Part shown: piece after piece, positions 1-41,511 of the stretch
How the letters are laid out: every line of letters starts with the position of its first letter
How positions within the stretch are numbered: the first letter of the stretch is position 1
Origin: a virus
Lineage: Duplodnaviria > Heunggongvirae > Uroviricota > Caudoviricetes
Virus record (IMG/VR): IMGVR_UViG_2802429229_000003
Strand: one strand, 5' to 3'
DNA length: 41,511 nucleotides
The notes under the pieces: generated by a model
Told to the model about the DNA's origin: nothing
Seen by the model: the letters and a program-made list of their open reading frames with translations, nothing else
The model's database searches: none
Translations under genes and position numbers: made by a program

Positions 1-588
1 TTTGTTCTGCAGCTGGTCTGTGGTGCTGTCCGGCGTCATCCTGCGCATCCGGATATTGAACGGGCGCGGCGGCAGGTTATCCACCACCACCGAGGCCAGA
101 TACTGTGAGGTGGTTTTTCCCTTAATGGTGATGTCTTTTTCCGTCACCCAACCACCGTTACGTTGTATCTGAACCAGCAGGCGGACTTCCGACGGATTCC
201 GGTCCCCCTTTGAGGTGGTTTCCACCAGTGCCTGCACGCCGAAAGTAAAACGCAGACGGTCAATGTTTGCCGACGTGATGGTCCGGGTGATCGGCGTGTC
301 ATATTTCACTTCTGTACCGAGCACCGTCTCGGAGCCGGAGGATTCAAATCCCTCCGGCGGTGTCTGCTCCTGCTCACCGGCCCGGAACACCACCGTGACG
401 CCGGAGATGTTGGTATTCCCCTCACTGTCCAGCACTGGCGTACTGTTCAGCAGCACGCTTTTTAATCCATCCACCGGACCTTCAATCGGCCCTTCACTGA
501 TGGCGTCTATCACGCTCAGCATCTGGGATGATTTCAGGTTGTCCTTCGCTTCGCGCGGGGTATGCCCCTTACTGCTGCCTTTACCCAT
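1..588 (-). CDS. J: Tail tip host-specificity protein J, N-terminal part only (truncated by window start)
   Basis: Minus-strand ATG at 588 with GGAG-containing RBS; translation starts MGKGSSKGHTPREAKD, matching my recollection of the lambda J N-terminus. No stop before the window edge. Confidence 0.8.
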   Translation of the reverse strand, partial: MGKGSSKGHTPREAKDNLKSSQMLSVIDAISEGPIEGPVDGLKSVLLNSTPVLDSEGNTNISGVTVVFRAGEQEQTPPEGFESSGSETVLGTEVKYDTPITRTITSANIDRLRFTFGVQALVETTSKGDRNPSEVRLLVQIQRNGGWVTEKDITIKGKTTSQYLASVVVDNLPPRPFNIRMRRMTPDSTTDQLQNK

Positions 589-610
589 TCCTCACGCTCC
601 AGAAACGACA

Positions 611-630
611 AAACCGCCCGCAGGCGGTTT
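611..630 (-). terminator. Terminator-like hairpin between I and J: 8-bp stem AAACCGCC/GGCGGTTT, 4-nt loop, followed on the minus strand by a U-rich tract
   Basis: Inverted repeat read directly; the downstream tract (TGTCGTTTCTGG) is interrupted, so termination efficiency is doubtful. Confidence 0.3.
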
Positions 631-648
631 CACATAAAACGTTTTTCA

Positions 649-1290
649 TCAACGACCAATCACCACAACCTGACCACCATCCCCTTCGTCTGCCGTGCTG
701 ATCTCCTGAGAAACCACGCGTGACCCCACGCTCATTTCACCGTACAGAACCGGCAGAACATTGCCCAGGGCAACCATGTTATCCAGTGAGGAGAAATAGG
801 TGTTCTGTTTGCCGTTATCCGTTGTCTGTGTGCGGGGGGTTTTGGGTTTAGGGGCCAGCATCTGTGCAACACCGCCAAGCGTCATACTGGCACCGAGAGA
901 AAACAGCAGATTACTCGCCATAATTCCTACCCCCGGCATCCATATAGCAACCGCCATAACAGCCGCCCCCAGCACAGCCTGAAACACACCGCCACTTTTG
1001 GCTCCTGCCAGACGCGGCACGATATGGATCACAGCACCATTTGCCAGCGGTTCATTAAGACGGGCTGATAATTCCGTTTCACCTGTATCACGCCCGGCAA
1101 TGCGTACCTGATACCAGCCGTCGCTCAGCTTCTGACGAAACGCCGGGATCTGCATGGCCAGCGCCCGGATGGCTTCGGCCCCCGTTTTCACACGCAGATC
1201 GATGCGGCGGCCAAATCGTTGCAAATCCCCGTAAAGGCAGATGCGTGCCATGCCTGGTGACGCCAGAGGGAGTGTGTGCGTCGCTGCCAT
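649..1290 (-). CDS. I: Tail assembly protein I
   Basis: 213-aa ORF; N-terminus MAATHTLPLASPGMARICLYGDLQRFGRR and C-terminus TADEGDGGQVVVIGR match my recollection of lambda I. Confidence 0.85.
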   Translation of the reverse strand: MAATHTLPLASPGMARICLYGDLQRFGRRIDLRVKTGAEAIRALAMQIPAFRQKLSDGWYQVRIAGRDTGETELSARLNEPLANGAVIHIVPRLAGAKSGGVFQAVLGAAVMAVAIWMPGVGIMASNLLFSLGASMTLGGVAQMLAPKPKTPRTQTTDNGKQNTYFSSLDNMVALGNVLPVLYGEMSVGSRVVSQEISTADEGDGGQVVVIGR

Positions 1291-1931
1291 TTGTCGGTAT
1301 ACCTCTCTCGTTTGCTCAGTTGTTCAGGAATATGGTGCAACAGCTCGCCGTCGCCGCAGTAAATGGCGGCATGATTCGGCACCGATGAACCAAAACAGCA
1401 CAGCAGCACATCGCCCGGCTGCGCCGCTGACAACGGCACCTGATACAGCCCTGTGGCCTCCAGATTATCCAGATAGAGATTCTGACCTGATTTCCACCAG
1501 TCATCATGTCGGTAAAAATCCGGCAAATCGATACCTGCAAGATGATAGGCATCGCGGAACAGCGTATAACAGTCTGTCACCCCGTGCTCAAAACGCCGCC
1601 CGGTGAGATGCGGCACACAGCGGAACTTATGAATCACTCCCCGGCAGACCAGCCACCACGGCAAATCACTCTGCATCTGCAGCCGCCTGTCAGCCTCACT
1701 CAGCCAGGGCAGACCACCGGGGTGGCTGTGGACCAGCGCCACAATCTCACCCTGCATTTCTGCCTGCAGCCAGTCTTCCGGCGACATCCGGAAATACGCC
1801 TCCGGCTCACCGGAGATATTCACACAGGGAAAATATCTTTCCTCCTCCGGCGTGCTTACCACGAAGCCGCACGACTCCGCTGGCGCACATCGCCGGGCGT
1901 GCGCCAGAATCGCTGATTCTGTCTGTGTCAT
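1188..1931 (-). CDS. K: Tail assembly protein K (HSHPGG JAMM/MPN-type motif plus NlpC/P60-like Cys-His region)
   Basis: ORF begins MTQTESAILAHARRCAPAESCGFVV as I recall for lambda K; overlaps the start of I by about 100 nt. True start codon not verified. Confidence 0.75.
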   Translation of the reverse strand: MTQTESAILAHARRCAPAESCGFVVSTPEEERYFPCVNISGEPEAYFRMSPEDWLQAEMQGEIVALVHSHPGGLPWLSEADRRLQMQSDLPWWLVCRGVIHKFRCVPHLTGRRFEHGVTDCYTLFRDAYHLAGIDLPDFYRHDDWWKSGQNLYLDNLEATGLYQVPLSAAQPGDVLLCCFGSSVPNHAAIYCGDGELLHHIPEQLSKRERYTDKWQRRTHSLWRHQAWHASAFTGICNDLAAASICV

Positions 1932-1936
1932 GGGAT

Positions 1937-2635
1937 TTACTGCGAAAGTTTGTTAATGGAAAGGAAGCCGCCAAAGTTGCCGACGTTATTGCGAAACTTA
2001 CAGCCACTCAGGCATTTGCTGCATTTATCCTTCGTGATATCGGACGTCGGCTGGTCATATTCATCCGCGACTGCCGGACCGTGATAACCGCACTCATCGC
2101 CGCGATAGGTCCAGGTGCAGGTGTTGGCCAGCATGATACGTCCCGGAAAAACAGCGCCGTCCGTTTCCGTCGGCGTGGACAGTACAAAAGAGGCACTCAC
2201 CGCGCTCAGTTCGCTGCACTGCTCGATGCGCCAGCGGCTGATCACCTCCTGCTCCGGATCGGCGTCACTGTTTCCGTTGACGAAGTTCACCGCATCCAGA
2301 AAACGGGCGTAAACCTTACGCCGGACCACCGTTCCGCCGACCAGACTCTGCAGGTCTTCCGCCATACCGGTGACCATGCCGTGCAGGTTAGAGACCGTCA
2401 GCGTGGGGCGCGTACTGGTGCCTTTGCCATTCAGTTCAAAACCGCTCCCCTGAATGGGATACGGCTGATACTGTCGCCCCTGCCAGGTGACCGGCTCACC
2501 TTTTTCGTTCTGCTCATTACAGAAAAAATAACGTTCTCCACCGACCTCTGTCAGGTCGATTTCCCAGAGCACCACGCTGGCCGACTGCTCCGCACGAATG
2601 CATTCATTCAGCGTTTCCTGTTGTATGTCCTGCAT
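1937..2635 (-). CDS. L: Minor tail protein L
   Basis: 232-aa ORF, the same length as lambda L, with near-identical recalled sequence ([12 protein letters not shown]...GGFLSINKLSQ). Confidence 0.85.
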   Translation of the reverse strand: MQDIQQETLNECIRAEQSASVVLWEIDLTEVGGERYFFCNEQNEKGEPVTWQGRQYQPYPIQGSGFELNGKGTSTRPTLTVSNLHGMVTGMAEDLQSLVGGTVVRRKVYARFLDAVNFVNGNSDADPEQEVISRWRIEQCSELSAVSASFVLSTPTETDGAVFPGRIMLANTCTWTYRGDECGYHGPAVADEYDQPTSDITKDKCSKCLSGCKFRNNVGNFGGFLSINKLSQ

Positions 2636-2973
2636 CAGATCACCACTTCGTCAAACTGACACGAAAAATCGGTATAGGTGATATGTTCTGTCGCTGACCA
2701 CGTTCGACACACCACTCTGATTTTTCTGTTAATACCCGGCGGGCGCCAAAAAAAAGATTTATAGCCTTCATGCCGGGCTAAAAATTTTTCAAATGAATCA
2801 CGTTCATTCGCCTCAACTTTGAAATCACAGGTGAAAACGCGCAGAGAATGATTAAGTCCATTTGGACTTCGTTGCTCATAACCATCACCAAATCTTACAG
2901 TTTTTATCGATGGTTTATTTTCTGTTTTCATTCCATCCTCTGGTAACCAGTGAAATTCTTCCGTATTAGCCAC
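2635..2973 (-). CDS. M: Minor tail protein M
   Basis: 112-aa ORF between the tape measure gene and L with motif [10 protein letters not shown] as in lambda M; start overlaps the tape measure stop. Confidence 0.75.
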
Positions 2974-5900
2974 TTAACATTCCCCCATCACGTCGCATAT
3001 TTAACAGATTGCCCTGCACCCGCTGATCAACCATCCCCATAAGTGCTTTTATTGCCTGAGGGCCAATCTCTCCATTCTGGCCGTCATTTTGAATAGTGAT
3101 TTGGTATACAGGGGCATAGGTAATATCTCCGCCTCCATTACCACTTTTACTATTAATAGCTCTGACACCAAGAGAACCATCGGAAGTTCGTGTTAATGGC
3201 ATAATGGCTTCCGGTCCAGCCTCACCAAAAACACCAGCCCCTTTTGCAAAAGCAAAAAATTGCGGGGAATCATAAATACCGTTCGAATACGTGCTCAATG
3301 ACGGAGACTCATAAACACCGCCCTTTGCATTCGGAATAAATTTACTAATAGCACTCCCGATAGTTCCTAAAATCCCCCCAGAAGAACTGTTACTAATGCT
3401 GTCGAAAATCCCAGTAATTGAAGCCTTTAATGCTATTCGACTAAGATCCGAAATCACGGAAGTAGCGAAAGAACGAAAATTTGCCTTGCCTGTCGTGACA
3501 AAATCACCCAGCGCATCGGTCATTCCATCAAACATCTGAGTCGTGGTTGATTTTATCTGCTCACTGATATCCTTAGTGTCATCCAGCCAGTTATTGAATC
3601 CCTGGGAGGCACCACTAACCCAGTCTCCTGCCTGAATATCGAGCTGCTCGTTTTTCTGTCTGACAATTTCTTTTTCCCGTTCCAGAGCATCATTCAGAGC
3701 CTGCATTTTCTCTTGAAAAACATGATCTGACATTCCACGGGATTTATCTGCATAGTCACGTTCAAGTTGCAGACGCTGATTGTTATATCCATGTTCAATC
3801 CGCAGTAATTCCTGCTGGCGTTGCTGATTTTTATCGCCAACCCCATAACCAGCAATCTGAATATCATACCCCTGCTGACGATTATCAATCGAAGCCTGCA
3901 ATGAATCACGCCATGCTGTTATTTCGGCGGATTCCTTGATTAGCCTGTTATTTTTTTCAATCGCAACATTTTTCTCCATCAACGTGGTTATTTCTTCCCG
4001 GTGTAAGAGAAGCGATTTCTGATCCTGGGTTAATTTCGATGATGGTCGTGACTCTAGGTCGGCAATCCGCTGACGCCACTTAACCAGTTCCTGTTCAGAG
4101 GAACTTAATTTAACGGTCAACTCAGCTTGTGAACTTAGTAACGCATTCTGTTGATTCAGATGATCAATCATTCGTTGGGCTGCATCATCAGAATAATCTT
4201 TCGCCTTTGGTTGCTTTGGATCTTTATAACGCTCATTTATTTGAGCGATAAGATTATTATATTCTTCCTTTGAATACTGATTCTTTAGCTTTTCCAGTTT
4301 TGCAAGTTCACTAGCTCTCTGCTGCTCCCGGGTCTGATATTGTTTTGAAAAGGCATCTGCTCTCTGTCTGAGTTCAATTCCTTCCTGTTGTCGCTTGTTG
4401 TAATCGTTTATTGATGAATTTAGTACGTCCTGAGCAATTTTTTCTGCTTGAAGTACGCCCAATTGCTGCTTTAATCGTGCCAGCCTTTTATTTTGAGCTC
4501 CGCCATCTCCAATGCCACCTAACCCGAAAACTCCGGGTCGGGTATTTTTTTCTATTTCATCAATTTGACGGAGAACATCTGAGATTTTTTGATCAAGGGA
4601 GGCCTCACGGCCAATATCCAGCATGGAATCCCATGCCCATTTTGCGGAGTCTGCGACAGCTTTCCATGCAGTCTCAAGATAACCAAGATTTTCTTTAATC
4701 TGGTTGGTGCGCTGGATCATTGAGGATGAGTATTCTTCTGTCGCAATGCGGGCGGCCTCCTGCTGGTTCCCTTCATCCTGTAGCGCCTTAATCTGGTTAT
4801 AAGTCGCAAGTGTCAGAAAATGGTACTGATCATTAAGTTTTGATATGGCACTGACAGGATCCTTTGCAATTTCATTGAAGTCATTAACCAGTTGTTCGGT
4901 TGATATTCCTGTTACTTCGCTCGTTTTTACTATCGCTGTCGTCACTTGCTCCAGCGAACTGCTCGCTACCTTTCCCGAACGCACAAGCTGATTTAATACT
5001 GCCGCCGCAGCACCAGTTGTCGAATCAGCCGCATTCCCGGCACGTTGAGCTATATCGCCCAATTGCCCGCTGGTTGTCCCCAACTGATTTCCGGTAAGAA
5101 TAAGAGATTTATTAAATTCGTCCTGCTCCTGAGAGCCTTTATAGTAAGCCAGTCCTAAGACCCCAACGGCTGCTGCGGCCAGGGTAAAAGGATTAATTAA
5201 TCCCAGCACATAAGAACCTACACCTTTGATCGCCGGGCCAATCCCACCGAACATATCTTTTAGCTGGCCGCCCTGCTGCATTAACACCATAAATGGCGAC
5301 TGACCAGTGGACAACCCAACAACAATATCCGTCATTTGTGCAGGCAACATGCGCATAGCAAAAGCCGTTTGTTTTGCCGACATTCCGGTTTTGCTTAATT
5401 GTGATTGAGTAACCTCAAGCTCACTCCGCATAGCACGAAGTTTTCCAGAAAGCTCCTCATACATTTCAGGAGAAAGCATCCCCTTAGCTTTTGCTTCATT
5501 GAGCTGTTTCTGTTGTTCTACCAGACGATTAAAAGCAGTTCCGACAGGATCAAGTTGAGCAATCAGACGTTGCAAAGCAACAACCTGTTCATCATGCGCT
5601 TTTGCTGCTTCTCGCTCTGCCTGAGCCTCTCCAGTAAGCTCTCGCCGTGTTTCCTGTATTTTTCGGCTATAATTCTCAAACTGAGAACCATTTATTTTCC
5701 CGGATGCAAACGCAGCATTAAGTTCATCATGCTGTTGTTCAAGATTTCTTAGCGCCGCAGCCAGAGGGTCGATCTTGTCCAGCATTCTTTGAAAGGCCTG
5801 AGCCTGCGCTTCCTGCTGGGCGGCAGCAAGTTTTCCGGCCTTCTCGGCTTCTCTCTGCGCTTGCGCAACCCCGCTCAATTCCTCTGTGGTTTCATTAAGT

Positions 5901-6199
5901 TTACGGACAAGAAATTCATATTCTTCTTTATCAATAAGCCCTTTATCGAAAAATTTCTTTAATTCAGAATAGCGTCGACCGACAGTATCAATTGCGGCAC
6001 CAACTGGATCAATAGCTGCTTTTAATTTTGCGAGCGCGTTCTTCTCATCTTCTGTTGCCTTAGTCACTTTCCCTGCGCTATTTGCAGCAGTTTCCCCAGC
6101 CTGCGTCATTTTGACTAATGAGGAGGTCAGATTGTCAGCATTATTTTTCGCTCCAGTGCTATCAATAATTATTGCGAGACGCGAGGTTTGCTCTGCCAT
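2966..6199 (-). CDS. Tail tape measure protein (H-position), 1077 aa
   Basis: Very long coiled-coil-rich ORF between the G/T chaperone genes and M; AGGAG RBS before ATG at 6199 (MAEQTS). Longer than the 853 aa I recall for lambda H. Confidence 0.85.
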
Positions 6200-6215
6200 T
6201 TATTAAAACTCCTGA

Positions 6216-6248
6216 CAACAAAAAACCCACCGCGAAGTGGGTTTCAGG
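6216..6248 (-). terminator. Intrinsic-terminator-like hairpin about 17 nt upstream of the tape measure start
   Basis: Minus strand reads AAACCCAC-UUCGCG-GUGGGUUU followed by UUUGUUG; lies inside the 165-nt gap between the GT stop (6365) and the tape measure start. Confidence 0.4.
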
Positions 6249-6364
6249 CGACATAATAGTAGATATAGCGATTACGAGGCCACGCAATGCTTTTCTCCAG
6301 GAGCATCATCGATTTAATTAAAGACACCATCACATCTCTGTAACAGAGTGTACGTAATTAACAA

Positions 6365-6685
6365 CTACACACACTGCTCCTGAAAATACTGGTCATCCAG
6401 TGCAAAGATCACTGCTTCAAATTCATCGCGCTCAATCAATACCGGATGAGTGGCTAAATATTCATTTATCTCTGTCAGAGATAAAGGCAAAGGCACCCCA
6501 GCCATTCCAGCATAACGTCGGGCACGGGATATTACCGAATAGGCGTACAACAACTCCTTAAGCACCGGGTCTATTTCTGGTTCCGGTATCGGTGGCAACC
6601 TGAGTTTTTCTCGCTTCCATCTTGCCTTTTCCCCCCTTTCTCCCCCGAACTCCGATAACCACCGCTGGGCAGCTATGGCTTTTTT
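6365..6685 (-). CDS. Tail assembly chaperone GT, -1 frameshift extension (T part); fusion product continues from G
   Basis: The -1 frame entered at the slippery heptamer stays open to a stop at 6365 and is the frame of the 6365-6598 ORF; no stop codon between the slip site and that ORF. Confidence 0.6.
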   Translation of the reverse strand, partial: KKAIAAQRWLSEFGGERGEKARWKREKLRLPPIPEPEIDPVLKELLYAYSVISRARRYAGMAGVPLPLSLTEINEYLATHPVLIERDEFEAVIFALDDQYFQEQCV

Positions 6686-7134
6686 ATCGTATCCTGCTTC
6701 TGCTGCTCTTTACCCTGGGCGATGCTGGCTGCTTCTGCAAGGATCTGCCAGTACAAATCTGGATTCTGCTTAAGCAGCGCGATCCCTCGTTCTGCCGTAT
6801 ATTCCAGTGCAACCTCAACACCATTAACCAGTTCACCAACCCCTTTCCAGTCTTTCAGCAGATAACGAGCGGCATTATCAATGAGTAAATCATCAACAGA
6901 ATCCACCTCGGAAACCTTTGAAATATCAAACTCCTTCGTTCCGACGTGCAAACTGGCATCCATTTTCTCAATGTGGCGACGGATTAATGCATTACGGGAG
7001 CGATACTGATCGTTATCGCTGCTTGCCACCAACAGTTTTAACCCGTCTACAGGTTTTAAGTCCTTCATTGGCGTAAACCAGCGTTCTCCACCAATGAGAA
7101 TTTTCTGATTAAGAATAAACATCCATAACCTCAT
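6673..7134 (-). CDS. Tail assembly chaperone G (zero-frame product)
   Basis: 153-aa ORF immediately upstream of the tape measure region; ends ...IKKP-stop directly after the slippery heptamer; RBS-like GAGG before ATG at 7122 or 7134. Confidence 0.65.
   Translation of the reverse strand: MRLWMFILNQKILIGGERWFTPMKDLKPVDGLKLLVASSDNDQYRSRNALIRRHIEKMDASLHVGTKEFDISKVSEVDSVDDLLIDNAARYLLKDWKGVGELVNGVEVALEYTAERGIALLKQNPDLYWQILAEAASIAQGKEQQKQDTIKKP
6679..6685 (-). other. Programmed -1 ribosomal frameshift slippery heptamer A-AAA-AAG
   Basis: Minus-strand codons AUA AAA AAG CCA UAG; heptamer A_AAA_AAG three codons before the G stop, the conserved position for tail chaperone frameshifting. Confidence 0.6.
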
Positions 7135-7182
7135 TCAATGCGTCCCCCTGTAGGGCAGTACCACAGGAGGAATAACGGAAAA

Positions 7183-8145
7183 TCAACTAATCGCCTCAGC
7201 ACTGGCTTTTGCGATCACGGCAGCCGGGGAATTTTTTTTTCTGGTTATCGTAGGTGCTTCATCTGCTGCGGTAATGCTCAATTGAACCTGGATAATGTCG
7301 CTATTACCCCCATCAGGCCATTCACCTGACACCTGAACCTTCGGGAAACTGAAAGTGTATGCCCCCTCTCCATTCGAAAGCGTGAAGCTGAACGGAACTG
7401 TTTCTCCAGTCAGTGTTTTACTCCAGATTTCCCACGCGGCTTTAGACCATGAAAGCGTCACCGTACCGGACGGTGTAAAAGTAGTCGGAATATTTGCTCC
7501 TGCATAAGGCGAGCCAGTCCCGATACAACGCTGTGTCTGGAGTTTGTTATCGAACTGAATATCAAAACTGTCGATACAAAAACCGTTACCTCCGGCAACA
7601 CCATTCAGGCTTACTGCTGAAACCTCCTTAAACGAATAACGTAGCTTTCCTGCACTATCCACAGGTTCGCCTTTGATAAAATTCGTATCATCGGCCTTTG
7701 ATTCCCAGTCCAGTCCGGCAAAGGTTACGGTCGCTGTAATATCGCCGTCGTTAGGGATCTGCATTTTCCATGAGCCAACCTGCGCTCCTCTGACGACAGA
7801 GGCAATTCCGACATCGGACGCATAGGTCGCCAGAGAAAATGTTATTCGCTCATTCCCCATTGTCAGAGAATCGCCTGACCATTCCGCGCCGAAACAGGAT
7901 GCAAGAAAATCATCATGTTGACCCCAGCGAAATTTGGTACCAACATCACCGCCGACATCCACAGTGCCAGGCGTCGCCCCCTGAGCCATCCGGGAGCCAC
8001 CAATCTCATTATTTTCGCCTTTATTCTGGGTGGGTTTTACTCCCCAGCTTGTGCGTTTTAATAAACTCCAGTCACCACTTGCTGGCGTAGTGCCTGCAAC
8101 CGTCTCCCGGATAAATGCCGAGATAACCTTTGCACCTGAACTCAC
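7183..8145 (-). CDS. Major tail protein (V-position), 320 aa
   Basis: GTG start at 8145 preceded by UAGGAGG RBS; lies between the U-position gene and G. Assignment is by position and size; sequence is not lambda V as I recall it. Confidence 0.6.
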   Translation of the reverse strand: MSSGAKVISAFIRETVAGTTPASGDWSLLKRTSWGVKPTQNKGENNEIGGSRMAQGATPGTVDVGGDVGTKFRWGQHDDFLASCFGAEWSGDSLTMGNERITFSLATYASDVGIASVVRGAQVGSWKMQIPNDGDITATVTFAGLDWESKADDTNFIKGEPVDSAGKLRYSFKEVSAVSLNGVAGGNGFCIDSFDIQFDNKLQTQRCIGTGSPYAGANIPTTFTPSGTVTLSWSKAAWEIWSKTLTGETVPFSFTLSNGEGAYTFSFPKVQVSGEWPDGGNSDIIQVQLSITAADEAPTITRKKNSPAAVIAKASAEAIS

Positions 8146-8171
8146 AGGAGCCTCCTATGTCATTAATTGCG

Positions 8172-8564
8172 CTAGAGCGCGCGATATGGAATTTGAAGAT
8201 TAAGCTGGAACCAGCCATTCTTTTCGCCAACGGCTATTGAGGAAACAGCCTGGTAACTGAGACGATCGTCATCCTGAAACTCAAACAGTTCCCGCAATTT
8301 ATCGGCTGTCTCAGTAATGAGTTTTGAACCAGAACCTGCGGGGACAAATAACTGAATAATGATTATCCCCGTGCGATAAACAACCGGCCCCGCGCCAATT
8401 TCATTAACTCCAGCCTGCCCGGGAATATTACTTAACCGCGCCCAGATTAACTTACCGGAAGGATCGAACGTTGGCCCGTTCGGATACAATACATCTTTTC
8501 CATCAATAATCGTCTGTGCCGTCATTCTGGAAATAACCGTATTTCTGATTTCAGTAAACTTCAT
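8172..8564 (-). CDS. Tail terminator protein (U-position), 130 aa
   Basis: Size (lambda U is 131 aa) and position immediately upstream of the major tail gene; start overlaps the upstream stop. Confidence 0.5.
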   Translation of the reverse strand: MKFTEIRNTVISRMTAQTIIDGKDVLYPNGPTFDPSGKLIWARLSNIPGQAGVNEIGAGPVVYRTGIIIIQLFVPAGSGSKLITETADKLRELFEFQDDDRLSYQAVSSIAVGEKNGWFQLNLQIPYRAL

Positions 8565-8941
8565 TTGTAAGCCTGTAAAACACCATGAAAAGCGTTGGCA
8601 TACACGCCAGTTGGCGCTTGTTGTGAATGACCGTTTTCAAGAGCCTCTGCATAAGGAAGGTTATTCTGGATATAAATAACCCCGTAATTTGCAGCTTTCG
8701 AAATAACCCCGATCCCACGCTGAACAGCAATCGTACCATTCGGATCCACGTTATCAGATATACCAAAATCGGGATGCTGTAACGACACCAGGTTGTTATT
8801 TCTGAAACGTCCGGTATCAACCGGAGCAGCAATATCAATAACAGTAAGAATCTGCATAGCGATGTAGCGAATCTTCAGCCCTACATCTTCCTCAATCATC
8901 CCGGCAAATATTGACGGTTCTATATCCCATGCCTTTGCCAT
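8561..8941 (-). CDS. Tail completion protein (Z-position), 126 aa
   Basis: Position in conserved head-tail joining gene order; coupled to neighbouring genes. Confidence 0.45.
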   Translation of the reverse strand: MAKAWDIEPSIFAGMIEEDVGLKIRYIAMQILTVIDIAAPVDTGRFRNNNLVSLQHPDFGISDNVDPNGTIAVQRGIGVISKAANYGVIYIQNNLPYAEALENGHSQQAPTGVYANAFHGVLQAYK

Positions 8942-9325
8942 TTACGCTCTCCTTAACTGGATAGAGTAAACTGATGCTGAAGGATCTACACTTGCTGTAA
9001 TTACCTCGTATCGTTGTAACTGCCTTGATACAGGATCATAAATCTCAATAATATGGTCGACAGCTGGTTTATCCGTAACCTCGCATACCAGAGCGGTTAA
9101 TTTAAGGTCACCATGCAAAATATTAATCCCATCAATTCTGCCCAGCTTATAACGTGTCAACACGCCTCGCCCGGTATAGATTGCGGTGGATTCGCCGCCA
9201 GTTTCCGTCACAGGATCCCAGTGCCGGTGCGTAACGTAAGAACCAGAAAAATCACTCACGGCGTCCGCTAAATCCTCATCAAAAGCAGCGGCAACCTCTG
9301 ACTGAATCTCTTCACGAAGCCCCAT
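8942..9325 (-). CDS. Head-tail joining protein (FII-position), 127 aa
   Basis: Position and size only. Confidence 0.45.
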   Translation of the reverse strand: MGLREEIQSEVAAAFDEDLADAVSDFSGSYVTHRHWDPVTETGGESTAIYTGRGVLTRYKLGRIDGINILHGDLKLTALVCEVTDKPAVDHIIEIYDPVSRQLQRYEVITASVDPSASVYSIQLRRA

Positions 9326-9720
9326 TATCCCCCCCTCACAACCCTGACTTGTGAGCGACTAAGTCCGTACGGTTTCAGCAGTGCTATCGCAAGCTGTAAA
9401 TCGGGTTCAAGCAATGCAGTGCTGTTTGCTGGCAACTCAGAAAATGATTTCGATACACTGACCCCGTCAGCCGACACGGCTTTACTGATAACAACGCCAG
9501 AATCATTTTTCTGCTGAAACAACTTACCGAATGAGGCAATTCTGGCTGCATATGCTCCCGCAAGTTTTACCTCTTCCGGAATACGGGATGGGTTAATTTT
9601 CAGGTTGAAGCCATTAAGCCAGGCATTAGCCATTAAAACAGCTTTATTTTTAGCGTTCTCACTCGTCCAGGCGTTCCCAAACGCATTATCAACGTCATCA
9701 CAGGTCACGTAAGTGATCAT
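9325..9720 (-). CDS. Head completion / head-tail adaptor protein (FI-position), 131 aa
   Basis: ATG at 9720 preceded by CAGGAG RBS; position downstream of the capsid gene. Confidence 0.45.
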   Translation of the reverse strand: MITYVTCDDVDNAFGNAWTSENAKNKAVLMANAWLNGFNLKINPSRIPEEVKLAGAYAARIASFGKLFQQKNDSGVVISKAVSADGVSVSKSFSELPANSTALLEPDLQLAIALLKPYGLSRSQVRVVRGG

Positions 9721-9723
9721 GTG

Positions 9724-9900
9724 TTACTCCTGAGTTTTCCAGCCCATAGCCTTCCAGTTGTCAACTTCATCAGGATGAACATTAGCGATAGTTGGTGCGC
9801 CGGGAAACATCTGATAATCGGTCACCATAACCACTAACTCAATTTGCGTTTTTTGTGCGGCTTCACGCTGTGCTCTTTGCTCTTTAGTTAATCCGGCCAT
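9724..9900 (-). CDS. Small hypothetical protein, 58 aa (MAGLTKEQRAQREAAQ...)
   Basis: ATG at 9900 just after a GGGGGG tract; stop codon sits inside the RBS of the next gene, typical of packed phage operons. Too short for the ORF track. Confidence 0.35.
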   Translation of the reverse strand: MAGLTKEQRAQREAAQKTQIELVVMVTDYQMFPGAPTIANVHPDEVDNWKAMGWKTQE

Positions 9901-9909
9901 ATGCCCCCC

Positions 9910-9933
9910 ATTAAAAATGGGGCCGAAGCCCCG
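9910..9933 (-). terminator. Intrinsic terminator (GGGGC-UUCG-GCCCC plus U5) directly after the major capsid gene
   Basis: Minus strand reads CGGGGCUUCGGCCCCAUUUUUAAU, 10 nt after the capsid stop; GC stem with UUCG tetraloop and U-run. Confidence 0.6.
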
Positions 9934-9942
9934 TTTGAATGT

Positions 9943-11082
9943 TTAACCAAGAATCAGACAACCATGTGCCGGCTTCACTGATGAAACACCCCATGCCAGT
10001 CCAACTTCATAGCGCACCTGGCGATACTGACGATACAGTGCAATCTGGAACGTAATCCCTGAAATCGGGTCCGTAACATTCATTACATCATCAGCATTAT
10101 CGCCACCTTCCGGCATTGCCGGAGTACGGGATGCCAGCAGAAACGCGTTGCGATCAAACGCCATATTTGCAGTAAAGGCCCCAACAACTGTGATGGCAGT
10201 ATCATCGGCCAGATCCTGACGCAGTCCGGGCGCTGCAAGAGTAATCAGATTGCTGGTCGCTGCTGCCACAACATACTGATTCGGATCACCAGCGAACGTA
10301 ACAATCTGACCTGCAGAAATACTCCCCGAACCAGTATCAATGGAAATAAGAACATCGCCTTCTTTTTTCTCTCCATTCACGAGATAACCAGTTGCAGCAA
10401 CCTTTGGCGCTCGTTTCACACCTGCCGAACTGTGAATATTGAATCCCTCCAGACGCCCCAACACGCCCTCACGCAGTAGCTGTTCAGTGCCGGATTCATT
10501 CACTTTAAACAATACAGACTGTTTTCCGCGCAAATTAGCAATGGCAGTGGAGCCAAGCACCATCTGCAGATCGGTTGTCGGTGCGCCGTTATCCTCCAGA
10601 ACCTGACGAGCCAGAGCAGCATCAGAAAGATCATCTTTAACACCAAACGGCGTTGTCCCTGCGGTTCCCACGGCGCGGGAAGCACCGAAATACAACGCAC
10701 CAAGATCAGCCTCAACCTCGTTTGCAAGGGCGCGAAAAGCCTGCTTGAACTGATCAGCCAGAATGGTGTTGTAAGTCCCTGAAGGGCCAAGAGCCAGTTG
10801 TTCTTCACCATTCCATTTAACCGGTGCCATTTTGGATTTAGTAATTTTTACATCAACAGTGCCAATATTTTGATCACCGGTATTCGGAGCTGACGGCCCC
10901 GGTACGATATCTTCGGTTTTCGCCTCAGGCGCAACTGGCGCGGTTACCGTCTGATCTTTTGCTGCGGCGTCAGCTTTTGCGTTTTTTGCTACCGCAGGGA
11001 TAAAACCTACCTGCTCACGGGATACAACATCCAGGGCGGTATAAATAGTCGGGATCAACCCGGTCAGGGTATTTCCAGCCAT
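9943..11082 (-). CDS. Major capsid protein, about 379 aa
   Basis: ATG at 11082 (MAGNTLTG) preceded by AAGGAA RBS; the track ORF extends further upstream to 11175. Position after the scaffold-like gene. Confidence 0.7.
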   Translation of the reverse strand: MAGNTLTGLIPTIYTALDVVSREQVGFIPAVAKNAKADAAAKDQTVTAPVAPEAKTEDIVPGPSAPNTGDQNIGTVDVKITKSKMAPVKWNGEEQLALGPSGTYNTILADQFKQAFRALANEVEADLGALYFGASRAVGTAGTTPFGVKDDLSDAALARQVLEDNGAPTTDLQMVLGSTAIANLRGKQSVLFKVNESGTEQLLREGVLGRLEGFNIHSSAGVKRAPKVAATGYLVNGEKKEGDVLISIDTGSGSISAGQIVTFAGDPNQYVVAAATSNLITLAAPGLRQDLADDTAITVVGAFTANMAFDRNAFLLASRTPAMPEGGDNADDVMNVTDPISGITFQIALYRQYRQVRYEVGLAWGVSSVKPAHGCLILG

Positions 11083-11180
11083 AATTAAATATTCCTTAAA
11101 AATTTGCGTAATTGTGAATAGATGGAGTAATGAGCTATCCAGCCCTGACACCAGCTCCCATCCGGAAGCTGACAAATGTG

Positions 11181-11945
11181 TTAATCAACGATTGTGATAC
11201 CGTCTTTCAATGCGTTTTGCTTACCTGCAACATCCAGTGCATCAAAAGCAGAGCGTTTCATCGTTTTCTGACCAATATCATGCTGTGTCGGACGGGAGCC
11301 GCCGCCATTGTTGCCACTGGCTTTCAGGATGTAGTCTTTCTGAGGGTAATTTTCGACAAGGAACTCCAGCGCCTCATCAAACTGCGCCAGTTCGCCAGGC
11401 TTCGCGCGGGAATAAATTTTGTTGCCGGAAGCGTCATAAGCAACGATCCTCCCTTCTTCCACTTTGAATGCCTGCCCGAAGCGGGCTTGTAATAAATCTG
11501 CCGGGATCGCAATTTTATCGGCAATATATTTTGAACCCGCAAAACTACCGCCAATCATAGAATCGTAAAGCTGCTTCTCCAGCATCTGAGAGCGTTGCTT
11601 TTCTTCATCTAATTGCTGCTGAAAATTTTTCGTAATTTCTGCCTTAACCTGGTCAACCTGTCCCGCATCGAGCAGCTTTTTCTGGTCGATTTTTGACAGC
11701 ATTTCCAGTGCCTCGATCGCCTTCTTCGGGTCTTCGATAGCGGCAAACTTAGCCAGTTTTTCCTCTGCAGCTTCTTTAGCCAGGCGATGATTTTTTGCCT
11801 CGCCATTAAGCTCTGTAATTTTTTTTGTCGCCAGCGGTGCATCGAAGCCAATTTCTTTACCATCGTCGTGCACATAAACTGGCAGGCCAGCAGTATCAAT
11901 TTCTGCGTATTGTTTTCCGTTAATCTCGACCGTTTTCAGTTTCAT
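11181..11945 (-). CDS. Capsid scaffolding-like protein (charged, coiled-coil rich)
   Basis: ATG at 11945 (MKLKTVEINGK); composition KEAAEEKLAKFAAIEDPKKAIEALE typical of scaffold proteins; position between the F-like gene and the capsid gene. Confidence 0.5.
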   Translation of the reverse strand: MKLKTVEINGKQYAEIDTAGLPVYVHDDGKEIGFDAPLATKKITELNGEAKNHRLAKEAAEEKLAKFAAIEDPKKAIEALEMLSKIDQKKLLDAGQVDQVKAEITKNFQQQLDEEKQRSQMLEKQLYDSMIGGSFAGSKYIADKIAIPADLLQARFGQAFKVEEGRIVAYDASGNKIYSRAKPGELAQFDEALEFLVENYPQKDYILKASGNNGGGSRPTQHDIGQKTMKRSAFDALDVAGKQNALKDGITIVD

Positions 11946-12004
11946 ATTAGTACCTGGTTTAAGTCTTCCGACAGTTACGCTGCTCACCATCCGGATCGCA
12001 GCAA

Positions 12005-12030
12005 TAAAAAAGGCCACCCGAAGGTAGCCT
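12005..12030 (-). terminator. Terminator-like hairpin with UUCG loop and U6 between the F-like head gene and the scaffold gene
   Basis: Minus strand AGGCUACC-UUCG-GGUGGCCU followed by UUUUUUAUU; one mismatch in the stem. Confidence 0.45.
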
Positions 12031-12049
12031 GTTGTAATAAATGATTTAT

Positions 12050-13165
12050 TTAAATCCCTGCTTTTCTGAATACCTGTGCATCACGCTCACGGAGCTGCTT
12101 CAGCGTCAGCCATTCGCCTTTATCGGTGTAAAATTCATCTGGCGACATACCACCATCCCGAATCAGCTTTGCTCGGGTTTCCCCCACAATCTGTTTTTGT
12201 CTGGTGTAAGGCTGACGCAAAAACCATTCCCTGTAGGTTGTATCTCCGGCCACCACGCCATCCATGCTGGCCCGCTCAGCCGGGGAAATATCGCGAACAT
12301 CAATACCCAGTTCCTTCGCTGATTTCAGAATGAACGTTTCCGTTGAGCGGCAGCAGAAATGAATTTTTCCCGGCCCCTGCAAATAAGGCACGCTGTGATC
12401 TACAGGTTTATTATTCAGCGTATATTTGAGGCGATCCCTGATTCGACATTGTGGCGTAGTACGATTATCAAGCGTTGATAACCATTGCTTACCCTTAATC
12501 AAATCATTATTCGCGCTGGCAAAACTCTCACGGGCAGTAGCAGCAAGATGTCCAACCGCTGTTTTTGCAATGCTGGCCGCATTAGCCCGGCTCATCTGCA
12601 ATGCACCATCCTGAAATCCCTTACTGACATGTCCCCGAATTTTTCTTGCGATCTGCTCATTGGTATCCCCCAGCAAAAAACCCTGACGCACTGTATTTGT
12701 TATGCGTCTGAGCCGATCCGCCTCAAGATCTGAGGCCCACTCACTGAGCAGTCGTCCCTGGAATGGTCGCGCCATTGCAGCGGCATAAAGTGCATCAGGA
12801 GAGATACCAACCAGAGGGTGAACATCAGCAACAAAATCAGGTAGCATAGAATCAAACAGACTTAACTGATAACCAGCCTCATAAATTGCCAGCTCGTTCA
12901 GCTCTCCGGAGAGACTGGTAAACATGCTGTTAATAGCAGTGCGGTTAACCTTTCTGACGCTCGCCAGAAGTGACTCCAGGCGCTTAACGGTAAAATTACC
13001 TGGATCGAGGCTGTCCAGTGCTATCAGCAGGCGAGCAGTAAGTTCCGCATCGCTGTCATTCAGTATTTTCACCATTCTGGCAGCCACGCCAGTGCTATAG
13101 CGGGATATCCAGACTGCATGAGCAATTGATTCATCACGCAGCCGTTCATTCACGGTTTGCATCAT
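12050..13165 (-). CDS. Phage head morphogenesis protein (Mu F / SPP1 gp7-like minor head protein)
   Basis: 371-aa ORF directly downstream of and overlapping the portal gene, the conserved position of F-like proteins. Confidence 0.55.
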   Translation of the reverse strand: MMQTVNERLRDESIAHAVWISRYSTGVAARMVKILNDSDAELTARLLIALDSLDPGNFTVKRLESLLASVRKVNRTAINSMFTSLSGELNELAIYEAGYQLSLFDSMLPDFVADVHPLVGISPDALYAAAMARPFQGRLLSEWASDLEADRLRRITNTVRQGFLLGDTNEQIARKIRGHVSKGFQDGALQMSRANAASIAKTAVGHLAATARESFASANNDLIKGKQWLSTLDNRTTPQCRIRDRLKYTLNNKPVDHSVPYLQGPGKIHFCCRSTETFILKSAKELGIDVRDISPAERASMDGVVAGDTTYREWFLRQPYTRQKQIVGETRAKLIRDGGMSPDEFYTDKGEWLTLKQLRERDAQVFRKAGI

Positions 13166-14552
13166 TGATTTCCATCAGCATTACACTCTGATTTTTTAAT
13201 TCATCGATCACTTCCTCTGGACGGGAATCCTGATCGATAAATTTCAACGCCTGCAACACCCGAACCGCATCAATCTGACGTATATCACCGCCCTGACGCA
13301 ATGACTGAACAGCCAGCGCGGAGGATGAGTCAAACACCTGGGCAGATACATCCAGTTCAGTGCGCACATCCACATTGCCACCGCAACTCTCTCCGATCCA
13401 TTCCGCCATTATCTGGAGAATATTATCGAGGGCATCTTCGAGGGAGTTCGCCATTGTATAAAGCGGCGAGTTTTCCTGCATTCGCTCTTCATTAGTCTGA
13501 TCAACAGATTTGGTGGATGTATTTTCAGCACGCAGAAGTTTAGCGCCGGCATGACGCATCTGATTTTCCAGCTTCTCAAGTGATGTTTCGCCAGATTCTA
13601 TCGCTGCGCCACTATGTTCAACATATTCGAGGCCATTTTTTGTTCTGTCCTCAAAAATCGTAGCGGTGGATGCACCAACCGTCAGTTCTTCATTCCTGTC
13701 CAGCCCGTAGGCCACCAGCAATGGAACGCGGGTAACATGAAGAATATTGTCCTGCTCGCTCTGGCTTTGCCAGTGCTTGATATTCAGCAAGCCAAGATTA
13801 AGCAATGGCGGTGTACCACGCATAAATCCTGTTTTCTTCGTGTACAGTGTTACCAGAGGAATATCATCACGGCTGGTATTCCATGACTCATGAAGCGTCC
13901 AGACAGATTCGCCATTAGTGCCTTCGCTACGTCGATAAATTTCAACTCGACGGGGCATAATATGGCGGATCTGCTCCACCTTCTTCTGCCCGAAATCATC
14001 ACCATCAATAATGATGACCTCTTTTATACGCAAATCAGTGAGAACAACTTTCCCTTTTTCAACTTTCGATTTCCATCCAATAACCTGGCGTGGATTCAGC
14101 ATCGTAACGTACGGACGACCACCGGTCGCGTTTTCATCGGCTTTTGTCCGAATCTCTTTCATATCCGTTCGTGGATAGTCCACCAGCGCATGTGCCACAC
14201 CATACTGAAATGCGAGGCTGAAAAATTGCTGCGCCCACACATCCAGTCGGCTCCCCTCCATGTCGATATTTTCTGCATATTCCCTGATTTTTGCCGGCGT
14301 TTCCTCACTCAATACTGTCGGCTCTGCAAATATGCGCCCAATATTTTGCTTGATGCTTTCTTCATACACAGGAAGTAGCGTAGCCACAGACAGGCGTTTT
14401 TTATAAGCGTCTTCATCTTCGTTAGGCCATTTTGGGAGATAATTTTCCCCCTGCCTGCGCATTTCAAGCGTACCGCCCATCAGTGCGTCGTTAATATCCC
14501 ACGCCTCCAGCATATCGTTATAGTCGAGGTTGGGTGTTGATATATCAGCCAT
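13146..14552 (-). CDS. Portal protein, 468 aa
   Basis: Size and position immediately after the large terminase gene. Confidence 0.7.
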   Translation of the reverse strand: MADISTPNLDYNDMLEAWDINDALMGGTLEMRRQGENYLPKWPNEDEDAYKKRLSVATLLPVYEESIKQNIGRIFAEPTVLSEETPAKIREYAENIDMEGSRLDVWAQQFFSLAFQYGVAHALVDYPRTDMKEIRTKADENATGGRPYVTMLNPRQVIGWKSKVEKGKVVLTDLRIKEVIIIDGDDFGQKKVEQIRHIMPRRVEIYRRSEGTNGESVWTLHESWNTSRDDIPLVTLYTKKTGFMRGTPPLLNLGLLNIKHWQSQSEQDNILHVTRVPLLVAYGLDRNEELTVGASTATIFEDRTKNGLEYVEHSGAAIESGETSLEKLENQMRHAGAKLLRAENTSTKSVDQTNEERMQENSPLYTMANSLEDALDNILQIMAEWIGESCGGNVDVRTELDVSAQVFDSSSALAVQSLRQGGDIRQIDAVRVLQALKFIDQDSRPEEVIDELKNQSVMLMEINDANRE

Positions 14553-14554
14553 AA

Positions 14555-15865
14555 TTAAATCCGAAGTGATGTGACTCTTCCGGTCGGTTTGACAATAGGG
14601 AATTGCTTAACGATGAAATAACCTCCGGCATCATTCGGGTGATCATTGCCAGATTTTTTATCAGGCTCCCCCTTCTCATCCCAGACCTGTTGCTCCAGAG
14701 ATTCGGCATATAACGGGCAACGCTTCACATTAACTTTATAGCGACGCTCACCATTGGCATTGCAGAACATTGCATTCATTGAGTTAACGCGATCTTTTAC
14801 TGGCGGGTTCGAGCTGTTCACCACAACGTTAAAACCAGCCTGCTTAAGCTGGGCTATATCCGTCGTACTTGCGTTACTTGATTTTCTGGAATCCCCGGAA
14901 GCATCTGGATAAATATAAATTTCCCTCACTTTCCGGTAATCATTCCCATCATACAGCCAGAAGCGTTCTTTAATGATGCGGATCATATCCGGCGTATCGT
15001 AGGCATTGATGATTTCAGTTACCGCACATGGAAGCCCCAAACGCAGCACATGGACGATTCCCGCCATCTTTCCAACGTTAAAATCCATCCCAATATAAAT
15101 CGGCTCCCCTGGCTGCTCCACTTCTTCGCAATTATTCAGTTTCCGGTCAAACTGATGGTAAACAGTACCACTTGTCAGGTTAGTAAACTGTCCTCGAAGA
15201 TAGGCTTTAATCAGCTCTGGAGGGTATGATTCAAGAAGCGAAGGAATGTAATCTGCTGGCAGGTTCTTTTCATTATCGAAAGTAGATGCCTGCACCAGAC
15301 CATACAGTGAGGCCAGCTCTGTTTTTTCACGCACGGCTTTAACAAACTGCTCGTAGACAAATTTGAATCCTTCCGGCGTGGTTGTAACGTCAATACCGTT
15401 GCGAAGTCCATCAATCTTATAACGCATACGTGCAATTATCTTGCGCCACGCCGTTCTGGCTTTTTCCTTCGGCAAAATGTCCAGTTCATCCACCAACGCA
15501 TTACCAATTTTGAAACCGACGATCGTTTGTGGCTTCTCCATCGATCTGCAGATAGTGGTTCCCCGATACTGGCGTCCGTAATAAAAGTGAACCTCTTTAT
15601 TTCCCTCATTAATTTTTACGTTCAATCCCCAGTCAGCAGCAACTTCTTCCACTGTAGGGTAAAAAATATCGCGAATTTGGGGATACGTTGGCGCAAAATA
15701 TCCCTGATTTATACCTGGATGCTCCCAAATCCCCTTGCATATGCCGCCACACCCAACCCATGTTTTGCCCGAGCCAAAACCAGCAATATAGGCTTTAAAT
15801 TTATGGGGCATTGAAAGAAATCGCGCCTGAGGCACATTAAGCGTCGGAGAGATCATCTTCATCAC
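14555..15865 (-). CDS. Terminase large subunit
   Basis: Walker A motif AGFGSGKT near the N-terminus; 436 aa; position between small terminase and portal. Confidence 0.8.
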   Translation of the reverse strand: MMKMISPTLNVPQARFLSMPHKFKAYIAGFGSGKTWVGCGGICKGIWEHPGINQGYFAPTYPQIRDIFYPTVEEVAADWGLNVKINEGNKEVHFYYGRQYRGTTICRSMEKPQTIVGFKIGNALVDELDILPKEKARTAWRKIIARMRYKIDGLRNGIDVTTTPEGFKFVYEQFVKAVREKTELASLYGLVQASTFDNEKNLPADYIPSLLESYPPELIKAYLRGQFTNLTSGTVYHQFDRKLNNCEEVEQPGEPIYIGMDFNVGKMAGIVHVLRLGLPCAVTEIINAYDTPDMIRIIKERFWLYDGNDYRKVREIYIYPDASGDSRKSSNASTTDIAQLKQAGFNVVVNSSNPPVKDRVNSMNAMFCNANGERRYKVNVKRCPLYAESLEQQVWDEKGEPDKKSGNDHPNDAGGYFIVKQFPIVKPTGRVTSLRI

Positions 15866-16931
15866 TCCTTACTCTGGCATCAACCACATTAATATTGATC
15901 GCCACAGGCTGGGGATGTTCATTATCTTCCACCGTTTCGATCTCTTTGCGCAGCTTCTGGTTTTCCATTCTGCGCCGTTCAATTTCCAGTTCCTGTAGCC
16001 GTTTATCTGCACATAAAGCCCCGCCAGCAGAAAACAAACGCAACAATTCACGCCGGGCGGCAGCCTTATCCTCCAGCAGGATCTCAACGCCGAATTTTCC
16101 GAATTTTGCCCCTGCATATAATTGCCGCGCATCCCCATCAAGCAGAGTGGTATCAGCCATATAAAGCTGTCCCGTTCCCTCACCGCAGCACTTCGGGCAG
16201 TCCGGATTGGGTATGGCGTTATCAACAAAGCCGAGGCCTCCATATTCCGGTTCGGGTTTGCCATCTCTGGAAGCCTGCGCCGCTGCCTTGTCGAATTCTG
16301 CTATATCGCGCCACTGGTAGAGATGATTCTCGCCCCAGCAATAACGGCAGTTAACACGGCGAAATTGTGCAAGCTGATTGGGGTCGGCCAGGACAATAGC
16401 CATCAACTGACTCACTAGTAAATCCAGGTCTGCGGTATAGCGTTTCTGGTACTGATTGCGGAAGTAGCTGATAGCGCGAAAAACCCTGGCATTTCTAAGC
16501 ATACGACTGGCGTTGCTGTTAGCTGTCGCACCTTGCCCCTCATAACCGGCTAGTCGGTACGCCTCTGTCGGCTTTTTACCCTGAGCAACAAGCATCGCAA
16601 ACTTAGCCTGCTGGTCAGAAATGCCGAATTCATCGGGACAGAACGAAAATTCCTCCGCGTCGCCCTCATTCAGGCCCGCATCGAATACTGGCTTTTTTTC
16701 CTGAGATTTTTCGTTCCGCTTTTGTGCAGTCTGCGCAGATTTTTTCTGCGCACTTTTTTGCGCAGTTTTGCACATTTCTGTCTGCGCATTTTTCGGAGTT
16801 TTTTTGATGTAACGACGGGCTGTTGCGTAATTCAGTCCCCTTGCTTCACACCATGCCACCGGAGATATACCGGAGCGGGTGTATTCAGCAATATACTCCT
16901 GCTGCAACGCCCCCCAGTCCGGTCTGCTCAT
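15837..16931 (-). CDS. Terminase small subunit (N-terminal HTH plus terminase small-subunit region)
   Basis: HTH-like ISPVAWCEARGLNYATARRYI and motif KFAMLVAQGKKPTEAYRLAGY...ASRMLRNARV; overlaps the large terminase start. Confidence 0.65.
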   Translation of the reverse strand: MSRPDWGALQQEYIAEYTRSGISPVAWCEARGLNYATARRYIKKTPKNAQTEMCKTAQKSAQKKSAQTAQKRNEKSQEKKPVFDAGLNEGDAEEFSFCPDEFGISDQQAKFAMLVAQGKKPTEAYRLAGYEGQGATANSNASRMLRNARVFRAISYFRNQYQKRYTADLDLLVSQLMAIVLADPNQLAQFRRVNCRYCWGENHLYQWRDIAEFDKAAAQASRDGKPEPEYGGLGFVDNAIPNPDCPKCCGEGTGQLYMADTTLLDGDARQLYAGAKFGKFGVEILLEDKAAARRELLRLFSAGGALCADKRLQELEIERRRMENQKLRKEIETVEDNEHPQPVAININVVDARVRSDEDDLSDA

Positions 16932-16934
16932 CAG

Positions 16935-17186
16935 TTAGTCCTGATTTTTATCCACCCTGAGTAGTTCGCGCAGAGCAAAGGCATCCCCTTTTCTGGCAAG
17001 CTTAAACAATGCCGCTCGTAACTCGGCTTCACCTTTCGCTCTGCCCTTACGGATGGCCGCATAAAAATCTGTCATTGCTTCCCGATTTTCTTTCAGTCGG
17101 TTCAGATCAACATCCAGAACGTCAGCGATTTGTTGTGCAGTCATCCGGCACGCTGCCAGAGACTCGACTTTCGAATACGGAATCAT
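16935..17186 (-). CDS. Hypothetical small protein upstream of the small terminase gene (69-83 aa depending on start)
   Basis: ORF with possible starts at 17186 (GGGGGTGA RBS) or 17144; no recognised motif. Confidence 0.4.
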   Translation of the reverse strand: MIPYSKVESLAACRMTAQQIADVLDVDLNRLKENREAMTDFYAAIRKGRAKGEAELRAALFKLARKGDAFALRELLRVDKNQD

Positions 17187-18054
17187 TTGTCACCCCCATT
17201 GATATGCAGGGTGTCTTCTTCCTGTATTTTTCGTGAAGGATTTTTACTGCAGCGTTGTTCCAGGTGACCTGATGGTGAATGCGTTTATGGCTGGCACCCA
17301 TCAGTGAGATTTTTACGCACGACGGCGCATACATGACGGAGTAAAAACTTTTAACGTAGGTTCCGGAATCCAGATACAGCTCGGTCATTCCGCCGCTGTT
17401 TTTCTGCGTCTGTTTCTGCCCTAACTGGACAGCACCGATCGTCATAAACAATTCACCACAGCGACCGAGATTCGTGTACGTATTCACATCCTCGTTAATG
17501 CGCCCCATGAATGAGAACGGTCGATCAACCGAACAGATAAAGCTGTTCATTGCCTTGCGTTTCACCCACGAAGCATGGCCGCCATTGTCACCAAGAAAAT
17601 CCCCGCCCTGCGACATAGCGATGGAAAGAGCAGGTATTGATTCGTAGTACGCCAGCATTTCAGAAAGGATCGCATCCAGTTTCCTTATCGGAAAATAGGC
17701 CTGGTCATAGTTGCGATCCACCCGAAACTGGAACTCGTGATAATCATCATCGAGCTGAATGAAGTATTTACACCCGACCAGTTTTGCCAGGTCGAAACAG
17801 GCATTACGGGCGTAAAAAATTGAGCGGCGGTCACAGAAATTATCGGCTTCGTCAAAACGACTGGCGATATCGGCTTTGGAAAACACCAGCACCTGTTCAC
17901 CAAATTCAGCCATGTACTGATGCCGTGTCTTATCTTCATCATCAACAACGATAAAAATTTTCCCGGTATAGCCAGCACGACGCAACGTCCGGTAAGTCAG
18001 AACTTTGTCCGGTCGCCCGTGAGTCAGAATAAAGGCGCAAAAATCATCACGCAT
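17122..18054 (-). CDS. Hypothetical protein with glycosyltransferase GT-A-like motif pattern, 310 aa (function uncertain)
   Basis: ATG at 18054 after GGAGGAGG RBS, overlapping the ParB-like stop (ATGCGTGA). Motif series AFILTHGRPD, KIFIVVDDED and YFIQLDDDYHEF parallels the beta1 / DxD pattern of GT-A transferases such as SpsA. Confidence 0.55.
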   Translation of the reverse strand: MRDDFCAFILTHGRPDKVLTYRTLRRAGYTGKIFIVVDDEDKTRHQYMAEFGEQVLVFSKADIASRFDEADNFCDRRSIFYARNACFDLAKLVGCKYFIQLDDDYHEFQFRVDRNYDQAYFPIRKLDAILSEMLAYYESIPALSIAMSQGGDFLGDNGGHASWVKRKAMNSFICSVDRPFSFMGRINEDVNTYTNLGRCGELFMTIGAVQLGQKQTQKNSGGMTELYLDSGTYVKSFYSVMYAPSCVKISLMGASHKRIHHQVTWNNAAVKILHEKYRKKTPCISMGVTNDSVFESRVSGSVPDDCTTNR

Positions 18055-18838
18055 ATTCCTCCTCCTCACCACCATGCATGATCTCCACCATGCGCTGCGT
18101 CATCCGGACAAATCCATTTTCAATAGCCTGCTGATAATCAATGATCACCAGCGCCGACTCCTCGAAAAAACACTGAATTTCAGAGGGGGCGTGAGCGTAA
18201 TAGTCCGCAATTCTGCTGAAATTAAACACCGTGTGACGTTCTGCCGCACACAGGAGGAATTTCTCAATATCAGGCTCAAGGGACGCCGAACGTATCCGGC
18301 TGATCAGCTCCTGAGTTTTCGTATCGTCGTACAGTTCACTGATATCCGGTTTACCGCCCGACGGCTCATAAACAGGCGTATCAATTTTCGTCGTATACGG
18401 CTCCTCCTCATTTCCTGTACCGGGCAAAACATCCGTCAACAGTTCATCAATTTCTGTCGGGATGAAGCCTGTCAGGGAGACATCAAAATCAGCATTGATT
18501 AGGTCCGACAGCTCCATCCGCAACAGATCTTCATCCCAGCCAGCATTCATCGGCAGGCGATTATCTGCCAGGCGGTACGCCTTTTTCTGCTCATCCGTCA
18601 GGCCAGACAGAACAATGACCGGAACAGAATCCATTTTGAGCATTTCAGCCGCCATAACACGACCGTGACCCGCAATAATTTCGCCCTTTTCGTCAATCAG
18701 CACCGGATTAGTCCAGCCGAATTGCTTAATACTTTCTACCAGTTGTGCCACCTGCTCAGTACTGTGCGTCCTGGCGTTGTGCGCATACGGTGACAATTCT
18801 TGTAATGGGCGATAGACTATCTTTAATTTCTCGCTCAT
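18047..18838 (-). CDS. ynaK: ParB-like nuclease domain protein (YnaK-like), 263 aa
   Basis: N-terminal region YRPLQELSPYAHNARTHSTEQVAQLVESIKQFGWTNPVLIDEKGEIIAGHGRVMAA has the ParB / sulfiredoxin GxGR signature; position matches ynaK next to trkG in Rac as I recall. Confidence 0.7.
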   Translation of the reverse strand: MSEKLKIVYRPLQELSPYAHNARTHSTEQVAQLVESIKQFGWTNPVLIDEKGEIIAGHGRVMAAEMLKMDSVPVIVLSGLTDEQKKAYRLADNRLPMNAGWDEDLLRMELSDLINADFDVSLTGFIPTEIDELLTDVLPGTGNEEEPYTTKIDTPVYEPSGGKPDISELYDDTKTQELISRIRSASLEPDIEKFLLCAAERHTVFNFSRIADYYAHAPSEIQCFFEESALVIIDYQQAIENGFVRMTQRMVEIMHGGEEEEYA

Positions 18839-18975
18839 ACAGCCTTGCTTTATGAATAAAACGCACCCCAGCAGCCAGTGCTACTGGGGACGGAGGTGTT
18901 GCTGGTAAAGTTAGGTATTGGATCAATGAGTGAGTCAACATAATATTAAACTCACAATTATAAATCAGCCATATA

Positions 18976-20433
18976 TTAGGAGCGCCAAAAAAAACCTGAA
19001 AACAATATAATAACAGGATAAATTTCAAGGCGACCAAGAATCATAGCTATGCACATTAAACATTTTGCAATGTCATTAAGTACTCCGAATGACGATGCAG
19101 TAGCCCCAAAACCTAATCCCATATTATTAATACATGCAGCCACTGTTGCAAATGATGTAAGAAAATCATATCCCATACCATTTAACACCAGTATAAAAAA
19201 CACCGTAAAGAGAGTATAAAGAAAAAAGAAACTCCATACAGACCTCATTACACGATCTGTAACTATCTTCCCTCCTACATTTACACTCAACAACGCTCTG
19301 GGATGAGAAAGCTGATTTATCTCGTGTTTGCTTTGTTTGAAAAGTATAAGAAATCGAAGTGACTTAATTCCACCACAAGTTGAACCTATACATCCCCCAA
19401 AGAAACTTGACAACAGCAAAAATACTATCGTGTGCGTGGGCCAACTTGCATAATCCTGCGTAGCTAAACCATTATCAGTGAGCATGGAGCTGGCAAGAAA
19501 AAACGAATGAATAAAACTTCCATGCAAGTCATACATACCTATATGCCAGACCTGGAAAGAGGTAACAATGATCACCCCTAAGGCTATTAACAGAAAGAAA
19601 CGAAGTTCAATATCTCTGATTAAAGGTTTTATCGTTTTCCTGCTAATAACAATATACCAAAGAGTGAAGTTGAAAGCCGATAGCAGGGAAAAAGAACCAG
19701 CCACCAGCTCAACCAAATAGTTATTAAAATATCCGATACTCTCGCTATGAGTTGAGAAACCACCAAGCGAAACTGTGGAAATCCCGTGACAAATAGCATC
19801 AAACAAAGGCATTCCTGCAAGTCTATAACAGACAATACAAGCAATACCTAATAAAGAATAAGTTATCCACAGTGTCCGTGACGTATCGGCCAGGCGGGGA
19901 GTGAGTTTGTCATCCTTAAATGGCCCCGGCATTTCTGACTGATAAAGCTTTGCACCACCAATACCCAATAATGGCAATACAGCAACCGCCAGAACAATAA
20001 CTCCTAAACCACCTATAAAATTTAACTGTGACCGATAGTACAAATATGCCCGAGGTAATGAACTAACATCATCAATTACAGTTGCTCCTGTTGTTGTTAT
20101 TCCAGAAACCCCTTCAAACAGAGCATCAATGAACGTTAAATTAAGTTCTGAGTCAATCCATAAAGGGAATGCACTAATAACAGAAAACAAAATCCAAAAC
20201 ATTACAATTATAATAAACCCATCACGGGTACGTAATTGAATGCCAGATTTCTTAGTTGTATACCACGCTCCGCCACCAATGCAAAAAAATATAACGAAAG
20301 TTATAAAGAAAACGAACAGGCTTTTTTCTTTATAAAACAATGCTACAACCATTGGTGGCAACATTGAAAGACTATAGAGCCAAACCAGGAACCCACACAT
20401 ATGAGTAACAACTCTTACATGAGATGTATTCAT
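18976..20433 (-). CDS. trkG: Trk system potassium uptake protein TrkG (Rac prophage moron), 485 aa
   Basis: Polytopic membrane protein with repeated GGxK and Gly-rich pore-loop motifs; sequence from MNTSHVRVVTHMCGF matches my recollection of TrkG. AT-rich relative to flanking phage genes. Confidence 0.85.
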   Translation of the reverse strand: MNTSHVRVVTHMCGFLVWLYSLSMLPPMVVALFYKEKSLFVFFITFVIFFCIGGGAWYTTKKSGIQLRTRDGFIIIVMFWILFSVISAFPLWIDSELNLTFIDALFEGVSGITTTGATVIDDVSSLPRAYLYYRSQLNFIGGLGVIVLAVAVLPLLGIGGAKLYQSEMPGPFKDDKLTPRLADTSRTLWITYSLLGIACIVCYRLAGMPLFDAICHGISTVSLGGFSTHSESIGYFNNYLVELVAGSFSLLSAFNFTLWYIVISRKTIKPLIRDIELRFFLLIALGVIIVTSFQVWHIGMYDLHGSFIHSFFLASSMLTDNGLATQDYASWPTHTIVFLLLSSFFGGCIGSTCGGIKSLRFLILFKQSKHEINQLSHPRALLSVNVGGKIVTDRVMRSVWSFFFLYTLFTVFFILVLNGMGYDFLTSFATVAACINNMGLGFGATASSFGVLNDIAKCLMCIAMILGRLEIYPVIILFSGFFWRS

Positions 20434-20570
20434 ATCTAAATATTCTTTCAATTATAACCACCTTGCTGCAATATTATGATTATACTGTATAAAATTTAAC
20501 TCCTCTTAGATCTTACTTCACTGTTCCTTATGAAACAATCATCAAAATGAATCATATTGTAGTTAAGATT

Positions 20571-21035
20571 TTACTTTAAACACTGCTCGGTTATGTATTG
20601 CTGAGCACCTTCAAGTTGGGCCTGCATCATTACCAGTCGTTCCCGGAGGGTGAAATAATCCCGTTCAGCGGTGTCTGCCAGTCGGGGGGAGGCTGCATTA
20701 TCCACGCCGGAGGCGGTGGTGGCTTCACGCACTGACTGACAGACTGCTTTGATGTGCAACCGACGACGACCAGCGGCAACATCATCACGCAGAGCATCAT
20801 TTTCAGCTTTCGCATCAGCTAACTCCTTCGTGTATTTTGCATCGAGCGCAGCAACATCACGCTGACGCATCTGCATGTCAGTAATTGCCGCGTTCGCCAG
20901 CTTCAGTTCTCTGGCATTTTTGTCGCGCTGTTCTTTGTAGGCGATGGCGTTATCACGGTAATGATTAACACCCCATGACAGGCAGACGACGATGCAGATA
21001 ACCAGAGCGGAGATAATCGCGGTTACTCTGCTCAT
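20571..21035 (-). CDS. Rz: Spanin inner-membrane subunit Rz
   Basis: 154-aa [24 protein letters not shown]... closely matching lambda Rz as recalled; follows the endolysin gene. Confidence 0.85.
20630..20815 (-). CDS. Rz1: Spanin outer-membrane lipoprotein Rz1, embedded in the +1 frame of Rz
   Basis: 61-aa ORF with lipobox LVVVGC and proline-rich [18 protein letters not shown], entirely inside Rz. Confidence 0.8.
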
Positions 21036-21508
21036 ACCTCAATCTCTCTGACCGTTCCGCCAGCTTCTTTGAATTTTGCAATCAGACTGTCAGCCTTATG
21101 CTCGAACTGACCATAACCAGCGCCCGGCAGTGAAGCCCATATATTGCTGCAACGGTCGATAGCCTGACGGATATCACCGCGATCAATCATCGGCAAAGCG
21201 CCACGCTCTTTAATCTGCTGCAGCGCTACAGCATCCTGACTTTCTGGAGAAAAATCTTTCAGGCCAAGTTGCTTGCGGTAGGCATCCCACCAGCGTGAAA
21301 GAAGCTGGTAACGTCCAGCGGCTGTTGATTTGAGTTTCGGATTTAGCGTGACAAGTTTGCGGGGGTGATCGGAGTAATCAGTGAACAGTTCGCCACCGAC
21401 AATAACATCATAACCGTGATTTCTGGTTTTCTGCCGTCCGTTATCTGTTCCTTCTGACCATGCCACCATATCAAGGAAAGCTTTACGCTGGGAATTAAGT
21501 GTCTGCAT
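21032..21508 (-). CDS. R: Endolysin R (lambda-type transglycosylase), 158 aa
   Basis: [50 protein letters not shown] matches lambda R closely as recalled. Confidence 0.85.
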
Positions 21509-21511
21509 TAA

Positions 21512-21853
21512 TTACTCCTTATGGGCACCGAACTTGTTACCGATGACCCTCATTGCCGCACCACGAATAGCATCAACACCAATCAGCCCCACCCCACCAC
21601 CAATGGCAACAGAAAGTGATTTAGGCCATCCGACATACTCAAGCGCGGATGCAAAGGTCAGCGTCAGAGCACCACAAAGCAGAATCTCAAGCGTTTTTCG
21701 TTTCCAGCCGCCGCCACCGCCAAAATAGGCAATGCGCAAACCAGCCATAATAATTGACATAACCACTGCACCCAGCGGCGTATCTCCACGCCACCAACTT
21801 TGTAAGAGTTCCAGTAAGTCAGGCCAGGAATGAGGGGCATTGTGCATTTTCAT
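21512..21853 (-). CDS. Holin with Met-Lys-Met dual-start motif (non-lambda holin family)
   Basis: GGAGGUGA RBS, then AUG AAA AUG (starts at 21853 and 21847); hydrophobic segments and charged C-terminus; immediately upstream of R. Confidence 0.65.
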   Translation of the reverse strand: MKMHNAPHSWPDLLELLQSWWRGDTPLGAVVMSIIMAGLRIAYFGGGGGWKRKTLEILLCGALTLTFASALEYVGWPKSLSVAIGGGVGLIGVDAIRGAAMRVIGNKFGAHKE

Positions 21854-21951
21854 AAGCCTCACCTCCGAGAGTTCGGATGGTGCTAAGTGTAAGATTCAGG
21901 CTCTCAGGCTTGCTAACAAGAAGTCGAGGATGTTTCCGGAGCCTAACAACG

Positions 21952-21976
21952 AAAAAGCCCCGGGACATGCCGGGGC
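21952..21976 (-). terminator. Intrinsic terminator (GCCCCGG stem plus U5) about 100 nt upstream of the holin gene
   Basis: Minus strand GCCCCGG-cauguc-CCGGGGC followed by UUUUUCGUUGUU. Confidence 0.55.
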
Positions 21977-22070
21977 CAGATGGAGTGCCAGATTAAGCTT
22001 CTGGCGGTATATACTCGTGTTTGATATCGTTAAATCGCCAAAAGTAACAATTCAAACAAAGAGGATTTTT

Positions 22071-22232
22071 ATGTCTGAAAAAAACAAACCACAAGGTGAA
22101 AATAAACCTCAGCAACCCGTGGCACCAAAACCAACTCCAACACAAAGTACTACAGACTTTGCTACACGTCGTGTTTTTGTTGGAGATTCTGCCGACTCAG
22201 TCATTGAACATATAAAAAAACAGCCGAGATAA
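22071..22232 (+). CDS. Hypothetical small protein, 53 aa, Pro/Gln-rich (MSEKNKPQGENKPQQPVAPKPTPTQSTT...)
   Basis: ATG at 22071 with AGAGGA RBS at 6-nt spacing; convergent with and overlapping the 3' end of the 189-aa gene by about 30 nt. Confidence 0.3.
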   Translation: MSEKNKPQGENKPQQPVAPKPTPTQSTTDFATRRVFVGDSADSVIEHIKKQPR

Positions 22233-22770
22233 ACATCGCCGCTACCGGAGCAAGGATGGTATACATCCTTGCTTTATCGAGACTCGTGCGGATTTTCTCA
22301 TTTTCCAACAGTAACTCTCTTGCTGTATCACTCAAGTCAACAAGGCGATACCTTCGTATAAGCGGCAATAACTTATCAGGTCCTAAATATCCTGCATCAG
22401 CGAATATTTTAAAGCTCGAGGGCTCCATATCCTTATATTTTTCATGATATAGATGATCAGGAGGGGCATTGATCAGGCCCCTAACCTTCACAGATAAACC
22501 AGTACATACCAAGTAAATGGCGCACCATGTCCATAGTAATGTAAATGTGGTAATTCCGGCGGTGAGAAAATCGAAATTAGTTTTCTGTGTCAGCAATAAA
22601 AAAGATGAACCAATTCCAACAATCTGAATGTTCAGAAGTTTGTATCCATTCTCAACATTGGTTTTGTTAGAAAGATGAATCTCTCGTATCGTCTCTTCCC
22701 CTTGTTTTTCAAGATAATCGACGAGCTCATCATCTACTCCTAAAAAATAATCTTTAGGTAGTTCTCTCAT
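22201..22770 (-). CDS. AT-rich moron: hypothetical membrane protein, 189 aa
   Basis: ATG at 22770 with GGAGGUGAG RBS; hydrophobic segments around aa 60-110 and 170-189; sampled 60-nt line about 33% GC. Confidence 0.6.
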   Translation of the reverse strand: MRELPKDYFLGVDDELVDYLEKQGEETIREIHLSNKTNVENGYKLLNIQIVGIGSSFLLLTQKTNFDFLTAGITTFTLLWTWCAIYLVCTGLSVKVRGLINAPPDHLYHEKYKDMEPSSFKIFADAGYLGPDKLLPLIRRYRLVDLSDTARELLLENEKIRTSLDKARMYTILAPVAAMFISAVFLYVQ

Positions 22771-22798
22771 CTCACCTCCACATCCTGTACTGAAAACA

Positions 22799-22807
22799 AT
22801 TTTACCA
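22799..22807 (-). promoter_or_regulatory. Candidate extended -10 promoter element (TGgTAAAAT) upstream of the 189-aa moron gene
   Basis: Minus-strand TGGTAAAAT about 30 nt upstream of the ATG at 22770; no convincing -35 hexamer. Confidence 0.3.
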
Positions 22808-22877
22808 GAATGTCTCGATTCTAGGTATTCCGCCAGGAATCGCGCTCCAGAAATGAAACATCAGGTTCGCCAGTACC

Positions 22878-22910
22878 AGAAACAACAAAACCCGCTCAAT
22901 GGCGGGTTCT
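22878..22910 (-). terminator. Terminator-like hairpin downstream of the putative Q gene (candidate tR'-type terminator)
   Basis: Minus strand AACCCGC-cauuga-GCGGGUU followed by UUGUUGUUUCUGG; about 85 nt after the Q stop. Confidence 0.45.
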
Positions 22911-22991
22911 GGTAAAGTTCATGCGCTTGGTTCGCCTCGCGATACAGCTTTGCGAAGCATACCGGAATTGAAGCAGTTTATGCGTAAAAAA

Positions 22992-23534
22992 TCAAGCTAT
23001 TTTTTGAGCAAATGATTCTCGCATGGGAATATATAGGGCATACTCAGCAACAGCCAACCAATTAGCAATTCGCTTTTCGCATGTGCTAAAACACCACTCA
23101 GGATGTGCATCATTTAGCAATTCAGCCATTTTGCGCTTAGTCATCCCCCGTCCTTCATACCGTTGCCGGAGGACACTAATCAATCCAGGATGCTCTGCCA
23201 GCACCTCACTTATGACTCTATCAATACATAACGCCTCTGCATCAGTACAATGCGCCAGCCAGGTCTTTTGCTTGCCATTGATCATCTCTCGCAAAAACGC
23301 TTCCAGCTCAGGTTTCTCTATTCCCGCTTTTTTCATCCTGCGCAGGGCTTCATTGACGGCTGTTTTCGTCAATTTTTTGGATGCCAGCAACTGGTTAAAC
23401 ATATTTCCCGTCTTACCGCCGCCAATATACGACCAGCGCCCCCACATGCGCAGTTTTCCCTGAATCCAGACACTTTCCAGCGTGGTGAGACGAAGGTGTT
23501 CCCCGCTTTTGCCTGTATTTGTTGGGTAAATCAT
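22992..23534 (-). CDS. Putative late-gene antiterminator Q, about 180 aa
   Basis: Last gene of the nin region before the lysis cassette; ATG at 23534 overlaps the upstream stop (ATGA) with GGAGAAAGGAAGG RBS. Assigned by position; no sequence similarity to lambda Q recalled. Confidence 0.5.
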   Translation of the reverse strand: MIYPTNTGKSGEHLRLTTLESVWIQGKLRMWGRWSYIGGGKTGNMFNQLLASKKLTKTAVNEALRRMKKAGIEKPELEAFLREMINGKQKTWLAHCTDAEALCIDRVISEVLAEHPGLISVLRQRYEGRGMTKRKMAELLNDAHPEWCFSTCEKRIANWLAVAEYALYIPMRESFAQKIA

Positions 23535-23821
23535 AAATAACCTTCCTTTCTCCAGATTTCTTGTGTGCGAAAAACACCTTCTGCATGCATCAGGCGTAAT
23601 TCTTCTTTGGTGTAATCGCTGGTTTTTACCCGCCCGTCGATTAAATCGTGGCATGAGCTACAGGCAATCGCTGCCTGCATATCGTGTGGTTTTGTCGCTG
23701 TTCCGCACGTCCCCGCCAGCCTGTAATGCGCCAGCACAGATGTTTCGGGATTGTGATTGCAGTAGCCAGGAATTCTGACGGTGCACATCTGCCCCCGCGC
23801 CGCTTTACGTAAATCCACCAT
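23531..23821 (-). CDS. nin-region protein, 96 aa, Cys-rich (YbcO-like)
   Basis: Paired cysteines (CNHNPETSVLAHYRLAGTCGTATKPHDMQAAIACSSCHD); size and position as for ybcO-type genes upstream of Q. Confidence 0.5.
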   Translation of the reverse strand: MVDLRKAARGQMCTVRIPGYCNHNPETSVLAHYRLAGTCGTATKPHDMQAAIACSSCHDLIDGRVKTSDYTKEELRLMHAEGVFRTQEIWRKEGYL

Positions 23822-24420
23822 TACGCAAACTCCAGTAACTGTGCGGCCACATTTTCGACTTCCTCCGGAGAGGAAAATTTACGGAACAGGATCCAGTTCC
23901 ACAGCACATTCAGTACAGATTTATAAACCTGCTGAAACTCGGTTTCGTCCATGTTCGCAAAAGCGATGGATTTCGCCAGACGCCCATGGCTACCGTCCGG
24001 ATAAAAATGTTCGGTGTAAAATCCAGCCTGAATGGTTACCCACTCGCGAAAAGCCTCAAACGACTTTAGCAATGCCGTATCCCGGGTTCTGCGTGTCGCA
24101 ACTGTATTCAGATATTGCTCTGCGGCATCACTCAGGGCTGGCGTGTGTTCCCGACCAACTGATTCGCACAGGTAATCAACGAAACCAGACAGCAGTTCTC
24201 GTTCGCGAGGCGTGATCGCCCCACCGACCGGAGTCCAGTAATCGAATCCCAGTTGCAGGAGTTTGAAAAAACGCTTGTGGAATGCGTAGTTACGCACACG
24301 CTTAAAGTCTGCGTGTATCCACTCACCTATTTTGATTTGATGCAGAAAATCGCAACTCTCCGGCGTCGCCGGGAGAAGTAAACCAGAAGAAGTTTGTTTG
24401 ACCAGTTGTATATGCGCCAT
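23821..24420 (-). CDS. nin-region hypothetical protein, 199 aa
   Basis: ORF in the delayed-early operon upstream of Q; no motif recognised. Confidence 0.5.
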   Translation of the reverse strand: MAHIQLVKQTSSGLLLPATPESCDFLHQIKIGEWIHADFKRVRNYAFHKRFFKLLQLGFDYWTPVGGAITPRERELLSGFVDYLCESVGREHTPALSDAAEQYLNTVATRRTRDTALLKSFEAFREWVTIQAGFYTEHFYPDGSHGRLAKSIAFANMDETEFQQVYKSVLNVLWNWILFRKFSSPEEVENVAAQLLEFA

Positions 24421-24694
24421 TTCTCAATCTCTCGATGGCGCAGTGCAGCAGATGCCAGTTGTTCAGGCTGACGTATAAAGTATAAATAAACTGGTTCCAG
24501 TGTAAAGCCCCCACATTGATGGAATAAAAATCAAACAATAGATTGCTGGGATAAAATACAACGCTTATTATTAAAAGCGGTTAGACAAATTAAATTTTAA
24601 TGTTATGCAAATCTGCCAGATCAGCATAATATCTCATTTGAAAACCGCTGAAATAACAATCCTATCAGGATTAATCATATTAAGGTGAGTAAAT

Positions 24695-24781
24695 ATGGAA
24701 AACAACAAATCTGCACATTACGCTCCTTTTTTATCTGTAATACTTTTTGTTTTTTGCTGTGTATGGGCATTATTTTTATAA
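24695..24781 (+). CDS. Candidate small hydrophobic peptide, 28 aa (MENNKSAHYAPFLSVILFVFCCVWALFL)
   Basis: ATG at 24695 preceded by AAGGUGAG RBS at 5-nt spacing; single hydrophobic helix; in an AT-rich intergenic region. Below the ORF track cutoff. Confidence 0.3.
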   Translation: MENNKSAHYAPFLSVILFVFCCVWALFL

Positions 24782-24858
24782 AAATATTCACAGATAAAAT
24801 AAACTCGCCGAATCAGGTTAAGTGTGGGTGCGTTGAGGATGCCTGACACATCAGAGGC

Positions 24859-24880
24859 GGCGAGGGATTTCTCCCTCGCC
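24859..24880 (-). other. Stable 9-bp GC-rich hairpin at the 3' end of the hok transcript
   Basis: GGCGAGGGA-uuuc-UCCCUCGCC, about 10 nt after the hok stop. Confidence 0.5.
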
Positions 24881-24889
24881 TGGTCACTC

Positions 24890-25045
24890 TTACTCCTCAG
24901 GTTCGTAAGCTGTGAAGACAGCGACCTCCGTCTGACCGGTTCGGATTCGCACCTCGCAGAGGTCTTTCCTCGTTACCAGTGCCGTCACTATGACGGTTAA
25001 ACAGATGACAATCAGTGCGACTAACATCGCCTTTTGCTGCTTCAT
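24890..25045 (-). CDS. hok: Hok/Gef-family type I toxin, 51 aa
   Basis: MKQQKAMLVALIVICLTVIVTALVTRKDLCEVRIRTGQTEVAVFTAYEPEE: N-terminal TM helix and conserved RKDLCEVRIRTGQTEVAVF core. Confidence 0.85.
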   Translation of the reverse strand: MKQQKAMLVALIVICLTVIVTALVTRKDLCEVRIRTGQTEVAVFTAYEPEE

Positions 25046-25102
25046 AGCCTGCTTCTCCTTGCCTTCCGGCGCGTAAGAGGCTAACCTACATGTGCAAAGC
25101 AT
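24890..25102 (-). CDS. mok-like in-frame upstream extension of hok, 70 aa
   Basis: In-frame ATG at 25102 gives MLCTCRLASYAPEGKEKQA then the Hok sequence, the same arrangement as chromosomal mok/hok loci. Confidence 0.5.
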   Translation of the reverse strand: MLCTCRLASYAPEGKEKQAMKQQKAMLVALIVICLTVIVTALVTRKDLCEVRIRTGQTEVAVFTAYEPEE

Positions 25103-25260
25103 GAAATTGGCCTCAGATTAATGTTAAGCGTCTTGCCGGACGCGTAATGTTATCTGGGGCTTTTCTCTATCTGCCGTTGGTGTTCATGCCCGAGGCAGAT
25201 AGCCTCAAGCACCCGCAGCAATTCTACTTAACCCCCGTCACCTCGCCAATATAAAATCAA

Positions 25261-25479
25261 TCAGAAAGGCGATCCATAAGAACAACAGCAAGACAATAAA
25301 TTGCCATTACAGCCGCAATAGCTAGCGCACATTTGAGAACCAGCACGACAACCTCCTGTATTGGGCGTACACCAGTCCTGATAAATATGAGGATGTCTCG
25401 TCAGTGATTCAATGCAACTATTGGGTATAGTTTCTGTGATTTTGTTCTGTAGAAATGGAACACAACAACCAGTCACCAC
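25261..25479 (-). CDS. Doubtful small Cys-rich ORF, about 72 aa (11 Cys)
   Basis: GTG at 25479 preceded by AAGGAAG; lies between the KAP terminator and the hok locus. Could be non-coding hok leader. Confidence 0.15.
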   Translation of the reverse strand: MVTGCCVPFLQNKITETIPNSCIESLTRHPHIYQDWCTPNTGGCRAGSQMCASYCGCNGNLLSCCCSYGSPF

Positions 25480-25640
25480 CAGCACTTCCTTAAATGCTCT
25501 AAGTCAGAAACAAGCCAACATTTTAGTCCGCTTTGAGCGAAGAGCGGACGCTCGCATCTGTCCCAACACACTGAGGGCTTCACGAACACCTAGGTGTACT
25601 CGTCAACTGGGAAAAAGTCAGATTATCTGCGTAAGTTTCA

Positions 25641-25672
25641 GCGTAAAAATTGGGCACTATAAAAGTGCCCAA
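25641..25672 (-). terminator. Intrinsic terminator of the KAP NTPase gene (9-bp stem plus U5)
   Basis: Minus strand UUGGGCACU-uuuau-AGUGCCCAA followed by UUUUUACGC, starting about 22 nt after the KAP stop. Confidence 0.6.
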
Positions 25673-25693
25673 ACTGTAGAAAAATACATAATG

Positions 25694-28600
25694 CTATGTA
25701 TCTGAGCCAAACATAGAGCGCCGCCTTGTTATTTTATAATAAGTGGGATTTTCATTATCCACCTCAAAATCAGAGAAGAAGTGGTTATCTCTTAATGCTG
25801 TTAATAAACTTTGATTAGTTGAATCAACTTCAATTTTAGGTTTGCCTCGCCCCAAAATTTTACTGAACTCCGATAAACCAAGCAGATCAAGATACTCTTT
25901 GCAAGTCGTCTTACTCAAATCCTTACCCGGCAACAAAGCGATTAGCAGTGCTATTTTATTCTGCATATTCAGTCCCTCTGCGACAAACAGGTTTTTTAGT
26001 AACGGTTCAGAAACATCATTAGGACTTGCTATCAATGCTGATATATCCTGTATTGCTCGACTCAAGATGAGCGACTGAGTAGAGGTTCCCCAAGTTTTAT
26101 AAGATGACGTCAAGATTAGAAGTTCATCTGGTTTAAAATTATTTTCTAAAATATAGTCATTAACGACCTGAGAGTAATTCTTACTATAAATAGCCAACGG
26201 AGTTTTAACAAACTCGAGTAGCTTAACTTTCAAATCATCATCAACTTTCCAAGAAAGTATTGATATAGCCTCATCCAAAATAAAGTTATCAATCGTCATT
26301 AATTCAACGTATGCCCTGATATTCTTATGAATATAATAGGAAAGTTGCTCTGAATAGTTATCTCGTATGAAATTAAGTGGCGCAACATTCATACGAATAA
26401 TATTTTTATCCACTAATATTTTGAACTTATCACTCGCGATATTACTAGCGCTAAAGGATGTTTTACAAATAATATTTAGTGAGCAAATTAATTTTTCATA
26501 TTTATCATTTGATAAATCATTACAGATAACAATCGATTTAAATAATTTACCTTTAAGCTCGTTATCAATATTAATATTTTGAAAATTCAGGTCTACATCA
26601 GTTCTATTGATAAATTCGATAAGTGAGTCATCCAGTCCATCAACATGTTCAAAATAAGAGACAATATTTTCCTCAGAGCACACTGCTCTATCTTTATCCA
26701 ACAAAGATGACCATAAAGATTCGCTCTCAACCTCACTCAGAGATGTCACGAAAGTTTGCAAAGCGTTTATATACTGGCCTTTTTGTTCATCAGATATTCC
26801 CTCATTATTAAGAACGGATAAAACAATGGATTCATCATCCACGATTGAACCATCACAACTAGATAAAACCATATCCAGATAGTCCCTAATATGGTTATTA
26901 ACATAACTAGCCAAGGGAGAATCAGGTTGTGACATCACTAGTGTATAGTTCTTATGGCGAATATCATCTTCACTATTAAGCGTGTAAACCTTACTCAGCA
27001 TTAAGGTCAGGTTGGAAAAATTAATATCATAAAGTGAATGCTGGTAAACCGCATCAAAGAGTACTTTATTTGCGTTTTCAAATTTAATACTGACAAAAGA
27101 GACGTTAAGCAACTTAAAACCACTAATTAATTTGTCAACCTTCGGTTCTGATATTGCTAAATAACCTGCCGAATCAGAGATGTAATCAGTCAGACAATCA
27201 TCAATATTAATGGCCTCGATGGCGTCATTGGCAGAATAATAAAACGTGCCTATAGAGTAGAGTTTAACCCAATCAGCAGAAAATTCACTCTCTGTCAGCG
27301 CATAAGAAAAAAACTCAGGCCACTGTGTATTTAATCGATTAATGAAGACAGGCTGAGCCCTCTCAGTTTCAAAGTAACCACGAATAAACTCAACTCTTCT
27401 ATCTTTTCTTAGTTGTTTGAATAAACGTTTTATTAAGTTTACCTGGGCTGGCGTTTGAAGCAGATAAGCTAATAAATCAAAATTAAGCGCCTCTTCCTGT
27501 TCAAAATCCACTTCTCGAAGGCGGGCAACGACCAGCTTGGGGTTCTTGAGTTGATAAGTGAACTCTTTGCCTTTTTGATCGGTAATGCTGCGTAAAAACA
27601 TCTTATCAATTCGACTCAGGCTATTTTCATAAAAATAGGTCATATAGTCGGTATAGGTTTCATCAATATAACCATCACGAATAAGGTATTTAAGCAAGTC
27701 AAAATACTCACTGCTTTTTATTTCATTAAAGTCTCTTTCCTCTCCAATTTCATTGGTATAGGTGAGTTTAAATATTTCATCAATGTTTTCTCTAGTTATT
27801 ACTTCTTTAAGTCTTTTGTTTCTAAAATCAACCAAACTTTCTCTTGATCTTGATATAAGCTCATTAATTTCTTCTATTTTACCATTAAATTTATTTTCAA
27901 CACTTTCTTTTCTAGCCGCCCTTCTCTTTGCTATATCAGCTTTCTCAGCCTGATTATAGTGAGGATGATTATTATATCTAGATAATTCCTTATCGTATAT
28001 AGCATCAACCTCCTGACTAGAGTTGAGTATTTCATCATTGATTGCCTCAATCTCTTTTTTTCTATCTCTAATATCTTTTTCTATTTTCTTTATTTCTTCA
28101 ATAATAAGGTTGTCTTTTTCACTAAATATGGTATAAACCATACCTTGATTAAGTTGCAACTCACTAAAATCTCTTGGGAAAATATTCTTATAGGCAATAA
28201 TGGCCAACATTTTATTACAGTCAAGTTCTGTCGTGTTTAATTTGTTATAATAAATTTGAAATTCGTTATAAATATTCTTCAATATTCTCATATCATCAAT
28301 ATATAAAGACATCCCTTGTAGAAATCTTTCATTGAACAACTTGAGAATACCACCACCATCAAAATGTGTGATAAACTGATCGTAAGAGTTAGAACTATCA
28401 ACAACAGGAATAACTGGAATGATATAATCAAAGAATTTGGTTCTATCCTTCGAAATGAAGATATCATCACGAAGCAAGTAAATAAAACGTAACGTCGATT
28501 TCTTGTGCCCTGCTGTGTCCCGTTGAATATTAACCAGTCTGTTAACCTCATGAAGACGTTCAAAGATGTTATTACTATTAAAACGGTCCATGTCTTCAAA

Positions 28601-29326
28601 AACAATGGCATCAGCATCAACGTTCTCGAAAAGGTACAATACTTCATTTAAATATCTATCGAAATAAGACTCGTTACTTTCTTCAAAAATCTCTATTTCA
28701 TTACCCTGTAAATTTATTTTCTTAAGAACATTACGATTCTTTTGGGTTTTTATTAACTTGTAAATGAAAATACAAGATAGGATAGTACATATAAACCCAC
28801 TAATTAAAAGCGTATCGTATTTAGTTGATAATGTAAGTAGTGTCTTTATATTACCTTCAGATAAAAGTGAAACAAACTTTTCCCACTTATTAAATAGCGT
28901 GATATGTAGTATCATAGCGATAAATAACACCGTAAAGATGGTGTTTATCACAATGTTGTTAGTTTTTATTTTTTTCTTTACTTTAAAATGTGTCTGGGGA
29001 ATATCATCAGCATTAATTTGGTGAATTAACTGGTTAAGAACTTTACCTTCTAACGCGGTTTCATTTATATCTTTACTTGGTTCATTAGTTTCAGCTTCCT
29101 CAATCGATCTGAAATGAGCAAGTGAGATATGAACAAACTTTATATTTGAATGACTTTTCTTATAGGATTCGATAAGACTACTTTTTCCTGCGCTATATTG
29201 CCCTGATATCGCAACATTTTTTAGATCGTTATTGGCAAAAACAAAATCTATCGCATTTTTATATACACCCAGCTCAACATCGCTGAACGGCGTTAACTTT
29301 TGAAATTTATAGCTATCATCACTCAT
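25694..29326 (-). CDS. KAP-family P-loop NTPase, 1210 aa, with two transmembrane helices inserted between Walker A and Walker B; AT-rich moron
   Basis: Walker A GQYSAGKSS (aa 42-50, nt 29177-29203); hydrophobic helices at aa ~123-145 and ~172-192; Walker B DAIVFEDMDR (aa 239-248, nt 28583-28612); about 950-aa C-terminal region with a coiled-coil-like stretch. RBS GGGAAGGGA before ATG at 29326. Sampled lines about 25-30% GC. Confidence 0.8.
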   Translation of the reverse strand: MSDDSYKFQKLTPFSDVELGVYKNAIDFVFANNDLKNVAISGQYSAGKSSLIESYKKSHSNIKFVHISLAHFRSIEEAETNEPSKDINETALEGKVLNQLIHQINADDIPQTHFKVKKKIKTNNIVINTIFTVLFIAMILHITLFNKWEKFVSLLSEGNIKTLLTLSTKYDTLLISGFICTILSCIFIYKLIKTQKNRNVLKKINLQGNEIEIFEESNESYFDRYLNEVLYLFENVDADAIVFEDMDRFNSNNIFERLHEVNRLVNIQRDTAGHKKSTLRFIYLLRDDIFISKDRTKFFDYIIPVIPVVDSSNSYDQFITHFDGGGILKLFNERFLQGMSLYIDDMRILKNIYNEFQIYYNKLNTTELDCNKMLAIIAYKNIFPRDFSELQLNQGMVYTIFSEKDNLIIEEIKKIEKDIRDRKKEIEAINDEILNSSQEVDAIYDKELSRYNNHPHYNQAEKADIAKRRAARKESVENKFNGKIEEINELISRSRESLVDFRNKRLKEVITRENIDEIFKLTYTNEIGEERDFNEIKSSEYFDLLKYLIRDGYIDETYTDYMTYFYENSLSRIDKMFLRSITDQKGKEFTYQLKNPKLVVARLREVDFEQEEALNFDLLAYLLQTPAQVNLIKRLFKQLRKDRRVEFIRGYFETERAQPVFINRLNTQWPEFFSYALTESEFSADWVKLYSIGTFYYSANDAIEAINIDDCLTDYISDSAGYLAISEPKVDKLISGFKLLNVSFVSIKFENANKVLFDAVYQHSLYDINFSNLTLMLSKVYTLNSEDDIRHKNYTLVMSQPDSPLASYVNNHIRDYLDMVLSSCDGSIVDDESIVLSVLNNEGISDEQKGQYINALQTFVTSLSEVESESLWSSLLDKDRAVCSEENIVSYFEHVDGLDDSLIEFINRTDVDLNFQNINIDNELKGKLFKSIVICNDLSNDKYEKLICSLNIICKTSFSASNIASDKFKILVDKNIIRMNVAPLNFIRDNYSEQLSYYIHKNIRAYVELMTIDNFILDEAISILSWKVDDDLKVKLLEFVKTPLAIYSKNYSQVVNDYILENNFKPDELLILTSSYKTWGTSTQSLILSRAIQDISALIASPNDVSEPLLKNLFVAEGLNMQNKIALLIALLPGKDLSKTTCKEYLDLLGLSEFSKILGRGKPKIEVDSTNQSLLTALRDNHFFSDFEVDNENPTYYKITRRRSMFGSDT

Positions 29327-29732
29327 TGATATCCCTTCCCAATCTTCACCGAGAGAGCTGGCTTTCGGAGTTAATCAAACAAAATCATGCAGATAAAATT
29401 TCGCCTTATTATAGCAGACACAACTGCAAAGATTAGCTAAAGCCTCGTTGTTTTCTTCATCTATCCCTATAATTTTACACTACAGTTAGCACTTACTATA
29501 CCTGAAAGCTTTGCTCGTAAAGAGCACAATCGCAAGTCAGCAAAGCACGACTTTGCAATCGAGCGCCGCTAAAACAGTGCTGAATCGCTACGACTTAGGC
29601 AGCCATCTTATCGGTTGGCAGATAATTTCTAACTTCCGCTTCTGGCACAAAGCGGACAACCACGCTAGCTCTCCCCTGTGCCAGAAAAATGTCAATTTAC
29701 ATATGAACTAATGCTCTTTGATCTAGTAACGT

Positions 29733-30149
29733 CTATAAATACCGAAGATTTCCTTGATAAAATGCCAGTACACGTTTCATAACTTCACTCTTCCGGCACT
29801 CGCGACAGATTATGTTCTGACGCCTGTCATAGCGGCGTATTTCTCCGTCTGGTAATGACCAGATAAGGTCAGGATCAACCACAACCGTTTTTTTCACCTT
29901 TGCCCTGGATAGTTTTTTGCGGGCGTTTTTCCAATCCTTACGAGCCTGTTCAGACGGGAATAACCCATAGCCAGAGTTGTATACATCGCCACTGGCAACC
30001 AACTCTCTGGCAAGAATGCTCATCAGATATCTTGTCGCACCTGTCTTGGCCTCCAGTTGCCTTAACGTCTCGCGCCCACTCTGGCGTACCAACTCAACAA
30101 CCTGCTCCTTAATTTTTTCACGCTCTTCCTGTGTAAAAACTTTTGCCAT
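29733..30149 (-). CDS. Hypothetical protein, 138 aa, possible winged-helix DNA-binding protein
   Basis: ATG at 30149 with GGAGG RBS; no counterpart recalled in K-12 Rac. Confidence 0.5.
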   Translation of the reverse strand: MAKVFTQEEREKIKEQVVELVRQSGRETLRQLEAKTGATRYLMSILARELVASGDVYNSGYGLFPSEQARKDWKNARKKLSRAKVKKTVVVDPDLIWSLPDGEIRRYDRRQNIICRECRKSEVMKRVLAFYQGNLRYL

Positions 30150-30164
30150 AAGCGCCTCCGGCAA

Positions 30165-30926
30165 TCACTTTTCCGACACAATACGACTGGAGGAATCGAC
30201 AATCTGTCGGACAATATCCCGGTGCTTGTTCAGCTCCCGCAGCGCGGCGCAGACTCGCTCCCACTTCTGGACATGATTTTTCGCCCGACGCAGTTCGCGG
30301 TTTGCCATATGCAGCGATGGTAAAACTAGGTCATCCGCTTGCGTTTCAGTAAACGATGGCAGCGACTGCACAATGTCCGCCACAGTTTCTGTTTTAATAT
30401 CTTCCTGTGTTGCCGCTTCCTGTACTGGTAACGCAACACCGGCTGGCTGAGGAAAGGCTTTACCATCAGTTTCCGCTACCGATGCAGCTTTCGGCTCTGC
30501 TGGTAAATTATCGCCCGGCATGCAGTAACGAAATTTACCGTTCTGGTTTACGCGAATCAGGCGTCCTTTGCTGATTGCCATTGCCAGCGTTGAAGCAACT
30601 TTGCGGGATGTTGTACCGAACAGCGTAGCCAGTTCATCCGCCGTTTGTGGTCCGCGTTGTTCAATCGTCGCGGTTAAATCGCACTCTGAGATTTTCACTA
30701 CAGTTGCCGTGGTGGTTTCTTCCGGCAGTTCTGCCTGCATTGGCTGTTCCTGCTGAACGTTGTTATCAGCCACACGCCAGGTGTACGCGCTTTTATCAAC
30801 GAAACCAGCTTTTTTCAGTTCCCATAGTTCGTTCAGCACTTCTTCACGACTGATATCAAGTCGCGCAGCAAGTTCTATGGATGTGGCTTTTCCCATTGCT
30901 TTCAGTGCGTCAAAAACAGTCTCCAT
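30165..30926 (-). CDS. YdaW-position protein, 253 aa, two winged-helix-like segments
   Basis: ATG at 30926 with GGGAGGAAA RBS; N-terminal [28 protein letters not shown] and a second similar segment; follows the ydaV-like gene. Confidence 0.5.
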
Positions 30927-30948
30927 AAAAATTTCCTCCCGGTAAAAA

Positions 30949-31695
30949 TTACTTCTCAATTCCTGGCTGGACGACATTCGGACGCCAGCTCTCCCAGTTA
31001 AAATTCACCCATCGCCCGCCGTTCATGGTCATGCGATCCATAATCCGCTCGCCGAGCAATGTTTTCATGGCCTCATAGTTCAGGTTTGTCAGCATCCCCA
31101 CGCTGCGCATCGACGCTGTCCGGCGATCAACAATCTGGTGCAGCACCACCTGCTCGTTTTTCGTCTCGCGCTGAATGCCAATTTCATCAAGAACCAGCAG
31201 ATCCACTTCGCATAGTTCCCGCAAAAATTTTTCGCCTGACTGCCCATCGTCATAGCTGGCGTGCAGGGCACTCATAACATCAGCCACGGTAACCACAATC
31301 ACTGTCTGACCGTCTTTCAGCAGGCGATTCCCGATAGCTGCCGCTAAGTGGTTCTTCCCGGTACCAGGTTTTCCGCTGAACGCAAAATTTGTACACCCGG
31401 TCATCAGTTCATCAGCGATGGATTTCGCCTGACTCAACGCGTATCGCTGCGCTTCGTTCTGCACCTGGTAATTCGAAAACGAGCATTTGCGGTGCAATGG
31501 CTGGATGCCAGAGCGATTCAGAATTTTTTCCACCCGCAACTGACGATTCTGACGGTTGATCTCCTCACAACGTTTCTGGCCTTCGGAAAGTTGCCACTCG
31601 CGCCACTCCGCTACCGTCTTGAATGGCGCGGTTACATGTGACGGGGCCAGTCTGCGGATACGTTCAAGAACGTCGCCTGTCGCAATATTTTTCAT
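30949..31695 (-). CDS. ydaV: DnaC/IstB-like replication helper ATPase (YdaV-like)
   Basis: Walker [16 protein letters not shown] and Walker [10 protein letters not shown]; 248 aa; position after the replication initiator. Confidence 0.8.
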
Positions 31696-31701
31696 GGTCA
31701 G

Positions 31702-32559
31702 TTACCCCCTGAAGCCTGGCGGGATCGCACTATCCGGTAACGAGACGGTGTTAACCTGTCGGAGTAACGTCTCAGGTCGAACACCTTTCGGCGCGAACAA
31801 GCCCTGGTATTCATTGGCGATGCTGTGTCGAATCACCTGCTCAGGTGAAAAACCCTGCTGGCGGAATTTTTCCAGCTCCCGTATCGCCCCGTTAGCGCCC
31901 TGCTCCGTTCGAATCGGTTTTCGCAATGCCTGGCGAAATTCAACCCACTCACGCCAAAGCGAGACAGAAATCCAGTTCGGCAAAGCAATATCCAGAGGGT
32001 CAAACTTTTTGACACCTCGATTCCCCCGGGGGGGATTTAGGGGGGGATCTGTTTTTAGATCTTTATCTGTATCTTTATTAGTTGCCTTTGTGTTGACATC
32101 ATGTTCAAACACCACTTCAACATCTGTTTGAACACCTGTTAAATTTCTCTCTTGTTTTGTTTGAACATCTGCTTCCTTTCTGCTTCTTCTGGCCTGAACA
32201 GATGCTTTTCCTGCGGCTGATTTTTTGGTTAATTTTTCCCTGACTGATGCCAGATCTTCCTCAATCCGAAGATGCACCCATTCCTCGCCGTTATCGCAAA
32301 AAAACTCCTGCAAGGATGGTTCAACATCAGCCCATCGCTCGTTAGTCAGACGGGCAATTTTTGCCAGCCTGTTTTTAGGTATTGGCTTTCCTGTTTGCCA
32401 GTAATTGAACATCAGCAACAAATACGCACCATGCTCCTCTGCTGACAAATGCATGGTGTCAGCCAGGTAATCAGCTATGTACAGTTGCATGTATGGTAAT
32501 GCGGCCATAATTGCCCCGTATGATGCTGCCCGGTGGCTTAGAATAAGCACAAACAGCAT
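31702..32559 (-). CDS. ydaU: Replication initiation protein (YdaU-like)
   Basis: 285-aa ORF, same length as YdaU as recalled; upstream of the DnaC-like gene. Confidence 0.65.
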   Translation of the reverse strand: MLFVLILSHRAASYGAIMAALPYMQLYIADYLADTMHLSAEEHGAYLLLMFNYWQTGKPIPKNRLAKIARLTNERWADVEPSLQEFFCDNGEEWVHLRIEEDLASVREKLTKKSAAGKASVQARRSRKEADVQTKQERNLTGVQTDVEVVFEHDVNTKATNKDTDKDLKTDPPLNPPRGNRGVKKFDPLDIALPNWISVSLWREWVEFRQALRKPIRTEQGANGAIRELEKFRQQGFSPEQVIRHSIANEYQGLFAPKGVRPETLLRQVNTVSLPDSAIPPGFRG

Positions 32560-32571
32560 GGAAACTTTTGC

Positions 32572-32994
32572 TTAATGAACAATGACAGAATCGTCGGAAG
32601 ACCCGCCGCCGCTGAAATGCGCTTTCCGGTAAACGGCTTGGACTGCATCATCATGCGCATCAATTGCCGTACTTAACGCTTCCTGCGCCGCCAGTAATGC
32701 ACGGCGTTCCAGGGTATCGAAGATGCAGAGTCGGTGACGCAGCTCGCGCGGAAGGATTGCCAGAATTGCTGGGATCAGCTTCTGAATTTTTTCTCTTTGC
32801 GTTTTCGTTTCACCTTTCAACCAACGGTGATAGATATTCTGCTGATTATTCCAGTCCTTGCCTGGTACCAGGGGCAATTCGCCGCCCCCCTGGCGCAGAT
32901 ATTCTTCAGTAATGGCATTGGCTACCCATGCCTGCCCTTTTTCGGCTGCCAGGGCTAACAACACTGACTCGATGTGCTCATGCTTGATTTTCAT
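32572..32994 (-). CDS. ydaT: YdaT-like protein (reported cell-division-inhibiting toxin of Rac), 140 aa
   Basis: Size and position after the Cro-like gene, as in the Rac immunity region. Confidence 0.6.
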   Translation of the reverse strand: MKIKHEHIESVLLALAAEKGQAWVANAITEEYLRQGGGELPLVPGKDWNNQQNIYHRWLKGETKTQREKIQKLIPAILAILPRELRHRLCIFDTLERRALLAAQEALSTAIDAHDDAVQAVYRKAHFSGGGSSDDSVIVH

Positions 32995-33245
32995 GAATCA
33001 ACTCCCATCAGCTTTTTCGTAGTAGTTTTATTTCTGCCAATAGTTAAAATTACATCAGCAGAAAATAATCCGTTTGATGCATGAGCGATTTTTTCAGCGT
33101 AATTTGTTTCGCCGGTATATTCTGTGCGAGGCAATTTTCCGTTATCCATCCATTTGTAGATTGCTCTTTGGCTGACACCACAAACGTCGGCCACAACAGA
33201 AACGCGAACAGTTTTGATTACATCTTCAAGTGTTTTCTGGTTCAT
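32991..33245 (-). CDS. Cro-like HTH protein (YdaS-position), about 84 aa
   Basis: ATG at 33245 with GAGGGUGAU RBS; HTH VSVVADVCGVSQRAIYKWM; divergent from the repressor gene. Shorter than the 98 aa I recall for YdaS. Confidence 0.55.
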   Translation of the reverse strand: MNQKTLEDVIKTVRVSVVADVCGVSQRAIYKWMDNGKLPRTEYTGETNYAEKIAHASNGLFSADVILTIGRNKTTTKKLMGVDS

Positions 33246-33260
33246 ATCACCCTCACAATG

Positions 33261-33304
33261 TGAACTTTGAGTACATGCTATAACAGAACTGACAGTACAT
33301 TCAA
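33261..33304. promoter_or_regulatory. Candidate rightward operator region: two 16-bp direct repeats sharing GAACT and AGTACAT
   Basis: TGAACTTTGAGTACAT (33261-33276) and AGAACTGACAGTACAT (33285-33300) in the 79-bp divergent region between the Cro-like and repressor genes. Confidence 0.45.
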
Positions 33305-33324
33305 GAGCGAATATCATTGAACTT

Positions 33325-33744
33325 ATGGTTCATGAAGATAAAGCGCGTAAAGAGTTCGCCAGTAGGCTTGCGCTAGCCTGTGAAAACGCTGGTTATGAAC
33401 AACATGGAAGGCAGGCAGAAATTGCCCGTCGAATGAAATTAACACCAAAAGCGGTTAGCAAATGGTTTAATGGCGAAACAATTCCTCGCCGAGAGAAATT
33501 AAGGGAATTAGCAACACTCATTGGAACAACACCAACCTATCTTTTGGGAGAGGATACAGAAGAAAGTGGACAGGTACGTTTCTATCAGGAGTTAAATCCA
33601 AGACAAAAAATCATCATTGACCTTCTGGACGAGCTCCCTGACAGTGAGACAGATGAACTTTTAAAAACTCTTGAGGAGAAAAAACAGAAGTACAATGCAA
33701 TTTACGAAGAGCTAGCACGAAAGAAAAAACAAAAAGCCTCTTAA
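33325..33744 (+). CDS. racR: CI-type prophage repressor (RacR-like), 139 aa
   Basis: XRE-family HTH QAEIARRMKLTPKAVSKWFNGETIPRREKLRELATLIGTTPTYL; divergent from the Cro-like gene. Confidence 0.65.
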   Translation: MVHEDKARKEFASRLALACENAGYEQHGRQAEIARRMKLTPKAVSKWFNGETIPRREKLRELATLIGTTPTYLLGEDTEESGQVRFYQELNPRQKIIIDLLDELPDSETDELLKTLEEKKQKYNAIYEELARKKKQKAS

Positions 33745-33818
33745 ACCAGCATAAATCCGGTAGCGTCCCCCTCCGGGTTTGTGCTTCACTTTATCCCATC
33801 TCATTTTTTTACACACAA

Positions 33819-33866
33819 AATGTACTTAAAGTACTTTACACAATGAACACAAAGTACATTATATAC
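33819..33866 (+). promoter_or_regulatory. Candidate early-left promoter with operator copies (AGTACAT motif x3 and GTACTTAAAGTAC palindrome)
   Basis: ATGTACTT, AAGTACTTT and AAGTACATT within 45 bp; -35-like TTTACA (33835-33840) and -10-like ATTATA / TATATA 17-19 nt downstream. Confidence 0.4.
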
Positions 33867-34033
33867 CTACCAACCCACCCCGCCCCACAGAACGCAGGGC
33901 AATACTTCGAGTTACCAGGCAGTGGTCAGGGGTTAAGTAGCCAGCCCGAGGCGTATGAACATGACGGCAGGGTTCAGATTTTGCAGTGCAGCAGGTTTCA
34001 GTTCCGCCACCCGGCGTTAAGGGGAGAGATAAG

Positions 34034-34168
34034 ATGGTGCATTACGAAGTAGTTCAGTATTTGATGGATTGTTGCGGTATCACTTACAACCAGGCTGTGC
34101 AGGCTTTACGCAGCAACGACTGGGATCTCTGGCAGGCAGAAGTCGCTATACACAGCAACAAGATGTGA
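34034..34168 (+). CDS. ydaG: YdaG-like small protein, 44 aa
   Basis: ATG at 34034 after GGGGAGAG RBS; MVHYEVVQYLMDCCGITYNQAVQALRSNDWDLWQAEVAIHSNKM; same length as Rac YdaG as recalled. Confidence 0.55.
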   Translation: MVHYEVVQYLMDCCGITYNQAVQALRSNDWDLWQAEVAIHSNKM

Positions 34169-34178
34169 GATTCGCAAA

Positions 34179-34334
34179 ATGCAAAAAATCGACCTCGGCA
34201 ACAACGAATCCCTGGTGTGCGGCGTGTTCCCCAACCAGGATGGAACGTTCACTGCCATGACGTATACCAAAAGCAAAACATTTAAAACCGAAACTGGTGC
34301 GCGCCGATGGTTGGAGAAGCATACAGTAAGCTAA
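34179..34334 (+). CDS. ydaF: YdaF-like small protein, 51 aa
   Basis: ATG at 34179; MQKIDLGNNESLVCGVFPNQDGTFTAMTYTKSKTFKTETGARRWLEKHTVS. Below the ORF track cutoff. Confidence 0.5.
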   Translation: MQKIDLGNNESLVCGVFPNQDGTFTAMTYTKSKTFKTETGARRWLEKHTVS

Positions 34335-34819
34335 CGATTAAAACGTCTACTCCTGCTGTTCCAGAATAACTTCATAAAATGGGAGTATTTTTCGGTGACG
34401 AGATAATAAGAACAGTTTGCGCTATCACTCTGATGTTGAATGATGCCCTTCCGTTCTAATTTTTTCATAACCGGGTTACGGCAAGGAGAAGTGATAATAA
34501 GATTTCCTGTTTTAAGGAAATCTTTAAATACAGCGATTTCTTTCTCAGATAAACGAAGCAATACTCGTTGCTCTGGTAGTAATGAATAATGCTTTTGAAT
34601 ATGTGCTCGCAATCTTGAGAAGGAAATGGCGACCACGAAAGAAAAGGCAAAAACGATAATCTGAAAGAGCCAAGGTATTTCAGTATAAGCATTGAATGCG
34701 ACAGTAAACTCTTTCGGTATCAGCCAGAGAGTGAGACCAAAAATGATAATCGTATACATAAGTATTTCGAGTGGCTCGTTAGCAAAAAGTTTCAACAATG
34801 GAGTAAATACATCCAACAT
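34331..34819 (-). CDS. sieB: Superinfection exclusion protein SieB, 162 aa
   Basis: ATG at 34819 (MLDVFTPLLKLFANEPLEILMYTIIIFGLTLWLI...); two N-terminal hydrophobic helices; length matches Rac SieB. Confidence 0.8.
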   Translation of the reverse strand: MLDVFTPLLKLFANEPLEILMYTIIIFGLTLWLIPKEFTVAFNAYTEIPWLFQIIVFAFSFVVAISFSRLRAHIQKHYSLLPEQRVLLRLSEKEIAVFKDFLKTGNLIITSPCRNPVMKKLERKGIIQHQSDSANCSYYLVTEKYSHFMKLFWNSRSRRFNR

Positions 34820-35037
34820 ATCAATAACTCTCAACTGTAAGGGTATTGAAATGTTAACACAAGCTCTCGCTGTAGGGGTATAGCCGAGACCACCGAAGCC
34901 CGGAGGTGGTGAAATAAAACCGGGCACAACACGAAGGCGCATTTCCGATATCCATAAAGAGTCGGTCTTGTCTGTTAAATTTAAATGGTGGGAGTGCGCC
35001 TCCGGTTGTAAATAACGACATTGCTGTGTGTAGTCCT

Positions 35038-35085
35038 GGCGGCATCAGTTTTTTTCTTGAAGTTCGGCTGATGTCCGCCCTTTTT
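35038..35085 (+). terminator. Plus-strand terminator-like hairpin between sieB and kilR (11-bp bulged stem, 19-nt loop, then CUUUUU)
   Basis: GGCGGCATCAG (35038-35048) pairs with CTGATGTCCGCC (35068-35079) with one bulged T; followed by C plus T5. Confidence 0.35.
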
Positions 35086-35260
35086 AAAGTGAATTTTGTG
35101 ATGCGGTGAATGCGGCTAAGCGCACGTGGCACAGTTAAAAGTCATGTTAGTCCTTATTGGTTTGGGTGGGAAAGCCGACTGTAATTGTTAACTGGTTGCA
35201 GTCACCTGGAGGCACCAGGCACCGCATCAACAAAGTTCATTTGTAAAAATGGAGATAATT

Positions 35261-35482
35261 ATGATTGCACATCACTTCGGAACTGATGAAATACCACGTC
35301 AGTGTGTGACTCCTGGCGATTATGTTCTTCATGAAGGCCGGACATATATTGCCTCGGCAAACAATATTAAAAAGCGAAAACTATATATTCGTAACCTGAC
35401 CACAAAAACATGCATTACTGACCGCATGATTAAAGTCTTCCTCGGTCGTGATGGTTTACCTGTAAAGGCGGAGTCATGGTGA
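35261..35482 (+). CDS. kilR: KilR, Rac prophage killing protein (FtsZ inhibitor), 73 aa
   Basis: ATG at 35261 after GGAGA RBS; [42 protein letters not shown]... matches KilR as recalled. Confidence 0.8.
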
Positions 35483-35652
35483 TGACTAAGAAAATAAAAT
35501 GTGCTTACCACCTTTGCAAAAAAGACGTTGAAGAAAGCAAAGCTATTGAAAGAATGCTTCACTTCATGCACGGGATTTTATCAAAAGACGAACCGAGAAA
35601 ATATTGCAGTGAAGCTTGTGCCGAAAAAGACCAGATGGCACATGAACTTTAA
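35482..35652 (+). CDS. ydaE: YdaE-like Cys-rich small protein, 56 aa
   Basis: ATG overlapping the kilR stop (TGATG); [56 protein letters not shown]. Confidence 0.65.
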   Translation: MTKKIKCAYHLCKKDVEESKAIERMLHFMHGILSKDEPRKYCSEACAEKDQMAHEL

Positions 35653-35726
35653 TTAATTGACTATTCGAAACTGAATTTATGCCAGAAATGGCAGGTATTC
35701 GCTCAACCTTAATTAAGGAGAAAAAC

Positions 35727-36002
35727 ATGATTACCAATTATGAAGCCACTGTTGTAACTACCGATGACATTGTTCACGAGGTGAATCTGGAAGGAAAGCG
35801 CATTGGCTACGTAATTAAAACAGAAAATAAAGAAACCCCATTCACTGTGGTTGATATCGATGGTCCATCAGGCAACGTAAAAACACTTGATGAAGGTGTC
35901 AAAAAAATGTGCCTGGTGCATATCGGAAAGAATCTGCCCGCAGAAAAAAAAGCCGAATTTCTGGCAACTCTAATTGCAATGAAATTAAAAGGTGAAATCT
36001 GA
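35727..36002 (+). CDS. racC: RacC-like protein, 91 aa
   Basis: ATG at 35727 after AAGGAG RBS; directly upstream of recE. Confidence 0.65.
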   Translation: MITNYEATVVTTDDIVHEVNLEGKRIGYVIKTENKETPFTVVDIDGPSGNVKTLDEGVKKMCLVHIGKNLPAEKKAEFLATLIAMKLKGEI

Positions 36003-36007
36003 AAGAA

Positions 36008-36032
36008 ATAGCCTGCGTATGGCGCAGGCTAT
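36008..36032 (+). other. Perfect 10-bp inverted repeat hairpin (ATAGCCTGCG / CGCAGGCTAT, 5-nt loop) between racC and recE
   Basis: Read directly; begins 6 nt after the racC stop; no U-tract follows on the plus strand. Confidence 0.5.
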
Positions 36033-36103
36033 GAACAGTGTGTATCCGGCAAGATCATTCACTGAACAAAACGAATTTTAATCTGAGTTGAGGTTAAAAA
36101 ACA

Positions 36104-38725
36104 ATGAGCACAAAACCACTCTTCCTGTTACGGAAAGCGAAAAAATCATCCGGTGAACCTGACGTCGTCCTGTGGGCAAGCAACGATTTTGAATCGACCT
36201 GTGCCACTCTGGACTACCTGATCGTTAAGTCAGGTAAAAAACTGAGCAGCTATTTTAAAGCTGTTGCCACGAATTTTCCTGTCGTTAATGACCTGCCCGC
36301 TGAAGGTGAGATCGATTTTACCTGGAGTGAACGCTATCAACTCAGCAAAGACTCCATGACATGGGAACTAAAACCGGGAGCAGCACCAGACAACGCTCAC
36401 TATCAAGGCAATACCAACGTCAACGGCGAAGACATGACTGAGATTGAGGAGAATATGCTACTCCCAATTTCTGGCCAGGAACTGCCCATTCGTTGGCTTG
36501 CTCAACACGGCAGCGAAAAACCGGTAACGCACGTTTCACGCGACGGACTCCAGGCATTACACATTGCTCGGGCTGAAGAACTACCGGCTGTTACTGCCCT
36601 GGCTGTTTCCCACAAAACCAGCCTGCTCGACCCGCTGGAAATTCGCGAACTCCACAAACTGGTTCGTGACACTGACAAAGTTTTCCCTAATCCTGGTAAT
36701 TCAAACCTGGGACTGATAACTGCTTTTTTCGAAGCATACCTGAACGCTGACTACACCGATCGAGGACTGCTGACAAAAGAGTGGATGAAGGGTAATCGTG
36801 TTTCACACATCACTCGCACGGCTTCCGGTGCTAATGCTGGCGGCGGAAACCTCACCGATCGCGGCGAAGGTTTCGTACACGATCTGACGTCACTGGCGCG
36901 CGACGTAGCCACTGGCGTACTGGCCCGTTCAATGGATCTGGACATCTATAACCTTCATCCGGCACACGCTAAACGCATTGAGGAAATTATCGCTGAAAAT
37001 AAACCGCCCTTTTCTGTTTTCCGCGACAAATTCATCACCATGCCTGGCGGGCTGGATTATTCCCGCGCCATCGTGGTTGCGTCCGTAAAAGAAGCACCAA
37101 TTGGGATCGAGGTCATCCCCGCGCACGTCACTGAATATCTGAACAAAGTACTGACTGAAACCGATCATGCCAACCCTGATCCGGAAATCGTGGATATTGC
37201 CTGCGGTCGCTCCTCTGCCCCGATGCCGCAGCGAGTAACAGAAGAAGGAAAACAGGATGATGAAGAAAAACCGCAACCATCTGGAACAACGGCAGTTGAA
37301 CAGGGAGAGGCTGAAACAATGGAACCGGACGCAACTGAACATCATCAGGACACGCAGCCGCTGGATGCTCAGTCACAGGTAAATTCTGTTGATGCGAAAT
37401 ATCAGGAACTGCGGGCAGAACTCCATGAAGCCCGGAAAAACATTCCATCAAAAAATCCTGTCGATGACGATAAATTGCTTGCTGCATCACGTGGTGAATT
37501 TGTTGACGGAATTAGCGACCCGAACAATCCGAAATGGGTTAAGGGGATCCAGACTCGCGATTCTGTGTACCAGAACCAGCCAGAAACGGAACAAAACACG
37601 CCAGAAACGGAAAAAACCAGCCCGGATGTGAAACAACCTGAGCCAGTAGTGCAACAGGAACCGGAAATAGTCTGCAATGCCTGCGGTCAGACTGGCGGGG
37701 ATAACTGCCCTGACTGTGGTGCGGTGATGGGCGACGCAACATACCAGGAAACATTCGATGAAGAGAATCAGGTTGAAGCTAAGGAAAATGATCCGGAGGA
37801 AATGGAAGGCGCTGAACATCCGCACAATGAGAATGCAGGCAGCGATCCGCATCACGATTGCAGTGATGAAACTGGCGAAGTCGCAGATCCCGTAATCGTA
37901 GAAGACATAGAGCCAGGTATTTATTACGGAATTTCGAATGAGAATTACCACGCGGGTCCCGGTGTCAGTAAGTCTCAGCTCGACGACATTGCTGATACTC
38001 CGGCACTGTATTTGTGGCGTAAAAATGCCCCCGTGGACACCACAAAGACAAAAACGCTCGATTTAGGAACCGCTTTCCACTGCCGGGTACTTGAACCGGA
38101 AGAATTCAGTAACCGCTTTATCGTAGCACCTGAATTTAACCGCCGTACAAACGCCGGAAAAGAAGAAGAGAAAGCGTTTCTGATGGAATGCGCAAGCACA
38201 GGAAAAACGGTTATCACTGCGGAAGAAGGCTGGAAAATTGAACTCATGTATCAAAGCGTTATGGCTTTGCCGCTGGGGCAATGGCTTGTTGAAAGCGCCG
38301 GACACGCTGAATCATCAATTTACTGGGAAGATCCTGAAACAGGAATTTTGTGTCGGTGCCGTCCGGACAAAATTATCCCTGAATTTCACTGGATTATGGA
38401 CGTGAAAACTACGGCGGATATTCAACGATTCAAAACCGCTTATTACGACTACCGCTATCACGTTCAGGATGCATTCTACAGTGACGGTTATGAAGCACAG
38501 TTTGGAGTGCAGCCAACTTTCGTTTTTCTGGTTGCCAGCACAACTATTGAATGCGGACGTTATCCGGTTGAAATTTTCATGATGGGCGAAGAAGCAAAAC
38601 TGGCAGGTCAACAGGAATATCACCGCAATCTGCGAACCCTGTCTGACTGCCTGAATACCGATGAATGGCCAGCTATTAAGACATTATCACTGCCCCGCTG
38701 GGCTAAGGAATATGCAAATGACTAA
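36104..38725 (+). CDS. recE: Exodeoxyribonuclease VIII (RecE), 873 aa
   Basis: Long ORF with acidic low-complexity middle region; C-terminal nuclease region matches RecE as recalled; stop overlaps the recT start. Confidence 0.85.
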
Positions 38726-39527
38726 GCAACCACCAATCGCAAAAGCCGATCTGCAAAAAACTCAGGGAAACCGTGCACCAGCAGCAGTTAAAAATAGCGA
38801 CGTGATTAGTTTTATTAACCAGCCATCAATGAAAGAGCAACTGGCAGCAGCTCTTCCACGCCATATGACGGCTGAACGTATGATCCGTATCGCCACCACA
38901 GAAATTCGTAAAGTTCCGGCGTTAGGAAACTGTGACACTATGAGTTTTGTCAGTGCGATCGTACAGTGTTCACAGCTCGGACTTGAGCCAGGTAGCGCCC
39001 TCGGTCATGCATATTTACTGCCTTTTGGTAATAAAAACGAAAAGAGCGGTAAAAAGAACGTTCAGCTAATCATTGGCTATCGCGGCATGATTGATCTGGC
39101 TCGCCGTTCTGGTCAAATCGCCAGCCTGTCAGCCCGTGTTGTCCGTGAAGGTGACGAGTTTAGCTTCGAATTTGGCCTTGATGAAAAGTTAATACACCGC
39201 CCGGGAGAAAACGAAGATGCCCCGGTTACCCACGTCTATGCTGTCGCAAGACTGAAAGACGGAGGTACTCAGTTTGAAGTTATGACGCGCAAACAGATTG
39301 AGCTGGTGCGCAGCCTGAGTAAAGCTGGTAATAACGGGCCGTGGGTAACTCACTGGGAAGAAATGGCAAAGAAAACGGCTATTCGTCGCCTGTTCAAATA
39401 TTTGCCCGTATCAATTGAGATCCAGCGTGCAGTATCAATGGATGAAAAGGAACCACTGACAATCGATCCTGCAGATTCCTCTGTATTAACCGGGGAATAC
39501 AGTGTAATCGATAATTCAGAGGAATAA
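38718..39527 (+). CDS. recT: Recombinase RecT (single-strand annealing protein), 269 aa
   Basis: ATG at 38718 overlapping the recE stop; [47 protein letters not shown]... matches RecT as recalled. Confidence 0.85.
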
Positions 39528-39583
39528 TTCAGCCTGGCGGTGTAATGCACCGCCAACTTGAAATATTTTTTATGAGAAAAATT

Positions 39584-39778
39584 ATGAGATATGACAATGT
39601 TAAACCATGTCCATTTTGTGGTTGTCCATCAGTAACGGTGAAAGCCATTTCAGGATATTACCGAGCGAAGTGTAACGGATGCGAATCCCGAACCGGTTAT
39701 GGTGGAAGTGAAAAAGAAGCACTCGAAAGATGGAATAAACGAACCACTGGAAATAATAATGGAGGTGTTCATGTATAA
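39584..39778 (+). CDS. ralR: Restriction alleviation protein Lar (RalR), 64 aa
   Basis: MRYDNVKPCPFCGCPSVTVKAISGYYRAKCNGCESRTGYGGSEKEALERWNKR; zinc-ribbon CxxC...CxxC. Confidence 0.7.
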   Translation: MRYDNVKPCPFCGCPSVTVKAISGYYRAKCNGCESRTGYGGSEKEALERWNKRTTGNNNGGVHV

Positions 39779-39980
39779 AATTACCGCCACTATTGAAAAG
39801 GAAGGTGGCACTCCTACTAACTGGACAAGATATTCAAAATCTAAACTAACGAAATCAGAATGCGAAAAAATGCTCTCAGGTAAAAAAGAAGCAGGCGTTT
39901 CCAGAGAGCAGAAAGTAAAACTGATAAATTTTAATTGCGAGAAACTTCAGTCCTCGAGAATTGCATTGTATTCAAATTAA
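39771..39980 (+). CDS. ydaC: YdaC-like protein, 69 aa
   Basis: ATG at 39771 overlapping the lar stop; MYKITATIEKEGGTPTNWTRYSKSKLTKSECEKMLSGKKEAGVSREQKVKL... Confidence 0.6.
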   Translation: MYKITATIEKEGGTPTNWTRYSKSKLTKSECEKMLSGKKEAGVSREQKVKLINFNCEKLQSSRIALYSN

Positions 39981-39991
39981 AACTTCATAGC

Positions 39992-40007
39992 TGATTATTA
40001 ATAATCA
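39992..40007. repeat. Perfect 16-bp AT-rich palindrome TGATTATTAATAATCA between ydaC and xis
   Basis: Sequence equals its own reverse complement; 52 nt upstream of the xis ATG. Confidence 0.6.
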
Positions 40008-40058
40008 ACATCGGGCGTCAATTTCAGTCTAACATTGGCGCCTGCCAGAGGTGATGCG

Positions 40059-40274
40059 ATGGCACAAGTAATCTTTAATGAAGAGTGGATGGTTGAATAC
40101 GGCCTGATGCTTCGCACTGGTCTGGGGGCCAGACAAATTGAAGCATACCGCCAGAACTGTTGGGTGGAGGGCTTCCACTTCAAACGAGTATCTCCTTTAG
40201 GTAAGCCAGACAGCAAACGAGGGATTATCTGGTACAACTATCCAAAGATAAATCAGTTTATCAAAGACTCATGA
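40059..40274 (+). CDS. xisR: Excisionase (XisR / YdaQ-like), 71 aa
   Basis: ATG at 40059 after AGAGGUGA RBS; small basic protein immediately upstream of and coupled to int (stop and start 1 nt apart). Confidence 0.65.
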
Positions 40275-40275
40275 T

Positions 40276-41511
40276 ATGTCTAAATTACCAACAGGTGTCG
40301 AGATTAGAGGTAGATACATTCGCATCTGGTTCATGTTTCGAGGAAAACGATGTCGGGAAACATTAAAAGGCTGGGAGATTACAAACAGTAATATTAAAAA
40401 GGCCGGAAATTTAAGAGCGCTGATAGTTCATGAAATAAACTCCGGTGAATTTGAGTATTTAAGACGTTTTCCCCAGTCCAGCACTGGGCCAAAAATGGTG
40501 ACAACGAGAGTCATAAAAACGTTCGGAGAGCTTTGTGATATCTGGACAAAAATTAAAGAGACAGAGTTAACAACAAACACAATGAAGAAAACGAAATCAC
40601 AATTAAAAACACTCAGAATAATAATTTGTGAAAGTACCCCGATATCACATATTCGTTATAGCGATATCTTAAACTACCGGAATGAACTGCTGCATGGAGA
40701 AACGCTTTACCTGGATAATCCAAGATCCAACAAAAAAGGAAGAACCGTGCGCACAGTTGATAACTATATCGCCCTGCTCTGTTCGCTGTTGCGTTTTGCG
40801 TATCAGTCGGGATTTATATCAACCAAACCATTTGAAGGAGTAAAAAAATTACAGCGAAACAGAATAAAGCCTGATCCGTTATCTAAAACAGAATTCAATG
40901 CATTAATGGAAAGTGAAAAAGGACAGAGCCAGAACTTGTGGAAATTTGCCGTTTACTCAGGACTTCGTCACGGGGAACTGGCAGCTCTGGCGTGGGAGGA
41001 TGTGGATCTCGAAAAGGGAATAGTGAATGTCAGAAGAAACCTGACGATACTTGATATGTTCGGTCCCCCAAAAACAAATGCCGGGATCCGAACAGTAACA
41101 CTACTGCAGCCTGCTCTTGAAGCACTGAAGGAGCAATACAAACTGACCGGGCATCATCGCAAAAGCGAAATCACCTTTTATCATCGGGAGTACGGCAGAA
41201 CCGAAAAGCAAAAACTGCATTTTGTTTTCATGCCCAGGGTGTGTAACGGAAAACAAAAACCTTATTACTCGGTAAGCAGTTTGGGGGCAAGGTGGAATGC
41301 AGCAGTAAAACGTGCTGGTATTCGCCGCCGTAATCCGTACCATACGCGACATACTTTTGCCTGCTGGCTGTTGACGGCAGGAGCGAACCCGGCATTTATA
41401 GCCAGCCAAATGGGGCATGAAACTGCGCAGATGGTGTATGAAATTTACGGTATGTGGATTGATGACATGAACGACGAACAGATAGCCATGTTGAATGCGC
41501 GGTTATCGTAG
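40276..41511 (+). CDS. intR: Tyrosine integrase (IntR-like), 411 aa
   Basis: C-terminal catalytic region with R...HxxR...Y (NPYHTRHTFACWLLTAG...QMGHETAQMVYEIYGMWI); stop at the last base of the window. Confidence 0.85.
   Translation: MSKLPTGVEIRGRYIRIWFMFRGKRCRETLKGWEITNSNIKKAGNLRALIVHEINSGEFEYLRRFPQSSTGPKMVTTRVIKTFGELCDIWTKIKETELTTNTMKKTKSQLKTLRIIICESTPISHIRYSDILNYRNELLHGETLYLDNPRSNKKGRTVRTVDNYIALLCSLLRFAYQSGFISTKPFEGVKKLQRNRIKPDPLSKTEFNALMESEKGQSQNLWKFAVYSGLRHGELAALAWEDVDLEKGIVNVRRNLTILDMFGPPKTNAGIRTVTLLQPALEALKEQYKLTGHHRKSEITFYHREYGRTEKQKLHFVFMPRVCNGKQKPYYSVSSLGARWNAAVKRAGIRRRNPYHTRHTFACWLLTAGANPAFIASQMGHETAQMVYEIYGMWIDDMNDEQIAMLNARLS

Follow-up and report, generated by a model that had tools for sequence, protein, structure and literature searches.

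Rac of Escherichia coli K-12 MG1655 (NC_000913.3, 1411899-1434958) is a cryptic prophage and served as the reference for our comparisons. Its described relative KingRac is a 46.8-kb (46,834 bp) Rac-like lambdoid prophage at ttcA in mouse-gut E. coli (Frazao et al. 2019, PNAS; PMC6731689). KingRac has been described as complete, weakly inducible by mitomycin C, able to make tailed particles and to lysogenise K-12, and transmissible, and in the mouse gut it takes the place of K-12 Rac (PMC6731689). Here, we analyzed a 41,511-nucleotide stretch of DNA (hereafter the window) whose two ends are the integrase stop codon and the first part of the tail-tip gene J. We conclude that the window very probably represents a full-length temperate lambdoid siphovirus prophage of the Rac lineage, of which it covers about 41.5 kb. 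KingRac, which is deposited as SRA reads, is likened to it by published description only.

An earlier note on this DNA had proposed an apparently intact relative of the defective K-12 Rac prophage, and suggested aligning the whole window to K-12 Rac. This alignment gave the predicted picture: four blocks align collinearly at 98.4-99.8% identity, with large K-12 deletions between them and no inactivating lesion in the window genes. The collinear, high-identity homology over the int-xis-ralR-recTE-kilR-sieB arm and over the ydaTUV and trkG segments places the window in the Rac lineage. Genes found in both elements in the same order, at 96-100% protein identity, are int/xis, rcbA, ralR/RalA, recT, recE, racC, ydaE, kilR, sieB, ydaF/G, ydaT/U/V, rzoR, and trkG. 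By contrast, K-12 Rac lacks the tail tip, tail tube, head, terminase, the ParB/TAGT pair, and most of the lysis cassette, as well as Q, the NinB-like (DUF1367) gene, hok, the Tmn-like gene, and DUF977. The statement that K-12 lacks most morphogenesis genes was thus borne out, as exactly those regions are missing from it in the alignment. K-12 Rac also carries an IS5 in lomR. Its immunity region holds racR/ydaS, in contrast to the DicA-like repressor/cro pair of the window, and shows no homology to window 33001-33867.

We next consider the integrity of the window's genes (Table 1). More than 50 reference proteins map full-length onto window ORFs by tblastn, with no stops or frameshifts; the sole departure from gapless mapping is a 7-amino-acid in-frame insertion in RecE. 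A search of the window genes for inactivating lesions relative to the reference proteins found none. Every morphogenesis role could be assigned via PHROG or Pfam (PHROG E-values of 1e-28 to 1e-112 for the block from tail tube to adaptor, 7183..9900), and the terminase, portal, capsid, connector, tube, frameshift chaperone, tape measure, and tip genes beyond the truncated J are full-length and stop-free. The slippery heptamer of the chaperone pair lies in X_XXY_YYZ register, with the -1 frame open to 6365. The terminase and capsid types suggest that packaging is probably headful. The window contains the whole of the lysis cassette, the Q gene, the replication genes, int/xis, and the morphogenesis genes from terminase up to the beginning of J. 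Its edges exclude most of J together with lom, the side tail fibre gene stf, tfa, and both att sites, so that completeness of the element is not demonstrable from the window. The claim of a complete terminase-to-tail set therefore holds for the small terminase through the tail-tip genes but not for J, which is cut, or for lom, stf, and tfa. The claim of an intact lysis cassette stands, as holin, endolysin, and Rz with its nested Rz1 are all whole.

Table 1 Features of the window, with coordinates, strand, and supporting evidence.
Feature	Coordinates	Strand	Evidence
Tail-tip protein J, N-terminal 196 residues	1..588	-	Cut by window edge; L001 gpJ (1132 aa) tblastn, 99.5% identity
Tail-tip I	649-1224	-	Full-length gapless match to L001 PGAP protein; phrog_32
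Tail-tip K/C40 peptidase	1188-1931	-	Full-length gapless match to L001 PGAP protein
Tail-tip L	1937-2635	-	Full-length gapless match to L001 PGAP protein
Tail-tip M	2635-2973	-	Full-length gapless match to L001 PGAP protein
Tape measure protein, 1077 aa	2966..6199	-	Full-length protein match
T-part ORF of chaperone pair	pair 6365..7032, ends 6365	-	-1 slip, A_AAA_AAG at 6685-6679
G-like tail assembly chaperone (K-12 'ydaY')	6673-7032	-	phrog_313
Tail tube	7183-8145	-	PHROG; Phage_tube_2; full-length
Tail terminator	8172-8564	-	PHROG; full-length
Neck1/tail completion	8561-8941	-	PHROG; full-length
Head closure Hc1	8942-9325	-	PHROG; full-length
Head-tail adaptor Ad1	9325-9720	-	PHROG; full-length
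58-aa ORF	9724-9900	-	Full-length
P22-type major capsid protein	9943-11082	-	PHROG/Pfam matches
Scaffold-like DUF6651 protein	11181-11945	-	PHROG/Pfam matches
Mu-F-like minor head protein	12050-13162	-	PHROG/Pfam matches
Portal	13146-14552	-	PHROG/Pfam matches
Large terminase, Terminase_6N/6C domains	14555-15856	-	PHROG/Pfam matches
Small terminase	15837-16931	-	PHROG/Pfam matches
69-aa ORF	16935-17144	-	Upstream of small terminase
GT-A 'TAGT' glycosyltransferase	17122-18054	-	PF20691 E=3.8e-35; phrog_842/620 for pair; GT-A fold matches
ParB_N + conserved C-terminal domain protein	18047-18838	-	ParB_N match; phrog_842/620 for pair
trkG potassium transporter, cargo gene	18976-20433	-	100% identical to K-12 TrkG; 37.9% G+C
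Rz	20571-21035	-	Pfam Phage_lysis; full-length
Rz1, nested inside Rz	20630-20815	-	Pfam Rz1; full-length
Endolysin	21032-21508	-	phrog_90; full-length
Lambda-S-family holin, begins Met-Lys-Met	21512-21853	-	Pfam Phage_holin_3_1; full-length
189-aa helical membrane protein ('membrane moron')	22201-22770	-	Hydrophobic segments; phrog_11870, function unknown
Q-like antiterminator DUF1133	22992-23534	-	Full-length
DUF1364/HNH-like protein	23531-23821	-	Protein/PHROG matches
NinB-like DUF1367 protein	23821-24420	-	Protein/PHROG matches
hok, HokD-like toxin, 51 aa	24890-25045	-	Pfam HOK_GEF PF01848 E=1.6e-23
sok-family RNA	25040-25214	-	Rfam RF01794, 111 bits vs gathering score 59
YobI/Tmn-family transmembrane P-loop NTPase, 1210 aa	25694-29326	-	PF20693 E=1.7e-122; PADLOC Tmn E=2e-66
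DUF977 protein	29733-30149	-	Protein/domain matches
Full-length DUF1627 protein/ydaW	30165-30926	-	Protein/domain matches
ydaV, DnaC/IstB-like	30949-31695	-	Protein/domain matches
ydaU, replication initiator	31702-32559	-	Protein/domain matches
ydaT, CII-like regulator	32572-32994	-	Protein/domain matches; PMC11879457
Cro-like HTH protein	32991-33245	-	HTH_3
DicA-like repressor, 139 aa, no peptidase domain	33325-33744	+	HTH_3; sub-threshold DicA-family hit
ydaG	34034-34168	+	97.7-100% identity range vs K-12 proteins
ydaF	34179-34334	+	97.7-100% identity range vs K-12 proteins
sieB	34331-34819	-	97.7-100% identity range vs K-12; SieB Pfam match
kilS sRNA	34988-35085	+	By alignment
kilR	35261-35482	+	97.7-100% identity range vs K-12 proteins
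ydaE	35482-35652	+	97.7-100% identity range vs K-12 proteins
racC	35727-36002	+	97.7-100% identity range vs K-12 proteins
recE	36104-38725	+	21-nt in-frame insertion relative to K-12
recT	38718-39527	+	Full-length match
ralR (lar)	39584-39778	+	100% identical to K-12 RalR; PF14354
RalA sRNA, antisense	39777-39955	-	RF02694, 225 bits vs gathering score 170
rcbA	39771-39980	+	Full-length match
Excisionase xisR	40059-40274	+	100% identical to K-12 XisR
Integrase intR	40276-41511	+	99.8% identical to K-12 IntR; integrase domains

The window carries a full set of intact modules arranged in lambda-like order. First come int/xis, recET recombination with early-left cargo, a switch of DicA-like repressor, Cro-like, and CII-like (YdaT) parts, and YdaU/YdaV replication. 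Late control by NinB-like and Q-like proteins follows, then lysis by holin, endolysin, and Rz/Rz1. The head module comprises terminase, portal, and P22-type capsid, and the tail is lambda-like, its G/GT chaperone pair using programmed frameshifting. Supplied with the missing distal tail genes and att sites, such an element could excise, replicate, package, and lyse. ttcA starts ~50 bp beyond the window's end in K-12 and strain 1-62, and the same int-side genes adjoin ttcA in close relatives. Because KingRac, at ttcA, is weakly induced, forms particles, and lysogenises K-12 (PMC6731689), inducibility of the window element is plausible. It is rather unlikely, in our judgment, that the element is instead a cryptic, grounded prophage, disabled outside the window or by regulatory or missense changes, with which intact ORFs would be compatible, and retained only for its cargo. 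Such a state would fit a window truncated within J on one side and stopping at the int stop codon on the other, and the weakness of KingRac induction (PMC6731689) points the same way. Single lesions are frequent in Rac-like copies elsewhere (a frameshift in recT, an IS3 in Q, an internal stop in int), so intactness cannot be taken for granted. The repressor, moreover, has no LexA-like autocleavage domain, and no antirepressor was seen in the window, which puts an SOS route to induction in question. However, long neutral decay would be unlikely to leave more than 50 genes over 41.5 kb free of frameshifts and stops, the programmed frameshift site has been kept, and the near-identical relative L001 has full-length J, lom, stf, and tfa.

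The history of K-12 Rac can be read from its deletions. Two are internal and remove window 7025-18584 and 21016-30476; the third is located inside the tape measure gene and runs past the left edge of the window (1-5264). Both internal junctions are intragenic, with microhomology of just 2 nt, and the K-12 stumps that flank each deletion are 99.7-99.8% identical to the window. ynaA corresponds to tape measure residues 1-312, ynaK to residues 1-86 of the ParB-like protein, and rzpR to the C-terminus of Rz. ydaW joins DUF1627 protein residues 1-151 to Rz-region sequence, and ydaY is a near-complete gpG-like tail assembly chaperone gene whose first three codons are replaced by ynaK-derived sequence. 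Stumps on both sides and intragenic junctions with 2-nt microhomology are the mark of deletion from a window-like ancestor; K-12 Rac is a window-type element after three large deletions and exchange of the repressor/cro pair. It is highly improbable that an unrelated lambdoid phage gave the window structural and lysis modules that K-12 Rac never owned. Such an origin would fit the evident lambdoid mosaicism, the replacement of the immunity region, the phage record Rac-SA53, which has only part of the early region in common with the window, and a right half of the window that finds no genome match at 82% coverage or more. It is already contradicted, however, by the nature of the junctions and by the near-identical K-12 stumps (tape measure N-terminus, G/T chaperone, ynaK N-terminus, Rz C-terminus with Rz1, ydaW N-terminus).

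Among 5,426 complete E. coli genomes, 688 carry the structural half at a coverage of at least 80%, and the two K-12 deletion junctions occur in at most 348 and 335 genomes. For the right half, coverage in one place reached at most 81%. The prophage of E275a (NZ_CP035865.1) matches window 1-24782 at 99.3% identity and has identical gene calls there; it differs in having racR/ydaS and SIR2/deaminase cargo. The prophage of strain 1-62 (NZ_CM131229.1) encodes this Tmn-like NTPase at 99.9% identity and shares the window's int-side genes, which adjoin ttcA in that strain; it differs in its LexA-family repressor and replisome-organizer replication module. No virion-derived genome with the window's structural module was found, and the matching 'phage' records are prophage predictions. 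RacR and YdaS gave no tblastn match in the window, whose immunity module is DicA-like as judged from its HTH proteins; the same module is present in 1047 genomes and in phage Tritos.

Upstream of the terminase genes lie overlapping ParB-like and glycosyltransferase genes, a pair that is kept in unrelated phages, as far as haloarchaeal viruses. Carriers include phages of E. coli, Lactobacillus, and Nocardia and a haloarchaeal virus, in which the pair sits beside four different terminase types at 31-47% protein identity (31-40% for the ParB-like partner, 43-47% for the glycosyltransferase). An invariant DDD is present at residues 102-104 (pair entry, 16935..18838). A tentative possibility is that the pair constitutes an uncharacterised, very widespread phage module tied to packaging genes, with K-12 ynaK as its stump, which may act by glycosylating phage DNA, a virion protein, or a packaging protein, independently of any hmC, TET, or JBP pathway. 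A second gene, for the 189-aa membrane protein, is always located between Q and holin in relatives. It is flanked by terminator-like hairpins (22886-22911 and 21956-21977, minus strand), and a fold search with its product returned no match.

The earlier note had described a dense set of exclusion and conversion functions. sieB, ralR, kilR, ydaT, hok, trkG, the NTPase gene, and the membrane protein gene are each present and full-length, but most of the cargo (sieB, ralR, kilR, trkG) is also in K-12 Rac, and ydaT is better classed as a CII-like regulator of the immunity region than as an exclusion or conversion gene (PMC11879457). Two predicted type I toxin-antitoxin loci are recognizable by their protein and RNA families: hok/sok (24890..25214), and ralR with the antisense RalA. 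In lysogeny the cargo would act through exclusion by SieB and the Tmn-like NTPase, through Hok/Sok and RalR/RalA as addiction or stress toxins, through KilR, and through TrkG in K+ uptake.

The KAP NTPase, which had been called uncharacterised, belongs to the YobI/Tmn anti-phage family. Tmn is an anti-phage defence protein attributed to Gao et al. 2020 (PMC11846954; also PMC13001434). PF20693 spans model positions 1-363 of 363 in the window protein, which has a Walker A motif (GQYSAGKS, 42-49), a Walker B motif (AIVFED, 240-245), and, between them, two predicted TM helices (hydrophobic 19-mers at 125-143 and 174-192). With Tmn it shares the YobI-type P-loop NTPase, this helix arrangement, a long C-terminal region, and a single-gene unit. 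The PADLOC match falls mainly on the N-terminal 440 residues, and BLASTP to the F-plasmid Tmn WP_286005026 ('anti-phage transmembrane ATPase') gave 25% identity over residues 4-612 (E=1e-53), with no detectable similarity past about residue 612, in the C-terminal ~600 residues. Compared with E. coli F-plasmid Tmn (~1270 aa, only ~25-28% identity), the window protein is prophage-borne; its gene has a G+C content of 32.7% and comes with a terminator-like hairpin of its own (25650-25672, minus strand). In the plasmid collection, its closest full-length relative (35.7%) comes from Fusobacterium. These similarities make it a distant member of the known Tmn family with putative defence activity, and its gene sits in a defence-gene hotspot.

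Collectively, a full-length Rac-type prophage is a correct but ordinary finding, because E. coli commonly harbours full-length Rac relatives at ttcA, one of them documented as active; it carries little weight as a discovery. Its useful output is interpretive. Base-exact junctions are now given for the two internal K-12 Rac deletions; ynaK, ydaW, ynaA, and rzpR of K-12 are deletion stumps or chimeras; and a distant Tmn-family NTPase is placed in a prophage slot that other defence systems occupy in other strains. Since the prophage is very common and genetically tractable in E. coli, the ParB-TAGT pair and the Q-holin membrane protein are perhaps worth experiments.

Alignment of the window by blastn to the Rac prophage of E. 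coli K-12 (MG1655, NC_000913.3, 1408000-1436000) gave four collinear blocks of 98.4-99.8% identity. The earlier note had stated that K-12 Rac lacks most morphogenesis genes, and this was borne out by the absence from K-12 of the two leftmost missing segments in the table, the first of which belongs to a deletion that extends beyond the window edge, up to lomR. The two internal junctions in K-12 (window edges 7024/7025 with 18584/18585, and 21015/21016 with 30476/30477) are intragenic, and stumps remain at every deletion edge. ynaA corresponds to tape measure residues 1-312, ynaK to residues 1-86 of the 263-aa ParB-like protein and rzpR to the Rz C-terminus, while ydaW is chimeric, joining DUF1627 residues 1-151 to 37 Rz-region codons that are read out of context. 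These stumps rule out the alternative that the window merely gained foreign modules, and their pattern shows that K-12 Rac is a descendant of a window-like element. At the two internal junctions the microhomology is only 2 nt each (TT and TA), indicating that the deletions were illegitimate and ruling out deletion through long repeats.

Coordinates of the aligned blocks, missing segments and other features in the window and in comparison loci
Feature	Sequence	Coordinates (strand)	Content or value
K-12 Rac blastn block	window	5265-7024	99.8% identity
K-12 Rac blastn block	window	18585-21015	99.8% identity
K-12 Rac blastn block	window	30477-33000	98.4% identity
K-12 Rac blastn block	window	33868-41511	99.3% identity
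Missing in K-12	window	1-5264	tail-tip genes, C-terminal 765 residues of tape measure
Missing in K-12	window	7025-18584	tail tube, connectors, capsid, scaffold, portal, both terminase subunits, glycosyltransferase, most of ParB-like gene
Missing in K-12	window	21016-30476	Rz N-terminus, endolysin, holin, membrane protein, Q-like, DUF1364, DUF1367, hok, NTPase, DUF977, DUF1627 protein C-terminus
Slippery heptamer	window	6679-6685 (-)	A_AAA_AAG, chaperone gene end, within 6365-7032
ParB-TAGT pair	window	17122-18838 (-)	PF20691 + ParB_N
ParB-TAGT pair	L006	2696-4358	
ParB-TAGT pair	L007	2774-4349	
ParB-TAGT pair	L009	3-1720	
ParB-TAGT pair	L010	3229-4894	
189-aa membrane protein gene	window	22201-22770 (-)	
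NTPase gene	window	25694-29326 (-)	1210 aa
NinB-like gene + hok / DUF977 slot	window	24421-29732	Tmn-like NTPase
NinB-like gene + hok / DUF977 slot	L001 (strain E275a)	38421-43636	
NinB-like gene + hok / DUF977 slot	L018	3421-8063	
NinB-like gene + hok / DUF977 slot	L019	4682-8374	
Immunity module	window	32991-33744	DicA-like repressor, Cro-like protein
Segment replaced in K-12	window	33001-33867	racR-ydaS in K-12
sitABCD next to prophage end	L001 (strain E275a)	3190-6639	
sitABCD next to prophage end	L020	28143-31592	

Gene integrity was assessed by tblastn onto the window of PGAP proteins from strains E275a (37) and 1-62 (14), plus 23 from K-12. The earlier note had allowed for inactivating lesions invisible by eye; none was found, and every homologous protein matched end to end without gaps or stops. 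The sole exception is RecE, in which a 21-nt in-frame insertion at 37592 adds 7 aa relative to K-12; the recE substitutions relative to K-12 are clustered at 37526-38395. The terminase-to-tail set, which had been called complete, is intact from terminase through tail tip, but J is cut at residue 196 of ~1132. PHROG and Pfam matches identified small terminase, a Terminase_6-type large terminase, portal and a Mu-F-like minor head protein; a scaffold-like protein, a P22-type coat, Ad1, Hc1 and Neck1; and tail terminator, tube, chaperone, tape measure, M, L, K and I. The lysis cassette is also intact, as claimed, with a holin of the lambda S family (N-terminus Met-Lys-Met), endolysin, and Rz with a nested Rz1 that is 100% identical to K-12 RzoR. 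Likewise intact are the Q-like DUF1133 gene (late control), YdaU and the DnaC/IstB-like YdaV (replication), and int/xis. Other Rac-like copies carry lesions: recT is frameshifted in strain 700462, and in GDSC2BY4G the Q gene is interrupted by IS3 and int has an internal stop. The observation in the earlier note was largely right, and its interpretation is supported.

The minus-strand gene run spans 1-33317 in the ORF map and is followed by a plus-strand arm closed by a 411-aa integrase, whose stop codon ends at the last base of the window; ttcA starts ~50 bp past this codon in K-12 and strain 1-62. At the other end the window covers J residues 1-196 only, and lom, fibre, tfa and both att sites lie beyond the window edges. 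In the near-identical relative E275a, J continues and is followed by a gene of the Lom family, a tail fibre gene of 3 kb and tfaR. Relatives carry the sitABCD operon, for iron/manganese transport, directly past the tail-fibre end of the prophage, between tfaR and uspF. Searches for tRNA and tmRNA genes in the window were negative, and an Rfam scan at gathering threshold returned RalA and sok and no other RNA family.

The alignment also bears on ydaY of K-12, since the whole G/GT unit except its first three codons is kept there. A slippery heptamer in canonical register lies at the end of the chaperone gene, and the -1 frame from it stays open into a downstream 77-aa ORF. By these two features, ydaY is a near-complete gene for a gpG-like tail assembly chaperone. 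A -1 frameshift in tail chaperone genes is conserved among long-tailed phages, and the site in the window fits this pattern.

At least 80% of window 1-21000 is present at one place in 688 of 5,426 complete E. coli genomes, and for the K-12-type junctions the counts are at most 348 and at most 335 genomes. The right half is mosaic, with a maximum coverage of 81% in the best genomes, and Rac-SA53 has only 42% of it in common with the window. KingRac, a 46,834-bp Rac-like prophage at ttcA (Frazao et al. 2019), displaced K-12 Rac in the mouse gut, was weakly induced by mitomycin and formed tailed particles (PMC6731689). A 2019 review describes Rac as incomplete in K-12, intact in EDL933 and carried by 69% of 638 strains (PMC6379469). 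Since full-length relatives had been reported, the finding is correct but not new: this is a prophage of an ordinary kind, described before. Among matching phage records, no virion-derived genome with this structural module was found. The ON470xxx 'phages' are PHASTER predictions, and 'Salmonella phage SPF_0923' is a piece of chromosome that includes the host genes uspF, ompN and sitABCD; both were rejected as virion genomes. The matching 'phage' records, being prophage predictions, were therefore left out as evidence of viability.

The immunity region differs from that of K-12, and neither RacR nor YdaS was matched anywhere in the window by tblastn. The sole domain of the 139-aa repressor is HTH_3, and its resemblance to DicA is below the family cut-off. 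We found no LexA-type cleavage domain in this repressor and no antirepressor in the window. Escherichia phage Tritos, whose gene set is Qin/DLP12-like, shares this repressor/cro module, as do 1047 complete E. coli genomes. The ydaT gene beside the module is the K-12 Rac allele. The earlier note counted ydaT among the exclusion and conversion functions; instead, it matches a CII-like activator PHROG, and experiments have established YdaT as a CII-like transcription factor (PMC11879457). On these grounds the label 'YdaT toxin' was dropped in favour of CII-like regulator.

Of the remaining cargo, sieB, kilR, lar/ralR and trkG, together with rcbA, match their K-12 counterparts at 98.6-100% protein identity; RalA RNA was found beside ralR by Rfam, and the HokD-like hok gene is accompanied by a sok-family RNA. 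Pockets of low G+C content, against 45.7% for the window overall, coincide with trkG (37.9%), sieB (37.0%), the 189-aa ORF (38.9%) and the 3.6-kb NTPase ORF (32.7%). This last gene had been listed as an uncharacterised KAP NTPase, a description that did not hold: its product is a YobI-like NTPase that covers PF20693 from end to end and has a PADLOC match to Tmn, a published single-gene defence (PMC11846954; PMC13001434). The 1210-aa protein has Walker A (42-49) and Walker B (240-245) motifs and transmembrane helices at 125-143 and 174-192, and its residues 4-612 are 25% identical to an 'anti-phage transmembrane ATPase' of an F plasmid (E=1e-53). From these similarities it is a distant member of the Tmn family. 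Of 5,426 complete E. coli genomes, only 32 carry the gene, each time on the chromosome (31 at ≥99% identity and one at 95.6%); the plasmid record closest to it over the full length comes from Fusobacterium vincentii (35.7%). This relationship and the low G+C content suggest that it was recently imported from a low-G+C donor. The gene sits in a slot between hok and DUF977, which in other Rac-like prophages contains Menshen NsnABC, a set of SIR2, NTP pyrophosphatase and adenosine deaminase, or an OLD-type ATPase-nuclease with a Dcm methylase. As its defence systems differ across strains, the hok-DUF977 slot of Rac-like prophages is a defence hotspot.

The 189-aa protein, noted earlier as a membrane moron, has two strongly hydrophobic segments and belongs to a family found in Enterobacterales only (~100 clusters, with a length of exactly 189 aa in almost all). 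In the relatives examined its gene invariably lies between a Q antiterminator, of three different Q families, and the holin, the slot occupied by stx genes in Stx phages; terminator-like hairpins lie on both sides. The protein has no Pfam family, and NCBIfam holds no model for it, the NTPase or the TAGT protein. An AlphaFold model (pLDDT 80) predicts an all-helical protein with three long helices, for which a PDB fold search returned generic helical bundles at best and no meaningful match (top E=0.14).

Just upstream of the small terminase gene, a 263-aa ParB_N protein and a 310-aa PF20691 'TAGT' protein are encoded with an 8-nt overlap. The TAGT family comprises at least 8000 clusters with an invariant DDD motif; the protein had no match in a PDB sequence search, and its structural model resembles GT-A glycosyltransferases. 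PF20691 takes in the T2/T6 enzyme by which glucosyl-hmC DNA receives a second glucose (PMC13216743); neither a hydroxymethylase (hmC) nor a TET/JBP enzyme was found in the window. Both genes, including the ParB-like C-terminal domain, are kept in Lactobacillus phage phi jlb1, Nocardia phage NTR1 and haloarchaeal virus HHTV-2 (identities of 43-47% for TAGT and 31-40% for its partner), and in a Vibrio phage the C-terminal domain alone forms a separate ORF adjoining the glycosyltransferase. Terminase genes, of four different Pfam types, come immediately after the pair in six of eight contexts, and our literature search found no paper on the pair. The remaining interest of the element lies in these two conserved, unstudied side features, the ParB-TAGT pair and the 189-aa membrane protein.

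Follow-up and report, generated by a model that had tools for sequence, protein, structure and literature searches.

Programmed frameshifting in tail chaperone gene pairs of the G/GT type was reportedly treated by Xu, Hendrix and Duda in 2004, and the G/GT pair of phage lambda is said to have been dealt with by Levin, Hendrix and Casjens in 1993 and by Xu, Hendrix and Duda in 2004, 2013 and 2014. By such a shift, long-tailed phages obtain two tail chaperones, one short and one long, from a single gene pair; in pairs of this type, G and a minor GT fusion are made in vivo, in a ratio that tail assembly requires. A different cassette, of the dnaX type, comprises a stem-loop located 5–8 nt after the slippery heptamer and a Shine-Dalgarno-like element approximately 10 nt upstream of it. 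In dnaX, the upstream Shine-Dalgarno-like element and downstream hairpin accompany frameshifting of approximately 50 % (PMC3711429). In lambda, the binding partner of G is the tape-measure protein and that of T is the major tail protein, neither is found in virions, and the ratio of G to GT is approximately 30:1 (PMC5009743).

The heptamer A_AAA_AAG has also been reported from a prophage tail chaperone. The HK97-like chaperone cluster A_AAA_AAG_25 of Sharma et al. 2014 (PMC4066793), which contains ECs1801 from prophage Sp9 of Escherichia coli O157 Sakai, was classed as a safely inferred true frameshift. Frameshifting of 6–7 % was obtained in reporters for two genes of an HK97-like prophage tail-chaperone cluster (PMC3711429), which is probably the same cluster as that of ECs1801, an A_AAA_AAG user.

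The DNA analysed here, referred to as the window, is a stretch of 41,511 nt from a member of the Caudoviricetes (IMG/VR record IMGVR_UViG_2802429229_000003). It contains a pair of overlapping reading frames, G and T, and the data presented below argue that these are decoded, as in lambda, by programmed −1 ribosomal frameshifting, a reading to which we assign a probability of roughly 0.9.

Genomic context and protein families

The G/T pair is located between the gene for the tail tube protein and that for the tape-measure protein, all on the minus strand, and a tail terminator gene is also found upstream of the pair. The immediate neighbours are as follows.

7183..8145, minus strand: upstream neighbour, gene for the major tail (tube) protein (Pfam Phage_tube_2, E = 9e-32)
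2966..6199, minus strand: downstream neighbour, tail length tape-measure gene (TMP_2, E = 1e-81; Tape_meas_lam_C; TMP_4; PHROG 24)

The counterpart of the upstream gene in E. coli genomes is annotated 'phage tail tube protein'. The gap between T and the tape-measure gene is 165 nt in length and contains a terminator-like hairpin. It is apparent that the G/T pair occupies the canonical G/GT slot of the tail module.

Profile searches are in agreement with this position for G, which matched PHROG 313 ('tail assembly chaperone') with an E value of 4e-46 over residues 5–153. Positions 173–246 of the same 258-position profile matched T weakly (E = 0.0099), which suggests that the profile was built partly from fused GT proteins. 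T also matched PHROG 1189 (E = 1e-36), a family with no assigned function, and Pfam Phage_TAC_18 with 20.6 bits, below the gathering cut-off of 27; weak matches to Phage_TAC_18 were observed in 10 of 25 homologues, the best with an E value of 1.5e-4. No match to G was found in the local Pfam-A or NCBIfam profiles, and the precomputed domain of its homologues is PF27119. A sequence search of the PDB returned a chance-level match alone (E = 1.9). When a structural model of G was compared with 48,164 chains, its top solved-structure neighbour was the HK97 tail assembly chaperone (PDB 2ob9), and the named viral neighbours were mostly tail or tape-measure chaperones. Confidence in the model of the T domain was low (pLDDT 67) and did not justify a search by fold.

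Anatomy of the G/T junction

The features of the junction, as deduced from translation and frame analysis, are listed below.

6673..7134, minus strand: G, zero-frame product and tail assembly chaperone ('ydaY' family of E. coli), from ORF translation
6679..6685, minus strand: slippery heptamer A_AAA_AAG, from sequence and phase; zero-frame codons AUA AAA AAG
6676..6709, minus strand: G/T overlap, from frame analysis; the zero frame closes at 6675..6673
6365..6679, minus strand: T extension in the −1 frame, 104 codons (6679..6368) plus the stop codon at 6367..6365

Translated from the ATG at 7134, G has 153 aa (17.4 kDa) and the C-terminus ...QDTIKKP, encoded by ...GAT ACG ATA AAA AAG CCA and followed by the stop codon TAG at 6675..6673. 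On sequence grounds, G more probably starts at the ATG at 7122: Met5 is invariant across 36 homologues and is the first residue in most of them, and a GAGG sits 6 nt 5′ of this codon. The protein initiated at 7122 would have 149 aa (16.9 kDa).

Relative to G, the heptamer is in phase 2 and therefore reads as A_AAA_AAG, in the X_XXY_YYZ register, three codons short of the stop of G. In the −1 frame, a TAA occupies 6712..6710; the open stretch that begins at 6709 runs across the heptamer as far as the stop at 6367..6365 and comprises 114 codons, of which 104 follow the slip. A productive −1 shift is possible only within the 34-nt overlap, and a single canonical heptamer is found there. In the predicted GT fusion, base 6679 would be read twice, i.e. 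join(7134 or 7122..6679, 6679..6365), to give a product of 256 or 252 aa (29.3 or 28.7 kDa) with the junction-spanning sequence ...QDTIKKAIAAQR. Cleavage by trypsin is predicted to yield AIAAQR and WLSEFGGER from the stretch that separates the heptamer from a TTG codon discussed below; both peptides would come from the frameshift product only.

A preliminary description of this DNA had stated that the G ORF ends AUA AAA AAG CCA UAG, that A_AAA_AAG lies at 6679–6685 on the minus strand, and that the −1 frame beyond it stays open for about 105 codons to 6365. All three statements are borne out by the translation, phase and frame analyses, and no −1-frame stop codon is present between 6598 and 6679, as had been judged by eye.

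The heptamer by itself is not informative. AAAAAAG was observed 18 times in the window, versus an expectation of 16.3 ± 3.9, so its occurrence alone is no more than chance; moreover, 106 or more open codons follow approximately 17 % of random positions. The copies were therefore assessed by combined criteria: location in register within a long ORF, no more than three codons from the stop of that ORF, with more than 100 open −1 codons after it. Only one of the 18 copies, that at 6679..6685, which is preceded by 150 open codons of its ORF, has all of these properties, and the comparative data that follow place the slip site far beyond chance.

Conservation of the slip site among relatives

The comparison set consisted of 95 related loci, representing 55 distinct sequences from Escherichia, Citrobacter, Raoultella, Pantoea, Siccibacter and others. 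A canonical heptamer was found at the matching aligned position in 54 of the 55 distinct sequences, A_AAA_AAG in 51 of them and G_GGA_AAG in three. It is situated exactly 164 nt after the WKGVG motif, or 167 nt in one relative (L016). The sole exception, L020, has an ambiguous base just 5′ of the site (X in the translated G ORF), and the zero frame was lost there in the scan. AAAAAAG is also present at the equivalent site in four Klebsiella-type phages.

Within the heptamer, columns 4–7 are invariant and columns 1–3 vary together. Exchange of one heptamer for the other is accompanied by a synonymous change in a Val codon (GTA AAA AAG to GTG GGA AAG), and by this third-base change the X_XXY pattern is kept. 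AAAAAAG and GGGAAAG are among the three most shift-prone heptamers in E. coli and are of near-equal strength: with no stimulator, the IS911 stimulator and the IS3 stimulator, frameshifting was 0.29, 4.3 and 39 %, respectively, for AAAAAAG, and 0.28, 3.8 and 43 % for GGGAAAG (PMC4066793, Table S3).

The position of the zero-frame stop wanders among the relatives, to +3, +21, +75 or +105 nt past the heptamer. The −1 ORF is 100–119 codons long in 51 of the 54 relatives and shorter, 39–61 codons, in the other three (L019, L021 and L042). Remote relatives retain at least A_AAG at the junction, which reads C_GCA_AAG_UAA in Erwinia phage Gungnir39 and G_GAA_AAG in Pseudomonas phages. Since A_AAG alone is kept in these phages, the wider family might conceivably rely at its core on slippage of a single tRNA-Lys and not of a tandem pair. 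The sequence comparisons thus support a slip site that is functional, not incidental.

These data also bear on two other explanations of the junction. The heptamer holds six consecutive A's, and insertion of one further A by RNA polymerase slipping on this run would give exactly the −1 frame, so that the altered mRNAs would be translated through into T; slippage of this kind is known for Thermus dnaX, on a run of nine A's (PMC3711429). A run of six, however, is well short of the length at issue, and the three relatives mentioned above, as well as Acinetobacter phages, have G_GGA_AAG at the site, which with only three A's cannot sustain polymerase slippage but is an excellent ribosomal slip site. 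The property that is conserved, X_XXY_YYZ re-pairing in the correct codon register, is one of relevance to ribosomes only. Polymerase slippage is accordingly regarded here as very improbable.

It might also be supposed that no recoding occurs, and that the two frames represent a decayed gene, an old frameshift mutation or a coincidence in a defective prophage. The Rac prophage of E. coli K-12, which is defective, does contain the region, and the databases hold rare cases in which G and T are fused in one frame (P0001, 240 aa; P0002, 220 aa), but a single uninterrupted G–T ORF was not seen in 54 of the 55 distinct sequences. The split and its junction heptamer are kept in at least six genera, down to approximately 55 % protein identity, each frame is under purifying selection on its own side of the junction, and the tail module in the window is apparently complete. 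A decayed gene would neither keep a perfect heptamer nor swap it for another perfect one, and we consider the absence of recoding to be extremely improbable. Programmed −1 ribosomal frameshifting is the preferred reading, and the earlier proposal that this locus reproduces the conserved G/GT frameshift of long-tailed phages is supported both by its slot between the tube and tape-measure genes and by the presence of the slip site in 54 of 55 sequences.

Switch of coding frame and status of T

The frame in which protein sequence is conserved changes at the heptamer. On its 5′ side, mean pairwise amino acid identity was 0.68 in frame 0 versus 0.40 in frame −1, and on its 3′ side 0.37 in frame 0 versus 0.71 in frame −1. 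The per-position entropies were 0.22/0.19/0.86 in frame 0, 5′ of the heptamer, and 0.45/0.40/0.98 in frame −1 for the 27 codons 3′ of it; from the heptamer onward, the variable position is the third codon position of the −1 frame. Conservation of the −1-frame protein starts at the heptamer, 27 codons 5′ of the codon that has been called as a start.

6596..6598, minus strand: TTG, start of a 77-aa 'hypothetical protein' according to the ORF caller and PGAP; probably not a real start

The ORF listed from this TTG, 6365..6598, is the 3′ section of the open −1 frame. The TTG was present in 18 of 37 distinct sequences, the others having CTC, CTA or similar in its place, and no ATG was found among the first 45 −1-frame codons. 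No start codon for T is conserved. The T starts selected by gene callers vary widely, with resulting products of 60–138 aa.

The possibility to be weighed against these results is that T is an independent small gene, translated from the TTG at 6598 or a later codon, and that the heptamer is incidental. Existing annotation would be in keeping with such a gene, as a separate 'hypothetical protein' is recorded by PGAP and by GenBank submitters in E. coli strain 64.1 (77 aa) and in phage SPF_0923 (61 aa), and many stand-alone T-like ORFs are found in the databases. The annotated starts of the T homologues, however, are spread over approximately 80 codons, a scatter that is expected where no real start exists. 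The TTG is abutted by an AGG with no spacer, it is missing from about half of the sequences, and no ATG is available nearby to replace it. In addition, the stretch of 27 codons from the heptamer to the TTG shows protein-level conservation in the −1 frame (KKA[IL]EAQKWLSEFGGEQGEKAKW...), which would be unexplained if this stretch were untranslated. An independent T gene is therefore considered improbable, and the TTG at 6596..6598 is probably not a real start. The sequence data support instead the view that T is a C-terminal extension without a start of its own; the preliminary description had taken the 6365–6598 ORF to be a fusion extension and not a gene, and both the onset of −1-frame conservation at the heptamer and the patchy distribution of the TTG are in its favour.

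Search for stimulators of frameshifting

The preliminary description had proposed looking for a stimulatory RNA structure downstream of the heptamer, and no conserved structure was found by folding of single sequences, consensus folding or an Rfam scan. The fold of the 119-nt downstream stretch was not superior to those of shuffled controls (z = +0.43). A consensus computed with RNAalifold from 14 diverse sequences amounted to −2.2 kcal/mol, with four pairs that overlap the heptamer and no compensatory changes, and a conserved downstream stimulatory RNA was rejected on the basis of this weak fold and the lack of covariation. The Rfam scan, of 6200–7300 at E ≤ 10, gave two chance-level matches and no frameshift element. 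Two local elements were considered individually.

6652..6678, minus strand: hairpin of the E. coli clade, CCAUAGCUGCC-CAGC-GGUGGUUAUCGG, from folding (approximately −11.8 kcal/mol)
6692..6695, minus strand: AGGA, Shine-Dalgarno-like by sequence, 6 nt 5′ of the heptamer, a short spacing

The hairpin begins at the first base after the heptamer, with a spacer of 0 nt. No compensatory changes were seen in it, and variants L075 and L079 break pairs (two in the case of L079); it is probably not a stimulator. When the variants were folded individually, the hairpins obtained were clade-specific (−6 to −17 kcal/mol) and, with few exceptions, started no more than 2 nt from the heptamer. The AGGA is present in most relatives and missing in L013 (AAAGAC) and L016 (CAAGAA), and may possibly be a weak stimulator. 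With a hairpin that has no spacer, and an AGGA that lies close to the heptamer and is not universal, the locus does not have a cassette of the dnaX type. Of the comparison with dnaX drawn in the preliminary description, the shared heptamer thus stands, and the dnaX stimulators are not conserved here.

Proposed decoding of G and T

Under programmed −1 frameshifting in the tail module of this prophage, most ribosomes would reach the UAG stop codon of G and produce a chaperone of approximately 17 kDa. A minority would slip back by one base while two tRNA-Lys are paired with the AAA-AAG of A_AAA_AAG (6685..6679); the two tRNAs would re-pair on AAA-AAA, and translation would go on for 104 codons in the −1 frame. 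The outcome would be a G–T fusion of approximately 29 kDa, with an N-terminus identical to that of G. If the analogy with lambda holds, the G part of both products would coat the tape-measure protein, the rare T domain would recruit the tail tube protein, and neither G nor GT would be retained in the virion.

We infer that the GT fusion is made in vivo, probably at a level of a few percent, and by analogy the binding partners of G and T would be those of lambda. The yield of GT could nevertheless be very low, since A_AAA_AAG without a stimulator gave only approximately 0.3 % frameshifting in a reporter (PMC4066793).

Occurrence and annotation

G is the ydaY gene product of the E. coli Rac prophage, and the region is present in 1,073 of 5,426 complete E. 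coli genomes (approximately 20 %). In all of the E. coli and phage records of the close family that were inspected, the annotation consists of 'protein YdaY' and, beyond that, no more than a 'hypothetical protein' whose start is arbitrary, and a joined G–T coding sequence was found in none of them. This separate annotation of G and T reflects annotation pipelines, not evidence. No description of the G/T slip site was found in the literature in which ydaY and frameshifting are both mentioned, and a literature search returned nothing linking a tail assembly chaperone frameshift to the Rac prophage.

The Rac prophage of K-12 retains an intact cassette, with the 3′ portion of ydaY, A_AAA_AAG and a T frame that is open throughout but carries no annotation. 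That K-12 makes a frameshifted YdaY–T protein, if ydaY is translated at all, seems rather unlikely. Were it to do so, this would be an unrecorded natural case of −1 programmed frameshifting in K-12, in addition to dnaX and the IS elements.

The main value of these results lies in annotation. Recognition of the slip gives ydaY a function as a tail assembly chaperone, removes a spurious small gene and adds a product of 252–256 aa. The locus also offers a clean natural case in which two equally shift-prone heptamers have been exchanged at one site, with no conserved RNA stimulator. The established picture of frameshifting and tail assembly is left unchanged.

Comparison with known systems

E. coli dnaX, the source of tau and gamma, has the identical A_AAA_AAG and the same tRNA-Lys slippage. 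It differs in that the shifted product is the shorter one in dnaX and the longer one here.

Like the present locus, ECs1801 is a G gene of an E. coli prophage that ends with A_AAA_AAG (...AGA AAA AAG TAG), and a −1 extension of approximately 100 codons lengthens its product from 124 to 226 aa. In contrast to the present case, its stop codon follows immediately after the heptamer, and a predicted downstream structure has been reported for its cluster (PMC4066793), whereas no conserved one was found in the ydaY family. The protein family is unrelated to that of G (BLASTP E = 1). Identity of the present locus with the ECs1801 cluster of Sharma et al. 2014 was therefore rejected: the heptamer is the same, but the proteins are not related.

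Acinetobacter phage vB_AbaS_TRS1, in which the chaperone is annotated as a coding sequence joined from two pieces (TRS1_18/TRS1_19), is a remote homologue. Its T-part region is 38.8 % identical to T of the window (tblastn, E = 4e-6), and related Acinetobacter phages also match G of the window, at approximately 31–34 % identity. The genes are arranged in the same order, with a −1 slip site at the equivalent junction; the TRS1 heptamer, however, is G_GGA_AAG, and its G/T overlap of approximately 100 nt is longer than that of the window. The frameshift is already annotated in TRS1, but not in the E. coli ydaY family.

The likeness to lambda is seen in the arrangement. In both cases, an overlapping pair of ORFs is situated between the major tail and tape-measure genes, a −1 slip takes place, or is predicted to take place, near the end of G on a heptamer that ends in A_AAG, T lacks its own start, and there is no evident strong RNA stimulator. 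The heptamer in the window is A_AAA_AAG and the product sizes differ from those of lambda; the lambda heptamer, G_GGA_AAG, is nonetheless found in some relatives of the window. The G/T pair is a well-supported but ordinary case of the −1 programmed frameshift of long-tailed phages.

Organization of G, the slip site and the T frame

The features relevant to this analysis are as follows.

7183-8145, minus strand: tail tube gene (Pfam Phage_tube_2, E = 9e-32), upstream of G; the tail terminator gene lies farther upstream
7134 (ATG)..6673, minus strand: ORF of G, the zero-frame tail assembly chaperone gene, 153 aa by translation, with its TAG at 6675..6673
6685..6679, minus strand: heptamer AAAAAAG, in phase 2 of the G frame, i.e. 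A_AAA_AAG
2966-6199, minus strand: tape-measure gene, downstream (1,077 aa; Pfam TMP_2, E = 1e-81)

The 3′ end of G reads ...GAT ACG ATA AAA AAG CCA TAG on the minus strand, and the heptamer lies in the X_XXY_YYZ phase of the G frame, the register required for tandem -1 slippage. Phase and translation thus confirmed the G terminus (AUA AAA AAG CCA UAG) and the minus-strand heptamer at 6679-6685 that had been proposed in the preliminary description, as well as a -1 frame open past the heptamer to 6365. After a TAA at 6712..6710, that frame has no further stop between 6709 and the one at 6367..6365, so that a productive -1 shift is possible in just 34 nt; this overlap contains only one canonical heptamer, A_AAA_AAG. 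Post-slip reading would continue for 104 further codons (6679..6368). The mechanically listed ORF at 6365..6598, with a TTG start, corresponds to the distal three quarters of the open -1 frame.

Within window positions 7120-7134 (minus strand) there are two candidate starts for G, of which the ATG at 7122 is probably the true one, rather than that at 7134. Met5 is shared without exception by 36 homologues, and the majority of them start there; GAGG is situated 6 nt upstream of the ATG at 7122, and residues 1-12 of the G structure model have pLDDT values below 50.

Chance expectation

The heptamer alone, or a long open frame alone, is unremarkable. AAAAAAG occurs 18 times in the window, as compared with 16.3 +/- 3.9 in shuffled sequences (no enrichment), and at least 106 open codons follow approximately 17% of random positions. 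The combination of features at 6685..6679 is, however, found in none of the others: this copy is in register within a long ORF, no more than 3 codons from the stop of that ORF, with a long -1 frame beyond. The sole other in-register copy within a real gene, at 16698..16692, is followed by a -1 stop after 10 codons.

Conservation of the slip site

Related loci were fetched from one-genome-per-species bacterial contigs (14) and from viral contigs (80); with the window added, 55 distinct sequences of the G 3′ end and T (the -1-frame extension) were compared. A canonical heptamer was found at the same aligned position in 54 of these, A_AAA_AAG in 51 and G_GGA_AAG in three (Raoultella and two Pantoea), at a distance of 164 nt from the conserved WKGVG motif (167 nt in locus L016). 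In L020, the remaining sequence, the scan lost track of the zero frame at an ambiguous base just upstream, translated as X in the G ORF. Four more cases of A_AAA_AAG were observed in four Klebsiella-type phages. Gene decay or coincidence is excluded, as the split arrangement is conserved in different genera.

Exchange of A_AAA_AAG for G_GGA_AAG replaces Lys with Gly in G and is accompanied by a synonymous change of the Val codon (GTA AAA AAG to GTG GGA AAG), so that it is the X_XXY pattern, and not the amino acids, that is preserved. Heptamer columns 1-3 change together, while columns 4-7 are invariant. With no stimulator, the IS911 stimulator or the IS3 stimulator, frameshifting was 0.29, 4.3 and 39% for AAAAAAG and 0.28, 3.8 and 43% for GGGAAAG (Sharma et al. 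2014, PMC4066793 Table S3); both are among the top three shift-prone heptamers in E. coli, with near-equal efficiency (PMC4066793), and E. coli genes strongly avoid A_AAA_AAG in that register (z = -10.1; PMC4066793 Table S3).

A second in-register heptamer, G_GGA_AAA, is situated 30 nt upstream of the main one in 15 of the 55 distinct relatives (carriers L009, L074-L091 and L096). The -1 frame is already open there, and a second, weaker slip site is possible in those relatives. The equivalent spot in the window (~6709-6715) reads G_GGT_AAA and includes a -1-frame TAA, so the second site is closed. Two database proteins, P0001 (240 aa) and P0002 (220 aa), are single-frame G-T fusions through small indels near the junction, P0001 entering the T frame approximately 9 codons before the heptamer. 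Either the A-rich tract was misread in sequencing, or these may be natural mutants with a constitutive fusion.

Switch of coding frame at the heptamer

Conservation on either side of the heptamer. Entropies derive from 37 distinct segments; identities are mean pairwise amino-acid values for 11 diverse sequences (55 pairs; 81 nt upstream, 84 nt downstream).
Entropy at codon positions 1/2/3, upstream, frame 0 (57 nt): 0.22 / 0.19 / 0.86
Entropy at codon positions 1/2/3, downstream, frame -1 (27 codons): 0.45 / 0.40 / 0.98
Identity in frame 0: upstream 0.68, downstream 0.37
Identity in frame -1: upstream 0.40, downstream 0.71

Depending on lineage, the distance from the heptamer to the zero-frame stop is +3, +21, +75 or +105 nt. 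The -1 ORF comprises 100-119 codons in 51 of 54 sequences, and 39-61 codons in L019, L021 and L042. Among the 37 distinct sequences, no ATG was found in the first 45 T codons and no T start codon is conserved; the TTG at 6598 is present in only 18, and T starts in database gene calls are scattered across ~80 codons. Taken together, the frame-specific conservation, the wandering stop and the startless T show that selection has acted on a predicted polypeptide whose reading frame switches at the heptamer.

Independent initiation of T, as implied by gene calls that give it a start of its own, is contradicted both by this absence of a conserved start and by coding in the -1 frame that is already conserved ahead of every candidate start. 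The ORF at 6365-6598 is therefore better described as a fusion extension, as had been suggested. A change of frame by transcriptional slippage on the A run is unlikely: the run here is six, well under the nine at which such slippage becomes selectable in many genomes (PMC1088944), and the G_GGA_AAG variants could not use it.

Downstream RNA structure

A stimulatory downstream RNA structure, suggested earlier as a check on the frameshift, was sought by folding and by an Rfam scan, and no conserved one was found. The 119 nt downstream of the heptamer have no folding advantage over shuffled sequence (z = +0.43). A consensus fold computed from 14 diverse sequences has 4 pairs overlapping the heptamer (-2.2 kcal/mol, no compensatory change), and the Rfam scan gave no match. 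An E. coli-clade hairpin (6678..6652, approximately -11.8 kcal/mol) begins at the first base after the heptamer, and its pairs are broken by natural variants. Stimulators typically lie 5-9 nt downstream of the slip site. AGGA is present 6 nt upstream of the heptamer in most sequences, but not all.

Gene families and annotation

G matches PHROG 313 ('tail assembly chaperone'; E = 4e-46) at profile positions 13-149 of 258, and T matches it weakly at 173-246; from these different stretches, PHROG 313 appears to include full-length GT fusions. T also matches PHROG 1189 (no function assigned; E = 1e-36). Pfam Phage_TAC_18 falls below its curated threshold on T and was seen in 10 of 25 homologues; confidence in the T structure model is low.

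Many E. coli prophages match the region at 98-99.8% DNA identity and have G annotated as 'protein YdaY'; the region was found in 1,073 of 5,426 complete E. coli genomes. In the defective K-12 Rac prophage, the 3′ two thirds of G remain, together with the heptamer and the entire open T frame; in E. coli K-12 DHB4 (L003, locus 3993-4660), the 5′-truncated ydaY abuts ynaK, A_AAA_AAG is in register and the fully open T frame of 104 codons is without annotation. In database protein P0041 (246 aa), YdaY is fused to a ParB N-terminal domain, which is the annotated domain of ynaK. Among the inspected E. coli and phage records of the YdaY close family, no joined G+T CDS was found, T being either unannotated or listed from an arbitrary start as a 'hypothetical protein'.

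Neighbouring sequence features

A run of nine A's (7232-7240, minus strand) lies in the tube gene, 50 nt short of its stop (...ACC AGA AAA AAA AAT TCC...). Where the pattern was found, the tract has nine A's in 32 loci and eight in 6; a separate check gave seven in E. ruysiae (L005). The tube gene of E. coli strain 64.1 (eight A's) is called 'frameshifted' by PGAP. As nine A or T is the length of significant transcriptional slippage in many bacteria (PMC1088944), the tract may yield mixed tube-protein C-termini or rescue 8-A alleles. The alternative frames stop within 7-14 codons, so a large extension is not involved.

A terminator-like hairpin, GAAACCCAC-TTCG-CGGTGGGTTTT with a T-rich tail (6222-6245, minus strand), lies within the 165 nt that separate the stop of T (6365) from the start of the tape-measure gene (6199), an unexpected location within a late tail operon. 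In Citrobacter-type relatives, a comparable GC hairpin and T-run are present between the tube gene and G.

Comparison with known systems

Remote homologues of the family were found in Acinetobacter and Pseudomonas phages. The chaperone of Acinetobacter phage TRS1 is already annotated as a joined CDS, with G_GGA_AAG in the overlap. Pseudomonas phages Aurca01 and phiPSA1 (L099, L102) have the non-canonical junction G_GAA_AAG, and Erwinia phage Gungnir39 (L101, 1980-1995) has C_GCA_AAG followed directly by UAA, which suggests that the stop codon may aid slippage there. A_AAG is the only universal part of the junction across the remote homologues, which hints that single tRNA-Lys slippage on A_AAG could be the common denominator.

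With the heptamer retained in nearly all relatives and the coding frame switching there, the earlier claim of a conserved G/GT frameshift is well founded. We place the probability at about 0.9 that the mechanism is the standard G/GT programmed -1 frameshift, in a YdaY/Rac-type tail module, with a predicted fusion product. The kind is well known; what is new is a frameshift unrecorded in the inspected annotations of this prophage family.

The same A_AAA_AAG heptamer characterizes the A_AAA_AAG_25 tail-chaperone cluster of ECs1801 (E. coli O157 Sakai prophage), a safely inferred frameshift (Sharma et al. 2014, PMC4066793), although the proteins belong to a separate family unrelated to YdaY-family G. 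Benchmarks for efficiency are ~0.3% for the bare heptamer in a reporter (PMC4066793), 6-7% for two genes of an HK97-like prophage tail-chaperone cluster (PMC3711429), probably that of ECs1801, and a G:GT ratio of roughly 30:1 in lambda (PMC5009743). Given the lack of a conserved stimulator, the site is unlike dnaX and resembles lambda G/GT, with predicted low-level, heptamer-dependent slippage.

What the first reader, a model, noticed from the sequence alone, without database searches (positions are those of the whole stretch)
17122..18838. Translationally coupled ParB-like nuclease-domain protein plus glycosyltransferase-like protein between trkG and the terminase genes
The two genes overlap by 8 nt (ATGCGTGA) with a GGAGGAGG RBS inside the upstream coding region, so they are likely co-translated. 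The first has a ParB / sulfiredoxin-type N-terminal domain. The second carries the motif series AFILTHGRPD, KIFIVVDDED and YFIQLDDDYHEF, which parallels the first beta strand and DxD metal site of GT-A nucleotide-sugar transferases. In K-12 Rac I recall ynaK followed by the ydaY pseudogene at this position, so this may be the intact ancestral pair. A ParB-like protein coupled to a putative transferase next to the packaging genes suggests a DNA or virion modification function, but this is inference.
Basis: partly seen in the sequence, partly recalled or inferred. Interest (0 to 1): 0.55.

Follow-up and report, generated by a model that had tools for sequence, protein, structure and literature searches.

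The report
ParB-partnered phage DNA glycosyltransferase pair
Two overlapping late genes of an intact Rac-type E. coli prophage encode a ParB-like protein and a sugar transferase that are found together in viruses of bacteria and archaea; they probably add sugars to phage DNA before packaging, yet these phages lack the enzyme that normally makes the attachment point for the sugar.

Summary
On the minus strand, a 263-aa ParB/Srx-domain protein (18838..18047) overlaps by 8 nt (ATGCGTGA, with a GAGGAGGAGG Shine-Dalgarno) a 310-aa protein (18054..17122). The second protein is a clear member of Pfam TAGT (TET-associated glycosyltransferase, GT-A fold, invariant DDD). The window is an intact Rac-family prophage. 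K-12 ynaK is the truncated ParB-like gene, but ydaY is not a remnant of the transferase: an 11.6-kb deletion joins ynaK to a tail gene.

The pair is a self-contained module. Across 157 loci from many bacterial phyla and a haloarchaeal virus, the transferase is almost always preceded by this partner, usually with an 8- or 11-nt overlap. It mostly lies just upstream of unrelated terminases. The constant partner element is an undescribed C-terminal domain, which also occurs alone.

No TET/JBP dioxygenase or hydroxymethylase accompanies the pair. The ParB part matches the phage ParBs recently shown to activate thymine dioxygenases on dsDNA. Best reading (about 0.5): a ParB-assisted DNA glycosyltransferase acting before packaging, with an unknown acceptor. 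It is a new variant of a known kind and is directly testable in E. coli.

The parts
18047..18838 (-). ParB-like partner gene (263 aa; the intact form of K-12 ynaK). Layout: ParB/Srx NTP-binding domain, two helices, a disordered linker, then a conserved C-terminal domain.
18539..18838 (-). ParB/Srx nucleotide-binding domain (res 1-100), with N21-A-R23, S36, G57-H-G-R60 and D92-N93.
   Evidence: Aligned to Noc/ParB, QPR matches NAR and GERR matches GHGR. These residues are 87-93% conserved over 119 unique partners, a count that includes sequences lacking the domain. The best PADLOC and PHROG matches are the N-terminal module of DNA methyltransferases.
18359..18403 (-). Invariant linear motif EPYTTKIDTPVYEPS (Y148, P155 and Y157 are 98-100% conserved) in a region predicted to be disordered.
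   Evidence: pLDDT is below 50 for res 137-170.
18050..18436 (-). C-terminal domain ('C-dom', res 135-263). It is the element always found with the transferase and is undescribed in Pfam and PDB.
   Evidence: 1190 representative proteins carry it, always at the C-terminus or as a standalone protein. It occurs as a standalone ORF upstream of TAGT in several loci and in Vibrio phage pv27. 80 of 80 C-dom loci carry TAGT. No Pfam or PDB relative was found.
18047..18067 (-). Coupling junction: Shine-Dalgarno GAGGAGGAGG (18067..18058), TAGT start ATG (18054..18052) and partner stop TGA (18049..18047).
   Evidence: The same 8- or 11-nt overlap occurs in 56 of 72 pairs elsewhere.
17122..18054 (-). TAGT-family GT-A glycosyltransferase (310 aa; RefSeq WP_001204028.1 'GREB1-related protein').
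   Evidence: Pfam PF20691, 122.3 bits against a cut-off of 27.5. phrog_842 E 6e-104. AF2 model pTM 0.68 with GT-A matches. RefSeq name.
17743..17751 (-). DDD (D102-D104), the DxD nucleotide-sugar and metal site.
   Evidence: 99-100% conserved in 148 unique homologues. Translation checked. It follows strand 97-102 in the model.
18866..18889 (-). Intrinsic terminator of the low-GC trkG moron, 28 nt before the ParB-like start. The pair has no promoter-like site of its own above chance.
16935..17186 (-). Small downstream ORF (RefSeq start 17144, 69 aa) that overlaps the 3' end of TAGT. It resembles part of a terminase small subunit and is followed by terS (15837..16931) and terL.

Best explanation
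The two genes encode the two subunits of a DNA-directed glycosyltransferase made late in the lytic cycle.

Shown:
- The downstream protein is a TAGT-family GT-A enzyme with an intact DDD nucleotide-sugar/metal site.
- The upstream protein has a ParB/Srx NTP-binding domain, a disordered linker with an invariant YTxKIxxPxYEP motif, and an undescribed C-terminal domain.
- The genes are translationally coupled and found together in nearly every locus examined.
- The C-terminal domain alone can serve as the partner.

Inferred:
- The C-terminal domain and motif dock onto the transferase at about 1:1.
- The ParB domain dimerises in an NTP-dependent way and holds or presents double-stranded DNA to the enzyme, as phage ParB176 does for its thymine dioxygenase.
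- The transferase moves a sugar from a UDP-sugar onto phage DNA just before the adjacent terminase packages it, shielding the DNA from nucleases in the next host.

Unknown: the acceptor atom. No hydroxymethyl-pyrimidine pathway is present.
For: 1. Family. Pfam TAGT at 122 bits, GT-A fold, and invariant R14, DDD and N187/D189. These match the R...DDD...ED motifs of phage DNA GT-A enzymes (10.1101/2023.12.21.572611). The T6 second glucosyltransferase is also TAGT (PMC13390438).
2. Partner. The ParB domain has the same layout (NBD, helix pair, unstructured linker, CTD, no HTH) and the same substitutions (Q to N21, E to H58, E to D92, arginine of ENLQR lost) as the 5mYOX-activating phage ParBs. 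Its closest profile matches are the N-terminal modules of DNA methyltransferases (phrog_498 E 9e-51; PADLOC MTase_II E 1.5e-38).
3. Obligate pairing. The partner is directly upstream in 67 of 72 loci, and in 3 more with a TAGT paralogue in between. 80 of 80 loci found from the C-dom side carry TAGT. 56 of 72 pairs overlap by 8 or 11 nt.
4. DNA-handling context whatever the host. A large terminase of at least 4 unrelated families lies at +1 or +2 in at least 38 loci. Where the ParB domain is missing, the pair lies between DNA polymerase A and a beta-clamp, or between primase and helicase.
5. Universal acceptor implied. Identity is 39-57% from E. coli to Firmicutes, Bacteroidota and a haloarchaeal virus, whose structural genes are unrelated.
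6. Purifying selection. pN is 0.13-0.24 against saturated pS.
7. Sugar-nucleotide genes follow the pair in some loci, for example UDP-glucose dehydrogenase and an epimerase.
8. The idea that ParB directs modification enzymes to DNA at packaging was proposed earlier (PMC8256090).
Against: - Every characterised TAGT enzyme transfers to a hydroxyl (5hmC, 5hmU, a sugar, Ser/Thr). Canonical DNA offers none.
- No TET/JBP or hydroxymethylase is annotated in this prophage or in the complete phage genomes phi jlb1 and c5. None recurs near the pair. Those family tables list only the 25 commonest families, so single occurrences could be missed.
- The partner is very acidic (pI about 4.5) and has no recognisable DNA-binding domain.
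- In the 5mYOX system, NTP-site mutants of ParB176 still worked, so the NTP step is uncertain.
- Both AF2 models are only moderate (pLDDT 62-65) and no complex was modelled.
- About half of the E. coli genomes that carry this region have it truncated, so it is dispensable for the lysogen.
- No experimental data exist for any member.
Confidence: 0.5

Rival explanations
1. The transferase glycosylates a protein, not DNA. The most likely target is its own partner, on the invariant Tyr/Thr of the disordered YTxKIxxPxYEP motif (as glycogenin does to itself). Another possibility is a universal host protein, as the animal TAGT relative GREB1 O-GlcNAcylates the oestrogen receptor.
For: An invariant short motif with Y148, T149 and Y157 lies in a predicted disordered linker. 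GREB1 is a TAGT-family protein glycosyltransferase (PMC7968844). Glycogenin is among the fold matches. This reading removes the problem of the missing DNA acceptor. The partner is acidic and has no DNA-binding domain.
Against: The partner's ParB domain is the subtype tied to DNA-modifying enzymes. The gene context is always DNA replication or packaging. Glycogenin-type matches are generic GT-A hits with E around 1e-3. A conserved disordered motif is equally well explained as a docking peptide. Known viral and bacterial TAGT members act on DNA.
Confidence: 0.15
2. The enzyme still needs hydroxymethyl-pyrimidine DNA. The pair would then be an orphan of the 5mYOX-ParB-GT pathway. It would be inert on Rac DNA, or would act on 5hmC or 5hmU DNA supplied in trans, for example by a superinfecting T-even phage (a prophage exclusion or interference function).
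For: TAGT is defined by its association with TET/JBP. GTs, ParBs and terminases are the commonest neighbours of phage 5mYOX genes. Lund et al. raise the idea of prophage GTs that modify invading genomes. The region is often deleted in E. coli.
Against: The pair is kept without a 5mYOX in hundreds of lineages, including virulent phage c5 and an archaeal virus. It has invariant catalytic residues and is under strong purifying selection. It sits in the late operon behind a terminator with no promoter of its own, so a lysogen is unlikely to express it for defence. PADLOC has no defence model for TAGT. Phage GT-A enzymes acting on 5hmC were active without a ParB partner.
Confidence: 0.13
3. The pair is a packaging accessory. 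The ParB-like protein would be an NTP-regulated nuclease or nickase, or a pac/cos-site factor, that helps the adjacent terminase. The transferase would have an unrelated role, for example on a small molecule or a nucleotide.
For: The pair lies directly upstream of terS/terL in most loci, and directly after cos in phage c5. ParB/Srx domains have been reported as nonspecific nickases and NTPases (PMC5512222).
Against: The terminases downstream belong to unrelated families, so a specific protein partner is unlikely. When the ParB domain is absent the pair moves to replication modules, not packaging modules. The invariant partner element is the C-dom bound to TAGT, not the ParB domain. There is no HNH or other nuclease motif.
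Confidence: 0.08

Closest known systems
ParB-dependent phage thymine dioxygenases (ParB176/5mYOX176; O'Toole et al., PNAS 2026, PMC13229309)
   Same: A phage ParB-like protein with an NTP-binding domain, helix pair, unstructured linker and C-terminal domain, and no HTH. It has the same active-site substitutions (Q to N, E to H/D, third-motif Arg lost). It is encoded next to a DNA-modifying enzyme and often near a terminase. Both of its domains are needed to activate the enzyme on dsDNA.
   Different: Here the partner enzyme is a glycosyltransferase, not a dioxygenase, and no 5mYOX is present. The C-terminal domain here is highly conserved across phyla and can be a separate protein. I could not compare it directly with ParB176 because no sequence was available.
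TET/JBP-associated GT-A glycosyltransferases of phage 5hmC hypermodification clusters (Pfam TAGT PF20691; Burke 2021, Lund 2023)
   Same: Same Pfam family, GT-A fold and R...DDD...ED catalytic motifs.
   Different: Those enzymes sit beside a C5-methyltransferase plus TET, or a thymidylate-synthase-like hydroxymethylase, and were active without ParB. This subfamily has an obligate C-dom partner and no enzyme that makes a precursor.
T2/T6 beta-glucosyl-HMC-alpha-glucosyltransferase (the label of phrog_842)
   Same: It belongs to the TAGT family. This protein scores E 6e-104 against the PHROG that carries that name.
   Different: tblastn finds T4-like Aeromonas phage homologues at only 22-24% identity, and does not find T2/T6 at E<=1e-3. 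Rac has no HMC DNA and no alpha-GT, so the label carried over by phage annotators is a misnomer here.
ParB-N / DNA methyltransferase fusion proteins of prophages
   Same: The ParB domain here matches their N-terminal module better than it matches partition ParBs (phrog_498 E 9e-51; PADLOC MTase_II E 1.5e-38). Such fusions are enriched in prophages (PMC12704722).
   Different: There is no methyltransferase domain here. The modifying enzyme is a separate, translationally coupled polypeptide of another class.
Chromosome and plasmid partition ParB/Noc/KorB CTPase clamps
   Same: ParB/Srx fold with a GxxR box II.
   Different: No HTH DNA-binding domain and no ParA. TIGR00180 scores 38 bits against a cut-off of 58. 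The protein is acidic and the gene is in the late phage operon.
GREB1 (animal TAGT-domain protein O-GlcNAc transferase)
   Same: It shares the TAGT catalytic domain. RefSeq names this protein 'GREB1-related'.
   Different: GREB1 is a large eukaryotic protein that acts on a nuclear receptor. It has no ParB partner.

Membership tests
Pfam TAGT (PF20691), GT-A glycosyltransferases | Profile match above the curated threshold | tested here: met
   122.3 bits against a cut-off of 27.5, res 8-222 covering profile positions 4-205 of 205.
Pfam TAGT (PF20691), GT-A glycosyltransferases | GT-A Rossmann-like fold | tested here: met
   The AF2 model (pTM 0.68) matches GT-A enzymes in PDB (6p61, SpsA, K4CP, glycogenin; E 2e-4 to 1e-3). 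It also matches viral TAGT-domain proteins (E 5e-21). The C-terminal third of the model is low confidence.
Pfam TAGT (PF20691), GT-A glycosyltransferases | DxD nucleotide-sugar/metal motif and the R...DDD...ED triad | tested here: met
   R14 98%, D102-D104 99-100%, N187 99% and D189 100% conserved in 148 unique homologues. Motif series as given.
Pfam TAGT (PF20691), GT-A glycosyltransferases | Genomic association with a TET/JBP dioxygenase or other hydroxymethyl-pyrimidine source | tested here: not met
   None is annotated in the whole prophage or in phi jlb1 and c5. PF12851 is absent from the neighbour gene tables and from the commonest neighbour families (only the top 25 families are listed).
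Pfam TAGT (PF20691), GT-A glycosyltransferases | Sugar transfer to DNA | not testable with these tools
   Needs LC-MS of DNA or an in vitro transfer assay.
ParB/Srx superfamily (PF02195) | Profile match, fold and box II arginine | tested here: met
Partition ParB (ParABS) | HTH DNA-binding domain, ParA partner, TIGR00180 equivalence | tested here: not met
   No HTH domain was found. TIGR00180 scores 38.1 against a cut-off of 58.45. No parA is annotated in the prophage.
ParB-activated phage DNA-modifying enzymes (5mYOX-ParB type) | ParB with NBD, helix pair, unstructured linker and CTD, and no DNA-binding domain | tested here: met
   AF2: NBD 1-95, helices 103-134, pLDDT below 50 for res 137-170, helical CTD 172-255. 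Compared with the description.
ParB-activated phage DNA-modifying enzymes (5mYOX-ParB type) | Signature NBD substitutions (Q52 to N, E93 to D/H, R130 not conserved) | tested here: met
   N21, H58, D92-N93 and P96 in the alignment to Noc/ParB. N21-to-S36 spacing is +15, as N14-to-S29 is in ParB176.
ParB-activated phage DNA-modifying enzymes (5mYOX-ParB type) | Adjacent 5mYOX (PF12851) as the activated enzyme | tested here: not met
   The adjacent enzyme is TAGT. No 5mYOX was found.
ParB-activated phage DNA-modifying enzymes (5mYOX-ParB type) | Partner dependence of enzyme activity on dsDNA | not testable with these tools
   Only co-occurrence and coupling could be measured.
T-even beta-glucosyl-HMC-alpha-glucosyltransferase | HMC-containing genome with an alpha-glucosyl-HMC acceptor | tested here: not met
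   No dCMP hydroxymethylase or alpha-GT in the prophage. Identity to T4-like homologues is only 22-24%.
ParB-N / DNA methyltransferase fusions | Methyltransferase domain in the same polypeptide | tested here: not met
   Only the N-terminal 140 residues match (phrog_498 positions 31-171 of 633; PADLOC MTase_II 13-151 of 436).

The most novel reading that the evidence does not exclude
The pair installs a sugar directly on ordinary DNA (a canonical base, the backbone or an end) without any hydroxymethyl-pyrimidine precursor. The ParB/C-dom subunit would supply the DNA opening or acceptor activation that a lone GT-A cannot. This would be a previously unknown kind of DNA modification, made by a two-gene module present in tailed viruses of both Bacteria and Archaea and in about one in six complete E. 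coli genomes.
Probability: 0.25. Interest if true: 0.85.

Novelty: new variant of a known kind. Interest (0 to 1): 0.6.

Why it matters
Phage DNA glycosylation is known only where a hydroxymethyl-pyrimidine has first been made. Lund et al. reported that about 65% of metagenomic phage GT contigs lack any such neighbour, and left their function open.

This locus gives that orphan class a defined anatomy: a TAGT enzyme plus an obligate partner that carries an undescribed domain and, usually, a ParB NTP-binding domain. It also places the class in a genetically tractable E. coli prophage.

If the acceptor is DNA, ParB-assisted DNA modification extends from oxidation to glycosylation, and possibly to a new base chemistry. 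That would bear on restriction and CRISPR evasion, on sequencing of phage DNA and on enzyme tools.

On the practical side, the work corrects three annotations: 'beta-glucosyl-HMC-alpha-glucosyltransferase', 'chromosome partitioning protein', and RefSeq's 'ynaK pseudogene' call on an intact gene.

Tried and rejected
- Partition ParB was rejected: no HTH, no ParA, and TIGR00180 is below its cut-off.
- A defence-system component was rejected: PADLOC has no hit for TAGT, and the only hit for the partner is the ParB module of a methyltransferase model.
- I looked for a hidden 5mYOX or hydroxymethylase in the whole prophage annotation, in three distant contigs with Pfam tables, in genes at -4..-2 and +1..+2 of 77 genome loci, in 146 neighbour clusters of 80 viral loci and in two complete phage genomes. 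None was found.
- A search for C-dom/TAGT fusion proteins among the best 150 of 1190 representatives found none.
- A direct comparison with ParB176 was not possible: no sequences are held in the papers' supplements.
- Iyer et al. 2013 could not be retrieved, so its ParB proposal is cited second-hand.
- The afdb50 fold library was unavailable.
- The first viral scan returned almost only near-identical Rac prophages and was uninformative for diversity.
- The radical SAM neighbour has no specific NCBIfam assignment.
- Literature searches found no functional study of ynaK or of a ParB-TAGT pair.
Full report
**What is in the sequence**

The finding's coordinates hold two minus-strand ORFs.
- The first is 18838..18047 and encodes 263 aa.
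- The second starts at the ATG 18054..18052 (MRDDF...) and ends at 17122, giving 310 aa.
- The stop of the first gene and the start of the second share ATGCGTGA (18054..18047).
- A purine run GAGGAGGAGG (18067..18058), which also encodes the acidic tail EEEE of the first protein, sits 3 nt before the ATG.
- An in-frame ATG seven codons upstream (18075) is used neither by any homologue (alignment A1) nor by RefSeq.

**Where the window comes from**

The window is an intact Rac-family prophage of E. coli, integrated next to ttcA. Its gene order is intR, xisR, ralR, recT, recE, kilR, sieB, a replication region, a lysis cassette, trkG, the pair, terS, terL, portal, head and tail genes.
- The 2.1-kb region matches 1610 of 5426 complete E. 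coli genomes; 867 carry at least 80% of it.
- It also matches ten deposited phage records at 99% identity or more.
- trkG is a low-GC moron (33-41% against about 49% for the pair).
- trkG has its own strong terminator at 18889..18866, 28 nt before the first gene. No promoter-like site above chance precedes the pair. Expression therefore most likely depends on late-operon read-through (inference).

**The K-12 comparison**

blastn of the K-12 region against the window shows that K-12 joins window 18585 directly to 7024. That is an 11,560-bp deletion.
- ynaK (87 aa) is therefore the first ~85 codons of the ParB-like gene.
- ydaY corresponds to the window ORF 6673..7134, which lies between the tail tube and tape-measure genes in intact prophages.

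**The second protein**

- It matches Pfam TAGT (TET-associated glycosyltransferase, PF20691) at 122.3 bits against a cut-off of 27.5, over the full profile.
- It matches phrog_842 at E 6e-104.
- RefSeq calls it either 'hypothetical' or 'GREB1-related protein'.
- An AF2 model built from 15 homologues (pTM 0.68; confident for residues 1-150, poor beyond about residue 185) matches GT-A enzymes in PDB. It matches viral TAGT-domain proteins best (E 5e-21).
- Over 148 unique homologues, R14, D38, D41, D68, R83, D102-D104, N187, D189, R258 and H260-H261 are 95-100% conserved. This includes the R...DDD...ED series described for phage DNA GT-A enzymes.
- No member of the family has a solved structure detectable by sequence.

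**The first protein**

It is not a partition ParB:
- no HTH domain was found;
- TIGR00180 scores 38 bits against a cut-off of 58;
- no ParA is annotated in the prophage;
- its pI is about 4.5.

Its closest profile matches are the N-terminal ParB modules of DNA methyltransferases (phrog_498 E 9e-51; PADLOC MTase_II E 1.5e-38).

Aligned to Noc/ParB, QPR becomes N21-A-R23, GERR becomes G57-H58-G59-R60, and ENLQR becomes D92-N93-R-L-P. These are the substitutions reported for the phage ParBs that activate thymine dioxygenases: Q52 to N, E93 to D/H, E126 to D, R130 lost. The N-to-S spacing is also the same as in ParB176.

The model's layout also matches the description of ParB176: NBD 1-95, two helices 103-134, a low-confidence stretch 137-170, and a helical C-terminal domain.

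**The C-terminal half is the new element**

- Residues about 145-255 are highly conserved from E. coli to Firmicutes, Bacteroidota and Planctomycetota (alignments A2 and A6).
- The segment starts with an invariant motif, Y-T-x-K-I-x-x-P-x-Y-E-P, inside the predicted disordered stretch.
- It continues with AAxRHxVFNF...IAxYYA...Q.LxExSALVIID...AI.NG.
- Y148, Y157, R201, A211, Y214, Q222, E226, L230, D234, A238 and G242 are invariant in 119 unique sequences.
- It has no Pfam family and no PDB relative.
- phmmer against 1.84 billion representatives finds 1190 proteins (1001 at E<=1e-10). The domain is always at the C-terminus of proteins of about 250-300 aa, or forms a standalone protein of 130-195 aa.

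**Co-occurrence**

Starting from TAGT. A scan of one genome per species returned 77 loci across many phyla, at 39-100% identity.
- The partner is the gene directly upstream on the same strand in 67 of the 72 loci that have an upstream gene.
- In three more, a TAGT paralogue sits between the two.
- The stop and start overlap by 8 nt in 23 pairs and by 11 nt in 33 pairs, out of 72.

Starting from the C-terminal domain. A scan of viral contigs returned 80 loci, all of which carry TAGT on the same strand.
- 67 are adjacent by a strict criterion. Most of the rest reflect ORF-start calling or a reversed or duplicated arrangement.
- 69 partners have the ParB domain and 11 do not.

Standalone C-terminal domains directly upstream of TAGT occur in L098, L114, L119, L121, L132, L145, L157 and L161. 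They also occur in the 191-kb Vibrio phage pv27 (E 3.9e-50). Some loci have two domain-transferase units or two transferases in tandem.

Cultured viruses with the pair include:
- Lactobacillus gasseri phage phi jlb1;
- L. delbrueckii phages c5, LL-Ku, phiLdb and Ld17;
- Nocardia phage NTR1;
- Porphyromonas phages;
- the haloarchaeal virus HHTV-2 (gp21/gp22, 42.7% identity, 11-nt overlap).

Both genes are under purifying selection: pN is 0.13-0.16 for TAGT and 0.24 for the partner, against saturated pS of about 0.8.

**Neighbourhood**

- Downstream. The genes at +1 and +2 are dominated by terminase subunits of unrelated families: Terminase_6N 19, Terminase_3 12, GpA 4, TerL_ATPase 3, plus small subunits of three families.
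- Upstream. The genes are a heterogeneous tail of replication, recombination or lysis modules.
- Without the ParB domain. The pair then lies in a replication module: between DNA polymerase A and a DnaN-like clamp in L119, L121 and L145, and between primase/exonuclease and helicase in pv27.
- Sugar-nucleotide genes. Some loci add UDP-glucose dehydrogenase, an epimerase or an NTP-transferase.
- Radical SAM. In 22 of 80 viral loci, mostly from anaerobic Firmicutes, an unassigned radical SAM enzyme follows the transferases. This gene is absent from the window.
- Dioxygenase or hydroxymethylase. No TET/JBP dioxygenase, thymidylate-synthase-like hydroxymethylase or consistent C5-methyltransferase accompanies the pair. 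The evidence is the whole prophage, three contigs with per-gene Pfam tables, the family tallies (top 25 families only) and two complete phage genomes.

**How it most likely works**

Four lines point to DNA as the target.
1. Characterised viral and kinetoplastid TAGT-type enzymes act on DNA.
2. The partner's ParB domain is the subtype attached to DNA methyltransferases. It is also the subtype shown to be required for a thymine dioxygenase to act on double-stranded DNA.
3. The context is always DNA packaging or replication.
4. The enzyme is 40-57% identical across hosts whose virion and host proteins are unrelated, so the acceptor must be universal.

I therefore read the pair as a two-subunit DNA glycosyltransferase. 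The C-terminal domain and its linear motif dock the enzyme. Translational coupling sets the stoichiometry. The ParB domain dimerises and clamps, or opens, dsDNA in an NTP-dependent way. The sugar is added post-replicatively, just before packaging.

This agrees with the earlier proposal that ParB proteins direct modification machinery to DNA at packaging (cited in PMC8256090).

Only the family assignments, the anatomy, the coupling and the co-occurrence are shown. Docking, NTP dependence, DNA as acceptor and the protective role are inference.

**The weak point**

The acceptor is the weak point. Known TAGT enzymes need a hydroxyl, and ordinary DNA has none. Either this subfamily uses a different acceptor on DNA (the novel case, about 0.25), or the target is a protein such as the partner's own invariant Tyr/Thr motif (rival 1), or hydroxymethylated DNA from elsewhere (rival 2).

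Further cautions:
- the partner is acidic and lacks a DNA-binding domain;
- NTP-site mutants of ParB176 remained active;
- both structure models are moderate;
- no complex could be modelled.

**Comparison with the literature**

- The ParB-CTPase survey of 2025 lists ParB fusions to methyltransferases and DUFs in prophages, but does not mention glycosyltransferases.
- Lund et al. note ParB-like genes and terminases near phage GTs. They report that about 65% of GT contigs lack a base-modification neighbour and leave their role open.
- O'Toole et al. establish ParB dependence only for dioxygenases.
- I found no functional work on ynaK or on this pair.

The pair is therefore a new variant of a known kind: a ParB-assisted DNA-modifying enzyme and a member of the TAGT family. 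What has not been described is its obligate partner domain and its independence from a precursor pathway.

Noticed in passing
window 18047-18838 (minus); L001 10156-10939: RefSeq/PGAP annotates only the first 258 nt of this intact 263-aa ORF, as 'ynaK, incomplete, missing C-terminus' (pseudogene), in several complete genomes. About 526 nt of intact coding sequence are left unannotated. This looks like an artefact of using the truncated K-12 YnaK as the reference protein.
   Followed up: partly
window 7025-18584: K-12 Rac lacks exactly this 11,560-bp block: the C-terminal two-thirds of the ParB-like gene, TAGT, terS, terL, portal, head genes and most tail-shaft genes. The deletion fuses ynaK to ydaY, the remnant of ORF 6673..7134.
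   Followed up: yes
window about 18340-18350 (codons 163-166 of the ParB-like gene): Several E. coli variants (P0193, P0198, P0208, P0210) are identical up to ...YEPSGGKPD. They then continue into out-of-frame TAGT, out-of-frame terS or foreign sequence. These are independent deletions or insertions that share one breakpoint. P0121 has a 50-aa internal tandem duplication. The cause of the hotspot is unexplained.
   Followed up: partly
window 18976-20451 and 18866-18889 (minus): trkG is a low-GC (33-41%) moron inserted between the lysis cassette and the late genes. It has its own strong intrinsic terminator 28 nt before the ParB-like start codon.
   Followed up: partly
L119, L121, L145; L166 (Vibrio phage pv27) 4459-5888: Where the partner is only the C-terminal domain (no ParB domain), the pair lies between DNA polymerase A and a DnaN-like sliding clamp, or between primase/exonuclease and helicase. 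A different DNA clamp may stand in for the ParB domain.
   Followed up: partly
L188 6969-7925; L140 7830-8816; L156 7840-8796 and 22 of 80 viral loci: An unassigned radical SAM enzyme (about 320 aa, below all NCBIfam cut-offs) directly follows the transferases in phages of anaerobic Firmicutes. It could be an oxygen-independent route to an acceptor or a sugar-tailoring step. It is absent from the window.
   Followed up: partly
L140, L141, L165, L171, L173, L188, L215; L145, L157: Tandem TAGT paralogues (partner, TAGT-b, TAGT-a) or duplicated domain-transferase units are common. This suggests stepwise addition of more than one sugar.
   Followed up: no
window 16935-17186 (minus): A small ORF (69 aa in RefSeq) overlaps the TAGT 3' end by 23 nt. 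It matches only the middle of a terminase small-subunit PHROG (phrog_309, E 8e-23), ahead of the 364-aa terS. The window's TAGT has a 21-aa C-terminal extension that homologues lack and that covers this overlap.
   Followed up: no
window 25694-29326 (minus): A 1210-aa YobI-family P-loop NTPase sits in the early region of this prophage and is absent from many close relatives. It is probably a defence-type cargo gene.
   Followed up: no
L169 (phage phi jlb1) 11350-12746: A 1.4-kb stretch with no annotated gene lies directly upstream of the ParB-like gene in phi jlb1.
   Followed up: no
phage records: PHROG-based annotation spreads the name 'beta-glucosyl-HMC-alpha-glucosyltransferase' to this subfamily in phages. 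Complete annotations were checked for phi jlb1 and c5, and they show no HMC pathway. HHTV-2 carries the same label, but only a 10.8-kb flank of it was inspected.
   Followed up: yes

Follow-up and report, generated by a model that had tools for sequence, protein, structure and literature searches.

The DNA between the antiterminator gene Q and the lysis genes of this prophage carries two real intrinsic terminators of an ordinary lambda-type late-gene switch, with a moron between them. An intact Rac-like lambdoid prophage, with its late operon on the minus strand, makes up the whole 41.5-kb stretch analysed (the window), and the layout is that of a classical moron combined with Q antitermination, that is, textbook lambdoid regulation. 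What appears to be new is the comparative definition of a putative late control site for an uncharacterised Q subfamily, DUF1133. Taken as a whole, we consider probable a model in which hairpin 1 is the terminator tR', the late promoter pR' lies at the Q stop codon, the moron follows tR', hairpin 2 shields the lysis genes S-R-Rz, and Q brings about read-through. The coordinates of all features are collected in Table 1.

Table 1. Features of the late control region and the neighbouring late operon, in the order in which the minus strand is read
Feature	Position	Strand	Basis or remark
Strict-criteria terminator	36032-36008	-	Signature scan
Late-gene antiterminator Q, DUF1133 family, 180 aa, predicted Q21-type fold	22992..23534	-	Pfam, PHROG, PDB profile, AlphaFold
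A-tract AAAAAATAGC, possible UP-element-like sequence	22996..23005	-	Just upstream of the -35; read from sequence
Proposed late promoter pR'	22967..22995	-	Comparison with relatives; predicted +1 near 22960
pR' -35 TTGATT	22995-22990	-	Overlaps the Q stop codon
pR' TG element	22975-22974	-	Ahead of the -10 TTCAAT (22972-22967)
-10-like hexamer TATGCT (family: TAnGCT)	22956..22961	-	Candidate sigma-dependent pause element; could instead be the true -10
Conserved promoter-proximal leader ATGCTTCGCAAAGCTGTATCGCGAGGCG	22933..22960	-	Linked to the Q allele
Hairpin 1 with T-tract: tR', end of the leader RNA	22876..22911	-	Signature scan (22911-22886), fold, conservation
Candidate moron promoter element TGg-TAAAAT, extended -10	22799..22807	-	~22 nt 5'UTR before the ATG at 22770
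Moron gene 1, 189-aa predicted membrane protein	22201..22770	-	phrog_11870, E 6e-108
Moron gene 2, 53-aa hydrophilic protein	22071..22232	+	phrog_14506, E 6e-33
Candidate promoter/operator of the reverse gene, TTGATA-18 bp-TAACAAT, core AACGATATCA	22021..22051	+	Shared block
Small hairpin GCCAGA-N7-TCTGGC	21987..22005	-	Just upstream of hairpin 2; predicted in fold
Hairpin 2 with T-tract	21944..21977	-	Signature scan (21977-21956); moron's downstream edge, about 100 nt upstream of the holin gene
Lysis cassette S (21853-21512), R (21508-21032), Rz (21035-20571)	20571..21853	-	Pfam, RefSeq annotation
Third strong late-strand terminator	18866..18889	-	Signature scan (18889-18866); 87 nt after trkG

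Two intrinsic terminators on the late strand

We scanned both strands of the window for terminator signatures under strict criteria (a stem of at least eight pairs, at least six of them G-C, and a T-rich tail). Four sites were found, all of them on the minus strand, against a chance expectation of 0.2 +/- 0.5 per window in first-order Markov random sequences. Two of the four are hairpins 1 and 2, just where a sequence-only reading of this DNA had placed two terminator-like hairpins on the late-operon strand. Read on the minus strand, the stem-loop of hairpin 1 is CAGAACCCGCC-ATTGA-GCGGGTTTTG, followed by TTGTTTCTGG; it has ten pairs, six of them G-C, folds as RNA with -18 kcal/mol (z = -3.7) and begins 80 nt past the Q stop codon (22994-22992). 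Hairpin 2 reads GGCCCCGG-CATGTC-CCGGGGCT, followed by TTTTCGTTGT, with eight pairs, seven of them G-C, and a fold of -16.4 kcal/mol (z = -2.4). Both are predicted to terminate transcription. The interrupted T-tract of hairpin 1 (TTTTGTTGTTT) counts against the proposed model. The third strong terminator of the late strand stands behind trkG, which is another moron within the late operon. A permissive Rfam scan of 20500-25500 returned no family at hairpin 1, at hairpin 2 or in the leader. The sole match in this interval is sok, at 25040-25214.

Q is a DUF1133 protein with a predicted Q21 fold

Q matches Pfam PF06576 (DUF1133) with an E value of 3e-109 and, much less strongly, the Q21/Q933W-type family PF06530 (28.0 bits, above the cut-off of 26); its PHROG match is annotated as 'anti-termination protein Q-like'. 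A PDB search with a profile of 22 DUF1133 proteins retrieved Q21 chains only (E 1.6e-5). We predicted the structure of Q with AlphaFold2 from an alignment of database homologues (mean pLDDT 74.7), and the top 12 Foldseek PDB matches of the model are all Q21 (probability 1.00, TM 0.55-0.71), with noise after these. The modelled fold of Q is that of Q21, and its antitermination activity is predicted. DUF1133 matches are found in 1742 of 5426 complete E. coli genomes, about a third, and our literature search found no mention of DUF1133.

A candidate late promoter at the Q stop codon

A candidate late promoter, with a non-canonical -10, can be placed by comparison with relatives because 99 of 106 related loci have its conserved cassette behind the DUF1133 gene. 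In the window the cassette runs from the -35 TTGATT through 17 bp to TGc-TTCAAT, and from there through 5 bp to TATGCT, a leader of ~80 nt and the terminator. The combined motif, TTG-17-(TG)nTTnAAT-5-TAnGCT, occurs once per locus in the 99 loci, always downstream of the DUF1133 gene, with about three matches expected by chance in the 1.18 Mb scanned. Among 44 distinct variants, both the TTG exactly 17 bp upstream of TTnAAT and the TAnGCT at a fixed 5 bp from it are present in all, and TG at -15/-14 of the TTnAAT element in 41. Relatives L003, L004, L011 and L014 keep the promoter element as non-coding DNA, with an inserted module between it and Q, and the motif is retained in this way where the module is of the IsrK-C4-antirepressor type; the non-coding copies of L003, L004 and L011 likewise have an A-rich tract before the -35.

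The sequence-only reading had found no convincing sigma-70 pR' between Q and either terminator and held that the promoter could not be placed by eye. Its first point is borne out, as our consensus sigma-70 scan detected no promoter between Q and hairpin 1, and the proposed -10, TTCAAT, which the scan did not call, has T rather than A at the nearly invariant -11. The second point gives way once relatives are compared and the promoter-like element is seen to be conserved in every distinct variant. The sole consensus match near Q, TTGGCT-18-TATATT inside the gene (23057-23028), was considered and rejected: it is not conserved in L010, and in L003 and L004 the block that moves together with the terminator does not include it. 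A search of the promoter spacer (TTTTACGCATAAACTGC) for direct repeats like those of Q21 gave none that was convincing, and no Q-binding repeat could be assigned, a point against the model; one subgroup of relatives only has the Q21 binding-site hexamer TGAGCA/TGAGCC (PMC6606751) in the spacer, a likeness to phage 21.

An unlikely alternative that leaves the layout unchanged makes TATGCT (22961-22956) the true -10 of pR' and puts the start near 22949. On this view the upstream TTG-17-TGnTTnAAT would either bind Q or form a second promoter that overlaps the first, and the pause element would lie further downstream, e.g. TATCGC at about 22944-22939. TAnGCT is closer to the -10 consensus than TTCAAT, which counts against our preferred assignment, and in 44/44 variants it retains the three bases that matter most in a -10, T(-12), A(-11) and T(-7). 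It is also preceded by TGn in most distant relatives, and by our own reading of the alignment several subgroups carry a second TA-starting hexamer 8-11 bp downstream of it. However, no subgroup has a -35-like hexamer 16-18 bp upstream of TAnGCT, TGn is missing before it in the window, L024, L025 and L027, and the invariant TTG at its 17-bp distance goes, together with the TG at -15/-14, with TTnAAT and not with TAnGCT. We prefer TTCAAT as the -10 and TATGCT as the candidate pause element. Against this assignment, the two hexamers are only 11 bp apart; in the late promoters of lambda, 21 and 82 they are further apart.

The moron is a pair of convergent genes

Between the hairpins lie two genes. 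The predicted membrane protein encoded by gene 1 has 104 homologues, nearly all of 189 aa and down to 46% identity. Gene 2, which has the Shine-Dalgarno sequence AAGAGGA, is convergent with gene 1 and overlaps its 3' end by 32 nt; in Citrobacter and Serratia, too, the 189-aa gene has a small convergent homologous ORF beside it, of 55 and 52 aa respectively. Searches of Pfam, NCBIfam and PADLOC gave no match for either protein. The segment has a GC content of 37-41% against about 50% and is absent in most of 80 close relatives, and phages with three different Q families carry the gene pair in the interval from Q to holin.

By definition, a moron brings along a promoter and a terminator of its own (PMC3594210). 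Upstream of the 189-aa gene, GGTAA(A/G)AT is the sole block conserved among the E. coli, Citrobacter and Serratia copies; a conserved GGTAAAAT element, 22-30 nt ahead of the start codon in the three genera, may act as a promoter. Downstream, the moron has a terminator of its own in hairpin 2, and this terminator block also occurs without this cargo. The block at 22021..22051 that may serve as promoter or operator of the reverse gene is kept in the Serratia and Citrobacter copies of the moron and is also present in L003, L042, L110 and L111, ahead of different reverse-oriented cargo genes, where its homology ends at about 22048-22061.

Hairpin 2 and the pre-holin block

About 100 nt separate the end of hairpin 2 from the holin ATG (21853), and our promoter scan found no promoter-like site between hairpin 2 and S. 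The lysis cassette was identified through the RefSeq annotation of the identical region of E. coli D3; S matches Pfam Phage_holin_3_1 and has the lambda-type Met-Lys-Met dual start. A related hairpin occupies the position of hairpin 2 in L003, L004, L042, L107 and L110, with changes that preserve pairing, and the Serratia copy of the moron has a different terminator at the equivalent position. More generally, a late-strand terminator stands ~100-125 nt before S in six non-homologous pre-holin modules, including those of relatives without the moron. Whether the primary partner of hairpin 2 is the moron or the holin cassette is ambiguous, because its block also accompanies other reverse-oriented cargo genes.

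It could also be that hairpin 2 and the neighbouring GCCAGA hairpin form mainly the 3' end of a regulatory or antisense RNA acting on the small reverse gene or on S translation, which we regard as quite improbable. The fold of 22075-21945, a 130-nt segment, contains three hairpins (z = -3.5), the block is conserved beside several different reverse-oriented cargo genes, and the two-hairpin arrangement appears again in Serratia, which like L042 has the GCCAGA stem with loops of 3 to 7 nt. Yet the block holds no late-strand promoter-like site and matches no Rfam family, and unrelated pre-holin modules carry, equally far from S, nothing more than a simple terminator. A terminator at the downstream edge of the moron is the reading of hairpin 2 that we retain.

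The moron lies downstream of the proposed tR'

Hairpin 1 is probably tR' and would close a leader of ~80 nt behind the conserved late promoter, as counted from the predicted start site. A hairpin with a T-run is present in 56/56 distinct cassette variants, 37-127 nt past the predicted +1 (most at 55-111), and the terminators of these variants have at least eight unrelated stem sequences. Homology among the variant stems is too low for alignment. Homology of the window to the 80 close relatives ends just past the T-tract of hairpin 1, at 22876-22887, in 36 loci and at 22930-22933, with a different terminator beyond, in 32; no breakpoint falls within the conserved promoter-proximal leader. The recombination breakpoints cluster directly after the T-tract or after about +28. 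In the O157:H7 prophage L002 exactly the same promoter-leader-hairpin block is followed by three tRNA genes.

The sequence-only reading had taken the genes between the hairpins for an inserted moron, with which their GC content agrees, and had offered two explanations for the flanking terminators. The one in which the moron and lysis genes are insulated and depend on Q read-through fits the data. The other, that the moron landed in a 6S-RNA-like leader, is not supported: the promoter-leader-hairpin 1 unit is intact and conserved as a block, the breakpoints avoid the promoter-proximal leader, and in L004, L040 and L107 both terminators stand 230 nt apart with no moron between them. The contrast that it drew with the single tR' of lambda turns out to be uninformative, several late-strand terminators between Q and holin being the rule in the relatives examined.

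The same idea can be put in historical form, the moron having split a once-continuous 6S-like leader, with hairpin 2 as the former tR' and hairpin 1 brought in by the insert, or vice versa. Such a history would suit an insert bracketed by two terminators, and the three moron-less loci can be read as having one long leader with two terminators, but we judge it highly improbable: hairpin 1 is conserved with the promoter in nearly all relatives regardless of the downstream DNA, the boundaries of the insert fall beyond the hairpin 1 T-tract, and in Citrobacter and Serratia phages with other Q types the same moron stands after a tR'-like terminator. The insert is thus placed downstream of the proposed tR' and outside the leader.

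That hairpin 1 merely ends the early operon after Q, with the late genes driven from elsewhere, is equally improbable, for although it lies so close to the last early gene (80 nt) and the promoter candidate is non-canonical, L003, L004, L011 and L014 keep the promoter-leader-terminator block despite the module that separates it from Q, and a Q-type antiterminator requires a dedicated promoter-proximal loading site (PMC6606751).

Proposed regulation

Late transcription in lambda, 21 and 82 follows an established scheme, in which pR' is succeeded by a sigma-dependent pause element and tR', and Q permits read-through (10.1101/651190; PMC6606751; PMC7547250). In the prophage studied here, the sequence at the Q stop codon (TTGATT, 17 bp, TGcTTCAAT) would act as a constitutive sigma-70 promoter, whose transcripts would meet the -10-like TATGCT at about +1, presumably a sigma-dependent pause and Q-loading site, and would in the absence of Q stop at hairpin 1 as an RNA of ~80 nt. 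The forward gene of the moron would be transcribed from the conserved -10 that precedes it, and this RNA would cross the small reverse gene in antisense and stop at hairpin 2. In the lysogen, hairpin 2 would block both moron-promoter transcripts and any tR' read-through from S-R-Rz. After induction, Q-modified RNA polymerase would pass hairpin 1, hairpin 2 and the trkG terminator into the lysis and morphogenesis genes.

It is conceivable, though on balance doubtful, that DUF1133 is a functionally distinct branch of the Q21 fold, with a loading site unlike those of the three studied paradigms, a leader that is possibly an sRNA, and a pre-holin terminator selected as a fail-safe. If so, the late promoter of this branch would have a non-canonical extended -10, TGnTTnAAT, and, with a pause element only 11 bp downstream, no known Q-loading pause would lie closer to its promoter. 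Hundreds of E. coli lysogens would produce the leader constitutively, possibly as a trans-acting small RNA like StxS, and the terminator that all module variants have ~100 nt ahead of holin would protect the lysis genes from moron transcription. The site definition may serve as a template when antitermination is studied in vitro and when short late-leader RNAs are sought in these prophages. That cargo between Q and the lysis genes is packaged between terminators bears on how toxins, tRNAs and trkG are kept separate from lysis.

Relation to known systems

The nearest likeness is to the Q cassettes of phages 21 and 933W, with which the prophage shares the predicted Q21 fold, the above-cut-off match to PF06530 and the order Q, promoter, -10-like element, short leader, intrinsic terminator and late genes. 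Its Q is, however, only about 15% identical and belongs to a separate Pfam family, the spacer has no clear direct-repeat pair, T stands at -11, and the second -10-like hexamer follows unusually closely.

The proposed model resembles the pR'-6S RNA-tR' unit of lambda in several predicted features: the late promoter would be constitutive, a sigma-dependent pause element would lie near +1, the leader would be short and terminated, and read-through into S-R-Rz would require Q. The holin, with its Met-Lys-Met dual start, is of the lambda family as well. The 6S leader of lambda is 194 nt, whereas the leader here would be about 80 nt. The Q proteins belong to unrelated families (10.1101/651190).

In Stx phages, too, cargo lies between tR' and the lysis genes and depends on Q read-through upon induction, as predicted here, and in lysogens the pR' transcript that ends at the terminator forms a short, stable RNA, StxS (PMC7547250). 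The cargo here is in contrast an uncharacterised gene pair, and the leader has no Rfam match. Like the morons of HK97 and HK022 (PMC3594210), the unit described here is an insert of deviant GC content in a late operon, with a terminator and a predicted promoter of its own. It differs in consisting of two convergent, overlapping genes and in a downstream terminator block that also occurs beside other cargo or none.

We considered and rejected two identities suggested by Salmonella prophages. The leader is not Salmonella IsrK/IsrJ, as IsrK forms, with a C4 RNA and an antirepressor, a separate module between Q and the late cassette in some relatives; nor is Gifsy-1 AntQ a DUF1133 protein, being annotated as 82-type, and the Q of Gifsy-2 is a 265-aa protein of another kind. 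An IsrK-C4-AnrP-type module directly follows the DUF1133 gene in the close relatives L003, L004, L008 and L011 and is absent from the window. This module, described from Gifsy-1 (PMC4825925), resembles our cassette in that it opens with a promoter that shares its -35 with the Q stop codon and with a terminated RNA of 77 nt, but it is an inserted immI-like module rather than the late promoter, and in L003, L004 and L011 the late cassette follows after it.

Identity of the Q protein

The sequence-only reading assumed that the gene preceding the first hairpin encodes Q, and this premise is borne out by family, profile and fold comparisons. The 180-aa product (23534-22992) matches PF06576 (DUF1133) with an E-value of 3e-109 and also scores above the threshold of PF06530, the Q21/933W antiterminator family (10.1101/651190). 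A profile built from 22 family members has phage 21 Q as its sole match in the PDB (E = 1.6e-5), and the twelve best Foldseek matches of the AlphaFold2 model (pLDDT 75) are all Q21 chains (probability 1.00, TM 0.55-0.71), with no significant match to other structures in that search. Because of these Pfam, PDB-profile and model-fold matches, we regard Q as a distant antiterminator of predicted Q21 fold. No paper in the literature that we searched mentions DUF1133.

A DUF1133 gene with 95% identity lies on a contig binned as 'Candidatus Nanosynbacter' (MAG; locus L012), and PP818812.1, 'Actinobacillus phage vB_Apl-pPE4', shares 93% DNA identity with the E. coli late promoter block. These two assignments look like products of mis-binning or contamination, or possibly reflect unexpected hosts.

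A conserved candidate late promoter

We compared relatives of Q encoded at 25 loci in different species (protein identity 50-96%) and on 80 viral contigs (92-100%). Almost every one is followed 3' by a compact element, TTG(nnn), 17 bp, (TG)n-TTnAAT, 5 bp, TAnGCT, with a hairpin and T-run 37-127 nt (mostly 55-111 nt) after the predicted start. The core motif occurs only once per locus, in the orientation of Q, in 99 of 106 loci, against a chance expectation of about three matches in the 1.18 Mb scanned. All 44 distinct variants have TTG at exactly 17 bp upstream and the fixed 5-bp gap, and 41 have TG at -15/-14. The final codons of the Q gene contain the -35 in 192-aa variants; the window and the related loci L003, L004, L011 and L014 have it as non-coding yet conserved sequence, preceded by an A-tract.

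We read TTG-17-TGnTTnAAT as a candidate pR' of the extended -10 type with a start near 22960, and TAnGCT as a putative sigma-dependent pause element; the leader RNA would be about 70-85 nt long. Alternatively, TAnGCT rather than TTnAAT could be the promoter -10: it keeps T-12, A-11 and T-7, and TTnAAT has a T at -11. A consensus promoter scan called neither hexamer. Whichever of them is the -10, the late promoter, which had seemed impossible to place by eye, now comes down to a 40-bp conserved element.

Late-region features of the window
Feature	Position	Strand	Sequence or basis
Candidate late -35	22995-22990	minus	TTGATT; overlaps Q stop codon
Candidate extended -10 TG	22975-22974	minus	comparative motif
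TTCAAT	22972-22967	minus	comparative motif
TATGCT	22961-22956	minus	comparative motif
Hairpin 1 (tR' candidate)	22911-22886	minus	CAGAACCCGCC ATTGA GCGGGTTTTG, then TTGTTTCTGG
Putative moron promoter element	22807-22799	minus	TGgTAAAAT; conserved upstream block
Moron gene 1	22770-22201	minus	189-aa predicted membrane protein, phrog_11870
Moron gene 2	22071-22232	plus	53-aa hydrophilic protein, phrog_14506, good Shine-Dalgarno
Hairpin 2	21977-21956	minus	GGCCCCGG CATGTC CCGGGGCT, then TTTTCGTTGT
Terminator after trkG	18889-18866	minus	strict scan
Further terminator-like site	36032-36008	minus	strict scan

Among the terminators that follow the promoter motif, at least eight unrelated stem sequences occur; what is conserved is position, not sequence. 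Aligned with its 80 close relatives, the window loses homology at 22876-22887, directly past the T-tract, in 36 loci, and at 22930-22933, where another terminator follows, in 32. From these breakpoints we infer that linkage to the Q allele extends from the -35 to about +28 and that the terminator is an exchangeable module; as expected, this extent would fit a promoter with its Q-loading and pause region. The entire block (23005-22876) is present at 93% identity in L003 and L004, not beside Q but 3' of an inserted IsrK / C4-RNA / ORF6N-antirepressor module. Its presence there, away from Q, shows that the promoter-leader-terminator block is an autonomous unit.

The inserted module, which in close relatives separates the DUF1133 gene from the late promoter block (L003 1675-2487, L004 1692-2502, L008 3575-3776, L011 3575-3768) and includes the C4 antisense RNA, is P1 immI-like, as in Gifsy-1. 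In L008 a TTGACT-18-TATATT promoter has its -35 overlapping the Q stop codon, and the Rfam match to IsrK has its 5' end (3588) 7 nt past this promoter. In E. coli O157:H7 F6321 (L002, 3256-3505) an identical promoter-leader-hairpin 1 block is followed by tRNA-Ile, tRNA-Arg and tRNA-Arg, at the site where the window carries the moron.

The two hairpins and the gene pair between them

Both hairpins noticed by eye were recovered in place by reading the sequence and by pattern scan. As RNA, hairpin 1 folds at -18 kcal/mol (z = -3.7) and hairpin 2 at -16.4 kcal/mol (z = -2.4). A loose terminator pattern gave 7 sites in 4 kb versus 3.8 +/- 2.0 in shuffles, a count that is not significant alone. A strict scan, requiring stems of at least 8 pairs (6 or more of them G-C) and a T-rich tail, gave four sites in the whole window, all on the late strand and including both hairpins, versus 0.2 expected from random sequence.

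The two moron genes are convergent, their 3' ends overlapping by 32 nt, and the GC content of the segment falls to 37-41%. Homologues of the 189-aa protein number 104 across Enterobacterales and are constant in length; neither protein has a match in Pfam, NCBIfam or PADLOC. Serratia and Citrobacter phages carry the same pair (22071-22770 in the window; L194-L199) between Q and the holin gene, with a recognisably homologous small convergent ORF and a preceding tR'-like terminator; their Q is of the Q21 (PF06530) or lambda (PF03589) type and their holins belong to other families. The only conserved block upstream of the 189-aa gene is GGTAA(A/G)AT, 22-30 nt before the start codon. From the recurring pair, the preceding terminators and this block, we conclude that the insert is a mobile two-gene moron, in the sense of PMC3594210, with its own putative promoter element. 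Its insertion point lies after tR', not within a 6S-RNA-like leader as had been suggested.

Across E. coli, Citrobacter and Serratia prophages the pair stands beside three different Q families. RefSeq starts the small gene at a GTG (22017; 71 aa), but comparison points instead to the ATG at 22071 (53 aa).

Hairpin 2 as a probable junction terminator

The block containing hairpin 2 (22061-21866) has 83-94% identity with L003, L042, L110 and L111, where it adjoins different reverse-oriented cargo genes and keeps the hairpin with pair-preserving changes. Homology stops at about 22048-22061, at a TTGATA-18-TAACAAT element directed away from the holin gene S. In the moron-less loci L004, L040 and L107, tR' and a related hairpin 2 (GACCTCGGC ATTT GCCGGGGTT TTTTT) are only 230 nt apart. 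Six non-homologous modules stand upstream of S among the 80 loci encoding this holin, and in each of them a terminator on the late strand lies about 100-125 nt before the start of S; the layout is also found in phages of Citrobacter and Serratia whose holins belong to other families. At its end the Serratia moron copy shares the window's small GCCAGA hairpin, and the terminator after it has another sequence. The promoter scan found no promoter-like site between hairpin 2 and S.

The simplest reading is that hairpin 2 is a junction terminator. It would end moron transcripts and, in the lysogen, block read-through into the lysis genes; Q-modified polymerase would ignore it and would also have to pass the terminator after trkG.

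Late-strand intrinsic terminators stand about 60-125 nt before the holin start in every upstream module variant examined (L111-L190; L197 4335-4358; L194 4052-4072) and are not homologous in sequence. In moron-less relatives, tR' and the pre-holin terminator are separated by about 220 nt of conserved sequence (L004 2630-2850; L024 after its tR'), at the start of which stand a Shine-Dalgarno-like sequence and an ORF of two codons (ATG AAA TAG).

The late switch of the window follows the standard Q scheme of lambda, 21 and 82 (10.1101/651190; PMC6606751), differing only in Q subfamily and promoter details, and its cargo placement matches the arrangement known from Stx phages (PMC7547250). We infer its start site, pause, termination efficiency and Q dependence from sequence and comparison.

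Prophage setting

E. coli strain D3 is 100% identical to the window over the 1.3 kb compared, and by RefSeq annotation the corresponding 41.5 kb is an intact Rac-type lambdoid prophage adjoining ttcA. Its genes run intR, xisR, ralR, recET, kilR, sieB, then the repressor/cro region and replication genes; these are followed by DUF1367, DUF1364, DUF1133, two hypothetical genes, holin, endolysin and Rz, and then by trkG, a ParB-like gene, terminase, and head and tail genes. The Rac prophage of E. coli K-12 is defective; the window looks like its intact form. The late operon, which runs along the minus strand, includes trkG (18866-20433 segment, minus) between Rz and the ParB-like/terminase genes. 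With a strong terminator 87 nt past it, trkG is a second terminator-bounded cargo gene that would lie in the path of Q-modified polymerase.

Within the early region, a gene at 26484-30116 (minus) for a 1210-aa protein annotated only as hypothetical separates the replication genes from hok. At 24890-25214 (minus) there is a hok/sok type I toxin-antitoxin locus, in which an Rfam sok match of 111 bits lies next to a Hok-like ORF (MKQQKAMLVALIVICLTVIV...). RefSeq apparently leaves this locus unannotated in the identical strain; the Hok/Gef gene that it annotates there, at window 25711-25836, is a different one.

Follow-up and report, generated by a model that had tools for sequence, protein, structure and literature searches.

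What a Rac-like lambdoid prophage of E. coli carries between its late-gene activator and its lysis genes, and what this cargo may do for the phage or its host, is the question raised by the stretch of DNA analyzed here, which is 41,511 nucleotides long at its full length and is called the window throughout. The slot lies between the late-gene activator, a Q-like antiterminator, and a lambda-type holin with the lysis genes, and, reading along the minus strand, the genes come in the order of the YbcO-family and DUF1367-family nin-region genes, the Q-like gene, a hairpin, an ORF of 189 amino acids, a convergent ORF of 53 amino acids, a second terminator, the holin, R, Rz/Rz1, and trkG, the latter being a neighboring cargo gene of host physiology. 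In RefSeq, both ORFs of an identical locus are annotated as hypothetical proteins (WP_001208722.1 and WP_152948782.1). An earlier note on this DNA had described the interval as an AT-rich moron with a membrane protein gene and an overlapping small ORF, and every element that it listed, including the ORFs, their ribosome-binding sites (RBSs), the -10-like element, and the hairpins, was found where the note had placed it. The features are collected in Table 1.

Table 1. Features of the Q-to-holin interval in the window, with the evidence for each.
Feature	Position	Strand	Evidence or remark
Lambda-family holin S	21512..21853	-	Pfam Phage_holin_3_1 1.9e-27; RefSeq annotation, identical locus; followed by R, Rz/Rz1
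Intrinsic terminator of the 189-aa transcription unit	21956..21977	-	terminator scan; -16.4 kcal/mol; covariation in 20 loci
Second conserved hairpin GCCAGA...TCTGGC	21987..22005	-	beside the terminator; -9.1 kcal/mol, z -3.3
Conserved non-coding block TTGATATCGTTAAATCGCCAAAAGTAAC	22021..22048	+	holds extended -10-like TGATATCGT (22022-22030) for the small gene
53-aa Pro/Gln-rich protein gene (phrog_14506)	22071..22232	+	RBS AGAGGA (22060-22065), 5 nt before ATG
189-aa three-TM inner-membrane protein gene (phrog_11870)	22770..22201	-	RBS GGAGGTGAG (22779-22771), directly before ATG
Conserved 11-bp RNA hairpin in the 189-aa ORF	22247..22275	+	codons ~166-176, A-R-M/I...I-L-A/T; -18.4 kcal/mol, z -4.0
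Extended -10-like TGGTAAAAT for the 189-aa gene	22799..22807	-	28 nt before ATG
tR'-like intrinsic terminator	22886..22911	-	terminator scan; -16.1 kcal/mol, z -4.3
Candidate late promoter PR', TTGATT-17 nt-TTCAAT	22967..22995	-	weak match, inferred from sequence
Q-like late antiterminator	22995..23534	-	Pfam DUF1133 2.8e-109, Phage_antitermQ 2.2e-06; PHROG 753 anti-termination protein Q-like

The limits of the inserted DNA can be read from related genomes. E. coli prophages that share this Q lose similarity to the window at ~22877-22887, and those that share the holin lose it at ~21865-21879. In E. coli COL60J, whose Q and S are those of the window, an ORF6N gene takes up the slot and homology breaks at 21865 and 22877, which bears out the proposal that the Q-to-holin slot holds an insert. 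A Leclercia prophage has only 21938-22829 in common with the window, at 86.6%. Because of these boundaries, we place the cassette at about 0.9 kb, with the downstream terminator, which stands past the small gene and its promoter, included since it lies inside the segment shared with Leclercia, and with the upstream hairpin left out. Taken together, the genome comparisons show the cassette to be a self-contained, horizontally mobile two-gene unit of ~0.9 kb (21938-22829) that sits immediately past the late promoter and terminator under Q control. The earlier note had the large gene bracketed by two terminator-like hairpins, and both are indeed present, but the upstream one is the phage's own tR'-like terminator and not the cassette's. 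Judged by homology, this hairpin is part of the Q/PR'/tR' unit and outside the cassette, because prophages that lack the insert have it too, their homology ending at ~22877-22887. The candidate PR', which scored under the threshold of the promoter scan, lies within a 129-bp block (22877-23005) that is 93% common to a prophage without the cassette.

The insert also has two marks of a moron: it is additional DNA separating genes that stand side by side in related phages, and its base composition differs from that of its neighbors. The GC content of the 189-aa ORF was measured at 38.9%, higher than the about 33% first claimed, versus 47-51% in Q, S, and R and a window average of 45.7%. The whole segment is found in 223 of 5426 complete E. 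coli genomes (about 4%), with a partial match in 1445, and in four sequenced E. coli phages; the family occurs in only 2 of 72,556 plasmid records, and all of the loci examined are phage-like. At 38 representative loci, the gene directly upstream most commonly codes for a Q protein, with three Pfam families represented (PF03589 with 11 hits, PF06530 with 10, overlapping 6 of DUF1133, and PF06323 with 3), and the remaining neighbors are other morons. On the other side, the first two downstream ORFs of these 38 loci gave 28 hits to six Pfam holin families, so that no fixed association with one holin is seen, and some members lie elsewhere altogether, between tail chaperone and tape-measure genes, with one downstream of a cI-like repressor in a rex-like slot. 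This diversity of Q and holin neighbors, together with the other slots, speaks for a portable unit rather than a cognate antiholin. A specific role in lysis timing, which had been offered among the possible functions, or as an antiholin is therefore disfavored, and we rejected a specific antiholin role in view of the six unrelated holin families.

The larger of the two genes encodes a protein with three uncharged hydrophobic segments (residues 45-62, 69-92, and 169-189), which agrees with the hydrophobic middle and C-terminus previously noted; the RBS that had also been noted lies directly before the ATG. Its AF2 model (pLDDT 83.6) has three long helices at 14-62, 68-92, and 134-188. Lysine and arginine are abundant in the loop 93-168, which, by the positive-inside rule, suggests a probable topology with the N-terminus in the cytoplasm and the C-terminus on the outer side. 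Neither Pfam nor NCBIfam gave any match to this protein, PADLOC 2.0 gave no match to either window protein at E values up to 1, HMM searches of both proteins against PDB sequences returned nothing, and fold searches with the 189-aa protein returned only generic long-helix (BAR-like) matches. It has no Pfam or PHROG match to holins, the canonical holin sitting downstream, and no PHROG, sequence, or Pfam relation to annotated exclusion proteins. A literature search on WP_001208722 found nothing, and general literature searches found no description of the cassette.

The earlier note recognized no homolog, and that statement has to be divided, given that homologues do exist (phrog_11870, phrog_14506, and more than 100 protein clusters) and that none of them is characterized, both families being entered in PHROG as of unknown function. 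The 189-aa protein has 104 homologous clusters in Enterobacterales, down to 42% identity and nearly all of 189 aa; an exhaustive profile search gave 104 representatives at 50% clustering and reached proteins of 160-200 aa at ~20% identity, and a later search added further members in Achromobacter, Burkholderia, Pandoraea, and Alcaligenes. Some members have longer N-termini, in which Pfam found no fused domains, and these extensions are probably mis-called starts.

The small convergent ORF proved to be as constant a feature of the cassette as the membrane protein gene itself. The claim of a Pro/Gln-rich 53-aa ORF with a good RBS, overlapping the 3' end of the large gene by about 30 nt, holds well, the overlap being 32 nt. 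We fetched 91 loci, which gave 59 distinct gene sequences homologous to the 189-aa gene at 42-100% identity, and a convergent small ORF of 47-64 aa, overlapping by 20-42 nt, is present in 59/59 of these, a count that is non-independent since the loci are related by descent. The small proteins fall into 68 protein clusters and share a common plan, with MS(E/Q)xNKP at the start followed by a Pro/Gln-rich stretch, DF(S/A)xxR-(F/L/I)VGDSA(D/E), and a basic tail. The VGDSA-type motif is not a by-product of the 189-aa gene, because it lies outside the overlap. Pairwise dN/dS values of the small ORF are 0.08-0.5, with 11 synonymous against 4 non-synonymous changes between one pair of loci (L010 and L011) and 10 against 6 between the window and Leclercia; serine codons switch between TCT and AGY and arginine codons between CGN and AGR, and the RBS and start codon are kept. 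By these substitution patterns, the small ORF is under purifying selection. No match in Pfam or NCBIfam and no recognizable fold or domain was found for the 53-aa protein, and its AF2 model is mostly unstructured, with one helix at 40-50 and a pTM of 0.19. The 71-aa start given in RefSeq was rejected, as the upstream frame varies between loci and that start precedes the conserved -10-like element.

The partnership extends to distant relatives. In a Pasteurella relative (34% identity), a small ORF, MSNQKPSQ...VFIGDSVDIPKKK, abuts the gene end without overlap, and in the cI-adjacent relative (28% identity), a convergent small ORF overlaps the 3' end. The partnership is less clear in a relative on a GC-rich contig (22% identity), which has a convergent small ORF overlapping the 3' end, and in a tail-slot relative (35% identity), whose convergent small ORF is shorter, at 30 aa. 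On this comparative evidence, the two ORFs are one conserved module, and the original description is extended in that the 53-aa ORF is an obligate partner conserved at the protein level.

The cassette has, besides its two genes, further conserved RNA and promoter elements that were absent from the earlier note. A standard -35/-10 scan found no promoter, and both of the -10-like elements in Table 1 are consensus-level matches. The one before the large gene, which had been claimed at about 30 nt upstream, belongs to a pattern (nGnTAnnnT, 24-36 nt before the ATG) found in 33/39 representative loci related by descent, and hence non-independent, vs. ~7% per random window; it is mostly aGGTAAAAT in otherwise divergent flanking sequence, in keeping with the promoter-like element of its own that had been attributed to this gene. 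The small gene is preceded by a block of ~30 nt conserved above the level of the coding regions, and its pattern (TGnTAnnnT, 37-48 nt before the ATG) occurs in 33/39 of the same related loci vs. ~3% by chance, with variation limited to positions that sigma-70 tolerates. In both elements, what is kept are precisely the positions critical to sigma-70. As a site for CRP/FNR, LexA, Fur, or IHF, the block gives partial matches at most by eye, and these candidates were dropped. In the hairpin beside the downstream terminator, the variants GCCGC/GCGGC and GCCAGT/ACTGGC still pair (as assessed by eye).

The strongest RNA signal is the hairpin within the 189-aa ORF, conserved in all loci. On the small-gene strand, 95.7% of its alignment cells are paired, with compensatory change in 4 of 11 pairs, a pairing value reached in 0 of 500 shuffles and compared with ~50% in slid controls; on the opposite strand, 78.9% are paired, the pairing being poorer there because G.U pairs turn into A.C mismatches. 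The codon of Arg168, which falls in the hairpin, is AGR in 37/37 genes vs. 53% at other Arg codons. These patterns indicate that the hairpin is a functional structure of the small-gene transcript, lying about 15 nt or more past the stop codon. It is terminator-like, with a T-run after it in some loci. We rejected a leader-peptide attenuator in which the stop of the small ORF would be coupled to this hairpin, given that the spacing varies from ~14 to 26 nt or more; an Rfam search of 21800-23050 returned nothing, and the prophage sRNA svsR lies within cI and is unrelated. Being conserved across divergent phages, the two ORFs, the two promoter-like elements, and the hairpins go beyond chance.

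The way in which the cassette decays bears on what it may do. Three lineages, namely Leclercia, one of E. coli/E. marmotae, and Klebsiella, have a frameshift or truncation in the large gene and an intact small ORF; both genes are broken in one case, in which an A7 run of the small ORF is now A8, and none of the loci examined combined a disrupted small ORF with an intact large gene. Such a pattern is consistent with a costly effector, that is, a toxin, with a brake.

A second lead as to function came from scanning the wide family against PADLOC, where a few members matched, and the best hit was traced to a member called P0129 by concatenating members. P0129 is a clear member of the family (E 4e-22 against the close-family profile), sharing the N-terminal DYFLD.DD.ML.YLE and RRY.L motifs, and it matches the PADLOC PycTM model at E 1.5e-08 over positions 7-152 of 160 and the CBASS 2TM effector model at E about 4e-05 over positions 23-168 of 173. 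Pfam PF18967 (PycTM) is assigned to it in a precomputed contig table, and a direct Pfam scan of the same set gave no PF18967. The 189-aa protein of the window itself falls below detection for both the PycTM and the CBASS 2TM models. We therefore treat the PycTM link of the family as a lead and not a result, resting as it does on one divergent member. PycTM is described as a pore-forming effector that disrupts membrane integrity and so leads to abortive infection (PMC11224242), and the similarity of P0129 to PycTM and 2TM effectors gives the abortive-infection reading a lead of the same kind. No nucleotide cyclase or CD-NTase was found beside the cassette in any locus inspected.

The reading that we prefer, tentatively and as a possibility that falls somewhat short of an even chance, is that the cassette encodes a toxin-antitoxin-like membrane effector that serves in abortive infection or exclusion and is held in check by the small gene. 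The convergent -10-like elements, the terminator past the small gene, and the strand-specific hairpin, all read from sequence, suggest overlapping and complementary transcripts; the large-gene transcript would also have to cross the promoter of the small gene before terminating. The two transcripts would be complementary over ~240 nt (roughly 22037-22275), and because of this complementarity, the small gene could act as a brake on the membrane gene, whether by antisense RNA, transcriptional interference, its protein, or a combination. The membrane protein would be the effector, probably membrane-permeabilizing and a distant relative of PycTM and CBASS 2TM proteins. The pair would work in the lysogen as a toxin-antitoxin module does; once host expression has been shut off by a superinfecting phage, or upon induction, the short-lived brake would decay, and the freed effector would damage the membrane, so that the infection is aborted or excluded. 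Q-antiterminated late transcription, running against the small gene, would override it and yield the membrane protein in bulk; the position of the membrane gene as the first of the late genes suits a lytic-cycle role equally well. A more specific form of the proposal, namely a hitherto undescribed class of signal-independent module, for abortive infection or of toxin-antitoxin type, in which a PycTM-like pore-former has lost its cyclase and is under the dual control of one convergent gene through antisense RNA and a disordered ~50-aa protein, with Q antitermination as the switch, seems to us doubtful.

Other explanations have to be weighed against this effector-and-brake arrangement. It is unlikely, in our judgment, that the cassette is a non-lethal superinfection exclusion system in which the three-TM protein blocks DNA entry and the small gene tunes its level, a role that a small inner-membrane protein with a lysogen-type promoter-like element could well fill, and that the members in the tail chaperone/tape-measure slot, where HK97 gp15 also lies, and the one beside cI would suit; yet no PHROG or sequence link to annotated exclusion proteins was found, the constant attachment of a conserved small protein is left without explanation, and the PycTM/2TM similarity favors a lethal effector. 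That the product is instead a lytic-cycle accessory, a late protein that adjusts lysis timing or the membrane state, for example by a depolarization that triggers the holin, and that is silenced in the lysogen by the antisense gene, we consider distinctly unlikely. Most loci do lie between a late antiterminator and a holin, as the holin hits downstream attest, with the large gene sense and the small gene antisense to late transcription, but six unrelated holin families with several endolysin types make a specific antiholin partnership improbable, most phages that share this Q and S lack the cassette, it has a promoter-like element and a terminator of its own like lysogen-expressed morons, and it also occupies tail and cI-adjacent slots.

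The nature of the brake admits a simpler version, which we hold to be very unlikely, in which the small-ORF region is solely a cis-antisense RNA with a type I-like 3' overlap and the peptide has no function. The convergent overlap, the ~240 nt of complementarity, and the hairpin conserved at the 3' end of the small-gene transcript would all be expected from it, but the low dN/dS of the small ORF, its Ser and Arg codon switches, its conserved RBS and start codon, and a conserved peptide motif, which is located outside the overlap and can still be followed at 34% partner identity, speak against it. Hardly probable, too, is ordinary lysogenic-conversion cargo that alters host physiology, with the small gene linked by coincidence; the lack of any recognizable domain and the neighboring trkG would fit such cargo, but the near confinement of the family to phage contexts, with plasmid records being so rare, and the strict partnership with its elaborate control elements stand against it.

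Among known systems, the nearest in position are the morons of lambdoid late operons, such as lambda bor and lom, and stx in the Q-S slot, with which the cassette shares its insertion between conserved late genes, lower GC, a promoter-like element and terminator of its own, and a patchy presence. Unlike bor, lom, and stx, it consists of two convergent overlapping genes with an embedded conserved RNA hairpin, and it has no homology to them. The effectors PycTM of Pycsar and 2TM of CBASS resemble the large product in being small stand-alone membrane proteins, which P0129 matches over nearly their full length; in contrast to Pycsar and CBASS, no cyclase or CD-NTase is adjacent, and the partner is a disordered protein of ~50 aa encoded antisense. 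Type I toxin-antitoxin pairs with a convergent 3' overlap are par/fst RNA I-RNA II of pAD1, txpA/RatA, and bsrG/SR4, and these share with the cassette a membrane-targeted product, a convergent 3'-overlapping partner, and a terminator-type stem-loop in the overlap region. However, type I toxins are usually peptides of <60 aa, whereas the cassette's product has 189 aa and three TM segments, and the type I antitoxin is a non-coding RNA, whereas the partner here is a conserved protein-coding gene, which may have an RNA role in addition to its protein. Nor does the pair resemble type II systems, in which a DNA-binding antitoxin is encoded in a co-directional operon, given that the cassette genes converge and that the small protein has no recognized fold or domain.

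The comparison with prophage membrane proteins of exclusion or abortive infection is of the same mixed kind. Lambda RexB/RexA, SieB, and HK97 gp15 belong to this group, and HK97 gp15 and P22 SieA are inner-membrane proteins that block the DNA entry of other phages. P22 SieA (PMC10883804) is likewise one of the group. Like RexB/RexA, SieB, SieA, and gp15, the 189-aa protein is prophage-borne, would reside in the inner membrane, and sits in moron slots that include the cI-adjacent and tail positions; unlike them, it has a different partner and arrangement, and no sequence, PHROG, or Pfam relation to them was found.

In summary, the cassette is a genuine, widespread, and uncharacterized two-gene phage unit of unusual convergent architecture, occurring in phages from many Enterobacterales and having relatives in Pasteurellaceae and Burkholderiales; both of its genes are annotated solely as hypothetical. 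If the membrane protein is a relative of the Pycsar and CBASS membrane effectors that does without a cyclase and is restrained by a small protein encoded antisense to it, the cassette would link the effectors of signaling-based immunity to the logic of toxin-antitoxin systems, the candidate defense or exclusion systems would be joined by a compact one of 0.9 kb that is missed by present defense-finding tools, and there would be a clean natural case in which control by convergent genes is coupled to late transcription of the phage.

In RefSeq, the small gene of the cassette is given 71 aa from an upstream start (window 22017-22232, +), which we set aside after a between-locus comparison, given that this comparison indicates that the ATG at 22071, yielding 53 aa, is the true start. 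At codons 3-5 of the E. coli small ORF there is an A7 run (window 22077-22083, +) that is not conserved in other genera, and in one lineage (homologous locus L105, about 3190 in its own coordinates) it is replaced by A8, leaving the small ORF frameshifted; this A8 could reflect variation in a run prone to slippage, or be an error of sequencing.

The Q-to-holin slot of other phages holds several tandem cargo units (homologous loci L007, 5400-5560, and L024, 3200-5560, in their own coordinates). In a Serratia prophage, tRNA genes precede the cassette in this slot, and in phage vB_Apl-pPE4 the order is an ORF6N-like gene, the cassette, and then a TerB-like gene.

Other genes of the window prophage

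Feature	Window	Strand	Setting and remarks
ParB_N/Srx-like + TET-associated glycosyltransferase (TAGT), two overlapping genes	17122-18838	-	between trkG and terminase
trkG	18976-20451	-	immediately after Rz/Rz1; 35-37% GC
Hok/Gef-type toxin ORF (MKQQKAMLVALIVICLTVIVTALVTRKDLCEVRIRTGQTEVAVFTAYEPEE)	24890-25102	-	upstream of nin genes
1210-aa ORF	25694-29326	-	nin-like region; YobI-like P-loop NTPase domain at the N-terminus (Pfam PF20693, 1.7e-122)
RecE	36104-38725		same prophage as trkG

The pairing of the ParB_N/Srx-like gene with the TAGT gene (TAGT match, 3.8e-35) suggests a DNA-modification function, and the YobI-like ORF, whose counterpart at an identical locus is labelled hypothetical in RefSeq, could be prophage defence cargo. 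Given its Hok/Gef-type ORF, the cassette-bearing prophage therefore already has a classical type I toxin-antitoxin locus. In Rac, trkG likewise directly follows Rz/Rz1, and the window prophage appears to be related to the Rac remnant of K-12 and to be intact.

Follow-up and report, generated by a model that had tools for sequence, protein, structure and literature searches.

In this study, we analysed a small open reading frame (ORF) in a 41,511-nucleotide stretch of viral DNA, referred to here as the window. On the plus strand, the ORF starts with an ATG at 24695, runs for 28 codons and ends with a TAA stop codon at 24781, as the initial annotation had it, and its product is MENNKSAHYAPFLSVILFVFCCVWALFL. 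A strong ribosome-binding site had also been claimed, and the Shine–Dalgarno (SD) sequence AAGGTGAG is indeed found at 24682–24689, 5 nt 5' of the ATG. The first nine residues of the peptide are polar (mean Kyte–Doolittle hydropathy −1.78) and form its sole polar stretch, while residues 10–28 have a mean hydropathy of 2.57 and the C terminus reads ...CCVWALFL; the earlier description of the product as essentially a single transmembrane helix is in agreement with this hydropathy profile. The ORF was correctly described as unannotated: no RefSeq feature covers it among the matches listed (30 and 60) or in nine regions, and it is left without annotation in all four GenBank phage records that carry the segment. 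It lies in a 469-bp gap between the start of the DUF1367 gene (24420) and the stop codon of hok (24890), which agrees with the AT-rich gap of about 470 bp reported at the outset, the GC content being 29–31% over 24500–24800 compared with 45–55% in the flanks. The so-called nin genes on one side are those for DUF1367, YbcO/DUF1364 and a DUF1133 Q-like protein. On the other side lies a hok/sok module, of which hok is recognized by the Pfam model HOK_GEF (7.6e-24) and labelled hokD in RefSeq, and sok by Rfam (111 bits). The features of the locus are collected in the table.

Features at the locus of the 28-codon ORF (positions in the window)
Feature	Position	Strand	Description
Second promoter-like site	24506->24479	-	10/12 consensus matches
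Weak hairpin	24562–24579	-	CGCUU, 8-nt loop, AAGCG; terminator-like match; with a U-rich tract after it in clades A and B
AT-rich block 1	24563–24607		GCTTATTATTAAAAGCGGTTAGACAAATTAAATTTTAATGTTATG; conserved between clades
Minimal conserved cassette	24564–24786	+	About 220 bp; block, promoter-like elements, 5' UTR, SD, ORF
Alternative sense promoter in block 1	24568–24573 and 24591–24596	+	TTATTA, 17 nt, TAAATT
Candidate sense promoter core	24600–24632	+	ATGTTATG, 17 nt, CATAATAT; conservation footprint
Small 5' UTR hairpin	24658–24672	+	AAUCC-UAUCA-GGAUU; fold prediction
Antisense promoter-like site	24674–24701	-	TTTCCA-16-TATGAT; 9/12 consensus matches
Shine–Dalgarno sequence	24682–24689	+	AAGGTGAG; core AGGTGA complementary to the 16S 3' end
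28-codon ORF	24695–24781	+	Polar N terminus of 9 residues, hydrophobic helix of 19 residues, TAA stop
hok/sok module	24890–25214	-	hok coding sequence 24890–25045; Rfam sok 25040–25214

An ATG-initiated ORF of at least 28 codons is present in 55% of shuffles of the region 24470–24810. The mere existence of such an ORF is therefore not beyond chance and our case is built on comparative evidence. The 28 codons were kept in 200 of 200 copies found with a sequence pattern, among the matches listed. In a set of 192 copies that was anchored on the upstream block, and is thus independent of the ORF sequence, the ORF is intact in 191, the one exception being an IS1 insertion (locus L009), and among 80 loci for which the DUF1367 gene served as the anchor, 55 have an intact copy and 25 are without the conserved unit that carries it. 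Natural knock-outs comprise this IS1 insertion, IS truncations in loci L251 and L256 and a frameshift allele (P0002). Copies inside one clade, clade A, are mostly a few bases apart. Between clades A, B and C, 13–15 of the 87 ORF positions differ (83–85% identity, pS 0.4–0.6) and there is not a single indel over the 87 nt, compared with 5–7 gapped positions in the adjacent untranslated region (UTR). Across 23 ORF haplotypes, frame +0 alone is open in all, every other frame being closed in some; an antisense ORF (24675–24791, 38 aa) was rejected because stops close its frame in most haplotypes. The ATG is invariant in all clades, and the SD sequence takes the form TTAAGGTG in clades A and B, TTAAGGTA in clade C and, more weakly, TTAAAGTG in the L006 type, with the cores AAGGTG, AAGGTA and AAAGTG, respectively. 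The segment from the SD to the ATG is 80–88% identical between clades, as against 57–63% in the adjacent UTR.

The pattern of substitutions points in the same direction. Variable sites are distributed 6/7/18 over the three codon positions (binomial P=0.004), Nei–Gojobori dN/dS ratios between clades are 0.06–0.4, and replacements within the hydrophobic part are conservative. The comparison of clades A and B, which is unbiased since clade B was recovered by blastn, yielded seven synonymous and seven nonsynonymous changes (Fisher p=0.006). For clade C, the ratio is biased over codons 1–14, as the search pattern fixed those residues, and the synonymous excess over codons 15–28 alone (p=0.04–0.11) is suggestive only. 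Over its final 18 nt, the ORF hardly varies, synonymous sites included. The initial annotation had proposed to weigh conservation of the frame against synonymous variation and had named loss of the frame in homologous regions as grounds for abandoning the ORF; what we found is a synonymous excess and a frame, length, start codon and SD that are held in every clade. Because all four are kept and synonymous changes are in excess, the ORF is, on this comparative evidence, a genuine small-protein gene that purifying selection has maintained in three diverged clades.

The conserved unit that carries the gene, termed here the cassette, is small and sharply delimited. BLAST homology to the clade C loci L111 and L162 spans exactly 24564–24786 with 78.6% identity, and the flanks of both loci are unrelated to the window on either side. 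Clade B homology stops at 24782, spanning 24549–24782 in locus L100, so that homology to clades B and C ends 1–5 nt past the stop codon. The cassette occurs in four upstream and nine downstream contexts, and its orientation (plus strand) opposes that of the flanking phage operon. Clade C cassettes lie away from nin-like genes, near a tail-fibre gene or near a trkG-like gene. As the same limits recur in unrelated genomic contexts, the cassette is an autonomous unit. Only single copies per locus were found, with no tandem duplication, and a genome has the cassette in a median of one and a maximum of three places, always in separate prophages, some of them decayed. The segment is present in 1196 of 5426 complete Escherichia coli genomes (~22%), with roughly 1270 genomic copies in all. 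Carrier strains include TUM9757, which is identical to the window, ECCHD184 and ATCC 43886. A degenerate ORF pattern run against 185,579 species representatives added only Shigella flexneri and E. ruysiae, no homologue being found outside Escherichia/Shigella. No true plasmid carrying the cassette was found, and the phage records with the segment are only four, all of them E. coli phages. E. coli K-12 is without the cassette: Qin has rem at this place and Rac gave no match. In some other cassette-less DUF1367 loci, a rem-like or a different gene is found, or hok is joined directly. Of the features expected of a phage moron, the cassette shows a distinct base composition and a discrete insertion with sharp limits that is present or absent among syntenic prophages. 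A terminator of its own is missing, as the terminator scan detected none on the plus strand within the conserved unit, and termination of its transcript would depend on the context.

The initial annotation had placed the ORF between the nin genes and hok. This is true of the window, where the gap adjoins both, but the link to hok is incidental because the downstream context is hok in only 112 of 193 loci and other cargo in 81, including a DUF1971-type segment, IetAS, AbiL-like genes and IS elements. Conversely, hok occurs without the cassette in K-12 and in the L246-type and L272-type loci. The anti-phage cargo of this hotspot includes hok/sok, a Tmn-like NTPase, IetAS and AbiL-like genes; hok/sok is cargo and stands outside the cassette, which marks the constant edge of the hotspot. 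Since the flanking genes are variable, the neighbourhood names no partner protein. The inverted repeats that had been thought to flank the ORF do not do so: AGCGGTT (24577–24583) and AACCGCT (24643–24649) are both located 5' of it, and this repeat was rejected as a chance occurrence because its complementarity is lost in clades B, C and the L006 type. We estimate that several 7-nt inverted repeats would arise by chance within 470 bp.

Upstream of the gene, block 1, which includes the core GATAAATT, is 87–91% identical between clades with zero indels, compared with 47–63% for the neighbouring spacer and UTR. It would represent an UP-element-like sequence together with a −35 region, and it may possibly serve in addition as a regulator or H-NS site. 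The candidate sense promoter consists of a −35 element TATGCA (24604–24609) and a −10 element TAATAT (24627–24632), with a predicted start at ~24639–24641; a start at ~24603 is the other possibility. In all three clades (A, B and C), the two elements are exactly 17 nt apart, while the spacer itself is only 47–53% identical. The −10 variants TAATAT, TAACAT and TAGCAT retain T1, A2, A5 and T6, and the −10 octamer is 75–88% identical between clades. These hexamers are weak (7/12 consensus matches) and are missing from the output of the promoter scan. Within the 5' UTR, the small predicted hairpin shows a double change (AACCC/GGGTT) in clade A (locus L005) and is not kept in clades B and C.

Database searches gave no name to the peptide. 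No family in Pfam, NCBIfam, PHROG or PADLOC rose above noise, no relative was found in the PDB, and the exact peptides are absent from a collection of 15 billion proteins. An exhaustive phmmer search of 1.84 billion representatives, for which a 30-residue read-through of the window ORF served as the query, returned only two matches, both miscalled versions of the same locus. A literature search for the peptide string found no paper containing it; publications on DUF1367 had no bearing on the locus, and those on type I toxins supplied only criteria. A lipoprotein identity raised by a weak match (NCBIfam Lp6.6, E=0.046, 13.9 bits vs a cutoff of 35), was rejected as there is no lipobox in clade A: the motif L-[ASTV]-[GAS]-C is replaced by F-V-F/L-C with a bulky residue at −1, and the lipobox-like strings LFAC and FAGC occur only in some clade B variants. 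A counterpart in K-12, ynfS-like or another annotated small protein in Qin or Rac, was likewise dismissed because none exists.

Three other explanations were weighed against the one that we favour. According to the first, which we regard as possible though doubtful, the cassette is a new type I toxin–antitoxin module in which the peptide is a membrane-damaging toxin opposed by a cis-antisense RNA of ~115 nt. The antitoxin RNA would start at ~24667, traverse first the 5' UTR and then the sense promoter, and end at the hairpin and U tract at 24579–24552. With the two promoters face-to-face, this RNA would act either by pairing to the leader of the mRNA or by disturbing transcription of the sense strand, and the two-gene unit would be bounded as the cassette is, by the ORF stop on one side and the hairpin on the other. 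Type I toxins have been characterized as proteins of at most 70 aa with a transmembrane helix, a polar or charged C-terminal tail and frequent, although not obligatory, tandem copies (PMC2887945). With 28 residues and a predicted transmembrane helix, the peptide is within this size class, and as a small single-helix peptide that is encoded in a long AT-rich intergenic region, unannotated and not found in K-12, it resembles zorO (PMC2887945). The generic label of type I toxin or small membrane regulator that was initially given to the ORF thus fits, but a toxin homology, a C-terminal tail and a tandem copy are lacking. Specifically, the peptide ends without a polar, charged or aromatic tail, the locus is never tandem, and no similarity to the models of Hok, Ldr, Ibs, TisB, ShoB, Zor or DinQ was found. 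In addition, sequestration of the strong SD is inconsistent, its unpaired probability being 0.26–0.48; the predicted folds are unlike between clades, and no conserved SD-sequestering fold was found among those compared. Long-range sequestration by 24803–24809 was rejected, as this is hok-module sequence that is missing from other contexts.

The search for an antisense RNA that the initial annotation had suggested gave a divided answer. The antisense promoter-like site, the best promoter match on either strand of the cassette, has its −35 within codons 1–2 and its −10 immediately 5' of the SD, with a predicted RNA start at ~24667, and is found at the same position with 9/12 matches and a spacing of 15 or 16 nt in clades A, B, C and L006, its −10 hexamer varying by clade (TATGAT, AATAAT, CATAAT). 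However, the Met-Glu-Asn codons by themselves dictate the −35, hexamers rich in A/T commonly precede an SD, and promoter-like sites are as numerous in this region as chance predicts (2 observed vs 1.2 ± 1.2 in shuffles). The hairpin, which lies at the left edge of the mobile unit, keeps G-C, G-U or A-U pairs on the minus strand across clades, pairs that become A-C mismatches on the plus strand, and might terminate either an antisense RNA or incoming early transcription. Its stem has only five AU-rich pairs and the U-rich tail seen in clades A and B is absent in clade C. The covariation is not above chance, since 138–248 of 500 column shuffles do as well, and we rejected it as a demonstration that an antisense RNA exists. 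Folding of the antisense strand gave a z-score of −2.4, but the consensus fold amounts to only −4.4 kcal/mol and Rfam contains no family at the cassette, only the adjoining sok being found. The conservation of block 1 exceeds what a simple promoter would require, which favours the two-gene reading; a direct repeat hinting at a trans-acting partner was not found at the locus. Were the cassette such a module, it would found a prophage-borne type I family of Escherichia/Shigella, ~220 bp in size and hopping between cargo hotspots, a suggestion that we can make only tentatively.

According to the second explanation, the cassette acts mainly as a DNA or RNA element where the cargo hotspot meets the nin-like/Q genes, be it a convergent promoter that insulates against, or interferes with, transcription reading through from pR and the cargo, a tR2-like minus-strand attenuator or a promoter feeding the DUF1367–Q operon, and the peptide is incidental. 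This would be consistent with the finding that A- and B-type cassettes are always directly upstream, in the sense of phage transcription, of the first nin-like gene, DUF1367 or rem-like. It would also agree with block 1 being at least as conserved as the ORF, with the near invariance of the last 18 nt of the ORF, and with the minus-strand sites 24701->24674 and 24506->24479 which, together with the terminator-like hairpin, point to DUF1367–Q. Yet an element of this kind leaves unexplained the third-position bias, the low dN/dS, the conservation of SD and ATG, the indel-free 87 nt beside an indel-rich UTR and the conservative hydrophobic replacements, and clade C cassettes are located elsewhere; we consider it improbable. 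The third explanation, a chance ORF in an AT-rich spacer that seems conserved through the recent spread of a prophage segment, can call on the frequency of such ORFs in shuffles and on the similarity of most clade A copies, but it is already disfavoured and very improbable, as the divergence between clades left ample time for stops and indels, of which the ORF has acquired none while the 5' UTR of the same clades has diverged with indels, the other frames have been closed in some haplotypes and SD and ATG have been kept in all clades.

The explanation that we favour, and in which we have moderate confidence, is that the cassette is a self-contained prophage moron for a 28-residue, tail-anchored, single-pass inner-membrane peptide. 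The plus strand would be transcribed against the early-right operon from the cassette's own promoter within 24564–24640, formed by the AT-rich UP-like block and weak −35/−10 hexamers at a fixed spacing of 17 nt, and a promoter of its own would permit expression in the lysogen independently of prophage induction. The peptide is predicted to insert in an N-in/C-out topology with the polar MENNK.AH head in the cytoplasm and residues 10–28 in the membrane. Cys21 and Trp24, both invariant, would then lie nearer the periplasm, and the peptide may bind a host or phage membrane protein within the membrane. Rather than killing in the classical toxin–antitoxin manner, it could serve superinfection exclusion or modulate a transporter or an entry channel. 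A classical toxin is argued against by the absence of a polar C-terminal tail and of a tandem copy and by the strong SD without a conserved sequestering fold, and the position at the hotspot edge together with the retention in decayed prophages suggests a benefit to the lysogen. On the other side, the weakness of the sense promoter, the absence of an internal terminator, the existence of natural knock-outs and the location of the cassette's best promoter-like signal on the antisense strand speak against a moron, and the last of these favours the toxin–antitoxin alternative.

Judged from sequence conservation, about 22% of complete E. coli genomes carry a membrane-peptide gene under selection that is probably expressed in the lysogen, and this gene is recorded by no annotation pipeline or family database examined. 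K-12 is the strain used for small-protein mapping, and since it is without the cassette, K-12-based surveys could not find the gene. A gene at the edge of this hotspot may bear on phage exclusion, prophage maintenance or the membrane physiology of lysogens. Whether it turns out to be a new toxin family or a new membrane modulator, either outcome adds a family; it would be no conceptual surprise, as small hydrophobic prophage peptides are already a known kind.

The cassette shares features with several known systems. As with ShoB, ZorO/ZorP, DinQ, TisB and Ibs (PMC2887945), the product is a peptide of ~20–30 residues that is essentially one hydrophobic helix. As with these type I toxins, its gene stands by itself in an extended AT-rich intergenic region, varies between strains, has escaped annotation and, like zorO, is absent from K-12; its translation start is overlapped by an antisense promoter-like site. 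Unlike them, it has no sequence similarity to a toxin, its polar segment is N-terminal with no C-terminal tail, and the cassette is never tandem, is prophage-borne and moves horizontally, with no conserved SD-sequestering fold and a putative antitoxin RNA at most. The hok/sok module likewise encodes a membrane peptide and shares the intergenic neighbourhood of the cassette; antisense control is a feature of hok/sok, to which the cassette is unrelated in sequence and from which it is a separate module. MgtS, AcrZ, KdpF, PmrR, MgrB and CydX are small inner-membrane regulatory proteins of enterobacteria. The cassette peptide resembles them in being single-pass and shorter than 50 residues, with a strong SD and purifying selection, and in its conserved polar head, which suggests that it may have a specific partner. 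In contrast, those regulators belong to the core genome, with defined regulons or operons and known partners, whereas the peptide is homologous to none of them and is encoded by a mobile unit of 220 bp that lacks a fixed neighbour. Phage morons are autonomous promoter–gene–terminator insertions in lambdoid phages, such as bor and lom of lambda and the superinfection-exclusion protein gp15 of HK97. Compared with described morons, the cassette is much smaller, its promoter is deduced from a conservation pattern, its terminator is not recognizable, and it forms the constant edge of a hotspot rather than an alternating cargo. Like morons, however, it is inserted within a phage operon, has an atypical GC content (29–31%), an independent orientation and a presence polymorphism, and, as for morons, a function that is expressed in the lysogen seems likely.

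The short hydrophobic ORF of 28 codons (sORF) is very likely, on sequence comparison, a real small-protein gene under selection. Its ATG, well-spaced Shine-Dalgarno (SD) sequence and one-helix product were proposed in the initial annotation and are confirmed here, the peptide consisting of a head of 9 polar residues and a 19-residue hydrophobic stretch (mean hydropathy 2.57) that reaches the C-terminus. The AT-rich gap of about 470 bp beside hok was also borne out, with 469 bp between the DUF1367 gene and hok and a GC content of 29-31% against about 50% on either side. However, the inverted repeats said to flank the ORF (arms at 24577-83 and 24643-49) do not lie on either side of it, and they are lost in other clades; clades A (with the window copy), B and C are diverged sequence groups of the cassette that carries sORF. 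The surrounding prophage is lambdoid/Rac-like; along its minus strand, replication genes (DUF1376, DnaC-like) are followed by DUF1627, DUF977, a 1210-aa YobI/Tmn-like NTPase, hok/sok, the sORF gap, DUF1367, YbcO and a DUF1133 Q-like gene.

Features of the sORF cassette and its neighbourhood
Feature	Position	Strand	Remarks
sORF	24695-24781	+	ATG at 24695, 28 codons, TAA ending 24781; product MENNKSAHYAPFLSVILFVFCCVWALFL
SD	24682-24689	+	AAGGTGAG, five bases 5' of ATG
DUF1367 gene	23821-24420	minus	one border of sORF gap
hok	24890-25045	minus	other border of sORF gap
Antisense promoter-like site	24701->24674	minus	TTTCCA-16-TATGAT, 9/12, best promoter-like match in cassette
5-bp hairpin	24579-24562	minus	opposite end of unit from antisense site
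Block 1	first part of unit		AT-rich, 45 bp, 87-91% identical between clades
Spacer	after block 1		exactly 17 nt, merely 47-53% identical between clades
Octamer	after spacer		CATAAYAT/CATAGCAT, 75-88% identical between clades
Divergent UTR	after octamer		about 47-52 nt, then SD and sORF
Candidate sense promoter		+	-35 TATGCA, 17 nt, -10 TAATAT/TAACAT/TAGCAT; UP-like A/T tract ahead
1210-aa NTPase	25694-29326	minus	
29-aa hydrophobic ORF	25257-25346	minus	MLVLKCALAIAAVMAIYCLAVVLMDRLSD; GTG start 6 nt after AGGAGG
Promoter-like site	24479-24506	minus	TTTACA-16-TATACT, 10/12, about 60 nt upstream of DUF1367 start

All 200 sORF copies found by pattern have exactly 28 codons (15 peptide variants, 21-22 DNA haplotypes). 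Because that pattern fixes codons 1-14, a second sample was drawn by a pattern placed in the conserved block upstream. Here the ORF is intact in 191 of 192 copies, among which A7V and F12S appear as additional variants; in the remaining copy IS1 interrupts codon 9. Among 80 loci anchored on the DUF1367 protein, 55 intact copies and no decayed ones were found. No frame other than the proposed one stays open in all 23 haplotypes. Of the variable sites, 6, 7 and 18 are at first, second and third codon positions (P=0.004), and Nei-Gojobori dN/dS between clades is 0.06-0.4. Clade B is unbiased, since it was found by blastn; between it and clade A, 7 changes on 16.5 synonymous sites stand against 7 on 67.5 nonsynonymous sites (Fisher p=0.006). 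For clade C the search pattern biases the figures at codons 1-14, and with codons 15-28 alone the trend to synonymous excess is still present but weak (p=0.04-0.11). Between clades, sORF is 83-85% identical with zero indels, whereas the neighbouring 5' UTR is 57-63% identical with 5-7 gapped positions. Replacements in the helix are conservative (V/I/A, F/L/C), and Met-Glu-Asn-Asn, His8, Pro11, Cys21, Trp24 and Phe27-Leu28 vary little or not at all. Conservation of the ORF against synonymous variation, the check proposed in the initial annotation, thus came out in favour of the gene.

Null and miscalled alleles were also seen. In strain PK8566 (L009), IS1X2 lies in codon 9 (1722-1745 and onward), and in two viral contigs (L251, L256) an IS-linked truncation upstream of DUF1367 removes block and sORF, the cassette having been destroyed by independent IS events. 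When a 30-residue read of the window was compared exhaustively by phmmer with 1.84 billion representatives, two proteins came back, both from the sORF locus and the sole versions of it ever picked up by gene callers. In the first (P0001, 58 aa) mutation of the upstream in-frame TGA (24686-24688) fuses a 27-codon upstream ORF to sORF, and in the second (P0002, 36 aa) the T-run of codons 18-20 is frameshifted, with a different C-terminus as the result.

The 336-bp AT-rich segment has matches in 1196 of 5426 complete E. coli genomes, with at least 80% coverage in 1163 of these and identities from 100% down to about 71%. No RefSeq feature covers sORF among the matches listed or in nine regions fetched, and all four GenBank phage records containing it leave it unannotated. 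E. coli K-12 lacks the cassette (Qin has rem at that position and Rac gives no match), and sORF was therefore missed by K-12 small-protein surveys. A degenerate ORF pattern, run on one genome per species for 185,579 species, matched only Shigella flexneri and Escherichia ruysiae; among viral and metagenome contigs it matched at least 120 and 69, respectively, and no true plasmids carrying sORF were found. Many E. coli genomes retain the cassette, with sORF still intact, in a decayed prophage remnant (e.g. NZ_CP033250.1 2178550-2185009) that holds DUF1133, DUF1364, DUF1367, the cassette and hokD and adjoins an MFS transporter gene, taken to be the Qin/ydfJ site.

As to the kind of gene, a new type I toxin-antitoxin family is conceivable, though we are inclined to doubt it. 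The antisense promoter-like site has its -35 in codons 1-2 of sORF and its -10 immediately before the SD; a score of 9/12 recurs at this position in clades A, B and C and in a further variant, the L006 type, despite differing -10 hexamers. The minus-strand pairing of the hairpin is kept through G-C, G-U and A-U states, with a U-rich tract after it in clades A and B, and an antisense RNA bounded by the two elements would be about 115 nt long, a layout like that of type I loci. However, support is thin: covariation of the hairpin is no better than in shuffles, its clade C form is without the U tract, the -35 is fixed in any case by the coding sequence, and the region has as many promoter-like sites as expected by chance. 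The consensus fold is -4.4 kcal/mol, single-sequence fold z-scores are -1.6 (sense) and -2.4 (antisense), an Rfam search matched solely sok next door, and SD accessibility is intermediate, with predicted folds that vary by clade. Judged by the criteria for type I toxins given in Fozo et al. (2010; PMC2887945), the toxin format suggested initially holds for size, transmembrane helix and isolated intergenic location, but not for a polar/aromatic C-terminal tail, tandem duplication or family homology.

Clade C copies occur in settings unrelated to that of the window copy, beside a tail-fibre gene and beside a trkG-like gene, and are homologous to the window at 24564-24786 only, while clade B homology ends at 24782; these limits indicate a mobile unit of about 220 bp. 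Conserved elements at a set distance across a free spacer are the look of a sigma-70 promoter, and block 1, spacer and octamer would contain the sense promoter of the cassette. The candidate hexamers score 7/12 against consensus, a second candidate inside block 1 scores equal, and a promoter scan reported no plus-strand promoter in the region. No terminator lies within the conserved unit. At the equivalents of 24583-24592, block 1 reads TTAGATAAATTA in clades B and C and the L006 type (copies L006, L007 and L111), and GATAAATT within it forms the centre of tCGATAAATT, the high-affinity motif for H-NS, a hint that the AT-rich cassette is H-NS-silenced. That the cassette is mainly a cis-acting transcriptional element is improbable: its conserved upstream block would suit such a role, but it stands beside an ORF with its own coding constraint. 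We give hardly any credence to a chance ORF, for although one of this length is present in 55% of shuffles of the AT-rich stretch, and the case for a gene rests on comparison for that reason, the comparison favours the gene.

Nine unrelated contexts follow the sORF stop and four precede the cassette, the downstream ones being hok/sok, accompanied or not by a Tmn-like NTPase (112 loci), a DUF1971-type segment (43), IetAS (19), and AbiL-like genes, IS elements and others. The cassette therefore forms the constant nin-side edge of an anti-phage cargo hotspot and is independent of hok; it is optional, because other prophages carry a rem-like gene, another gene or nothing there. The hotspot spans from the DUF977/DUF1627 end of the replication module to the cassette (about 24790-29700 in the window; equivalent stretches in L005, L016, L026, L029, L074, L082 and L121), and its contents alternate between hok/sok, Tmn-like NTPase, IetA+IetS, AbiL-like ATPase pairs, a DUF1971 gene and IS elements. 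The 1210-aa protein, whose gene is AT-rich (GC 0.24-0.40), combines a hit to the Tmn model of PADLOC (2e-66) with a P-loop NTPase domain of the YobI kind (Pfam PF20693, 1.7e-122), and it probably serves the prophage as anti-phage cargo. Between its gene and hok/sok lies the second short hydrophobic ORF, of 29 aa. Related translations, of which some are truncated or carry frameshifts, occur in about 100 fetched loci. The 29-aa ORF matches no family in NCBIfam, both Qin and Rac of K-12 lack it, and the identical RefSeq region leaves it unannotated. The site upstream of DUF1367 lies in a segment (24445-24515) that is conserved too upstream of the rem-like gene in L006-type prophages, and it may be an internal promoter for nin-like/Q genes.

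The toxin-antitoxin reading and the one that we favour both assume a real small-protein gene. We see a roughly even chance that the cassette is an autonomous moron, whose peptide would cross the inner membrane once and, in the lysogen, act on a partner within the membrane. Although conceptually not unexpected, the cassette is widespread, has escaped annotation and lends itself to simple tests. No relatives of the peptide were found in Pfam, NCBIfam, PHROG, PADLOC or PDB. With phage morons the cassette shares composition, discrete presence or absence and independent orientation, although not the terminator; sORF is a new family, but the type of gene is already familiar.
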